From Fimbriosthenelais zetlandica (Eukaryota), in the NCBI GenBank assembly GCA_977030845.1, contig OZ365114.1:21266001-21330000 (forward strand): 64,000 bases of DNA. Reading direction: 5' to 3'. Shown here piece by piece: positions 1 to 64,000 of this stretch (within the stretch, counting starts at the first letter, position 1; each line of letters starts with the position of its first letter). Under the pieces are notes generated by a model, which was not told the DNA's origin, ran no database searches, and saw only the letters and a program-made list of their open reading frames with translations. The translations under genes were made by a program, and so were the position numbers.

Positions 1-1153
1 ACCCGTGACGGACATGTAAGCACTCTGCCGGGGATCCTTTGTTCATTTTTCCGTATACTATTATAGATAATATACTAGTCTATTTATTTCCTTACCTGGC
101 CCTCGGCATTAATTTATTAGAAGCACTTCGAGTTATTCATAACCATGCAAGGGACAAAATCCGTCATGCCGTGCAACCCTGAAATGCTTTGCAGTAGGTT
201 GAATGTAAATAAGGCTGTAGAGTTGCGTATACGTATATCGTGATGACGAAGTAGATTTTCAGGACACTCACAGGGAATGTGTATTTAGGGCCTCTCGGGC
301 AATAGTGATGGATGTCAAATCTTCATGACTGTATGTCATAAAATGTAATTCAATAGAAAATTTGGCTAAGACTAAGTGTGATATAGGTCCAGTAAAAGGG
401 AAGTTGGGTATGGAGGTTGAAGTAAAGGATCCAGGGGTGGAGGGTGTAGTGGGGGTTACAACCCCCACCCTTGAACTCTTTTTTTGAAAGCTCAACTTAA
501 TAAAGAAAGGTCGGAGGAGGGAGTGGTTCTACTTGAATTATAGAGTGTACATTTAAGGTGAAATTAAAGTATGTTGGTTAACAGGAATTAAAGTATGTTG
601 GTGAGTATGGTTTACAGTAATTGTGTGACCTGATATCGGTCAGTACCATCCTGTATACACCCTCCATACATGTATGGGTGAACGGATAGCCAGGACATTA
701 AGTTCATAAACTTTAGATGAAATGTGTCACCAGTCTCCTTAAACGTTTACAATCAGTCAAGCCTCGCCTCCCATAACCCCGCCAGATTATCTTATAATGG
801 CGACAAGGGTCATTATCTCATTAAATAAAAATAACTAGCTTTTATATCCTTACTGGAAATATTTTTATCATGTCTTTTCCATTATAACTATTAGCCATGA
901 GTTATTTAACTCATGAGACATAACTCTGGTGTTCCTGTATCATTATTTCGATCCTTACATACAAAATAATTATATGATAAGGTCATATCTGAGGCTTTAA
1001 ATCTTGTATGTACTGTCCTGTAAAATGGAAATATATTTAATTCCATATGAGAAAATTATGGATAAAAATCCCTCAGAAATTGGTAGTATTCCGATTTATG
1101 AGAATCACTTGATACTGTAAATTGATGATTCTGCATAATGATATCTTTTTTAG

Positions 1154-4100
1154 AACAAATGAAGAAGCCCACCATTAATGAGGGGAGATTACGTGCCCTG
1201 TGTGTTCTCACGTATTCTGGTAATGAAGAGTTACAGAGGTCAGCCGCCCTCTGCTTCGCTGAACTCAGTGACAGGAGTAAGTCTGCATTCCTTTAATCAT
1301 TCCTCAGATCTCTCATGTATAACAAAAGACTGGCTTTTACAAGCAGACATGAACCTATTTATATGAGCCCTACTCTCAGTAAAACCTATTGAATAATAAT
1401 TCCTATTTCATTATTATGTACTTAATGCAAAGATTTAGGATAGTAAATAAGATAAGTAAGGTATCTGCTTTCATATATTTACAGTAACTAACTATTTAGT
1501 GGTGAATATAGAGATAATTTTATTCTTTTTTCATTTCAAATATTATTTGCTCCTCTCTTGCAATTTATAACTATCTGTCTTTAAATTCATTCATCCAGTG
1601 CAAACAGAGATAAGTCCAGCTATCTTAGAACCACTGGTCGTCTTGCTCAAATCCCGGGACAAGCAGGTACAGAAAGCTGCCTCGCTTGCCACTAGTAATT
1701 TCGCCCTGAATGGACCAGGTATGTACGTCACTTATGTCCCATGAACTATATGGAAACATATGATCAGTGAAAAAAATATCTAGATGCATATTAACAGGAG
1801 CTAATTCCATGCTCTATATTTGACAAAGGAGGGGACAGGCTCACAGCAGTTGATTTTTAGGAAGATTCTTTCCAGAGAACCTATTTACACGTTTTTTTCA
1901 ATACATGTGCTATTTACATAGCCCCCTTAAGATAGGGTCGAATGGAAATCTGGGTTATGGTTTGTTTTTCCAGTACACACAACCTTTACTTCAAGTTACA
2001 ATACGTCCTTGTCTATGCACCAACTAGAATTTAATTATTTAATTTCCGCTCTGTATGACCTCTTTTTTCATCCATTTATATCGATTATTATGTGGGGAAA
2101 ATACATGTATATATATGATTATTTTGTTTTAGATGTAAACCGGTCACTAATAGTGAAATGTGGAGCCCTGGCAGCCTTACTGGACCTGATGAAGTCTGAT
2201 AGCATTGAGGTGTTGTGTAATGCCTGTGGCTGTATCACGACCCTCGCCACTAACGGTATCTATGGTTTATACTCACTCCTTCCAATACTCATTACTCATA
2301 GTCTAAAGATACATGTACTATTTTGCTTTTTCGCTTATTTGGAGGGTACATTTAAACAGGCCAAAAACAACTGGCATAAATTATGCTGCCCGTTATCCAT
2401 TTAAAATGATAGGCCTCATATATTAAATATAGTCTAAGTACCACTTTTACCCAATCCATGCTTACCACGTTTACCCATGCGATGCTTATGTCTTCACCAC
2501 ATGCCTAAGGGTGAACTTCTTTCTCTGAGATATTTTCTTTTTTTGCACCCTCCCTCCTTGCTTTTCACAGAAATGTATGATATCAAACAGAAAAAAAAGT
2601 TCTCCTTAATTTCAATATTTTTGTTTTCTCACTCTAGAGGAGAGTAAGCGAGCTGTAGTAGAGGCGGGTGGTATTGCACCCATACTCTCCCTGGCCGGTT
2701 CAGCTAGAGATGTCCGCGTACAGAGAAATGCCTGCGGGGCCCTCCTCAACCTCACTCACTTACGTAAGTTTACATTAAAACCTAAATTACTTCTGATTAA
2801 AGCCTTTATGTCTATTAGACATTAAAGGGATAAAAGAACAGTCGTATGCATCTCAAAGTGACTACCAGTCACGCCACCTATTGTATTTTTCCCCCATAGA
2901 CTTTCATTGTAACACTCACACTGCCAGTGGCGCCCTCTGATTAATATGGGCCTAATCCTCTCTATTGGCGTCAATGGAGAGATTATGCCTATATTCATCA
3001 TGTTTTCTTGCAATAACTTTCTAGATATTCCATACTTTTTCACGAAATGTCTTTGATTCGTTCATTGAACTCCCCTTTATCACTTGAAGAAACACCTTTG
3101 AATAAGCTACTCTTTCTCACAGCCCCTTGAAGTGTCTTATTAGAGAATCTCTGATTAGGGGACAACTCCATAAATAGTGAATACCGATTACCCTGCCAAC
3201 AATGGCTTTAAGATACAATATATGGAGGTTTTACTTTATTTACAAATGGAGTCCTTTTATTACAGGTAGAACATAAAACTGGTTTAGTACATCAAATCTT
3301 ACATTAGTTACATCTTAACAGTAATCCTTAACATTATTGTTAATATTTATAGAGAGTATTAGGAATGAGCTGGTAGAGGAGGGAGCCCTACCTGTCCTGG
3401 TGGTGGCCCTCAACTCGCCTGATGTACACGTCCACTACTATACTGCTGCTGCTCTCAGTAACCTGGCCGTCAATGAGCGTCACCGAGCCATGATGGTCGC
3501 TATAGGTCACTATGACGTCATCAGAAGACTCCTACAGCTTCTCAAATCTAAACAAAAACGGGTGAGCATTGCTGTTAAATGGATTAGTATAGAATATATT
3601 AGATACTAGTTTTAAAAATATTAGTATTTTTGGTTCGTTGTGATGTTTTACAGTCATTGAGTGTTCATAAAGTTCCTCAGTTTTTCATTGGATTTTTTAG
3701 ATTTGAAAGTAAAACCATTTTTGTTTAGAGTTACTTTATAATCAGTTGTCAAAAAGAGTAGATTAATATAGAGTAGGTTAAACTAGAGTAGATTAATATG
3801 CTTTGCCTCCCTTTTGACTAAGTTTAAGTTGATATCCTTAAATTATGTACGTTTGAGTTGTCTTAGTAGTTTTTACCAGTTGCTTTTATTTTTGTCACCA
3901 TTTAAGTAGTTTTTATTTATGTCTGGCCATGAAGGTACGTTACCAAGCTTGCCTTGCGCTTAGGAATCTCGCCTCAGACAGTAAGTCATCAATATGACTA
4001 ATCCTTGACCTTATCCATTGACAAGGTCCCTCCCCATTTATAAGCAATTATTATTATTTATTCCAATTATATATAGGATCATTAAAATAAGCACTTCGCA

Positions 4101-5666
4101 CTTAAAGATATTCCCTATAAAATTCAGGGCCATAATATTATATGAAACTCCTGTTCTATTTAAGCCTTTGATTGCTTCATTTTCTAGGTGACAACCAGAT
4201 CCATATAGTCAAACTGAAGGGCCTACCCAAACTACATGACCTAGTCAAAGTCTCAGATGGGGAAGTTCTCACCGCAGCCCTGGCCTGCCTCCGTAACCTG
4301 TCTATACATAAAGCTAATGAGGTAGGCTAGTTTTATTCTTAAATATTTTAATATTCTTCTTAAATATCTTAATTCTTGATAGCTTGAGCTTGGGTATATG
4401 TCTTATTATATCTGACTTTCAATATGTTTCAATCAATTTTCAGGCTGGTATCATAGCCGAGACTTTCCTCTCGGAGTTACGTAAACTTGTGATCAGGAAT
4501 TCAAATCCCGAGGCTCAGGCTCATGCTGCGGGTACCATACGTAACCTGGCAGCTGGTGAAGAAATCCAGGTAAGTAGCCGTGCTACCCACAATGTGAGGT
4601 GGTACGCAGGTATCTAATATATTCTATTAGGTCTAATAATTTCACATCTCACTTGTTATTACTCTCTCGGTTACAGAAGATGAGTAAGAGCGGGTGTGTG
4701 GAGGCGCTCGTCACAGTGTTACTCAACAAGTCTACTCACATCGCAGTCCTCTCAGAGGTCACAGCTGCTCTCGCTGTCCTTGCAGATGAAGGTACTATAA
4801 TACTAACATATAAATCTTTTGCATTTCCATTATATTTTTTGGCTACAGGAGAAATTAGTCACCTGATATCGCAATAGATTGTGTGCCAGACAAGGGGCAT
4901 GTAAAAGAAACAGCCGTTAGGGAAGAGTAGGCCATTGTGTAACGACAGTGTGTTTCCTTCTCGACCTGAGTTACTGCTGACTGAACATTATATATTCACA
5001 AATATTATTGCTTTCTCCCTTTTTTCCAGATACGAACAAAACAAAGATGATGCACCTAAATGAGGGTAAGGTCCTGCAGCGCCTCATCTCCCTGGCGGTG
5101 TACAGTGAACTACTGGATGTCAGATATAACTGTGCTGGTACCATAGGCCAGTTAGTGCTTGCAGGTAATACCAGCAACATTACGATTTGTACAACAACAT
5201 GTGCTTTTTACCATTGACTTTTTTGTCATGGCCCAGTTTCTCTATTTTATGATCTAGAAATCCCGGCAGGAGTCCTGGAGAAATGTACACCTAGTTTGTT
5301 GGATTATCTCGAGCTCTACCTTCACTCTGATGATGATAGTTTTATACACATCTCCTTGTGGACTCTCCTCCAACTACTCTCTGGTAAAACACTATGCCAA
5401 TACATTACAATGACCCACATAGTTGGTTACGATTCAGTGACATTATATATAATTTAACTCAATTTGCAATGATACGTCTTCCCTCATCATAATACAATAG
5501 GAACATTACATAATATTTCTTGTTGGTTACAGATGAACAATTCCTGCCTGCAGCTCGGGTCCACAAGCTAAACAAGTCCATCTTCAAACTTGTTCAATCA
5601 GATCATTCAGCAGCCATCAAAGAACTGGCAGAGACCATCCAAAACAAGATGAAAAATCAATCGTGA
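1154..5666 (+). CDS. VAC8: Vacuolar protein 8-like armadillo-repeat protein (5' end incomplete; about 504 aa recovered from 12 exons)
   Basis: GT-AG exons 1154-1276, 1599-1718, 2133-2255, 2638-2763, 3353-3561, 3935-3980, 4188-4321, 4444-4569, 4677-4791, 5030-5164, 5258-5383, 5533-5666 join in one frame ending in TGA. Peptides such as [57 protein letters not shown] and FIHISLWTLLQLL are collinear with yeast Vac8 as I recall it ([69 protein letters not shown]). Start exon not identified. The symbol denotes similarity, not proven orthology. Confidence 0.9.
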
Positions 5667-7328
5667 TTTGCTGGATTATATCTGAATATGAATTTCTTAT
5701 TTGTTGAGGAAATCTTGTCTGGGACAAGCACAACTGGGACAATCACAAAAGTAAGGTGTTGCTCTTGGAAAATGAACCAAGAAATATTGCTCTGAAGTCC
5801 TGACTATATTATATTTAGAGTATAATATCTGTAGTTTTTGAGTCACCACCTTATGTCAAATGTTAGTTTCTGAATGGATCGAAACTCTCCTGATATATTT
5901 TACTTTTGGAGATGTTTTGGTATTGAAAGTTTGATTACTGAAAGTGGCATTCCAGCCTTGATAGGCAGGTTCCAGTATGATTCATGCACATTGCGTTTGT
6001 AATAATAATATTGATCACAGGTTACAATTCAAAACCTACCTCTCAATCTACAATTGATGGGTGAGAATTGACAAAAGGCCTACATATAAAGGGCAGGAGA
6101 TCCCTATTTTTTTGGGTTCCCTCAGTTGATCATTGTTTTGTATGTGTTCATTAGTGCCTCTTTTTGATATCGTTTATTGCTTCTAATTTATTATGCAATG
6201 GTGTTTACCATCCGTTATTATTAGGAAATATGTAATTCATTAACGTAACCCCGAGCGCGTGTAATTCTCGGACGATTGTTACCGATTTATGTTGCTTTAC
6301 TTGTTAGTGTGATAGTTGATACGCTGCGTACATGTACTCTTAAACTATCCAAAGACAATTTTTCTGTCAATTTCTGCTAGAAAAATCCACTAAGTCATCA
6401 CCTAACAATCCACTCACTACTGTGGATAATTTAAATGTAATCGATCCATGACTGAAATACATGCTATCTTACTAAAGGATACAGTCGAAAATAAGGTTTA
6501 TGCCTGAAACGACTGCGAAAGCATTAGCTTGATTTATGCCCGCGCTCTCTGGGCTGGCAGTGCACAGAGGCAGTCCAAGGTGCCTTGCATGAGCGAGACT
6601 ACAAAAACGCTCTGATGTGTTCAGTTAAGGCATTACACTTTAAACTTGGTAGAATCTCCTAAATATACTTGTATTTTGCGATAATTTATATAACTAACAT
6701 CAGTTAGTTCTCTGGAAATCGTTATAGTTTTCAATGTATTTTGTATGTTGTAATGTGAAAAAGAAAAGGTTTTTGTGTATGTGTTACATGATTAGTGAAG
6801 GTATTAACGATTTATTGCTTGGTTGGAAATGGTTTGGTTAGAGATTGTAGCTTTAGGGCCAAGTCAATCACCCTGACAATAGGCAAATCACCTCGAGGTG
6901 ACGTGAAGGAATTCCGGGTACAAAAACCCAAGATTACATTTTCCTTGTTGTGAAAGATAGGTCTTATATGTTGACAAAATAAATATCTAAACTAAACTAT
7001 TGAGTCCAATGCTTTCTAAATTATTATTTTTTGTAGATGTAAAGTCGTAAAAGGATGTATTAGGAAAATGATCGAAGCCAGACGTATAATTATTGCTGAC
7101 CTCCCTCAAAGTTAACAGTGGGTCACATATTGCCCTAACCCCTTTCCTGAGAACCACAGGCCAGACGTTTCTATAGAAAAGCTATTGAATAGATTATGGA
7201 AGGTCATATTACTGCATACAGACGTGATAGGTACAGTATAGTTGGAATACAAAATACACAAATCTAAAAGTAACACGGAAGGCATAATTAGAAGTCCATG
7301 ATTGAACTTCCCTTAACCCCGTTTTCAA

Positions 7329-7639
7329 GGAGCACTATATATATATCACGGAGTGCGGTCATACTCCACGTGACCAGGTCAAGTCTGTCCTAAGACTGAA
7401 GTAGGTCCTTCCTTTTAAGTACTTCCTTAAAAATCTCAGGACGATCGTTCTTAGTTTTCAGTACTAACTGCAGACTCAAAATGATTAAACTTCATCCGTA
7501 CTTTTATCTAGATATGGCCGTCCTAAGATTTAAGGAATTACTTAAGAGGAAGGACCTACTTAAATCTGCGGACCGTATGACGTCGCTCAGAATGAAGCAG
7601 GTCCCCCGGGCGCTCATTGCGCCTCCGTGATAGTGCCCC
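7329..7639. mobile_element. MITE-like non-autonomous foldback element
   Basis: Outer inverted termini GGAGCACTA(TATATATA)TCACGGAG and CTCCGTGATAGTGCCCC, plus an inner inverted repeat of about 43 bp (7399-7443 vs 7519-7561, about 90% identical). No coding capacity; no clear target-site duplication. Confidence 0.65.
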
Positions 7640-8729
7640 TTTAAACCCTTCAGCTTGGTATTTAGCCCGCCATAGTTAGGCCGGCTGCCTTCGTACCGGG
7701 TCTTTTTCTGGCTAGAAAGTAAGCACTATAATATATACAATATCCTACATCTCTTACTACCCAAGTTTTCCAGGGCCTGCAGTGGTCCCCATAGATAACA
7801 GTGAGATAAGAACCTTCTGCTTACAGCACGCTTACTGAAAACTGGTTCATCTGATCCATTCATTGGAAGACAAGGTCTTGTTCAAGGTTTGTTCATTACA
7901 AAGTTTTTATATTTTATCCTGATATATGTCATATTGCTACTCTTCTGCCTCTCGGCATCAGAGGCGTCAGCTATATTCAGTGCAAATGACGTTAACTAAA
8001 TTCAACGAGCTATATATCCACGGAACTCTTAATTGTGGCCTTATTACAGATGCTCAAACCTAGAAAAAAATAATACTTTTTCTCTAACCTGTCGATATGA
8101 TTAAGTAGAGATGTACAAATTGAACAGACATTGAGGAATGTCAATTGGTACTTTGAACTTTCGCAGCGTGATATAAGATAAGATCTTTCGATTCAATGTT
8201 TCGTCCATTCTTATCTATTGATTTCTTCATGCCAGACAAAGGGTACATAAGTAGATTCAATTAGAGGATTTCCCTGTCAACTTACCATATTAAAAATTGA
8301 CTGGACAACCGTGAGAAACCTATTTTCCCGCATTTACTCATGAAATTGACATTTTGTGAGTAAGTACTATTTCATGACACAGGTAACAGATTTACATAGG
8401 TAACAGATTGAATTTCAGATTGAATGTAGACTATGTATTTTGCACCTAAGTGCTCCCAGATTTCATGATTCATATGATTGGCATCAATATAATGAGATAT
8501 GGCAGGAAGAGCGTCAGCCGGCGGGTTTGTTACATCCCTAACTACATGAATGTGCCATGTTAAACATGGGAACATGTCAATTGACCCTATGACCCTAGGG
8601 TAAGGTGGGGGTGGGCTGGGAGTAGCAGACTGGGTTAACCTCCCACAGACAACTTTATGTAGGCCTACGTTTTATTCATATATTCCCATGATTAAATGTG
8701 AACTTTGCAGTAAGACCAGGATAGGATTT

Positions 8730-8831
8730 GGCAATGGCGAACCACATTCACATCGCGCAAACACATCGCAAAGCATGGAAAAATTGGGCGATGGCGAATC
8801 ACAAAATCACATTTGGTGATGGCCAATCACA
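8730..8831. repeat. Three degenerate copies of a 17-mer GGYRATGGCSAAYCACA
   Basis: Copies at 8730 (ggcaatggcgaaccaca), 8787 (ggcgatggcgaatcaca) and 8815 (ggtgatggccaatcaca); spacings 57 and 28 suggest a period of about 28 bp. Confidence 0.6.
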
Positions 8832-10065
8832 AAATATTATGAATGCAGAGCTTTTTGCAACCCATGCATTGTGACTTATCACGACAGGGGAAATATTTAT
8901 CGTTTTAATCAGTAAATAACGCTTGTATCCTGATAATGAGGTTCAGTTAGGTTCAATATCTCAGAAGTAGATTATCAGGACTCGGTGATAAAAGCAATAG
9001 GATTACTAATTTACAGCCATCACGCTACTTCATCAATAAATAGCCCATGACAGGCCATAACTGTACATGGACTCAAATGCACTGGTTCAATTAGGCATTT
9101 TCAACAAGAATAATTTGTCACTAAAAAAGTGACGGAGGAACTGGAATAACATATTTTCCCACTTCATGGAAATTGTATTTAGGAACGATTTTCATCGACA
9201 TGTCTTGAGGAAAAACTCATAGGAAACAACTTATGATAATTATAATACTTGATCTCCTCATAGGCTTTTGACATTTTCCCCATTTCGAGTGGTATGATAA
9301 CAAAAATATTTTTTGTGCTCCTGAATGATACATTCTTGTAAAGGAGGAAATGGATTAATCAGTTAACTATTGTTTTACATGCTTACAGCTGTTAGGACGG
9401 AATAACCCTGGGTTATTTCGTCCCTTCTCACAAACATATTGATTATCGCATCTTTTTATCTTTTTGCGCATCAACATAACAATCTATTGCGAGTTACGAG
9501 CTGTTTTGAAGGTATGAATCCAATCCTTCCGGCAGACTGGCGATGTCACTAATTGGCATGAGACATATTTCATGTTAAGCGCTCATATAACTCTTAATTG
9601 TATCTGCTACCATCGACCTTTTAAGTAAATACAATTTCTCAAAACGTTTAATATGGCTTGCTGTATAAATAATACTGTGCCTTTAGTAAGAATTTTGGAA
9701 TTCTGCTCCATTATATTATCTCCTTTTATTTGTAGGAATATTTATGCACAATTCATATGGCTCGTAACTCCTTCCTGTTGCCAGTCATCGGTGAAGTCTG
9801 GGGTGCTATAGGAAGATTACAGTGTCTGCTTGTGACATTAGTTTGGCATCGCCTGAACATTAGATAATGAAGGCAAAATAGAGAGGAGGGCACAAAAACT
9901 GGAGAGAGTGTGATCAAGTGAGGAAAAGAAGCAACAAGACTAGGAAATTCAGAGGTGAGACAGAAGGAGTTTAGAGAAAGACAATTTAAGGAGCAAGGGA
10001 GACAAGCCGCAGGAAATCTCAGAACATTATTGTGCGACATTAATTTAATATCTCCCTTTCTCAAA

Positions 10066-13000
10066 ATGTATTTTGACGACATATATCGAGAGATAGGAGA
10101 GTTTGGAAAGTATCAAATCTTCATGTACTGTATGGTTGGATTGGTGGGAATCCCAACTGGTAAGTATGGAACTTTTTCCCAGACTTTGTACTCAACTTTG
10201 ATATATATGATCATTAAATAGCCGCTCAGCATGAGTATTATCAGAAGTGGCCATAGTTTTTGGCAAATGAGATACATTGTCTCAATCCGTACATTATATT
10301 AACATGCAAATTTGAAGGAAGCAGGACAGTACTTTGACAAAATATAAATAACAAAGTGTATGAACAAATGCATCTTCTCTAAAGGGCTCTGATCACTACA
10401 TAAATGTACTTAAAAAGCTATTAACATAATGGCGCTGGAATATTCCAGGTTGGCAGAATATGGCCATCACCTTCATTGGTGCTGATGTCCAGTCTTGGTG
10501 CAGGATAGATGCTCTGCAGAATTATACAGAAGACCAACAGAAGTTTATAGCGATACCAATGGAAGGTGGGGACTACGACAGGCAAGTTAAAATTCATATC
10601 TCTGATAACCGACCAAGGGGGAGATAATGTATAAGCTATATATTGTAAACAACAACTTTGAACAGTAGCCTAGCCTACATCTTGTAACATCCACATTGTG
10701 GCTTACAGTGCGGCGTCCTAAGTAACTCTAGCACAAGAGAATATGAGGAAATCTTGTGGAAATAATCAATGTGCAACCCAGTATGACAAATTAGTCACAA
10801 ATTACATGATAAATTATGTTACATTTATATTATTGTCACACATAATCATGAACCATGGGTAATTACACATGTAGGCCTATATTTTGCCCTTGTATGTAGA
10901 TGTCAATACTATGACCTCGACTACAACAATTACACTTATGAGGAGCTGACACACTGGAACAGAAGTTCAGACATCCCAGAGGACACAAAAGTCATGACCT
11001 GTGATCAGTATGTCCACAGCAAAAAGGTCTTCCAATCCACCATTGCCACTCAGGTTAATAGAAACTACCGCTATCCTTCCTATACCCACCCTATAAACCT
11101 ATATCTACAATAAAGTACTAACTCTTAGAAACACCTCCACTATAATGGTATTACTTCAATACTTTGAATAAATGAAAATCTATATTTGGTATAGTGGGAT
11201 TTGGTATGTGGAAAGAAAACTCTGGTGTCCATCGTTCAGACAGTCTACATGACTGGCTTTCTAAGTGGATGTGTCGTGTTCGGTCAGGTATCAGATATGT
11301 AAGTGGTTTTATAATCATAATTCTACCAAAATTACTTAATCATGTATTGTTCAATATGCGCAAGTGATGGCTGACTGTCAATCTATTACAGGTTTGGTAG
11401 GAGGAAGGCCCTCCTCGTGGCTCTGTTTCTGGAGGCAGTATTTGCCCTAGCAGCCACATTTTGTCCCATCTACTGGCTCTACTGTTTGTTAAGATTTGTA
11501 GTGGGTTTGTCAGCTGCTGGAGCTTTCACCACCTACTTTGTTATAAGTAAATATATTTCCTTCTATACATATAAACCATTCCATAGATGCAGTGAAACAT
11601 ATCTGAGTTCTAACCTGAATGGTATTCAAATTGGCAAGCGATGGTCACCTAACCAATATTGAATTTCCTCTCACCCTTTCAGTGATGGAGCTCATTGGTT
11701 TAAAATACCGGATGGTCACTGGCATTTTTATGCAGGGTTTCTTCACGATTGGTTTGATGTCATACCCGTGGATGTCCTATGCCATCCGCAACCACATTTA
11801 TCTACAACTAGTTGCAGTTGTCTTCACGGCATCACTCTGGCTACTTTACTTGTAAGTTCATAAAATCAGCTTTTGCATCAACTGTTAAATATGGATAAGT
11901 TACTTTCACAAGATAATTCTATCTAGTGAAAAACAGAAGTCACGAATTCGTGCTTTAGCATTGTAAGGAGTTGGTAATTGTATACATGTCATATTTTATG
12001 ATCAACAGTGTCATTCCTGAATCGCCCCGTTGGTTTGTGACGCATGGTCGAGATGAGCAAGCAAAAGCTCTCATCAAGAAGATTGCAAAAGTAAATGGTA
12101 CCAAATGTCCGCCAGTATTAGACCTGAAAGACAACAGGCACCATGTGAGTCCTCCTACTCTGTCATTGGTACATTAGTGCGTTACAATAATGAACGATTA
12201 AAATCTGAATGTGTCCAATAATCCAATTTCCAGGATACTTCAGCAAAACAAGCCAACATGAGCGATTTACTCAAAGGAAGGAAAATCAGGAAAATAACGT
12301 TAATCATGTGGTTTTGTTGGTATGTATAGGTCATGTACGAAGACGAAAACACTCTGATTGTTCATTAAAGGCCCATGAATTAAGGACATTTTAATATTAT
12401 TTGATGTACTTTCCTTTGAAGGTTCATCATCAGTATGGGCTACTATGGCTTGTCTCTAGGAGTGGACTTCCTTCAGGGCAGTTTATTCTTCAACTCCTTC
12501 ATGGCTGGTCTCGTAGAATTACCAGCCTATCTCCTAATCGTTTTGATTATGGACAAGACTGGTAGAAAATTGCCAACTGTGATTGGTTTTATCCTAGTGG
12601 CTATCTTCTGTCTGGCTTGTATGCCACTCCTTGACAAGGACAGTGAGTAACACATGAGTAAAATTCAACTACATCTAATCTTGGATCCATTAAATTCATT
12701 AGATCCATTGAGGTCAGGCCTATAAGAGTGAGATAGGTAAGGGATTAGATAATTAAAGTTGCCCTTTCATTCTTTTAGATATGGACATCTTGCTGACAGT
12801 CTTCCTCATGCTTGGTAAGGCCTGCTCGGCTGGCGTATTTGCCATCCTATATGTGTACGCTGCAGAACTTTTCCCAACTGTGGTTCGTAACGTCGGGGTG
12901 GGATCGTCATCTATGTGTGCCAGGATATCAGGCTTGCTCCAGCCCCAGGTGGCCAACCTGGTCAGTGAATACGTGTTTTTCTCTGAATTCTATAGACACT

Positions 13001-13505
13001 AGATAATACTGAGGTCATTAAAGCTTCAGTGGTTCTCTAACAAATAATATTTCATGTTTTCCACACGCAGAGGACGGTATGGGAACCGCTGCCATTTTTG
13101 GTATATGGAGCCACCTCACTTCTAGCAGGTTTTGCTGGGTTTTTGTTACCAGAAACGTTAGGCCAAAAACTACCAGAATCATTGGATGATGTAGCGGCAA
13201 TGAAGAGGTGTGTAATACAAAGCATATTCAGGAAGGCACATACTCACCGCTTAATTTGTACAAAAGATATTAATTAATAATAATACATACTCATGTACAT
13301 TGTATTTCCGATAGACACCGTATAAAAGTGTTCTAGACAAGAAAATGGAGAAAGGTAAAAGCTCAGCAGTTTCGAAACTCCATACACATAATTAATAAGG
13401 CATTATATGATTTATTGCAGACATGGTTTTAGCAAATCTAAAGATGGTTCAGCAGAGGAGGCTAAAAACGTTATCAACATGGACGATATAGATATGAAGT
13501 TTTAA
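10066..13505 (+). CDS. SLC22-family organic cation transporter (Orct/OCT-like MFS), 551 aa
   Basis: Exons 10066-10159, 10449-10581, 10900-11053, 11195-11298, 11392-11546, 11683-11851, 12009-12144, 12234-12319, 12422-12642, 12779-12960, 13071-13207, 13421-13505 total 1656 nt in frame. SLC22 hallmarks: [62 protein letters not shown]. Subfamily not assignable by eye. Confidence 0.93.
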
Positions 13506-14263
13506 GCTCATCACAACAACCCCATCCACTATACTCTCTTTCCAAGACTTTACACAACCTAGGATTTTTTGCAGAACTACCTTAATTTCCAAAGAGGAAT
13601 TATTAAATTGATTTTTAGTATGTGATAATCAAACTCAATTATCACATACTGAATACCATATCAGGAATACGTTTATCTATGACTAAATTACATGCAGAAA
13701 TTACTAAATAAAGTATATGTACATGACTTATTTTTTGTTATGTAAAACTAAAGTTAGCTATTTACGTCAAATATAACCTACAATATTTTATCTTACATCA
13801 GGTAGGCCTACTGGTTTTGACGGGATTATATAGCGCGATCCGATAACGAGATTATTGTACAGAGAATTATCTCTGTAGATAATTACCATATCCCTTGACA
13901 GTTGAACAATATTTCTATACATGTTGTAAATGTTATAATACTTCAATCACTGAATTATGAATCAAATTCACCAGGTGACGGTATGTTAAGGCACAATGAC
14001 TGGACCCAAAGATGAATCAGTCTCGATGACCTGAAATTAATCCTGAAAAGTTTCAAGGGCAGTATTCTTAAACTATGGCACGGAATGCATGGCAAGTGGA
14101 ACCAACGGTTAGCATTTTAAACACATTATATCTTTTCCAATGTGTTTTCCCATAATCGGAGAAAGAAGACGATAGGGGAATTCTTAATACTAATTCCTTA
14201 TCCTAAAGTGGAGGAATCAGATGGAACTTACTTGTTACTTATTTATATTTAGACTATAGGGGT

Positions 14264-16972
<2,709 letters not shown>

Positions 16973-17772
16973 GGTGAATCTGAAAAAAGAAATTATGGGT
17001 TTAATTGCATTGTAATCTATTATGTTGTCACTCAAAGTTTCAAAGTTTTTATTTGACTCAAAACCCCCTATTGGGGTTAAAGCATGCAACAGGAGAAGAC
17101 GCCATATCGTACAATTACGCTTAAAAACGAATATAACAATAAACATTAAGTTGTTATCAGAAGAATAAGTGGTTGTGTTAATATGTTATCGTAATCTTTT
17201 AAGTTGTCACCGGGTGAATAAACAACTAGTCCAATGAAAACCTACCTACAGGTAGCCGCCTAGATAGGCCGGCAAAGACAAAGTGACAAATCCACCTATT
17301 ATCACTCAGTGGCGAAGACACCCAACAAAACCACTGATTATTCTATTTTACAGCCTTGATTCGGATGCTTTAATATACTATCATAAACCTACTGTCGTAT
17401 ATAGTACCTGGCAATGCTGAGATGGAAATAAACAGGTTTTCTCTGTCCAAAACTTCTTTCTCTCTAGTTCTCTGCACACGATAGGGGCGGAACCGGAAGC
17501 CACTCTTCCCTGAAGTATCATTGGTTTCCGTTTCATCCGATGGTGGCGTGCCAATAGGGCGTGCACTGACAAAGCATATCTGTAATTTAAAAAAAAAAGA
17601 TATTTACACATTAATAGACAATAGAATTAAAATTAAAAATTAATTTACGGGTTCTCAAGTGTTTGATATAAGCTAGTTTTCGTGTGTACACCCGCTAAGC
17701 AGCTTAGTAACCAGGCTACGTGTATTCTTGCTATTTACCGTTGTGGTACCTGAATGTGAAGAAGCGGCCAAC
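16973..17772. promoter_or_regulatory. Bidirectional housekeeping-type promoter shared by ALDH9A1 and MPDU1
   Basis: 800 bp between divergent ATGs. GC box GGGGCGG 17484-17490, ETS CCGGAAG 17493-17499, CCAAT 17551-17555 and YY1-like CAACATGGCGG over the MPDU1 ATG (17769-17779); locally CpG-rich. Confidence 0.7.
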
Positions 17773-19203
17773 ATGGCGGATATCAAAGCAATCGTCTTTT
17801 CTATCATTCAAATTCTTGTACCACAACCATGTTTCGACGAGTTCTTCGTCAAGTTGAACCTTTTCCATGGTAAGCTGTCTCATTTCTCCATTTTCAAAAC
17901 CTATTCCTTGTGTAATTTAAGTAGCAGTCGTCACGATATCTACACTTCCTTACATTATCGCTCAGTCGCCCGTCCCAAGTTCAACAACAATGAATGATGG
18001 GTGTACATGGATAAAAATCGATACAGCGACACTGACCTAAATAAAGGGCCACATTCTGATACAGGCTCCTTAACGTACGACACACAGAGCTGTCACAAAC
18101 TGACACGCGACATGAAACATTTTTATTGTGTGATATTATGACACAGTCATAAAATAAAAGGCCAAAGGGGACCCATGTACACCCCTACAAAGTACAATGT
18201 GTATTTGACCCCGCCCACCCCTAAGTCTTTAGCTAGTATTCATAAGACACTGTATCATTAGTATTTCTGAAAACCAATTATCAAGATATTTCAGCGTTCA
18301 ATGAGTTCAAGCCTACGCCCATATCTTGTTACTAAACATATAATTAATGGGCATAAATTATAATTAATAGATAATGTAGACTTGTAGTGTACAGGTATGC
18401 TACTAAATTAACTTGGTCTAGGCCTACTGGCTGCCTGCAACAAGGTGACTGAAATGGTCCTGCTATGAAAATGCATCTTGTAGAGTTGTAGGCTAATTCC
18501 ATTAATTTATTTGGGTTATCGTTTTCTTTGTTCTAAAGTAGCATTTTCTGTCATGCTTGATGTTTTAAAAATGTTTATTAAGCTACCTTTCAGTGGGATT
18601 TCGTATCCAAATTATTGTACGGTACTATATAGTCCATATAAGTATATAATATATGATCTCGAGTAAGACTTAAAGGTTATATAGTACATGTATTTTTCCT
18701 TTCAGTCGATTGCCTGAAAATTGTTTTGAGCAAGGCGTTGGGATATGCCATCATTGCTGGATCGCTTATGGGTAAGGACATTATTTCTATGCTCCTATCA
18801 TTAATAATATCATTATGTATGTAAAAGTGATATGAATTGTTCGCATGTGTTTTGCATACGTCTGTAAACGCGACTTATTTTAAATTTAATAACTACTTCG
18901 CATGCACCTTGTATCACAGCTGTGTGATCCCTTTACGGTGTATAGCTAAGCTACATACCTGGGGATCAAACCATACTCATACATGTAACATGGGTGAGTC
19001 TGGTGTTATGTATGGCTCAGTCATGTGAAAGGGTCGCCTATTTAACAAATCCTACTTTTGTTTCTTTCAGTTAAAGTCCCACAGATTATGAAGATACTGA
19101 ATGCGAAGAGCGCCGAGGGTATAAACCTTGTAGGTGTCAGTTTAGAAATAACTGCTCTATCATCTACCCTTGTCTATAGCTTCTCCAACAACTACCCGTT
19201 CAG
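17773..19203 (+). CDS. MPDU1: Mannose-P-dolichol utilization defect 1 protein (PQ-loop), exons 1-3
   Basis: Exons 17773-17869, 18706-18771, 19071-19203 give [74 protein letters not shown]...YSFSNNYPF, matching the MPDU1 N-terminus and first PQ motif. Confidence 0.93.
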
Positions 19204-22200
19204 GTAGGAATTATTGTTGTGCTCCTTCTATTCGCCAGGAATAAACTTTATGCTTCTACACTCACCAGCTCAATTAACATTCACATTCCCGTTTCTCCAG
19301 GTGTCGGATCTTTGGCTAATAATAATGTACATGCCAGTGATGACGTAGATACTTATTAGTTAGATCTCAGTAATAAAAAACAATTGGATTTTCATAATTC
19401 ATTAATTGACGTCTGTATATTGATTGGTAAGATTAAGAATATTATATAATATAATGTCAATTTATATAAATCCACTATTTATTATATTTTTCTTTCTAAT
19501 TTGTCTATCGTAAAGTTCTGTATGATCCTATTGGGCTCTCTAGACCATTGCCTGGTGTGTTGGCAGAGAGCTGCTGTCGCCCCCTAGTGCATTAAGCGAG
19601 TTCTACTAATTGTGAACTCATGCTGCCATCTGTTGTGTAGAACCAGAATCAACTGGCGTTAGTTCAATTTACATCAACCAGGCGGCGTCTAATACTGTTT
19701 TCGAACTGATGCTGCCACCTTATGTTCAATTTTTAAGATACAAACACCTATCAGTTCAATTTTCATCCTATAGGTGGCCAGAACCATAATTGAACTTAGT
19801 CTGTAAACTGCTGAAGCGATTATTAGGATATCTGAGCCCAGATTTCAAAAGTATATTCATCCAAAGCATTTTAGATTAGAGATATTTTCACGCCGATAAA
19901 TGAATGGAATAAGTTTACCTAGCCTTAAGAATACGAAGCAATGATGATTTATTTCATTTTGCTTGTGGGTGCATTACACCGTAGCATCTCGCTATATATA
20001 CATCATGCCAATTACCCTTTCACTCATCCCCTGTGCCTGTCGCCCAATTTACAATGGTTCAATTGAAGTCTGACAAATTTATAGCACAATAAGCTTGTGC
20101 TAACTAGTGATATAATTCATGTCATTACCAGTCTAACGTGCCTTACTTCCTCAAAGCGTCTTAACAGATCAGAATGCGGACAAAAAAAGACCCCTTCACC
20201 ATCATTCACTCCAAAATTCTGGGTCAGACATGCTCTTTCTAAAAGCTTGAATGGGATGGATTTTGAATTAAAAATTATGATATAAAAAGTTCACAAGTGT
20301 TTGGTGGAAATTAATGGATCTTGCCCCCTGACTTTGACCCTGTGTGACCCTGGTAGGTCCCGGGGCTGGGAGGCATCAACAGGTGAATGACAGGTGACAT
20401 GGGAGAGGTAAAAAGAGAGGTAACTTTAGCTTGGCTGGTCTTATATAGACTACACCAGCCACCCACGGTGAACCGACCCTCTCTAGGGGGCCAGGCCTGA
20501 TAGCATCAGAATCCCAGCAAGAAGGGTCATATGAATCCGTCCCAGGAGCCTCACTCCCTCCGTCTCTTTTTACATGATCACATATTTTCACTGCAAATTA
20601 ATATTTGACATCTAAAGGATCGTGAACCCTCCGGCAGCTCTTATCCCCAATTTCAAGATAAGAATGCCGTCGATGATTTGACATAATAATATCATTGGAA
20701 AAATTATAATCAATTTTCATTATTCAAATTTTAGGGGTACATATATGTGTAAATTGGGTCTTGAATATACATCTGTTGGGTTTGGGGGCATTGCGATAGG
20801 TGGAACTGATAAAAGTTTGTTTGTTTAGGTGCTTGTCTGGGAGGATTGGATCTTCGGGGAGAGAAGGGTTTAAATGTTAGATGTCCACCTGGGTGACTGA
20901 CAGGTGGGAGATGAGAGTAGAGAGAAAGACGAGGAGTGGGTATGGATCATTACTGGCAATCTATATATACAGCCGTGATGGAATGTTTCCCCTCATTCCC
21001 AACCCTCACTCCTCTATATCACCATTGTAGGGCCTTACCATAGTGGTATAAACCCACATATCTCCACCCTTACTAGTTCCTAACCTGCCTAAATATAACT
21101 TATAATTTGTATAGAGAATTGTCTAATTCCGCCACAGTTTGAGACTAGGGATTCTATTCTGTCCATTAGGTCTTTATATTTTGAGCACATTCTGTTAGAA
21201 ATGTTAATGGAGGCTATGTGTGAATGTATCACCCCTCTAAGTGTTGTTTCCCCATGTGATATAATTCCACACGTTTTCTACGCCATTAAGAGCCTCTAGC
21301 AGGGTGACAGTTAGTCCTGCTCATAATAGGGTCTTGTTTTCCAGTTGTCCTTACAAGTTTTTACACATTCCCCCAGGGCACCTCAACCACGACAGAGATC
21401 CAGTTGAAATTAACGCGGCCGGGGGCGTGGTCGGTGGGGTAACGACAGCGGCTAAATTTCCATGACAAGGCTTCACCACGGGCACTAATCGGTGTCCATT
21501 AACACCCTTTGGACTGGGGGCCTTTAGCGTTAAATAGCAGGTCTCATTTACCCAGCAGGTAACTGGGTCCTACCTGCCAATCTCTCCATGTTGAGGGTGT
21601 AAGGTGTCTATAAGACTAGCCCCGTCTACCTCTCGTCTTTACCTTGACATAGGTGGGATGACAGGTCGTAAGAGAGTCCAGCCAAGCTAAGCATCTCTTC
21701 TATCTGACACCTTCTATCATACGTACTTACCCACCAGCACTGACATCCATTCTAAGTACTGCGTCTTAAATGGAATCTCAATTAAACTGGTTAAAGTGCC
21801 TGTCTTAATTTTCTCACTCACTTGATGTAATTACCCCAAGCCATTTTGGGTTGATGGAACTGGAATATCAGGTCCAAATATGGTGATTTTTTCTTGGTTA
21901 TAACTTCAGGAAACTAAATATTTATTATGTTCCAAATCAGAAAATTCCACAATTTCCATTGGATCCCTTCATATTTCATATGTATACATGTATCTGTCTA
22001 TTTTATCTAAAGTATTTCACTGTTTAGTGTTATCTCTGGTATAAGACCCACTTGGATATTATTATTGAAGGACCCTTTGGGGAGACATACAGTGTGAGAA
22101 CAGCTGTTTCCATGGCAATTGACGGACAATATATATAGACATATACAGGGGTATATTGGTGATAATTCTTTAACTCTTCACCTGCCTATTCTCTCGCCAA

Positions 22201-25200
22201 TACTGGACCTTGATTCTCATGGTTTCTGGGAAGGAACCTGTTGCAGCAGGACAGCTTGACCACTGGTCAAACATAGCCATTTCCTGGCCATTGGTCAGCG
22301 AGTTGACACTAAGCCAATATGAAAACAGAAGCTGTCCACAGCGTCTGCTGCACCTGCAGCGCCCCCTCCCTTCATTTCCACTCTCTCACTACCCCTTAGA
22401 TTGGAAAAAATACTATTCAAATATTTCAATTTCCATGCACATATTTTCACGAAGAAAATTCTATTAGACCACTCATGGGATTGGTGAAAGAAAGGAGCAT
22501 GTCAGGAAGTAAGGATTGACCGGAGGAATTTGTTGGTAGACCTCTTCCCCATGTCAGGCATACCTGGTATTACCATAATGTGTGTACATTACCTTAAAAG
22601 TCGGACCATGCTTTGTTGGTCTTGTAAACTTAGATACTTTTCCTGCTAAGGGAGGTCAGTGGATAACAGAAGGGTCAATGTTTTTACAGGTCACTTTTGT
22701 ATCCAAACACAGCTTCAATAATATTGTTCAGCGATATCCTCCTTCGGCCTGGATGGAGTGAATGGAACATGCTGGAGCTGACATTGATGCATTTGGTGAT
22801 TAACTTTTGCTGATTGAAAACTTACTTTTCATGCCCTGGTCGGGATTTGCTTTGCCATTTGTATGGAACTTCAGCAAGTACCTGGCTTTTAAATTATTAC
22901 TGATTGTTGGCCGGCTTCTGATTTGAATTCATTGAGAGTTCAGAATATTAACAATCTCTATCACTGTCAAAGCTGAGGAAAGTTTCCCTGAATCGGGTAA
23001 CAAATTATCCACCAGTTTTAAAAAGTAAAAGACAAATGATCGAAAAGGAAAGTATAGAATTCTCGGGATGACTTATGATCCTCGGATTTTCTTTCTGCTA
23101 TTTCATTGGAATGCAGGCAGCATGGCACAAACTGGGCCAAACTAAAATTTTACTTTTATGAAGCAATGAGTGCGAAAATTAAATTTTCCCTGCCATGAAA
23201 TCTCCATGAATAGGTGTGAGTGTTTGGCAGTTTGTCCTGGGCAGGAAAAGGCAGCAATAGTGGCATGTGACTCTTTCTTCCTCATCGGAGGAGAGGGAAG
23301 CCATTCAAATGATAATTTCAGGGTCAACACTCTTGGAAACTTGTGAATAAAACATAGGTTGACTCTGGCTGCTTCTTAACATAAGCACTCAAACACACAA
23401 GCCTCCAGCTGGTGGACATGTCAGGTTAGCTCGAGTGTTCCCCTCAATAAGGCGGCATTCCATATACAGGACAAATACTGCAATGAGGCGATAATGGCAT
23501 TTGGAGTGTTTTATACTAAAGTCTGGGTTTGTGGGGAAATATTGACCTCTTTACAGGCTCCATATTTGCCAGAGTTTCACCATTACTCCTGATCTGTTTT
23601 GGGGCGCGAACCACAAAACATCCAGAACTGTACTTTTATAACAAAATCTCCCCATTGATCTATGTGCAACATTTTTAGAATTATATAACTCCAAGGTAAA
23701 GTGAATGTGCTCTTGTCCTGGCATGGTTCCCTGGATAAGCCTGAAACCCCTCATCAAAAAATAACCTTTGATATTTAACATATTTGTATTCAACAAAATT
23801 GTCCCTTCGTCAACTAACAATTCCTAAGTATTTCATAGCATTGTTCTTATAAGCCTACAGAATGGTGGTATTTAACCTGCAGCCCTTAAATCTTCTGAAC
23901 AGGGAATCTGAGCCTCTTATTCACAATGTGATACATCCTCATTGATGCCCTGGATACAGATCAGATCAAATGTGGTTTCATTGCAAATGTAACCCAATAA
24001 ACTGATATAAGATCATTTATATTTAGACCTACTGTTTCACCTATTGACTGGAGAATACTTTTTGTTCTCAAAAAATTAAATGACTTTGTCTAACAGATAC
24101 CTGTTTAGTCAGGAGCCTGGAGAATGCTCGGAAAAAAGTTAAATCAGCATTGTTGGAGAGGGATGGGTGGAAAAAATCCTCTTTGGACTAATTACCTTGA
24201 TTTGAGATAGCCAGAATACAAGAACTGGAAAGTAGGCTGTAACTCAATACCCCCACCCCCAACCAATCTCCCCCCCTCCCTCCTCACAATATCCAGCACA
24301 AATGTTGTGGGAAGAGATGGAAAAACTAGCCAAGTTTGCTTCCTCCAGCTTGACAGTTAAGAGCAGTTTACTTGATGGTGTGTGTAGACTGTGGGTTTGG
24401 GGATGTGGGGTGCATGGTGAGGGCCTGATGGTGGCATGGGGGTTTGAAGCAGGAGAGAGGAGAAGGCTTCCTCCTACTCATCCCCTTTTACCTCTCTGGT
24501 TCCAGTTTGGTGAGTAACAGTACTCATCAGGGTGGGCAGATGGCCCTCTCCACCCTCCACTGTTTGCTTACACTGGTCGGCCTTGTGTCGCTTCACACCT
24601 CGGCACTGGGCTCATATTTAACTTGACACCTCAGTGAAATGAGTGAACATTGCAGTGTTTGCTTAGATCGGCCAACGGGAACTGATACCCCTCCTGAAGC
24701 AGGCTGGAAGCCGGCACAGGCCTGCATGGGTAGGAGCAAGGCTGGGGGCATTTGAAAAAGTGACATTTTTAATAAGGCCCTGATTGTATTTATGTGATTG
24801 GAAATGAAACCAGAGCCTCATTCTGGCTCCAATCACGTGATGAGGTCACATGGGGTAAACTCAAGGCATGATGGGTAATATTTGCCATCCCTGAGCATCT
24901 TGGGAATTAGTTTTTTTTGCAGGCGATCCTCTAGCCCTATCTGGAAATCTTAATGGCATGTAAAATTCCATGTATAATTTGAATGCATTTTAACAATGGT
25001 CGATGAAATAGTTTCGGGTTTTAAAAAGGAAAACAAAACATATATACATGTGCGTGCTTGTATATCACATTGAAAAGTATTTTCTGGTATTTTGTTTTAG
25101 CAACTGTTTGAAAGTTGAGATGTTAATAGTATTGGACTTGTTAATAGTATTTGACTGCCATGTACGTGTAGTGGCTTGACCATTAGGCGATGTAGAGGGT

Positions 25201-28200
25201 ACATTAATGTAGTCTGTACTAAGTGATGGGTGTTAAGTCCACTACTGTCAGGATGTGGTAGTTCTCCAGCCCCTGTCAGTACAATACTCGATGTAACAGC
25301 CTTCAGAGTAAGGACAAAAGACTGGTTGACAGCAAGCAGGCCTGGACTTGTCAGCTGTCTAGTTATCCATTAGGCCTTAACCAAAGGCTTGCCAAGGCCT
25401 CCTGCCAAGGCCTCCAAACTTTCTACAAATAGGAAATCTTTGAGTCGGTTTCCAGGTGTCTTTATGACTTAATCATAGCCAATCACGGCTAAATGGGCTC
25501 ACAGTGAAATGTCTGCCCCAGCATGAAAGGCTCCGTCTTAACCAAGGGCTCAGCCAAGTGAAAAACATCAAGGTTAACCAAGAAATGGCCAAGTTCAGGT
25601 TAGAGTACCAGATCCAATTATGACCTGAAAAAAGATACGTCACATACTATCATATAACTTGTATGTAACTCTCTCAAAATCTTCAGAAATGGTCAAATCT
25701 CCATTAGAAAATAGAAAAAATCACTGCTGAAAATATTTTCATTTCGGATACAAAGGGTTAAAATGAAAATATTAAAGTGTGAAAATGATTATTTTTGCTG
25801 GAGGGTAGAGGGGTTGAATTATTGATGACTTATGGCCAGGCTTCTCATCGATTCGTGTTGAGAACAAGGTTAATCTTAGCCTGGACAAGAGAATCAGAGA
25901 GCTGCTCCGCTGATTGGAGCAGGTCATACGGGCAGGGGTCGGCTTGCACGACAGCTTGCATGGGGCGGTAGGCCTCATCATAGGCTGCAGCTTCCACGCC
26001 ACCTCACCCAGGCTTGTACCAGACACACCTGGCTAAAGGTGGTCATGGTCCGTGAAACACAGTGTCCCTGGACAATTTTACCAACTGGGAGAAACTCTCA
26101 TGCCCCCTACAAGCCGTCGCATACCAATATTATCCCGAAACTTATCCAAAAGTCTAATTTATAGTCAGTATATCGACAGGAAGCTCTCCTAGCAAAAAAA
26201 GGATCTAGATGTTGATCTTGATATTATTCGTGATACGAGTTTAGATGGAGCAGAAAGTGTCCGTGGGACACTCTCATGGTGGAACATTCAGCATAAACAC
26301 ACCCAGTCTTGTACACCACCTCCTAATACAGACCCCTTGCATAAATAATTCCTCACCTTATTCATTGGCGGCGCGCTGAGGTGTGCACCTTTCTTTGATG
26401 AAGCCTCCTGCACACTAATTAGTGTCGGGATCTCAAGTGGAGCGGCCATTTTAATTATAAAAGGCTGAGGTGTTGGCCAGATTGTGTGGCGAACCCTGAT
26501 TATCTTAATTAGTTGCTCCCACTCACACTCTCTACCCCTAGAACCGACTTCTAAGTCAACAAAATCTTCACACCTTTTCTTCTCAAAATATTATCTTCAT
26601 GAAAAAATAATGATCTCCCCAAGCTGGCTAAAGTGGTTTACGTGAGACCTATGAGGAGTCAGTATTGGCGACATCCCCTGGTCCTATTTTACAGCGAAAT
26701 CTCAGATTTTTAGTATATTTTTACCTTCTCTTTAGTCATGCTTTCAGGTGAACGTGAATACCCATTACCCTGGGGGTGAATAAGGTCACAAATCTATAAC
26801 TTGGGATCAGTAATCAAAGTGTTCCCATGCAGCCAGATGTTGCCGCCAACCACAACAACAAGTTGTTGCATAATGGAAATTTCAATCTATATTTACTCAC
26901 TTCATTTGGTTGCCTGACTAACTTTTGACACGATGCCAGTCTTCTCGGGAGATGATTATTTTTTCCTCTCCTCTCCTCTTGCTCTATTTTATGATCAGTG
27001 ACATTGACATGGTGCGAGGAGAGAAGGTTATTCACCCTCTGGGCTCGTCCAAACTAAATGTAATAGGGTTTTTAACCACAAGCTTTGACATCTAGTTAGC
27101 ACAAGAATTGCCCATTAATCCATCACTCTCTCAAACAGCCTATACATATTTATAAACTGGATCACTATTACAATGATTGATCATCTAGCAGAGTGATAAA
27201 TATGTTAAACCCAATAATGCATATCTTGGCAATTTCTTTTATGAAAATATGCCCAGTCTCTCACTCCCCATGCCTTCTTCCCTGGCCCAGGCGTTTAGTT
27301 GGCAAGCCTTGAATCCAGTAATTATCCTTCCTGCCAACTTGTTGAGCCCTAGTGTCATCAGACCTCAATCCTGAAAACTTCTCCTCTCCTTCTTTTTATC
27401 ATTGAAAGCCTCAAGGGTCGTGTTAATATTTATATTTAATTACGACCGGCTAGAAATTCCCCTTGTTCCTATTGTATAGGATCCGCACACATTTTAACAG
27501 AATGCGATGTCATTTGATAGATTATAAATCACAGGGGACATTCACGATGACAAATTATTGATAATTTATTTTCCTTTTCAGATAGCATCAAGGAAAAATA
27601 ACTAACTTTACGACTGTCATGAACTTCCTTATTTGGTCCATTACCTGGACTCTTTATTGTTAGGGACCTGAATATTGAGACCCTTTTTTCGTTTGAAAAG
27701 AAAGGACCTTAAAGGGAATAAGATTTACTATGATAGCTATGGCTTTTGTTTACACTAAATAAATGTCAAGGGTTCCAGAGTGTGCTGTTATAGTAAGGTG
27801 CAAACATCTGCGAGATATTAAAAGGAAATAGGACCAGATTCCCCTCTCCGTTATTTTACCCAGTAGCGTCTCGGAAAGTGAAAGAATATAAAAATCTGGG
27901 CCTTGGAAAAACTTCTGCCAAGCTCTGGCAGGCGGCCACATGCCTGTGCAAGATAATGGTGATCTATTTCCTCGTCTCATCCTTCTAGGAAGTCTCATTT
28001 CTCGGAGACTTCCAGGAGCGGGCGCGCCCGGGCTCTGGTGGGGCCTGCTCGTGCTGGGGTTTGATAGGATTGTTCTCTTGGATAAAAGAACCAAGTTGGT
28101 GGCCAAGATAAGATTGTTACCGACTCTCAACTTGTGATAGGATGTGAAGCTGGGAAGAGACTAAAAGAGAGGAGTAAGACTGAGTGGGGCTATAGAGCTG

Positions 28201-31200
28201 CTTGGTTTGCTGGCTAGTTTCTCCTGCTTATATTGGTCTCTAATGTCCCTCCATCATCTGATTATAAGCTTTGGTTATTATCTTTGTAAAAAAAACTTCA
28301 GTTCTTAAATCAGAAAAATATTTCATAAGGTCACTAAGGTAATAGAGTTTGTATATTATATTCCATGGGTCATGCACATATATAGTCTGCCGGAAGGCTA
28401 CTACAAGAGGTCACGACCTTTAAATCCTCACCTCTCGACCTTTTGATGTTGGCATCGATTACCTTTGTGAAATTCAAGCCAAAACTTAGTGCATTGTTCC
28501 GGCGAAAAATTAACCGTCTTTGTCACGGTGTTGTTCTTAGGGATTAAGATAAAAGAGACCACATAAGAACTCTGCTTCTGGACCTAGAAGAGAAGTTGTA
28601 AATGAAACCCAGAGGTGACAGTTGAAACCACTTAACTATCTTAACTTTACACCAGTGTCACACTCCTAAACCAGACACCGTCAATCCACCCTCAGTGGTA
28701 GGAGGAAAAATAGTTTAAAACAAATATTTTGAATAAATATATTCCTTACATTGTTCCTATGAAGATAGATCAAAATCCTTTTAAAAGTCATTAAAATGAT
28801 AGACCAATCTTATAGCTTTGGTTCTGGGAATAGAAAGGGTTGAGGTGTTCCTATACTGACCACTTCTGGGGTGGACAGGTGGGTATAGGTGGGTAGCTTA
28901 ACATCTGCCTTCCTAATACCTTAGCCTACAATTTGATATCTTACAAAGGCATTAAAAAGACCCAGTGGGTTTACATGAAGACAATGGAGCTTTAAATTGG
29001 TCTTTCATGTTCTGAAATGCTGGGAAATGATACATATTCTGTTGGAAATCCAACGTCCTGTCCAGACATATGGTATGATTAATTTTGATAATTATATCAG
29101 GCCTATACGTTTGTTTAATGCAATCTGTAATTTCGGCCTGTACGATCTGTAATATTTATGCAATTTAAGTATACTATAAGGAATATTTTATTAAGAATAT
29201 TAAAAAGATATGTTGCTATATATACATATGTCATTGCTTTTCATTGCCCCATCAGCTACAAAATAATATCTGTGAACAGGCCTTCCTGTTTATCATCACC
29301 CTTTATAAGCCTATTGTCTCCGAGAGTGGAATTTCAAGTGTGTAACAGTGGAATATTACTATGGCGTGTCACTGCCACTTTGTTGCACTTTTATACATCC
29401 ATAATGCTGGGGACAGATGCTCCCTTTTACTCCTTGAAAAGGCATGTGTATTTTTCAAAGGCATATGTTTCTGAGTCATTGAAGACTTTAATGCATACTC
29501 ATCAGTTTGCTGCTTCTCCGGTGGCGATTGAATTTTTCATGCACATTCCCGCCATTGTCTCACTACATATAGATCATTGGAAATAGGTTGTGTTTTTAAC
29601 ACGAGCAGATGATGAAGGTGTCTGACTGCAAATCCCTCGTCCAAGCATCTCGCCAAGCTTTTGTGTTTCATCATAATCTAGGCCTCCCTCAAAGTACTGT
29701 GATTTGGTGGTCTTTCGCCGCAAATTATGATTGATAATTTTTCATGGGCCATCTTGTTGCAAGCGAGTACTTAGGCTCTCCCCCTCACATCCCACTCTTT
29801 CTCCCATTCTCTCTTCCCTCATGAATTCCCACAAAGAATCAGCGACAAAAACAGATAATTCCAGCCAAGCAATTGCAGCGTTGGGCCCCTCGCTATTCAT
29901 CAAAGCATTTTGCATTTTAATCAGAAAAGTAAGTTACATAATGCCTCAATTATTCATGATCACCGTGGTTCATTTTCAAAGCAGCCTAATCTCAGTTTGG
30001 CCATTAACAGTTGGGCAGATTATGTATTAGAGATTACAGAAATATTGAAATGCCGGAGCTTGGAGGCGGGCATGCGGTATAGCGCGCTTACTCTGGCCTT
30101 GCCAGGTACCACTGAAAGCATTTCTTTTCTCTTTCCCAGCCACCCCATCAATTATTTAAAACTTGTGTCAGCTTTCAACGCGATTATCAATTATGTTTCG
30201 TTACCGAAGATTAAGAGCTCAAGCGGTGTGCGGTTTTAAAAATGCAGGCATCTTTTGCCACGTTTTGCTTCCATAGACAATATGCCTTTTGGATGGAGGG
30301 ACTTAAGTTGCACAGAGCCATGCAGGCTGCCAGTGGAAATCCCTCACCATGGCCTTTTTCAGCCGAGGAGCACTGTAGGTCTCTGAGGCAACCCTACCCC
30401 TCAGTCTACTTCACACAAAAGCTGACATATTCCCTGTGTCATTTAAGAGTTCATATTTTGTTGCTCCTCTCCCCTATAAGCTTTCTAATGTCAACGCTTC
30501 TCTCCCCCTCTGTTAATGGCTTAAATCCCTCAGTCTCCCTCTATAAGCTCCAGGCACTCAAGGCTTTAGAAGTCAGGCTTAAAAATTCACACCTGCAAAC
30601 TTTGTTGTATGAGAAGTTAAAAGGTGGGTGTTGGAAGGCTTATTCCCCGTGGAGAAGTGGCCCGATCAGGCTTCAACATTGTGAAGATACTTGGGCTGGT
30701 GCACTGCAGTTCACGCCTGCTGAAAGGCACCACATTGCAGGTGTTTTATTTATTATTTCCAGGAAGGAAATTGTGACAAGAGTATGAATAGACACAGTTG
30801 TATAAAACAAGAAGTTCTAAAAAGCTATATTCACAAATATCTCAATGCAACTCTCATTCGGATCGGGATGTTAAGAGATCATCTTCCAATGAATATCTAA
30901 TTGAAACTTTTTGAAACTTTTCAAATGTTCATATCAATACTTCTTTATATCACTCTTCTTTCTGTCAGCTGACGGGGCCAGAAGTCTAAGCTCTGCCTTA
31001 ACCAACTTCTGCCAAATAAAAAAGTTCCCTAATTGGGCATTGTGATGGCATTGCAATACATGACCAAAAGAACATATTGTACATTGTAGTATCATGCAGA
31101 TACATGTGTATGTTCTTGTTATCCATTGTAATGGAGGGCCTTTCAGTAAGTCATTATAATTGAGGACCTCTTTATAAGTCATTGTAATGGACACCATCTC

Positions 31201-31237
31201 TGTAAGTAATTATAATGGATCTTTGTTGTGATTTCAG
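19204..31237 (+). other. MPDU1: MPDU1 intron 3 (12,034 nt)
   Basis: Donor TTCAG|gtagga and acceptor atttcag|TACATATGG; the phase-2 join restores YPF-S-TYGEAIF, the conserved MPDU1 segment. Confidence 0.88.
19576..19780. promoter_or_regulatory. Cluster of five CTCF-like motifs (candidate insulator/boundary)
   Basis: Minus strand: GCACTAGGGGGCGAC (19576-19590), CACAACAGATGGCAGCA (19621-19637), CATAAGGTGGCAGCAT (19709-19724). Plus strand: CAACCAGGCGGCGTC (19675-19689), CCTATAGGTGGCCA (19767-19780). Compared by eye with the CCACCAG(G/A)(G/T)GGC(A/G)C consensus. Confidence 0.55.
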
Positions 31238-31442
31238 TACATATGGAGAGGCCATATTCCTGTTGATCCAGACCTGGGTGGTGGCAGTCCTGGTGCTCTA
31301 CTATACAGGCCGTCAGGCTATGGTGGCGGTATACTCGGCCGTCCTTGTTGCCGTTCTTGCCTTCCTCCTCTCCCCTGCAGCCCCTGCTGATCTCATCTGG
31401 TTCCTCCAGACTAGCAACATTATCAACATTATAATTGCCCGG
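31238..31442 (+). CDS. MPDU1: MPDU1 exon 4 (remaining C-terminal exon(s) lie beyond the window)
   Basis: 205-nt exon encoding STYGEAIFLLIQTWVVAVLVLYYTGRQAMVAVYSAVLVAVLAFLLSPAAPADLIWFLQTSNIINIIIAR, ending CGG|gtaagt. The expected next segment (..QA..N..NGHTGQLSA..) was not found up to 64000. Confidence 0.9.
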
Positions 31443-34400
31443 GTAAGTGGACAGTTTTTCATTGGATATCCTTAATTAATTCTTAATAATTAAGTATCCT
31501 TATAATACCTATAGTTAAGTATAATTTTTCTTTTTTTCCTTTTTGCTTTAAATGTGCATATATATTATTTACTAGAGTCTCTTTAAAGCTTTAGAGTAAG
31601 CAATGATTATCAGCAACGCTTTATAAAAATGGATAATAATTCTATCTAGAATTAATATTTCCATTGTGAAAATAGCAATGTGCATCTGCTCAAAATACTT
31701 GTTTTGGTTTGTTGTTTTTTATCTTGAGACACAGATCTGCCTGGCCCATCTTCTGCCTGCTCGGCCCGCCTGCCCATTATGTGGGATTAGGGTGTGAGGG
31801 GCATTGTGAGGCGGATGATTTGTAATTGATACCATTGCTTGTAATGACCATGTAATCAGGTCTGTTATGTCTTCATTCTCTCTGTACTAATCGTTATCAG
31901 CATGACACTAAGATATCAAGACCTCTGCTGCCAACAACAGGCCTGAATCACTACATAGCTTAAACCCCGACCACAGGGAGCACCATGATATCTCTATATT
32001 GTATATCAAAGAGGCCATTCATCCATTTGTCCTCTGTGAAGGTCCTCTATAGGTGATCCTTGATTGGATGTGTGTAGGATTATATCAGATGCTGATTAAA
32101 TCTGAAGCTTTAGGAGCAATTGACATGAAAACGTACATTTGACATTTTGGTGCGGGATCGATGAGTAGTAAGTTACTTTTGGTCCTATTGCTGCAGTACT
32201 AAAAGGAAAGTCACCTTTTGCACTTTGATAAGCACCCAAAGAACTTTAAATCGAAGGTAATGAAACGTTCTCGGAGTTAGTCTTTGAAATGATTTTGTTT
32301 GCAGAATGAAATTATTTTCACTCTACGCGATATGATTATCTCTCCCAAAAGTGTTGGCCGGCATAAGCAATGCAGAACTTTATCAAATTAGTTTGAACTG
32401 CAATATTAAGCCTGGGAAGTAAAAAAAGTACTTTCAGATTAGATGCAAGGAATTTAATGTTAGAAAAAGAAACGCTTTAATAAAGTTTCTTTCATACAAC
32501 TTCTAGCCAGTCGTCGATGAAATATCCGGCCTTTTGACATGAAGATTGCCTCTCTCCAAAACATGGCGGGGGAGAATTGTAAGCTATGTGTCTATTGGAC
32601 TATGTAAATACATGGCTGGCAGTTATTTGAACTTTCCATGTCTCAGCTTTCTTTGTTTTTAGCCATCGGCCTCTCTCGTTCGGCTCACATGATTTTCTTT
32701 TTCCATAACATCTCATATCTCACTAAACTGTCTGACCGGACATCTTTTATGGACGGTGTAGTGGTTGGCTGTTTTTGGCACTAAGTGGGAACCGGATGTA
32801 ATATAATACTCGCCTTTGTGACATAAATCCCATATTACCTGTTTACATCTCTGGCTTTGTATTATACATGTAGAACACATGAGTTCACCCCATCCAGTTC
32901 ACCCCCTCCAGTGTCCTAACTCCCCAAATACATGCATTAGGTGGGTCTATGGAAGTGAAACTTTTGGATAATGTCATCAGCACATCTGATGTCAAGTCAA
33001 GTTTCATTTTGATAGGACTCCTCGGAAAATAAAAGTTCAGCAGGCATATTTGTATGAGCAATTTTTGTGATAAATTGCATATCATTTGTTTTACTACCTC
33101 GGAAAAAGTCATTTCTGTGGAAGCTTTTGTGATTCATAAAACGTAATTTCTCCGCTTCGACTTCTTCAAAAAGTGAGTGATTTAAACATTGTGTCAGTCC
33201 TATTCTGGATGCTCATACTTGCCATGAAGTAAATTATTTACTATTCGACATAAGAACGTCATGTCTTTGTCTTTGGGCAAAGTTGTCTTGGTAAAATACA
33301 GCCTCGAAACTTCAAAGTGCGAATTTCATTCACAAAGAAATGTCTGATTGCATTTTCTTATGGTGAGTTTACACTTAAGTTTTCATCATAGGAGGGCTCT
33401 GCCTGCTGTAAAGCCATTATTTCCATTCCTTTGGGGGAAAAACAATTGTTTCTGACATATAAAAAATCTAAATTGCCTACACCGTCCATAAAATCATTAT
33501 GGAATCATCCATGCTTTAAGGCCTTTTTTACTCTTCTAATTTTATAAGGTGTTTGAAACATTCCTTTTGAGGTTCGAATTGCCATCAATATCATGAGTTG
33601 AATACTTCAAGTACGTGAATATATTCCGTATGTTTGCAAAAGGAATATAGTCATAACTTTTTTGTTTACAAACGCACAAATTGGTTTCTAACCATACGAG
33701 TCCTTTCCCCTACGGACTCTAAGAATAATTAATTATAGTAAAATAAAATCCCCCTAAGTGAATAGGCTGGCATGAATAAGAAGAAGGGGAATAGGCTAGA
33801 AGAGGAAGTGGGGAGAGAGAAGGCTTCTCAGAATTGCGGTAGTGGACTAATATTACTAATTAGTAATAAGATAGCCAACACAAGGCCGGCTCGATCATGG
33901 TGTCTTTCAGCGGATTAGTCTTCAGTTTCACCCACTCTCCTCCCCTCTTGCCTTCCGCCTCAGTGAAAAACCACTAGTTGGTTTCATTAACGTTATTTAT
34001 CTGCCGCAAGAACTACTAGGCTGGCCCTGTCTGCTGGGCGCCTTTGTCACGCACGAGGCGTTTTTGCACGGGAAGGTTTTACCATCACCATGTCTTTACT
34101 CAGTTGTCTTTAGTGAAACCATAAAACAACTCAGTTTTAAGGCATTGCTTTAAATATTACAGAGCATACACTCGTCCCTGTTCCAACGAATAAGTTAAGT
34201 CGGAATTAGCTCCAGTATAGCAATTAATTCATTGTCACTTTTTAACTCGGGCACACAGGTGGCTGCATATTTATCACGTAGATAAAAGCTTTTACCGAAA
34301 CAACTGGGCAAATAATTACCTTCGTATTCTTCATATGTGCATCATATGTTGATGAAATATGGACAGACACAAATCGAAGATGAAATGAATATTTCACATC

Positions 34401-35565
34401 CATCATCTTTCTTTGTTCACTCAAATGAATGGCTTTTGTGAAGGAGCATTTTTCGAGCAATCAATATTATAAAGTATGTATTCAATGCGGGTCTGTCCAT
34501 CTTTGTGCCTTCCTCTTAGCCCTTTGTCAGGCCTTCACACATGACCTTGTATTTCCCTATAATCAAATAAGAGATGAATAGGAGAGTAACCAATAATTAT
34601 TTATATATGTGCACATATTGTTATCTCGATTTATAATTGGCCAGTTCGACAATACTGATCAATTTCTGCTCCTTTGCTGCCTGTCTCTATGGTCAGATTC
34701 CATGTACTACTTGCTCCTCTTAATGCCTCCATATAAGAGACATTTCCCTATACTTCTTACACCTTCCAAACTTAATGAACAGCAGTCCGCTAACCGGTCC
34801 TATTTTGCAATTGTATGAGCAGAAAATGTTTGCACAACAACTCATACAGAAATACCTATTAAATACTATCTCTCCATGATATCTACATTAATTATATAAT
34901 CATAATTATTTAACATAATATTCTAAGCACCCACAGTTTCATTGTTTCAGCCCTATTGGGTTCACTCAGTACGGTAGGGCCCCACCTTACTCATTGTCTG
35001 TGCAGAATGGTGTAATTTATTCCTGGATAAGCCGTTATCAAACGTAAGGAGTTAAATTTAAACGCCAGGTCTCTCGCTGCCTGCCCTCTGCCCTGGTACA
35101 AGTTAATTTCTAGCTTTCTCGTCTTTCTCCTCCCGGGCCCGTAGTTTGATTAATTTGTTACTTGATTCCATTTGTCATATCACATTTGCGTCTTTATTTG
35201 TCCGTCAGCCACACACAACGCCGTAACTGCACAAAGTTTAATTGGTTGACTCCGACAAAAAAAATCTTCAAATAAAATGACATCTGTTCACAAAAAATTC
35301 ACTGGATTTCCCCACTTACGAACAAAGGTTGTGCATAGGTCCCTTCCTAGGTAACTTCAAGGTTAATTGGCTGTTTTGTTATTTGCTTTTGATCTACTTT
35401 TTATTATGCAATAGATCCGTCTTTGGCTGAACCGGATTGTAATGGAACCAAGGAAATTGATCTAGCATGCATATCTGCAAGGTTTTATCTTGAAAATTCT
35501 GCACTTGTTTCATCTTATCAACAATTGGCTATTGGATCAGCTATATTTTCCCTCACAGCCCTCAC

Positions 35566-35906
35566 AGCCCAACTGAATTCTTCTCTATGGCTGATGACCC
35601 AGCTGAATCATTCCCTAGGGCTGATGGCCCAACTAAATATTGATGGCTCAGCCGAATCCTTTCAGTTAATCCCTTTAGGGCTATAGGGCTGTTGGCCCAG
35701 CTGAATCGTTCTGTAGGGCTGATGGCCCAGCCTATTCCTTCCCTATAGGGCTGATGGCACAGCTGGATCGTTCCTCTAGGGCTGATGGCCCAGCTGAATC
35801 GTTCTCTAGGGCTGATGGCCCAGCTGAATCGAGCTCTAGGGCTAATGGCCCAGCTGAATCGTTCTCTAGGGCTGATGGCCACCTGAATCGTTCTCTAGGG
35901 CTGATG
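35566..35906. repeat. 30-bp minisatellite, about 11 copies
   Basis: Consensus GGGCTGATGGCCCAGCTGAATCGTTCTCTA; near-perfect 30-nt period from about 35777 to 35906 and progressively degenerate to the left. Confidence 0.95.
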
Positions 35907-38900
35907 TACGATAGGTTACAGGAACTTGATTAATTGGTAGGCCTGAACGCAACCAGCTCGCCTTTCTCCTTCATGGACTAATTAAAACTGGATACGCGTC
36001 TCAGGTATCCTCACCGCTGTTTTATGCCATTACTGGGGGCGTGGGACAGGGTGTTTTTGGATTTTGGAACCAAACTGGATTTTTTAAAGATCAAATGTCT
36101 TTGGCCTCTTACCAAATTCCTGCCACATCAGCAAGCCACTTCTGGCGAAACTCGAAGTAGTGGACAATGCACTAACCCCGTCCTGATCAGGGTTATGCAG
36201 GGTTATACCTCCTTCATGAGGACCCAGTTTTCTCTTGATTAATAGCATTAACAAGAATGCAACCCAACATTGCTATTGCATGTACATTATCAGTTGGTCT
36301 TTGCATGTGTTCCATTCTATTATAGATATGATGATCGATTGCTGCAATCAATGTCTATTTGATTTCTTTCAATTTTTACTTTGGATTGAATATATTGAAG
36401 GATAATTATTATTTGAAATGGAACATTTTCTGAACAATTGTCATATTTTTAAATTCATCCATTTGCCTCAAAATCGATGCTTTGTCAGCATTTTTCAATT
36501 GGGGGATTACATGAATATATATGCAGGCACTGGTAACTTGAATGACACTGCAATCCAATTTAGCCGTGTTCTGCTTCCCCACCCCATCAAGCCAGATCCA
36601 GATAGGCTGCCTTTTTACAAGTCCGCCATCCCTCCCATTGTTGCATTTCTATGCAGGGTAGTATATTATTCCCTCTGTGCTTGTGTGAGAGAGTTGGTTG
36701 GGGTGGGGGAGAAGGAGTAGAAGTGGGGAGAGGGGGGTAGGTTTCTGTTGCTGGCGCCATTGCCACACAGGTGTGCTACCACTGATTGAATTCATTTTTA
36801 CCGGCATGTTAATAATACGCCACGTCGGAGGTTATGAAACAAGCAGGCAGCCGCCACCCGCCTCAACATTGTGGCCATTTCTATGCTTGCTTATTTGGCT
36901 TGCAAAGCGAAGCTCGGCACCCATTGTAACAGTCACAAATGGCCTCCTAGAAGCTAGTCTTTTCATCGCGACCATTCACAATGCAACATTGTAGTCCCGA
37001 TCTATGAGCCTTTAGTCCAGTCCAAGATAACTCCCGTTTCTCTGTGCTCTGTAGTTTCTGGCTGTTTTTGTCCTTCGCCATGCATACACACCCACCCTAG
37101 TATAAAGCCCAGGCAGTCGTTACACAGCCAGCCCCTGAGTCAGACCTTCACATACTTTCTCTCTTCCATCTTCATTTTATTCCCACACCTTAGGATGTTT
37201 CATTTTCAAGAGGGTTTTCATGAGGAGAAGATGAGTGTAACTTTGGGATTGGTACGAGTCCAGATTCCGCATGGCGGTCTGCGGAAGCTGTCGAGGCAGC
37301 GCGGGACTAGTATATATATGCATTGCGACGCCCGGCAACCCGTCGCCAGGCTATCGGGAAGCCGTCGTGAGCTGCTCACAATGAGTGAGCAATTCATCTT
37401 GTGAGCAGATCTGAAGGATTGCAAGCAGTGTCTCAGAGGTGACCTGCAGAGAATGACCTTTAGTGATTGGGACGCGGCGTGCCATACTAAGTGAGGTTCC
37501 GGTGGTGGGGGCCCGCACCAATACCAGCCAGCAGCTGAGCGGCAGCAGAAGAGGAAGAGGCGGAGCTGTGACAGGTAAATGCTGGTCTCTATGCTGCCAC
37601 TCCAGGGTGGGGCGGGCGCTCATCACACTCTCCCTCCCTGGAGAATACTCCTCCAGCGGACCCCTGAAGACCCACACTACCCGCTATTCACATATCCTCA
37701 CACCTTATACACGCACCTCTTATAAAGCACTAGTTGTGAAAATGGAACTTTGCTAAAAAGTATTAATTAGGTGATGACATACTTCTTAAATACACATGTA
37801 TGATTTGCATTATGTACTTACATTAACCACTCATGTATTCACATGCTCAACTGACATGTAATACTTATGATTTTATTTGATGTTTTGATTTTCACTTCAA
37901 ATGAATCTTAGACTGTGAGATTTGAATTTAAATTTTTGTCTGATATGTGTTTCATTGAATTTAGTGGCATAATGGCTGAGGTTTTATCATAGTTTTTTTT
38001 CTTCCTCAGACGTATGATAGCTTTTTAGGGTAATTTCAATTAATCGTATGTAAATGTATACATAATTATCCATGGAGATTGCATATAAGACCCTCATGCA
38101 GTGCTGATCATATACATAAATAGCCTACTGCTATGTAGAAATATAGCCTGAAGTTGATCCCGAGTTATTGGTCAGTAATTGTGATGGGCAAGGGGTGAAC
38201 AAACTGAGACCACTTGAGAATCCATTAGGGCGAGAAGTCAGTCAACATTGATGTGCAAAGAGAGAGATTTTCACTTGTCACTCCTGAACTAACAACAAAA
38301 TGGATACATTCCATGTGTACAGTGGTTCAACATGGAGTAAACCAGGCTGGGCAAATGGATTTGAGTTCTGTTTTCAACATTTGTACATCATCTTGATGGT
38401 TTAGTGTTAATTATTATTATGTAATGCCTAATTGTCTCACGTGAGAGGACAGATAGCCAGGTCATGACACATACTATAATATGCAATAGGTTCAACAGTT
38501 CCTCTACTACCACTGGAAGTGACACACCCTCATTGTCTTCCCTGTCCAGTACATTGACAGATAGCATCATCTGATTGCTGGCATGCATTGCACCCCTCTG
38601 GAGCCTCATCAACCATTTATGATAGATTTTAATCAGCTGATATTCTACTTGTCATGTTTTGGGGTTTGGATGTGGACGATATGGTGGCCTGGGGGATTAG
38701 ACCTTTTACCTGGATTGCCATCTGACCACACCTGAAAGGTATCTGACCCGAATAGTCACTTTGTCCGATTGCGGGTTAATGCAGGTGTGGCTGATGAGGT
38801 GGTGAATATTACATGAGAGTGACCATCATCATTAGTTGCAGCATATATGGGTGTGGGTGGACATGCTACAGTACTGACTCTAGTATGACTCAATCTACAG

Positions 38901-41900
38901 GCTTCCTATTAGGTTTTCATATTTCTACATTCTATTCCTGGTACTTTAGTGTGTGAGTGGTACGCATTTTACACTTGTTCATTGCATTGCGAATTGCTAG
39001 CACTTGATACCCACTCAACACATACAGAGGGAAAATGAATACTTTCCCTTTTGTTAAGTTGCAAATGAACACTGCTTTGCAAGAAAACTACCCCGCCACA
39101 CCCTCGTGCCAGACTTGGGCTAGTTTGTAGGTCAAGTTTGTCGAGGAATCTTGTGGGGTTTTGTCTCCAATCTTGGACATCCCCCTCCAAGTCCACAAAA
39201 CCTATTGTGGCGCCCTCTCCATGCCAGCGGCATGGCCTCAGACAGGAACAATACTTGTGTCTCGGGTAAATATTCTGACTGAGCTGTGTATTATGGGTGG
39301 TCACAATGACACCCCGTGTAACAGTGAGCACAGGGACTGTAACAAATCCCCAATCAGATCAATACTTCCCCCTCCCAAGCCCCGCCCCTTATTTGCTGGT
39401 CCTGCCTGTCAATATTTGTATTTCATATCAGTGTAAACTAAGCATGGTTTTTACACCACACTCTTTGTGTGTGTGGGACACCATACTTCACTCAACACCA
39501 CACTTATATTTCCTCTCCTCCTCATCCCACTCAGGTTTTTCTAGACGAAGTATATTACCTCAAATCCATTGATCGGATATTTTAAATCCAATTGCTTTAA
39601 TTGTTATGCATTGAGGGGAAACACTTTAACACGGTGGTGTACTGGGAATGAATCTAGCTGCACAAAGGCAAAATAAGTGTAATCGATATCACAATGGGGT
39701 GATAGGTTACCTTGGTTTCTTGGACAATATCATTGTCCTTTGCTTTTGTCCGCCCATTTAAATTGAGAACTTGTTTTAAAAGAAAAGTTGGATGCTCGCG
39801 TCCCAATTCAACTTTCAGGGGTCAGCTAGGTGAGCACCTTCTAAAACAACATCTCCTCATCTCATCTCACTTTTTCCCTCGGTAGCTCCAAACTATTTTT
39901 TCCACGAATGTGGAAATTTAAACTTGATCTGTGGCCCCTCGATTCATCTGGGACTTTTCACTATAATTTTCAGCCAATGAATTGTCAGCCATGTTTGCCA
40001 GTCGTCTGGGAAATATCGACAAAATGTAAAATAATGAATTAAATGCCAGTAACAATGTTTAGCCTACATTAGCTTTCATCATCAGGTGTATTAGGTCTGG
40101 AAGTCCTCTCTAATGTATCAGTCCATTCCACCCCTGTAGGATATTTTAATTGAGAAGGTCTCATCCCTAGAGAGACGCCACTGAATCCTCTTGGATATCA
40201 TATTGAAGTTCACCAAATAATCATGTATTATTGCATTGGGGTCTTAACTTCAGCTCAGCGGACACTAATTTTGGTCAGGATTCCATGGGAATCAGACTGA
40301 GAATCAGTTAACAATAGAAGGCAGGAGGGGAATTCCTTGGTGACTCGTCTCAGTTCTGGAATATTCACTAATGGCGCTGCCATGTTAGATTTGACGGCAT
40401 GGCTCCATCAGTCTGCACCGACAGATTCCAAGACACATTTATCATGATCGAAATATAGATATTTTTTCAACAATTTGTGACAAGTTCTTAGACTCATTAA
40501 AGAGATAGAGGTTCACTTCATTCTAGTGATATTATGATATCCTTTTCACCCAAAGCTTAATTGAATTGTACTCGCAAATCTATAATATTCAAACTAAGCT
40601 CTAATTTTATCATATTCTATGTTCATACAGGTCTGCAATTTCTTGGAATGATAAAAGTACATCAATATATTAGTCTCGGCACCCCATTCTCCTGTGAGGT
40701 GGGGGTGGGGGGTAAATCTCAGAATAAGACAATATGAGGGTGTGAACTCAGCAGGTTTTGTCTCCACGGACAGGGCGTGGTAGCTTTCCTCCACAAAGCA
40801 CTGGCCGCCATTTTGTCAGCAATCACCTGCTTACCCCCGTCTCCCTCTATATCCTCTACTTCTCCTCATCTTCTCCAGGGCCGGTACTGAGATGAAGGCC
40901 TATTGTCATCACCTGTAGCCACCCTTTCATCTCCTCCAAAACTCACCTGTGTACCTCCGGAAGGAGCAATCAAGACCCAACTCATCGGTTCCCATAGTAA
41001 GGACCCTTTGAAGTTGTCATGGCAACACTATCAGGACCCCGGCTGTCCGGGGAAACGCAAATGCCTCGTGAGCAACATGCAATCTTTGATGGAGGCAACG
41101 GTAAAGGATAGCGTCAACAAAAGAGCACTGTCACCTATAGGGTTACTGGAGAGCCACGCCTGTGAGGCAGTTTCCTCAGAAGATGAGATGGGATTTTTCT
41201 CTATGGGGTATTGTCAGCCATGGTGGGGTGGTGATGGCGGGGGGAGTGGGGGACTATATAGCGACTGTGAGGGGAATGAGAGAGAGAGAAAGATTCCCAA
41301 CACGTACGTGTAATATTCCCTGATCGAATATAAGGATTAGACCCCAAGGAACACCTGCATGCTTACATCTCTCATGCAAGGTTTCTGCTTGTACTCTTAC
41401 TTTAAACCCTCAAAAATATGTTTCAAACCTGGTTTGAAGTGGCTCCTTTTTGGAGGCATCAAACCCTGCCAAACCCCCTGGAGGAAGGTCCCAGACACAG
41501 GAGGATCACTTACCTCGGGTGGAGGTTAATTTGATCAGTCCTGCTCTTTACCAGCACCATACGTGCCCTCTGGGAAGGGCGGTGTCCTTTTACACTTGTA
41601 ACTCTAATTCCATCTAAGAGGGGACAAAATGCCCTCTTTTAACCTCAACCCTCCAAGTTTTAACTTAACTCAAGGCACACTTCGCATCTCTGTGCTTTAA
41701 AGTTCTCTAAACAACTTTCTATTGATTCATCAGTCTCAACTAACTTGGCATATTTATTCCACATTACTTGCACTTACTCGGTATCATATAGCCTATATCT
41801 GAAGTACCATTCTTGGGATTCAAGTGATACAATTTTATAAATGGATTTCATTCTGTCATTGACCGCGATGGTCATTGACCTTCCTCTCATTTTGAGGGAC

Positions 41901-44900
41901 ATAGACTTTGTGCCACTTTCTTGGAACTGAATGATCCACTCAGCACTTAGTCTATATTAGTTTATTAGTTTCGGCCGTGGCCACATGGCTGCAGGCCTGT
42001 GCCCTCCACATCCCATGCATGAATGGATTATGATCAATATTAACTCTTTAGAACTTAAACTACGATCAACTCATCTTACATACTGGCACTCATAAATAGA
42101 TCATCTCTACTTATGAAAATAGAGCATCTTTTCATGCGTTTATGAATTGATTCGGTGCATGATTGCCATCATAGATAACATTGAGCAGAATTTGCCATCA
42201 TTGCCAGATGACACACGCCACAGATCTATTTGTATGAGCCATCCTCTTGTTAGCCTTAAACAGAACAAACTACTGCCTATTATTCCTAGGACAAAGGCAT
42301 TTCTACTGATATGTTTTTAACTGAATCATCAGCAATAAACGCAAGGCAGTAAACTTGTGCATGCGTGCGCTGTCCGCACCCTTGAATAGACGAGCTGCGG
42401 GACTATTTAACATGTTTGCCATACATTTAGATAGGAATGACAACGCAAAATCCAACTCTGTCACAATCAGGCCAAATAGGTCTCTATTATGTCATAGGCA
42501 GTTGATAATGTGGAGATGTGGAGGTTTGACAGAAGCGATTGAGGCGCTGGTAATGAATGGCCATTTCAAGCTTTTGTCTGTACTGGTGGCGTAAACAAAA
42601 CCAGGATGTGTTTGTATGGAGTGGAATGCCTCCACTCAGGATATGGATGATGATCCGAACAATGATGATCCAAATACACACCCTCCAGCTGCTCATGCAA
42701 TTGGGCTATTGTTGACAAAAGATGTTAAAAAAAATACTGGCAAAATGGGTGTCTATAGAAAGTTCCATATCAAAGGATTCAGACATCAATTGAAATTGTC
42801 ATCTAGGCTTAGATTTTCATAGAATTTGAAGAGTGGAGATATATTATGTTGCTCCTCTACTATCAAATTCATGGTCTAACTCTGCTGTCTACAGTACATT
42901 CTATAAGGAGAGGCTGCAGAGAATTCCAAGTTGAATGGGAGACATGGCATACACAAGGAAAGTGATAGAAGATAATATTGGGTCTATTCACTTCAAAATT
43001 ATTATGTACTGTACAAAATAATATCTTGAAGTGCTACTATGGGAAAAGGAATTTTGAAAATGAAATTAATACACGTCTTATTAGATGTCATCGGGCTATG
43101 TGTGTATGTGTATAACGGTGCATGTGTGTGTCATGTCAAGGACAGGTGCAGTTACACATGGCTACCCTCAAAACCACTACAATATCCTTCATAACCTTTA
43201 TACCTCCATCTCTCCCTGAGAACCTCTACAAGGACACCGTGAACCCCACCAACCACACTCTTACAGTTACCGTTAAACCAAAACTATATATTTTATATAG
43301 TTCAATAGAAATAAAAGGCGCCGAAAATTCCAAGCGGTCATCATTATTTAGCAAAGAGCTCTTGGAGCGTGAATTGAGCTGAATATATTTGACAGTTTAC
43401 GATATTTGATTCAGGATATTTACTCAAATGTCACATAATTTATTACACTTTTAATAGCTGGAATATTCCACTTCTAATTGCTCTCGTGCAATTGCTTTAG
43501 GTATCATGAGGAATCTAACGATTACCAAGCTCAAGCTTGTTATAAGAGCACTTGGTCCATTGCCAGTATCCAAACAGATGATGTTTGGAGGAGTCTCATC
43601 TCCAAGAGTCATTAGTGATCACCGGGAAATGGAAATGCCAATAATTCCATCCCCCTAAGTAGACACTACCGTGCCTGGAGTAACTGGTTAAAATGTTGAT
43701 AGCAGTTTCCTAAACCGTAGTTTTATGTGGTTCATTAAAAGGCACATTATTCTTGTTCAAATGGGAAGAGGTCTCATTCAGTTTAAGATTGCTAATTATG
43801 AACCGTACTTTGCCAGAAAAGAAGCCTGCTTAAGTCCACAAAGGACTCTCTTAAGTGGCCGCTCTTCAATCGTGGCCATAATACCAGGGCTTAGTATTGA
43901 ATCAATCTTGAGTCTGTGCTTACCATGTGCTATTGTCTTTAAGATAAATGTTCATGGCTAGACAAGTGTAGTGAAAGGATTCCTTTAAGTCCTCCTGCAG
44001 ACAGAGATATTACAGCGGCTATTAGCTGTGGATGCCGGTCAGAAATGACCACCAGAGATGGCGTTGACCGCTTGGACCTAATGACCTACCGCTGTCAGGC
44101 AGCAGTGGGTGGTCAGCTCGAGGGTCGCTAATGGAGCGCTCATTCTGCAGCCTAATCTAGTAACATGATGTCATCTTGGGGGATGATGTCTGGATTAGCT
44201 GGCCTGGATTATAGCTTGACCACCCACCTTCTAGTGGCCGTTAATTCAGAGCTAGAGTGACCATTACCTGGTTTTATCTCCTCTTTATCTCCTCCAGAGG
44301 TCAGCTTGCCTCTGGTTTATGGCTTATAGAACTTTGGGAGTTCGTGTTAGTGGGCTGAGATGGGAAAGTGCAAGCACATTATGAAGAGCCTTTCAAGCTT
44401 CAACCTTGAGATTATCATCCTTCAATACATTTGAGATAAAATCTCAGTCTAAATCTGGCGATTGCTTTCAGTATAATCCTATCTATAAGTCTTTCTTCAC
44501 AACTAAAAGATTCCACCAATATTTTAAACGTTGACAATGAGTCAGGCTTTGGATATAGCAGTTCTCCAATCCTGATCCAAAAGACCATTTCCATACTACT
44601 CACATTTGTTGCCTTGCTCACAGTATCATTTCCATATACTACTATGTAGGGAAACTTATATAATTATGCTTGTTTTAACCGCAAATTTGGGAAAGGAAAG
44701 ATGCAAACACATAGAAAATCTGCGCATAAATTGGTAACTAACCATATGCATGATCAGAAGTACAAAAGCCTGTAGGTCTAAATGTATTTTAGGCGATTTT
44801 ATGGATGAATAATATTCATAATAATTGATATTGGGGGCAAATAAGGCCTAATGCACCGAGATATGCATTTAAATCATTATAATTGATATATAATTATCTT

Positions 44901-47900
44901 CTAGTTGTCTTCTAACTCAGTATCATTTGTTCCGATTAGTAATTGGACATTTGTCTCCTATCACTTATTGAATGAGCCGTGATTATTATGTACTAATTGC
45001 CCATGATTTTACGTAGATATATGAGGTAAAATTTGACTATGTCAATATTATTACCAGCGGCTGCGAATGTGTCATATACCTGTGGACTGCATGTCACTAT
45101 ATTGGAGGACCCAGACCACCCGTGCATCACTAATGACACAGCTGATCAGGCTCGCCAACATGCATTTAGATAATTAGTATGTATTTGTCAGCAATGTGCC
45201 CCCCATTATTACTGCTGGCCTCTGGCGGCCTGTCTGTGCCACTAATGCGGTCGGTGCCAGGTTCAGGTATAGCATCGCCTCAGCCTCGTCCGTTTGACGT
45301 GTCAGCCCATGTCGCCTCTAATGGACAGATCCCTATCATCCCACCCATACATAGACCGCCAGCCATATAAATATCTCATCTTAGTCAACAGATAGCAATT
45401 ATCAAATTAACTCAGACAAAAGACATTAATTAATGCACCTGGGAAGTATGGGTGTGTTCCAGGCATGTTTAAATGGCGTGGTGTATTGGTAAGTATTAAG
45501 TATTGGGTGAAGATGGGTTTAGACATGGCTTTTGTACTCCGTCAGTAACATGTTGGGAGGCATGAATTGTGTAAAGCATGGTTTGGGTATCATGTCATGT
45601 CGGCTTTATCTCATATTGATATCATGATATATTATGATTGTCGTACAATCAAAGCATTGTTCCTTGAGCAGCTTATCAGCTTCCATATCTTGAAGTAATC
45701 ATGGTCTTAATTGGCTGCCTCATTTTTTGCCATGCCAACGAGGATAGAATGAGGCAGTTAGTGGACAAAATGTTACATACATACGTACATAAAAAAGCGT
45801 CACAAATGAGTGCTATATCATGATAATCTTTGCCGTATTCTTGCATCATATGGCATACGGAATTTTCATGTCTTTTCCACATTTTCTGTATAATATGCAA
45901 CTAAAGCATGGATTCGCCAATGCATTATCCGACCTATTATATCTAGATATTTTAGATTTATTGTAAGAAGAATTTTTTGACACAAAAAAACATGGATTTT
46001 AGCCGTTCTTTCATGGAAAATCAAGTGTGTTTGGACTGATTGCCCCCTGTGTAATAGAGAAGAAGTGATGTTACTGTCTGTTTTAGGACCTTGTAAATTA
46101 TCATGAGCTGTGACCATGCTCCTTTGTGGTTGATAGTGGAGATGAGTGGGTGGGCAGGGTGGTTTCCCTCCACACAATTGTCCAGCTCGTTAGTCCTGAG
46201 TGCCTTCCTACAATGACCCCCATTCTCTCTCCCCCTAATCAAAATTCCCACTAATTTTATGTGCAAATATATCTTAATTAATCCAAATAAAGAACGAAGT
46301 CCTGGAATCCTGAAGTCAACTCCCGCTGGTCAAGTTTGTAGGTCGGAGTATCCTCCGTTTTGTGGAAAATTTATGAATTTTGCACATAAAAACGGTTGGG
46401 ATTTCTCAATGGCCGCCACTTGAGAGGTAAGCCTTGCTGAAACCGGATGCAGACCAGGGGGATTAGCGGAGGGAGGGGCAGTGGAACAGGGAACAGCTGG
46501 GTTAAGGTCTCACTGCGGTAAGTCACCAGCTTAGTGGGATTAGCTGCCTCTTGAGAAGACCCCCAGGGGAAGAGGACCCTAAGGGGTGTAACCATCAATG
46601 TCTCATCACACTGAATGACCCATCACCAGCTATTGTCACCAAGCACCATTACCATGGGAACAAGCTAATTTACATATTGATATACATGTAGGCTGAGAGG
46701 CGGATGTGGCGGACCATTAATTGCTGGCCTCCTCCTCCTTTGCCTCCTGATGACTGATCTGCCCTCTGGGGTAAAGATTTCCCCCGGTTTTAAGGTTCCA
46801 ATCTGGCTGGTTAAACTGGACATTGTTATCTTTAACAAGGATTACTCAGGCAAATATGTCATAGGGAATGGCAGGTCAATGTCACAAATTGAAAAACGTA
46901 TCCCTCTATGAAATTCATAAAGTTCTATCGAAGTGGATACATTTGCAAAATGATAAAGCCATGCCACTTGAACATGTGTTAAAGTTCAGTCATCGCGTGA
47001 GAGAGAAACTTTATGAAGTTTTTAATGAAAAATATCCACTAGTTTGGTTTGATTTCCCAAGTTGTGTTATCTGTAAGAGTTATCAGAAGGGCACTGTGCA
47101 ATTTAATGCGGATTAAAGTTCATGTTACCTTATTCCATCCAATCCCCATGGCTCTGTAAGATCAGCCATTTTCCCTCTGGCCCCGGCCACATTAATCTCT
47201 GCATGGTGGAGTCTGATGAATCCCTATGATGTAGTGTGAACGGTGGGTACAGTTCCTTTCCTAAGGTCATTGCCGGGCCCAGCCAATAAAACTCGCTTAC
47301 ACTGGGTAACTTAAAGCCACCATAGAGCACAAGATGGATGGCAGAGACGGTAACAAAAGCCTGTATTCTACCCAGAGACAATTGCTTATTTCGGGCCCTG
47401 CTGACTTACAAAGTATCCACGCCGCACCACTATTGAAGGCTCAGACCCCAAAGTCCTGCACGGACTCTGCTTTCAAATTTGTTTCATTGTTACGTGAAGA
47501 ATGCCTGTAAACTAGGCGCGCCTTGCGAGGGCCAACTCGCACCGATTGGTGTCAGGTTGTTGTGGCAAGGTGTCAATTTCTTCTCATTAATTTTGATCGC
47601 AGCGAGTGGATGTGTGGAGCTGATATGTAGAGGCGTGCACCGAGGTGGCCGTTTTAATTTGCCCCATCCCTGATCCGCGCCTGCTAATAAATCACCACGC
47701 CAGCTTCTCACCGCCCCTCCGAAAACCATCAACGCATCATAACTCTACCCTCAGTGATGGTGAAGACACCCCATGGTATTTAATCCTACCAACTTATTAT
47801 AGTCCCAGATTGGATGCTTACATTCCATATTCGTCAAGGTCAACCACATGCTAGCAAGGACTCTTTCCTAAAAGTTCCAATCATAACAATTTTCGGGGTA

Positions 47901-50900
47901 AAAATAACCCGTGCTATAGTTTATTCAAGATCAACAGCAATCTTACTGCGTCCTCAGAATGATCTGTAAAGTAATATTTGAGGTTGATGGACCGTTTTCA
48001 CAACATATATGAACATGTAAGCAGTCTTTCATGCAATACATTCATTGGGATTTTCCGTTTTGTATTGCCTTTCCTTCTGGGTACCCATACACCCATATAG
48101 CGCGGTCCATTGTGCGAGTTCAGTGCATGTCCATCCCTCTCCCTCCTGCTGAGTCCTTTGCCCGAGGGCTGTCAGCGATCTTTTTGTCCCTTTACCCACC
48201 TCCTCCCATCCAGCCACATAAAAGATCGGCGGGAATCCCTCATTAAGACAAGAAACAAAAGATGGCAAGAATAGGTGTTTGCTTGGCGGCTGTCATCTTT
48301 CCCCGTCGATCCCCCACCTAGGTGGTATTCAGCCACACCGCGGGCCCACGTTGTGGCGAATTCATGGGAGACAACTAATAAATTGCCAGCGTTTAACATG
48401 GATAACCCCTGTGGTGCAGAGAGGGAGACAGATAGGTCCATGTCAAGCTCATTCCAACTGTGGGAGGAGCCCAGCTTGCTTTCTCTTTTTTCTCTCACAT
48501 GGTGGGGCTGTCATTAGGTTTAATAGATCTGGCACACACCGGGGACCACCTAGTTGCTTGTCAAAATTAATTTTTGTCTGTGAATAATAATGGCCTGGGG
48601 AACAAGAGCCGTTGCCTCGATGGGCCTAAATGAAGTTGTGAGATACTGCCATGGAGGTCGACCGCATGGCTCGGGTTCCAAAGATAATGCTCAACACTTG
48701 ACTTTCATGGCAAAAAGAGGAATACAAAGAAAATGAGAACCTCAATATTGACATAGGTTTTTGTTTGGTGATAGCTTTTCTGTCTTGCCTCTGATATTAT
48801 ATCGCTCTTCCCGAGTTTATTAGGGAAGCATTTTCCATCTGTGGGGAGAATTTCGTTAGAATTTGTATCTTTATTGCATGGAGAAATGATATGATGAGAC
48901 CGTGTATGGTCACTCTGACATTGGTTATTCCTTCATGCTGCCCATGTATGGAAGGAACCGTCAGCAGTTCACAGACCCACAAAACACCTGTCACATCAAA
49001 GAAGCTCTGGACATGTAGTAAATGTCCATCACCTAAATCTACATCTGAAAACTTATAACAATTGCTTGTGAAACCAAACATGCTGAGCTCAATAATAGAG
49101 CTCCGTTAGAGCCGCCAAGAGGTTCATGTCTGACAATTGAATAGGAACCAGTTAGCGGCCGAGATTATATATATCCCCACCCTGTCACCTTAACTTAACC
49201 AACTGTAAAATGTTTAAACACACATGCATCATCCCCCCTACCGTTAAAATGTATATACCCCCTCCACACAACAGAGTTTGACATACGCTGAAATCTCAGT
49301 TATCTCCAAATCTCGCCCTGCACGATATTCTGCGAGATGAGAACAATTGGTGAGCTCGGCCAGAGGTCGCGGGGAGCGCCTGTGATGTGCTGACCCCGCT
49401 AAGGCCCTGTCATGGTGCCTTTTAACCATTGCATGTGCCACTGTCTGACAGAAGAGGCGTTTAAATCTGTTGGAAAGCATCCAGAGATTGGTTCTGATTT
49501 TTTTATGTGTTCTGCAATAATGGTGGAAGGTCGCGCGATGTGTTTTTGTATGTGCCAGGTCTATGTCATTGGTGTGTGAATGTGTAGAGACGTACACGCA
49601 GACAACTGAACTTTAGGCTACACATGCCAAAAACTCTGACACAACCGTCTGTCCTGTCTCTAGGACTAAGGGCTTGAAGTGATGGCAACTTCACTGTTCT
49701 AAACAGAGACTATACTTAGTATAGTATAGGATCGTTGTTCTATGCATAACATGGTCTGCAAAAAAGGCAATGTCGTCAGCCATATACGTACTTAAAAATA
49801 GCAAGGTACTCTTATGATAAACCTGTTTCTAACAGTACCGAATCCAAGATTTGGAACTGAACTCCTCTATGGACATATTGGTTCAAAAAGTAATAGCTGC
49901 TGCAGAGCACCAAAGAACAAAAAGCCTTTTGATGGCCTACGTGTGCCGTAGTGTTGGCATCACAATATGGTCGGAAGCCCACACCAACGACTGCCTTCAA
50001 TGCCTCCATAGAAATAAGCAGATTTTTTTTTGCCCACTGCAGATAATCTTACACAAAACATGTGTGCATCGAAAAACTATGAAATCGGAGATAGAAATTG
50101 AATGTTATGCTCACTTGTGTATAAAACCTGATATGATGCTTTGCCCCATTGTCTCTCAACATATCAATCGCTACTCATATTCTAAACGTTTCGATTGTTA
50201 TCATTCTGTGTTGAATAATGGAGCTGAAATGGTTACTTGTCACCCTATCATTAAGTTAGTTTTACAGGGAGATAAACATTTGACACGATGATATTCGAGC
50301 CTTGTTTATCTCCACTCTCTCTACTCTCATCTCTGATGATATATATGCAGAGGAATATATCTGAAGATCTCAGGTAATCCATCATCGGGTGATCAGTCAT
50401 ATTTTTAAACATAATCTCCACATATTGACTTAATCTCTTCATGAGGTCATCTAAGGTAACTGGGAATTTCATCGTTTCTATTCTGTAAAAGTGTGTGAGT
50501 GCTCGAAGCGCTGTTATCAAGACATGCAAATCTGCACCAGGGTCACACATTACCCCATCCTTTAATACCTATATGAGCGATTAACTTTAATTTCAAGCAA
50601 GTATTTTATATCTTCATCAGTATTTTACCGACCATTGGGAATCCAAAAAAAAATTATCTTTATCTTGCATTATAAATTAGCATAAAATCCCTATCCTTGA
50701 CATATCAACGACTGATAACATCTCAATTCCAGTATTGCACAATCACCTGCTGTAATATATCTTAGCAATTTTTAAAGTTTTTTGTTCTCAGTCAAGCGGA
50801 GCGAACACAAAAAGTGTACCTGAAAAGAGAGGGTGGCGAGGTAGTTATCCCCGAGTTGTACTCATCTTTCATAATCCGCTTGTCACCCCTCTAAGCTTGC

Positions 50901-53900
50901 CAAATTCTGGATAATTGGCCCGGCTCGCTGTCCCATCCTGTTCTGGTCCACTGACGTGGAACTGATATTAATACGCATTTAATCTGCATTGGTAGGTAGG
51001 CAACCATTTCCTGCCATATGGTGACCGACTACACCTGGTGCTCCCCCCTCTCTACCTTAGGTTACCTGGTAACTTGTGGTAAATCACAGGTCACAATTAG
51101 CCAACTCTCCATTAGGCTTCAACGGCAGCACGTGTTGCAAGGATAGATTAAGTCATTTCCTTGACAACGACCGCTTTGAACATAAGAACGTCTGACGTCA
51201 GGCCTCTCTTTAACGTTCTCGGTGGATTGCATGTCACATACGAATATAATAGCATCATACCTTGGTTAAATTTTACAGTTAGTTATCTTATAAAATATAT
51301 TAATGTCCTTAAAATAATTAGTTTATCAGTTAATATAAATTTGAGATATTTATTGTTATACTAAAAATGGAGAAATTTCTATGGCGGATTGTGTGTAGAT
51401 TGATGACGCAGATGCCTTTTTGCCTCACAATCCATTTGAATTTCTTTGAGAAATCCTGGAATCACACATCGCAAACAATAAATGACACGCCTTTTATTGG
51501 TATGTTTTATAGCCTTATCAATGTTTCACACTTATTTGTTCCATTTGACTCGAGGGAATGACTTTATCATAATGAGCAATTGAATCTGGTGTCACTTTCT
51601 CAAGGGAAGAACGTCATTTAGTCGCTCTATGTGTGAGGCCCAACAATGGACCAGTTTCAATAAAGGCCGATACCTCCTTTCACTCATTGTTACCATCTTG
51701 TATGGTGATGAGTTGTTCCTATTGCAGCCTTCCACAAGTCCAACCATAGCCGTATAATTGCTGTGTACAGACCTTCCTAAATGCTAAATTGTATTATGGC
51801 TGAAGCAACAGATCTATTACAAGTGTTGCCAAAGGGAAGGCCTTTAGGTGTTGGACAAATCGCTCCACAAAAGAGCTGTTGTTGAGGAGTATAAAAACGG
51901 GTATAATTATCATGTCCCGCTGGTTGATGCTTCAGAATTGTAACCCTCTACTATAGAATATTTGTGAAGAGCGCCACATTGTTACTTTCCTGGCCTTTCT
52001 TTGTTGTAGTCTGTTTTGGGTGCATCCCCTCCATGTGAGGCATTATAATAATATTGTTATATGCTACCATGGGTGTCTGTGTGCTTCCAGACTTGGGCGA
52101 TTGGTAATGAGAGAATAATGTCATTTCTACAATGGAGTTTTCCTCGCCATTATACCATTTAGTAGCATTGTGGCCAGAGTTTATACTCCTTTATAGAAAG
52201 TAACCACACTTTACAGCTGTGTGGTGATGTGGTGTCTGGTTCTGGCTGAGGTATAAAAAGTGGCAAAGTATGGAAGGAAAACCGCCACAGTACTCACTGT
52301 TGCATTAGGATCCAATTTTTGGACCGTCTCTCGATTAGGGGCCAACTGCTAGACACGCAGGGCTTCATCCGGCACAAAAATATGCAATTTTTATGTTGCT
52401 GGGTTTTAGACAATGCGCTACGGAAGCACACGGAGGTCAGGCTCAATTTGTGGCAGTAATTGGTTCAACGATAAACACCCCAACTCGCACGAATCATGCA
52501 ACCATTAAACATTGCGAAAATGCGGAGAGAGCACACATCACATCCATTGTTGTACAAACAAGGGGCATCAACACATCGACATAGGCTTTTACATGCGCAA
52601 ACCGAGTGGAAATGGATCATCAGTATTTGTTTTCTATATTTTTCGATGTCAAACCTTTTTTGTACCAAGTTGCCTAATAGGAATGAAAATTGAAAAGTTT
52701 ATCGATAGGGAAAGGTGAATGAATGTATGGCGATCAGTCTTCTGGTAGCGGTGGGTTTGATGTATACCGGTGGATTGCGAGAGTGGGCAAAACAATGGGT
52801 CTCCACACTTGGTGGTTCCACTCATGGGACACAATGAAGCCCCCATTGTGGAGGGACTTTTATCCAAAGTGGATGTTAAAACCATATAATATGCCATTTA
52901 CCAGGAACTGGGCCTGTAACAGGTGAACAATCCCCCTGGAAAAACGCACGCGCAGGCTCGCTTCAGACAACGAAAGCCATCAAGCCTGACAGTAGACCAG
53001 AAAAGCACATTAAAACGAACACAATGTGTGAATGGTGGTGGGGACATACGTCAAAAGATGGGGAATAAATGTGCACAATTATGACGATTGGATATAGCGG
53101 GTTCACTGAATGCTGCCATACATGATAGATGATCATTCTCTTACTTGATTGTGTTTCTTCATGACCAATTAAGACCTGTCACTTTGAATCCATCTAAGCA
53201 TTAATTTTCTTGATGCACTTGACCAGTTTTGGTAAATGTATGCAGTTTTGAATCACTGCATGCATTAGATAATTGTGCCCAATCTCCTAAATTACATTCA
53301 CACATATGTCACACTTTTGACCTGTTAGCTATTCTAATACTTTTCCTTGCTGGAATTATTAGTCCAAAGTCCAGGTATGTTATTGTGCTTTCAGGACCAT
53401 TCTTCCCATGCAAGAGCAGAATGTCGAAGTAATGCTCAAGTTGGGCATTCCCTGCTCATGCGATCTACTGAGCCATAAACTATTGAATACATTTTGCCCG
53501 TAGCCCATTAAGACGTGTCCCATTAATCTGATGGTTTGATCAGAGGCGAGCAGTGGTTGAGGAAGCATTATGATCTTTCCTGTTCTTTCTCTGCCGGGCT
53601 ATAGGGAGAGAATAGGTTCACACCTCCATCAAGGCATCCGTCTTCAGGAAGGGGCGGCGAGGCGGGCTCGCGTGAGCCTTCACCACTCATGTTCTCCTAA
53701 TGGCCAGGGGTTAAAGCAATAATTGCTGGGGAGCAAACTTTTATGGGTCATAGCATTGCCCCATCACATTCAGGGGATGGACTTAGGAAATGCAAAGTGA
53801 CATGTTGCCAGTTTGAGTCAGCTAATGCAGGTTGACAATGGTATAATTTCTCCCTGATATATAATGGCCATTACCACCGCCTTTGTTGCTAAAACATAAG

Positions 53901-56900
53901 TCCAACTATTTGGAGAGCTTATGTATCAAGAACAAGAGGGAGTAGGAAACCAACTGGGCCTGATTGCATGACTGCTTTGGATAGAACACCAACCTTCTTG
54001 ATTTGCTTTTTCTTGAGGAAGAAATAAATGAGTTAAATGAGTCCTTCTGAGAACGTGTAACTTAGAGGGTTTTATGTATTTGTGGATGTTCTAGGTATGA
54101 AGGTTGTTATTGACCTTGTTCTAATCTAACTGTGCAGGCATGGGAGGATACTGGGGAAGCCACCTGGTAATTAACCTACCTCCTATCAACAACCTGATAT
54201 AAGGCCTGTGCATTTCTTGCTTGGACGATGTCAGCGATTCGCGACTATTCTCAGAGGAACCATTGGCGTCGTTGTAGCGACTGTGAACGGCTTGTTTTGG
54301 TGAGAGATAAGGGACGGCTGGGTGCCGGGATCGCCATGATTGGTGACCAACATCCCGCCTGGAGTAGCTCAGACCGAGAGCTGCTCAGTGAAGCGCAAAG
54401 GATTGTGTGGCAAAACAGTTCCAACGCAACACTGATCTGGGCTTTATCAGGTGAAACAAACGGGTGGGGAGCATTGCAAGGGGACAGGCAGGTTTTAGGC
54501 TTGCATTATCATTGCTGGGTGTAGTCAAGCAGAAGTGATGTGAGGTGGGAATGGGTACATAGAATGTCTATGCTCAGCCACGTGTCTCTGCCCTCATCGC
54601 TGGATGGACAGTGTACACCCCCACCGCCCTGGCCACTACACCCCCACCACTGCCGGTCTCACTGCGTCTGCATCGCCTAGCCCACGACCATCGCTATTGT
54701 TCATGGGTTCAGAGGGACACAGGGCATGGAGTGTGCCATACACATTATGCCTGTCACTGGCAATGTGTCTTGGTGTCAATTTCACCTGGTCTCCCCCCGA
54801 CTAGAAGAGAACAAGGTCATGGGGCCATCCCGTAACATCCATCAAGACCGCCCATCACAAATGACACTTTTTGTTTCCTGCATCAAGACAAATTACATCA
54901 AGTTTGCCGGCGAAAGCTTGAGAGTCCTCATCAGAAGCACTAGAAAACTCATTTAGTGGTGGCCAGTTAAACCACTAGCAGGGCTTCGAGTGCTCCTTCC
55001 CTCCCTCAGCCTCCCAGAGAATGGTGCGATAAAATGAGAATACCCCCACCATCAATGTGATATTCTCTTGTCCTCATCAAAACATCAGCCATGCTCATTA
55101 AACATTGACAAATTAAAGGAGATAAAATAACTCCAACACCACTATCAAATTATTCCAGAAAAATTGCACCTCATTGAAGCCGTATTGGTGTAAATGGGAG
55201 AATTGTAGAGTGGAAAGCCATGCCATCAGTCCCGTATGAAAGGCACTTAGGCTCTGATCTGCCAAGGTGGCTGTTGTGTTTACAATTACCTAATGCCAAC
55301 GCTAATAGAGACAAATTCCTTTATGGCATCCAATAATTAACAGCGTGCCGTGAATTAGCCCATGAATGTATCTCTGCATCCCCTGAAAACAATCGTTGTT
55401 GCCGATTTCATTCTGGATATTAATGAGCTCTGCGGAGGCCATGGTATAGAATTTGGAGAGCAGAGTTATTTCATAACACTTGCGACGAATGGGAGGAAAG
55501 CAGCTGGTGCGGAAATTTGTCGAGACACCTGTAATAAGATGAGATCAGGCTCATTGTGGTTAGGATGCGTTTATTATTCTCGCTCCCTCCTGTCACAAAG
55601 TGGTCGCCCATTCGCTACACTCGCTGTGCCTGTTTTTAACCCATTTTACACGGCTTTGGCAGGGCGCAGCAGTTTTTGAAACCAAATGGCTGCTTGAAAT
55701 GTGAAATTGCCTCATCTTTTGTCCCTCTGTTATCGTGGATCAATTCTACATTGCTCTTTCTTTCGCATTAAGTTTGGACTGGGAGACTGGGTGTTATTCT
55801 TTCATTAGGAGTGTGGGGAGGTTCCTAACTCCTTAATAAGGCAGCGAGGATGCATGCTTGCGTTATTGATCCGATAGAAAGAATACAAACTAGAGAGATC
55901 CAACTAATTACATGTATTATTTTCTTTATCCGCAATAAAGTTAGTACTTTCTGCAAGTACATGCAGTACATATTATATATTTACTGTATTTCATCTGATT
56001 ATTTCATACATCCAATTTTACTGTTCATAAATTTAAAAAAAGAACAGGAATGTATTTTTTCGTCAAATATTTTAACTACAGGGATTAAAAACCTTTTTGT
56101 AGAATTTTCTTTATAGTATCATCTGTTCTGGACTCGCAACTTGGGAAAAGTTTCAATTGACGTAGATCCTGGAGTTCTATATTTATTTAATCCCCTGCGA
56201 ATCAGTCATGTCTGCGGGACCTCATGATATAGTGGGGAATGGCAGTCTATGCGATAATGTTTAAGACCAAAACAGGACTTTTACAGCTGAATGTTATCAA
56301 CGTCTCCCACAAACGGCGACTTAGCTCTCATCTCGGCTGATCCTCTCTCCCCCTCTCTCACTCGCCGCTCTCCGCTGCTGGATTCCACCGTGGCTTCTGA
56401 AGCCAGCGTGCCCAGTGAGAAAGCCAGTGATTGCCAAGCCCTGTGCTTCTCTCCACATCCCCCTTCTTTCCCTTCACTCCTGTTGACAGTCGGCCAGCGT
56501 CCATAGTCAACTTTGCTGGCGAGTTGTTCCACGCCAAACTTGGTGTGATTGGTGCAAGATGGGCTTAAGTTGAGTGAATAAGTTGGAGAGAGATGGGATT
56601 AGGCTGATGAGTCGGGCAGGCCTGCCTCCTGGCACGTTCCAGGCTTCAGCCTTCCTTCTCCTGACCAGCCTGGGATAGAGAGTAGAAAGAGAAGGTCTTT
56701 GTCCTCACATTACAAACACTGTGGCGGCCTGGTCGTGAAGGTCCCCTGAGGAATCAGGAGGGCAGATGGACTGGCGGTCACTGTGGCACGGACCTGTCCC
56801 CCACCACCTCACACTTGCCCTCCTCTGCTTCCAAGCTGATTTGCTGGTATTATTTGATGAGATCTCTTGGCGATTTTTCCTCCCATCCTCCTGTAGCCCG

Positions 56901-57039
56901 CTTTATTTTCGATGCAAGAGCACGACCAGGCAAGCTAACCTATTACCTCCGTTGACCGTCAGGCTCATGGGCTCTTGACCCATGGTCAGGGCGATATTTT
57001 GTTTAATTAACAGGTCAGGTTAGGATACAAAATTGTTTT

Positions 57040-57360
57040 TGGTCGCTCAACGCTGACGCACATGCAGACGCATGTGCCGGTTGAGTATTCATTACAGAGC
57101 ACGATAGGGGGCACACTTATCAGTAGCTATTCATGACATTCCACTGGGACGCTGTCGTACGTCCTCCGACACTGACATCGTCAGAGGAACATGATGTAAG
57201 CGGTAGGGTCAGGATTGGAAGACCGTTATCGGACAGACGCCAGATGCCGACACGCGCATGCGCCCACCGGAAACTGATTAGGGCAGTTCGTTCATCAGTA
57301 CGAGAATAAATGAGAAAAGAACAGCCTGCTGACGTAAAGTCACTGGGGCGAATTTCTCGT
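57040..57360. promoter_or_regulatory. Intronic CpG-rich promoter-like element
   Basis: Roughly 30 CpGs in about 320 bp in a CpG-poor neighbourhood. Perfect NRF1 palindrome GCGCATGCGC 57254-57263, adjacent ETS ACCGGAAA 57266-57273, reverse CCAAT near 57213 and TGACG half-CRE sites near 57054 and 57331. Confidence 0.6.
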
Positions 57361-57699
57361 GGTTACTTTACTTTATACACGGGGAAGATTTATTGTAACT
57401 GATAAAATACTGCTCAAACTCTACCATAAGTTCAATTCAAATCTCCATAGAACTCGCAACTCTTAATATCACATCTATTATGTTTTAATTTGGGTCAAAT
57501 CAATCTGTACTTTTTTAAAGCAGCTACAAACTAGAATGCCTCCCTTGATATTTCCATTTATTGAATGAAAAAAAAATAGAATGTTGTTTGATGCACTCAT
57601 GGTATTTGTCGGAGAAATTCTTCCCACGCCCCTTAATTCAGCTCTTGTGGCTGCTATGAAGATGAGTGGAAACTATATGAACTCCACCTCCTCCTTACC

Positions 57700-57736
57700 A
57701 CCCTCCCCACCCTCCCCACCCTCCCCAAACCCTCCC
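57700..57736 (-). repeat. (ACCCTCCCC)x4 tract; G-quadruplex-forming on the minus strand
   Basis: 9-bp unit at 57700, 57709, 57718 and 57729; the minus strand reads (GGGGAGGGT)n with at least four G3+ runs and 1-nt loops. Confidence 0.8.
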
Positions 57737-60700
57737 ATCCACCGTACTTCATACACCAGTCTATAGAAGACCCAGCAGCGTGCGGCCCAACTGCATTGAC
57801 GATTAAAGTGTTGCTTTTAAGACGCTCCCCATTATGGATCTGTGGGCTTTTTAACAATGCAGCCACTTCTCTGCTTAGGAGCAGCCATTGAAAAGCTGAC
57901 ATTGAAGTGACTCAGTTTATTGAATTGCAAAGTAAGAAGAAGAAGGGGGAAAGAAGATGATGAAAACGCTGGGGAGGATGGATGGGTGTGCACTGGGGGT
58001 ACATGCACTGATAAAGAGAAGCTCTAGATGTATAAGACATTTGGGGGTGCCCTCTCCGCCTCACGCTTTTCCCCTCTCCGCAGGATCCAGGGTAGGCTAC
58101 TTAAAAGTAAGGCCTAGTTGGAGGTCAAGGGCCCAGCTTTTGTCTATTTTACTCTCTCCCTTGTTCAGTTTCTCCCTCTGGCTTCATTTGCTACATCCTG
58201 ACCTGATGGACCACTTTACCCTCACTCACGAGGCTTCCACTGTATCCAAGTGGCCCGGCACAAGTACAGAGGTGCTTCTGGGTCTGAGAAAAAAGTGGAA
58301 GTCTCAAGATCACTCTAGATGCTGTCTTGAAAAGAAAGACCTGAGATAAAAGTGGGAGGGATATGTAGATTGCCCTGGGTGGGCCTCACTGAAAACACAC
58401 TCAGAGCTCTTACAGACAATCGGAATACAGCGCAAAGCCTCCTAAAGAGTTTCTTTCAAAACAAGTTTCTAAATTTCTGCTGTATTTGCCCAGCAGGCAT
58501 GCTATTTTAGTCATTCCGCTTGAATGTCTTGCTGGTATCTTAGCCTTCATCACTCTCAAATGAGTGATGCTTCAAGGTAGTTCTACTCTCGGTGAACAGT
58601 GAGAAACCAAGGAGGGGTTGTGCCTACCAAAGCGGCTGAGAACCCTGTATACCTGTTTTGACCTCTTCATTTCGATTTACTTTCAACGAGAGGCAGTTGG
58701 AGGCGCGCCATTTTGATCCTTTGGGTATATGAAAAGAGTCTTTGATCCTTGCACTCATTGACCCTTGTTCCTGTCATGGATCGGTTTTAGCAAGTTTTGA
58801 GGGCTGAAAAATATGATCAAACGAATCAGTATCTTCTGTTTTTGTCAATGCAAAATAGAGCGTCATTTGAGGCAACAAACCAAGCCAGGGTTGGAAGTGA
58901 GTCTGAAAATTGGAAAGAAAGTGGCTAAAAAAAATATTACTCAGATCTACAAGTGATGTTTTCACCATGTAGCCCTCGCTGAATGCGACTTACGTTAATA
59001 TGATTGACGTTTGAAGTGAGCAAAACATTGGACTCTTTATGCAGCTGAGCTTTATTGCTTTTGACTCTCAATTTACATTTTTGCACTAGTGCCAAAAGAG
59101 ATTTCATCGGCAGCTTTAGCATCTGGTCAAAACGTTGCAACTATGTATGATACTGTTGCATATAATGATATCTATTTGAAATTAATTATCTTTGAAGATA
59201 TCATCTTGTGCTCCAGGATGCACTCGTGACCTAAGAGCTGTTCACTTGAGCATCCCAGATTGCATGCACTGACATCACTGATTGCTGATATAAAGCCAGG
59301 ATCTACACAACTCCCTCACACTCCACAGCACTGCCAAGTCTGGATAACTGACTCCACTGATTATCTATTAATTAACAATGCAGCCTTTTGGCAAAGTCAC
59401 AATGGCCCTTTTGTCCAATGTCATGTGGCCCGGCCTTGCCTTATACAATACCAGTACAGGGATACCCTATTCGAGCTAAGTGGGGCCTGCAGAAGCATCT
59501 TGGTAGTGAGGCAGCCCGACAAATTGTTCCATGGGGAAAGTCAACTACAGGCAAGCCACAGAACGTATAGCCCTTCTCTGACAATAGATACTGGAAACTG
59601 GGCAGATTTCAGTCCATTGTGGTTGTCAATAGGGAGAGCTTTCATGGTTTTAAACTGGCCATTGTGTCAAAAGGACTTAAGCCAGGAGTGGGACTGGGCG
59701 CTGCCTGTCAGCTACCATTATGGCAGTGAGATTATGATGAGCTGGTGGGGGGATTTAGGCCTACTTAGGCCTCCATATGTTTGTGGCTGTCATTCTCCAC
59801 CTACTCTCAAGCTAATCACATCACGCCAGCCAGGCGTTATAAACATGCGGCTATTTTCCCCTGGTCATATCCTAACTAAGCTCCTAATGCGTTGTTGGAC
59901 TGATTTTTAATCCATAGGTCACCATTATAGTGTTACCTAAGTCAGGCATAAGTTACCATTAGACTAATGGGTAAATTAGGTGGAATCCCCCAATTATCAT
60001 TAACTAGTTGAGTGAGGGATATGCTACTTGTAATCGCAATCCAATATGTGTCACCATCAATTCTTATGCTATAGCATCATTATTTTTTTCAGTTTGCATG
60101 TTTACCTCGTACGCGAGAAATCTGAGTAAAATAATAATATTCCTCTAGCTGTAGGAATAGTTGTCCACTGGAGGAGGTAGTGCCCTTTTCTAACCATACA
60201 GGGTCAGTGGCCAACTGAGTTGATAAGCCAGGGAATATTTATTCGTGACTAAGGCAAAACTTGTGTCCGGATAGGAGGACATAGATGGATAAGCCTCAGG
60301 TGTTATTGATCGTCTTGTGGGACAGCGCGATCGGAAGATTGAAACACACCCCTAACCGCAACTTGGAATAAATTAGCGCCTAATCCACCGCCAGGGTGCC
60401 GTGTATTTAGGCCACAGACGATGCCTTTCACCAACGGGAAATAAGGGCTGAAAGGCACAGCACGGCAGGCACTGGCACGGCAAGATTGTTGCCAGAAACC
60501 TGGGCTTGCCCTTGCAGGGGCAGCTGAGGCCCTGGCTTCCTGTATTATCGCCCTGGTGTGAAAGCAAGGTGTGGACACACAATACATGCTTTTCACGCAA
60601 ACATCTGCAAGGAAATGAGCAGGATTACGGGTATTGGCGACAACAGATTACGTCGCCAGCCCGGCAACCGGCACCCAATGAAAAGAGTCCAGAAAGGGCT

Positions 60701-63700
60701 GCCGCGGGGCGGCTCGGGAAGGACCCAGATGTGGCTGCGAGGATCAGGTCGAGCGCTTGGGCCATTCACATTGCTCCTACTTCAATCAGCTTCCTCCTTC
60801 GAGAGCCATAATAAAGAGCTGCTCGACGAGTGGACTGGTCAGACCTGGTCAGTCCAACTGGTCATCTCTCAGAGGCTGGGCTGACTTAACACGACCACTG
60901 GACCCTCACTCAGGCCAATATACAACATGCCATTAGACACACACAAACCATCAAGCCCCCCACCAGCCCCCCTTGTCCCTCAGCTCCTCCTAAAGCTGCC
61001 CACTTTCTATGGAGTGACCATTGGAGTGGTATTGCTCCCCTATTGCCCATCCTTCTCCACCTTGGTGGCACCAAGGTGGAGAGGATCAGGTGGAGTGGTA
61101 TGGGACAGGAATGTTAATGTCCTCTACCCCGTCCAGACCCCAAAATATGGCTTAAAGTACCTTGAGTGGCATACTGAATTCAGTATTGACTTTTCTTATA
61201 CTGTTTCTCATTTCAGTTTGCATATATCCCAAAAGATGCCTCAATAAATCTCTAAAAGTGTTTTGTTTCACTATGTGCCTCATTGTGTATAAACTTTGCT
61301 GTTTGGTCACAATGTTAAGCACTTATTTGTCCTCTCCGAGAACTAAATGCAGCAGCAATGGCAGAACCGGGCTGAAGTTGATAATGTGTTGAATAATATT
61401 AGCTCGAGATGTATGAAACTGTTGAGCCATGACCTAGTTACTATAAGCACAGATAGCATTGATTTATTACAACTTCTATGAATCATTGTCCTCGTATTCA
61501 TGCATGTCTATTATGTCTTTTGGGAGTCGGCCCGCATATATTCCGTTCACCCAATTCATACATCAATCAAACACATCCTGATACAATGCATCACCTTCTG
61601 AAATTGTTTTGATAGATATCACGGAGCACACAACAGAGCATGCTATATGTTTCACCAGCCCAGCTATGAGTTAATGTAGGCACGGAGGTTGACCACCAAC
61701 ACCTTATAGATATACATTAGAGGTGCATTTACCATGCGCCCATCCACTCCCTCTGTAAGTGGCCATGGTCCTGTCGCTTACATAGCAGAACGTTGCAAAT
61801 GGCGCCACGTCAAAGGAGACGTCACAAAACGTCATGAGAGCATTTGGCCAGGCTTTGGCGGGCATTGAGGTTTGGCGCTATAGGTCTGCGTACTGTTTAC
61901 TCGCTGCACATTTCTCATGGCAAATTAATGGTTGCGGACATGCCACCTGTGAGCTGCGGGCTTCAGGATCACCCCAATCCAGGTGATTCCTGTCATTTAG
62001 ATGCAAATCCCTAACCCGCCGTCTTTCAGCGCCTCGAGAAGCAAGTGTTTACTCTTGCTCGGCGGATGAATACATCTGCCTAATGCCTGCTGCCCTAGCA
62101 ACCACTGCGCGCCAAAAAGAATGTGCATTAGGCCCCGTTACCACGTTAGGCCCCCCTTGTTCTGACAAGGCGCTTTGCTCATTTACATATTAATAGTTTC
62201 AAAAACCTCCCCACTTTGGAAACGTGGCCATTGTTAGTTAAAGGTGCGACAAGAGGGGAAAGATTATCTCCTGGTAAAAGTGCTTACTGTTTCATTGCTT
62301 TGGTAATGGTTCAAATCCGAATGGATCATCTCATTGATGTGATTATTTCATTGGAGGAGGAGGGCTTGGGAATTTGGAGAGGGGAGCTACCCCACAAGTG
62401 GAGGATCGAGCATACATGTTAAAAGATGAAAAGACCCATGGTAATCTAATGAGGAGCCGCAAAAGATAATAAAAATTCACCTGCTTTATCTCGCTCACGA
62501 TCCATGTAGGTGGTCCTCTCGGTTAGTTTTATTTATTTTTTGCCCCAGCTGAACTCTTTCGCCTTCCCTCAATGGACAGCTCTGACAGGTCGAGAGGGAG
62601 ATCTCACTTTTCTTTCATAGAAGAGGCTGCTTAAACTTTAAGGAATTCTATGCATGTAATACCACATGAGAATTGGTGGTGGTTTGGGTGTTAGGAGTTC
62701 CTTTCTTATGGAGGTCGTGTTTTTCAATTCCAAATTTACAGGAAGACAATCTGAAAGGCGAACTTTCACGTCATGATTGAATACTGGAAGCAAAACGTCT
62801 CTTGTTACACTCGTTTTCAGGCTATGTCTATCAAAAAGCATCTGAAAAAAAATCAAGGTGTTTGTGACTTATTCCTGTCATTATCGAGGGATTACTCCCT
62901 GATTTAGCTATCAGGGGTTACATAACATGATGAATATTTAGACAGGGTGTGGTATATATTCAAGCCATATCATTAATATAATGACATCAACAATAGGATA
63001 TGCCATGTACAGGACTCTAACAAGATGTAAGATATCATGACTGGTCCTGTCACCTCCAGTAGGAACCTCTATGTTTGTGACCTGCCTTTCTCCTCCAGGG
63101 ACTTCCATTATTATAACACCGACCTTTATTTAATCTCTTTTCCCCACCACCCCTGTCATTGACAGTCATGTGAGGCATACATTTTTTGTTCGCCCTTACT
63201 GGCCACCTTACCCATTGTCAGCTGACCTGTCCGCCTTCCGGTTCCTGCCTGGCACACACTCTTTGCCTCGGAGGCTGGAGTTTTATTCATAAGAAAAGGC
63301 CAGGTTGTCACCTCTTAGCTCTGCTTGCTTCCTTCTCTATTGACCAGTTTCTCTAATAACTGAGGTGTCATTGAGAGAGGGGGGACTCCTTGAGTGGAAT
63401 ACAGGTGTCGCTGATGGCCTGGGGGCATCTTTTTTTCCACGGCCTGGTCACTTGGGGTGCTGGAGGCTGGCTCGGGGGCTCTTTATTAGAGTGAAGGTGG
63501 CTGATTTTTGCACCTTTTTAGGGCAGCATTTTCCTATGACTGTTCAGCATCGATCGATTCAACCACTTCAGCAGTCTATGTCATCTGCTCCCTATCCCCC
63601 TCCTGACCCCCACCCCCCGGCTTACCCCGACCCCCACAGAAGCCACTTTGCCTGCCTTATGATTCTTTCATCAAATGCCTGAGGAGCTTGTGAATGCTCC

Positions 63701-64000
63701 CTGGCCCTGGGCGTTTCTAGCCCCTGATCCTCATATTGACCACTTTGTGTCTGAATTCTACACACACAAAAGGCAGTCTTTGCAAACAGTTCACTTCTCA
63801 AGACCAGAGATGAAGGCCCGGTAGAAAGCCCCACCTGATTACAGAGACACCATACCTTGTCATTATTGCTATATAGAGAGGTGAAACTCCCCCATTCAAT
63901 GACCCATTAAAACCAACTGAGAAGAACCGAAATTACTGTTTGCTCGACTATTAGATAGGCTTATTATTGTACCTGCAGGTCAGGCCAGAATTAATTAAAT

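Follow-up and report, generated by a model that had tools for sequence, protein, structure and literature searches.

A SoxB1 gene beside an MPDU1 gene with giant introns in Fimbriosthenelais zetlandica: a candidate genomic regulatory block

Genomic regulatory blocks with bystander genes were reportedly described by Kikuta and colleagues in 2007. The vertebrate SOX1, SOX2 and SOX3 genes are located in gene deserts. Neural and stem-cell identity depend centrally on SoxB1 (Sox2-class) genes, and the origin of their very large deserts is little understood. Long introns in the bystander gene are among the features expected by definition in genomic regulatory blocks, examples of which are Isl-Scaper and Otx1-Ehbp1 (Irimia et al., 2012, PMC3514665). 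In the model of Touceda-Suarez et al. (2020, PMC7530604), ancient regulatory blocks were dismantled, which gave rise to vertebrate gene deserts. Throughout jawed vertebrates, mpdu1 flanks sox15/sox19, of which sox15 represents an ohnologue of the SoxB1 genes (Ogita et al., 2021, PMC8244163). The initial annotation of the DNA studied here had stated that human MPDU1 adjoins the SoxB1-derived SOX15, and this adjacency is documented for jawed vertebrates (PMC8244163).

The window analyzed is a stretch of 64,000 nucleotides of the Fimbriosthenelais zetlandica genome. Like genomic regulatory blocks, the locus places a developmental transcription factor gene beside a housekeeping gene that is unrelated to it and whose introns are exceptionally long, and the MPDU1-Sox pair is adjacent in a very distant lineage too. 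It differs in that two molluscan orthologues of MPDU1 lack long bystander introns. Such blocks are defined by conserved intronic elements and enhancer activity. We regard the MPDU1-SoxB1 pair as a well-anchored new candidate for a genomic regulatory block with a bystander gene.

MPDU1 and the compact cluster to its left

The MPDU1 exons were read directly and spliced in silico (Table 1). Five intact exons, all with AG/GT splice borders, encode a product of 253 aa. PQ-loop matches are found in exons 3 and 5, and exon 4 matches exon 4 of scallop MPDU1 at the DNA level. The protein aligns end to end with named MPDU1 proteins at ~50% identity. The Ylistrum MPDU1-like protein is 50% identical over 232 aa, and many named arthropod MPDU1 homologues are similar. 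Two PQ-loop repeats, a length of ~250 aa and the full-length alignment to orthologues identify the predicted gene as MPDU1 (SLC66A5, PQ-loop family).

The coding sequence of 762 nt is spread over 68 kb. Introns 1 to 4 measure 836, 299, 12,034 and 54,110 nt, the last two being long introns of the kind expected in a bystander gene. The length given for intron 3 in the initial annotation was exact, and its lower bound of 32,558 nt for intron 4 corresponds to the part inside the window. The remaining exon, which had been expected to the right, was found 21.5 kb beyond the window and completes the protein.

A compact cluster lies upstream of MPDU1. It contains an Arm-repeat gene, an MFS transporter gene and an aldehyde dehydrogenase gene, in all of which the exon-bearing open reading frames (ORFs) are less than 1 kb apart. 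This spacing agrees with an earlier count of 32 small introns (89-836 nt). The cluster ends with the aldehyde dehydrogenase gene, which is head-to-head with MPDU1, and the two ATG codons are ~626 nt apart.

Table 1. Positions of features in and to the right of the window. C21 marks positions on the contig; all others are window positions.
Feature	Position	Strand	Remarks
Aldehyde dehydrogenase, first coding exon	16796..17146	-	From the ORF list; Aldedh Pfam matches on downstream exons
MPDU1 exon 1	17773..17869	+	ATG at 17773, GT donor
MPDU1 exon 2	18706..18771	+	AG/GT borders
MPDU1 exon 3	19071..19203	+	First PQ-loop, PF04193 E=3.4e-9; also from profile scan of own genome
MPDU1 intron 3	19204..31237	+	12,034 nt, single-copy, CpG-poor
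MPDU1 exon 4	31238..31442	+	AG/GT borders, in frame
MPDU1 intron 4, part inside window	31443..64000	+	First 32,558 nt; whole intron ends at C21:21351552
MPDU1 exon 5, outside window	C21:21351553-21351813 (extended window coordinate 85553-85813)	+	Stop, PQ-loop match
SoxB1, single exon	C21:21520907-21521899	-	PF00505 HMG box 96.7 bits, PF12336 SOXp 61.2 bits

SoxB1 and the intervening non-coding DNA

To the right of MPDU1, SoxB1 is the first gene that could be detected. It is located 169 kb past the MPDU1 stop, and 190.9 kb separate it from the end of the window. The two genes are tail-to-tail, as human MPDU1 and SOX15 presumably are. In vertebrates only a few kb separate the pair and the MPDU1 gene is compact, unlike the distance and the gene size found here. 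The best named relatives of the SoxB1 protein are Platynereis SoxB1, Solemya SoxB1, Lingula Sox-2 and Priapulus Sox-3-like. Together with the domain content, and without a tree, these relatives place the predicted single-exon HMG gene in the SoxB1 subgroup. No HMG gene is nearer, and no other transcription-factor-like gene was found in the interval. SoxB1 and MPDU1, a trans-dev gene and a functionally unrelated neighbor, are consecutive detectable genes. Two further single-exon HMG genes, both SoxB2-type, are located at C21:22.33 and 22.38 Mb, 0.8 Mb further right. No HMG box was found in the window, in agreement with the initial annotation, which had seen no HMG-box ORF there and had predicted a target to the right of the window or inside intron 4, perhaps a SoxB1 gene; a gene of this kind was found to the right. 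A contig from ENA (483 kb) carries a SoxB1 that is 78% identical.

Between the beginning of MPDU1 intron 3 and the 3' end of SoxB1, a span of ~236 kb is non-coding except for MPDU1 exons 4 and 5. It adjoins the compact housekeeping cluster, in which introns are shorter than 1 kb. The 264 kb examined contains no N, and repeated DNA makes up less than 1% of it in self-comparison. Searches against the 447-Mb genome covered 52 of the 66 kb of intron 3 and intron 4 sequence. The two halves of intron 3 matched only themselves and contain no internal repeats, and 40 kb of intron 4 gave one 62-bp match, one match of ~200 bp and nothing else. The same search picked up a young repeat in the desert (L016:1-372) with at least 40 copies in the genome, which indicates that it can reveal repeats. 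The giant introns are essentially single-copy in the genome.

Nothing resembling a further gene was detected between MPDU1 and SoxB1. No Pfam family was found in any of the 29 longest stop-free frames (≥146 aa) across the 236-kb interval, in line with an earlier remark that the introns lack transposable element ORFs. No Rfam family was found in the window or in the 80 kb that follow on the right. Coding-like ORFs do not cluster on one strand, and codon-usage scores of desert ORFs are below those of known exons, with a classifier that separates the two weakly. Small-exon genes and non-coding RNAs in the 169-kb desert may be missed by the ORF, Pfam and codon-usage screens. Stop-free frames of at least 150 aa are in excess, with 24 observed and 6.7 expected under a second-order Markov null. 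Apart from those of SoxB1 itself, the interval contains no transcription-factor signature peptides. A WFQNRR hexapeptide at extended coordinate 143,468 (- strand) was taken as a chance match, as it lacks a homeodomain context.

GC content is 0.41-0.42 and heterogeneous in the giant introns and the desert, and 0.38 in the compact cluster. The mean observed/expected CpG ratio is 0.40 in intron 3, 0.50 in intron 4 and 0.53 in the compact part. Five CpG-island-like blocks are found in intron 4 and none in intron 3. Two motifs are enriched in intron 4. The Sox core CATTGTY occurs 42 times against 24 expected, and TAATTA 46 times against 27 expected; neither count was reached in any of 150 simulations. 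TAATTA is also enriched in the desert, but not in the compact part. No motif enrichment was found in intron 3. The many CpG-retaining blocks described in the initial annotation are only partly borne out, and motif density has modest support, in intron 4 only. A strict CTCF consensus, which is a vertebrate one, had no match in the 264 kb.

Conserved non-coding blocks were seen only within ~6 kb of SoxB1. Near the gene, a contig of a related species aligns in collinear blocks with 72-91% identity and exact runs of up to 88 bp, and one SoxB1-proximal non-coding block is common to Capitella. These alignments indicate that conserved non-coding elements exist at the locus. A sequencing run of a relative (40 Mb, mostly tiny contigs), compared at 80% likeness, leaves window positions 28450-34449 uncovered, including exon 4. 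Three apparent matches to distant species were set aside. Two are located 12 kb 3' of SoxB1: one to Priapulus (E=4e-8), dropped because the Priapulus segment is microsatellite-like, and one to Owenia (E=0.02), which is insignificant. The third, between intron 4 and Solemya (E=0.007), was treated as chance.

A candidate SoxB1 landscape and its alternatives

We propose, with a probability of about 60%, that the giant introns of MPDU1 have become part of the SoxB1 regulatory landscape, forming a genomic regulatory block in which MPDU1 is the bystander. We infer that the intronic DNA is conserved and regulatory, and that it acts on SoxB1. Distal SoxB1 enhancers would be located in the desert and inside MPDU1 introns 3 and 4, and would loop to the SoxB1 promoter. 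Because enhancers spread over the interval are proposed to contact this promoter, selection would oppose breakpoints, large deletions and transposon insertions throughout it. Such selection would keep MPDU1 and SoxB1 linked. The locus offers a compact (~236 kb), nearly repeat-free candidate landscape in a spiralian.

MPDU1 could instead be a passive neighbor. The adjacency would then be inherited, the giant introns would have grown neutrally in this lineage from decayed old insertions, and the SoxB1 landscape would stop before MPDU1. The compact molluscan genes, with introns at the same positions, are consistent with this, as are the low CpG content of intron 3 and its lack of motif enrichment. 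However, 66 kb of intron is tolerated here although introns of the adjacent genes are below 1 kb. The introns are single-copy and almost devoid of recognizable repeats, yet other parts of the genome have active young repeats. The composition and motif content of the introns match those of the adjoining desert. On balance we consider a passive neighbor rather unlikely.

It is more doubtful still that the introns are long owing to unannotated transcription units, such as a small-exon gene nested within them or a long non-coding RNA resembling vertebrate SOX2-OT. ORF and Pfam screens do not reveal short exons or non-coding RNAs, the long stop-free frames exceed the Markov null, and the five CpG-island-like blocks of intron 4 are possible promoters. 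Against this stand the lack of Pfam matches in the 29 longest ORFs, the absence of Rfam families, of a same-strand cluster of coding-like ORFs, and of transcription-factor signature peptides other than those of SoxB1. The regulatory DNA could also serve a different target, either MPDU1 itself or the two SoxB2-type genes, which are single-exon HMG genes on the same contig. This is very improbable, as SoxB1 is located between the introns and the SoxB2-type genes and is the nearest developmental regulator, and 66 kb of intronic control is more than a transporter-like housekeeping gene normally requires. An assembly artefact, in which exons 1-4 were misjoined to exon 5 or foreign DNA was inserted, is hardly credible. 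Nothing specific points to it, although the available reads do not bridge an intron of 54 kb. The absence of N over 264 kb, the uniform composition, and an exon 5 that completes the protein in frame on the right strand, with no nearer copy, argue against it.

MPDU1 and SoxB1 in other genomes

In the scallop Ylistrum, MPDU1 introns at the same positions are ~1 kb long, and the whole MPDU1 gene of Solemya measures 4.6 kb. Since both molluscan genes are compact, giant introns are not an old feature of MPDU1, and any intronic enhancers would be lineage-specific. The MPDU1 gene of Tribolium is located in a dense region and has no Sox neighbor. No HMG gene was found within 10 kb of the MPDU1 genes of Solemya, Ylistrum, Tribolium and Xenentodon (mpdu1b), and no called gene was found within 10 kb of SoxB1 in Capitella, Owenia, Lottia and Priapulus. 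Outside vertebrates, the MPDU1-SoxB1 linkage was seen only in the Fimbriosthenelais zetlandica genome. We found no report of an MPDU1-Sox linkage outside vertebrates in the literature searched; supplementary microsynteny tables, such as those of Irimia et al. (2012), may list it.

An ancestral MPDU1-SoxB1 linkage is nevertheless plausible, because mpdu1 adjoins sox15/sox19, a SoxB1 ohnologue, across jawed vertebrates. A more far-reaching and tentative possibility is that the pair is an ancestral bilaterian regulatory block. The annelid would then display the state before duplication, in which a single SoxB1 gene has a large landscape on its 3' side and MPDU1 is the bystander. Following the two genome duplications in vertebrates, MPDU1 would have persisted only beside SOX15, and its exons would have disappeared from those copies that turned into the SOX1/2/3 deserts. 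A single SoxB1 with a bystander fits the pre-duplication state in the model of Touceda-Suarez et al. (PMC7530604). In vertebrates, MPDU1 is retained beside one ohnologue only, SOX15. The main text of that paper mentions neither Sox nor MPDU1, and the MPDU1-SoxB1 locus shares no non-coding elements with the vertebrate SOX deserts. If the ancestral block is real, the origin of the SOX1/2/3 deserts would become datable, and a protostome locus would serve as their reference. A protostome SoxB1 shares its neighbor MPDU1 with vertebrate SOX15, so the ancestry of Sox landscapes becomes testable by synteny across phyla.

The vertebrate synteny also includes fxr2 (mpdu1-sox15/sox19-fxr2; PMC8244163), and the present locus resembles it in that the gene directly next to MPDU1 belongs to the SoxB1/G ohnologue group. 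A genome scan with FXMRP1_C_core, run without a working control, gave no match. A scan with KH_9 located Fmr1 4.09 Mb to the left. Unlike vertebrate fxr2, this Fmr1/FXR homologue is not adjacent to the Sox gene but is located 4.35 Mb from SoxB1.

MPDU1 and the genes around it

MPDU1 extends over 68 kb, of which 762 bases are coding. Its last exon was traced from a weak PQ-loop match at C21:21351559 (C21 is contig OZ365114.1), and the exon set is complete. The product has 253 residues, with PQ-loop repeats encoded by exons 3 and 5. Over residues 12 to 243 it is 50% identical to an MPDU1-like protein of a scallop, and its alignments with many named MPDU1 homologues are similar. Introns 1 to 4 measure 836, 299, 12,034 and 54,110 nt. 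The anatomy of the giant introns is confirmed: the intron lengths in the initial annotation were correct, and the intron reported there as longer than 32 kb is 54 kb in full.

To the left of MPDU1, three genes form a compact cluster in which exon-bearing ORFs are spaced by less than 1 kb. The aldehyde dehydrogenase gene and MPDU1 are arranged head-to-head. A second, divergent MPDU1-like gene is located at locus L005. It shares the exon borders of MPDU1 exons 3 to 5, with 38-58% identity per exon. Its matched exons are separated by a few hundred nucleotides only, indicating that the genome has a compact MPDU1 paralogue beside the giant-intron copy.

Positions of features in the window (C21:21266001-21330000) and on C21. 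Extended positions carry the window numbering rightward into C21:21330001-21530000 (loci L007 to L026)
Feature	Position	Strand	Remarks
Arm-repeat gene	left 17.7 kb of window	+	compact
MFS/SLC22-like transporter gene	left 17.7 kb of window	+	compact
Aldehyde dehydrogenase gene	left 17.7 kb of window	-	compact
MPDU1 exon 1	17773-17869	+	splice borders AG/GT
MPDU1 exon 2	18706-18771	+	splice borders AG/GT
MPDU1 exon 3	19071-19203	+	splice borders AG/GT; PQ-loop
MPDU1 exon 4	31238-31442	+	splice borders AG/GT
MPDU1 exon 5 (last)	extended 85553-85813	+	good acceptor, frame open to stop; PQ-loop
Tandem array	35568-35906		about 7 copies, 30-bp unit, 86% identity
Low-copy element, intron 4	extended 74968-75167 (L008:968-1167)		about 200 bp
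Dispersed repeat, mid-desert	C21:21420001-21420372 (L016:1-372)		372 bp
Stop-free frame	extended 153919-154368		150 aa, across two loci
HMG box of SoxB1	C21:21521501-21521707	-	full-length, uninterrupted
SoxB1 ORF	L026:910-1899		330 aa from first plausible ATG
Conserved non-coding element	C21:21525133-21525189 (L026:5133-5189)		about 3.2 kb upstream of SoxB1
MPDU1-like gene (L005)	C21:23152131-23155271	-	1.87 Mb rightward
FMRP KH0 (KH_9) match	C21:17172831-17173158		sole match in genome

SoxB1 as the neighbour of MPDU1

The initial annotation had proposed a target gene, perhaps a SoxB1 gene, to the right of the window or inside intron 4, and had seen no HMG-box ORF within the window. A genome-wide HMG-box scan bore this out, with no match inside the window and an HMG box to its right. 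The ORF containing this box has HMG_box and SOXp domains, and its best named relatives are Platynereis SoxB1, Solemya SoxB1 and Lingula Sox-2. The protein relatives of this DNA point to an annelid. SoxB1 and MPDU1 are convergent, with 169,093 nt between their stop codons.

In this desert between the two genes, a search for long domain-bearing ORFs and for transcription-factor signature peptides found neither, and a weak classifier saw no grouping, on one strand, of ORFs whose codon usage resembles that of exons. Small-exon genes or non-coding RNAs may be present. Starting at intron 3, about 236 kb of non-coding DNA extends to SoxB1, broken only by exons 4 and 5 of MPDU1.

In vertebrates from cartilaginous fishes to mammals, mpdu1 flanks sox15/sox19, and sox1, sox2, sox3 and sox15 are treated as ohnologues of a single ancestral soxB1 (Ogita et al., 2021, PMC8244163). 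By our rough estimate, the MPDU1-SoxB1 adjacency would arise by chance with a probability of no more than a few per thousand, even for genes that share a chromosome. Since the prediction of this adjacency also preceded the discovery of the Sox gene, its simplest reading is inheritance from the bilaterian ancestor. The Fmr1/FXR homologue adjoins SOX15 in vertebrates, whereas here it is 4.35 Mb from SoxB1, and Fmr1 is an unlikely candidate for a SoxB1 bystander. We found no publication on MPDU1-Sox linkage outside vertebrates in the literature searched.

Contents of the long introns and the desert

On self-comparison, less than 1% of the 264 kb formed by the window and its extension was repeated, and this is essentially a single tandem array with a 30-bp unit, the sole sizeable one in the introns. 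Both halves of intron 3 matched only themselves in the whole 447-Mb genome. The 40 kb of intron 4 searched in the same way gave only a 62-bp match and the low-copy element. The best genomic match of this element (74%, E=8e-31) is at C21:21607194-21607405, beyond SoxB1, and eight weaker copies are found elsewhere. The same search recovered at least 40 copies of the mid-desert repeat (94-99% identity), so it can see repeats, and young repeats exist in this genome. This young dispersed repeat probably begins in locus L015 and overlaps the stop-free frame listed in the table.

The 29 longest stop-free frames between the start of intron 3 and SoxB1 match no Pfam family. The window and the next 80 kb have no Rfam match, and N is absent throughout the 264 kb. 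Together with the low repeat content, these results make repeats, nested known genes or an assembly gap poor explanations of the long introns. Stop-free frames of at least 150 aa are 3.6 times commoner at extended 19204-254909 than in second-order Markov simulations (24 versus 6.7), and none of those tested has a Pfam match. Patchy composition, or remnants of very old coding sequence, may explain the excess.

GC content is patchy in the introns (0.41-0.42), as in the desert, and 0.38 in the compact cluster. The CpG-retaining blocks ascribed to both long introns are only partly confirmed: intron 4 has five island-like blocks, intron 3 is CpG-poor (o/e 0.40) and has none, and the desert has 23. 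Counts of 15 motifs were compared, as an exploratory test, with second-order Markov simulations run on 5-kb blocks. In intron 4, the Sox core CATTGTY (42 observed, 24 expected) and TAATTA (46 observed, 27 expected) were in excess, each count being reached in 0 of 150 simulations. TAATTA was also frequent in the desert (108 versus 72 expected). No motif excess over the simulations was seen in intron 3 or the compact cluster. The 264 kb contain no copy of the strict vertebrate CTCF core CCASYAGRKGGCR; a CTCF-like module at window 19576-19780 consists of near-matches only.

A candidate regulatory landscape of SoxB1

In a related species, SoxB1 lies on a Logan contig together with 6.4 kb of its 5' flank and 4.3 kb of its 3' flank. 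The protein is 93% identical and the coding sequence 85% identical. In the flanks, alignment is confined to collinear blocks (72-91% identity), which make up 36-47% of the flank and include exact runs of up to 88 bp. The alignment shows the expected footprint pattern, seen only adjoining SoxB1. The conserved non-coding element upstream of SoxB1 is shared with the close relative, with the 88-bp exact run near it. It is also recognisable in Capitella at an equal distance from SoxB1, and contains an ATTGT Sox-type core. It is a candidate deep annelid SoxB1 enhancer.

Four features are expected where a bystander gene is part of a regulatory block: a trans-dev gene with a non-developmental neighbour, long introns in the bystander, conserved elements within those introns, and enhancers that act on the neighbour (Irimia et al., 2012, PMC3514665). 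The first two are found at the MPDU1-SoxB1 locus. The most likely explanation is that introns 3 and 4 belong to the SoxB1 regulatory landscape (probability about 0.6). The main rival, in which the introns grew neutrally in this lineage beside a neighbour that was inherited, seems to us rather unlikely. Points that call for caution are that two molluscs have a compact MPDU1, whose introns 3 and 4 are about 1 kb in scallop, and that the dense surroundings of the gene in Tribolium include no Sox gene. The locus is a well-anchored candidate for a known kind of system, the regulatory block with its bystander gene. It also fits a model of ancient blocks that were duplicated, lost the exons of the bystander and became deserts (PMC7530604); the main text of that study does not mention MPDU1 or Sox genes.

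The SoxB1 Logan contig (L028/L029; ERR14368249/ERR14368248) is 11.7 kb long. This is close to the 11,908 bases of the longest record in X1, a run of 40 Mb in 324,790 contigs and the only one in which the conserved piece of the relative was present. If X1 is ERR14368249 or ERR14368248, a contig of this length would be odd for random low-coverage data and may reflect targeted sequencing.
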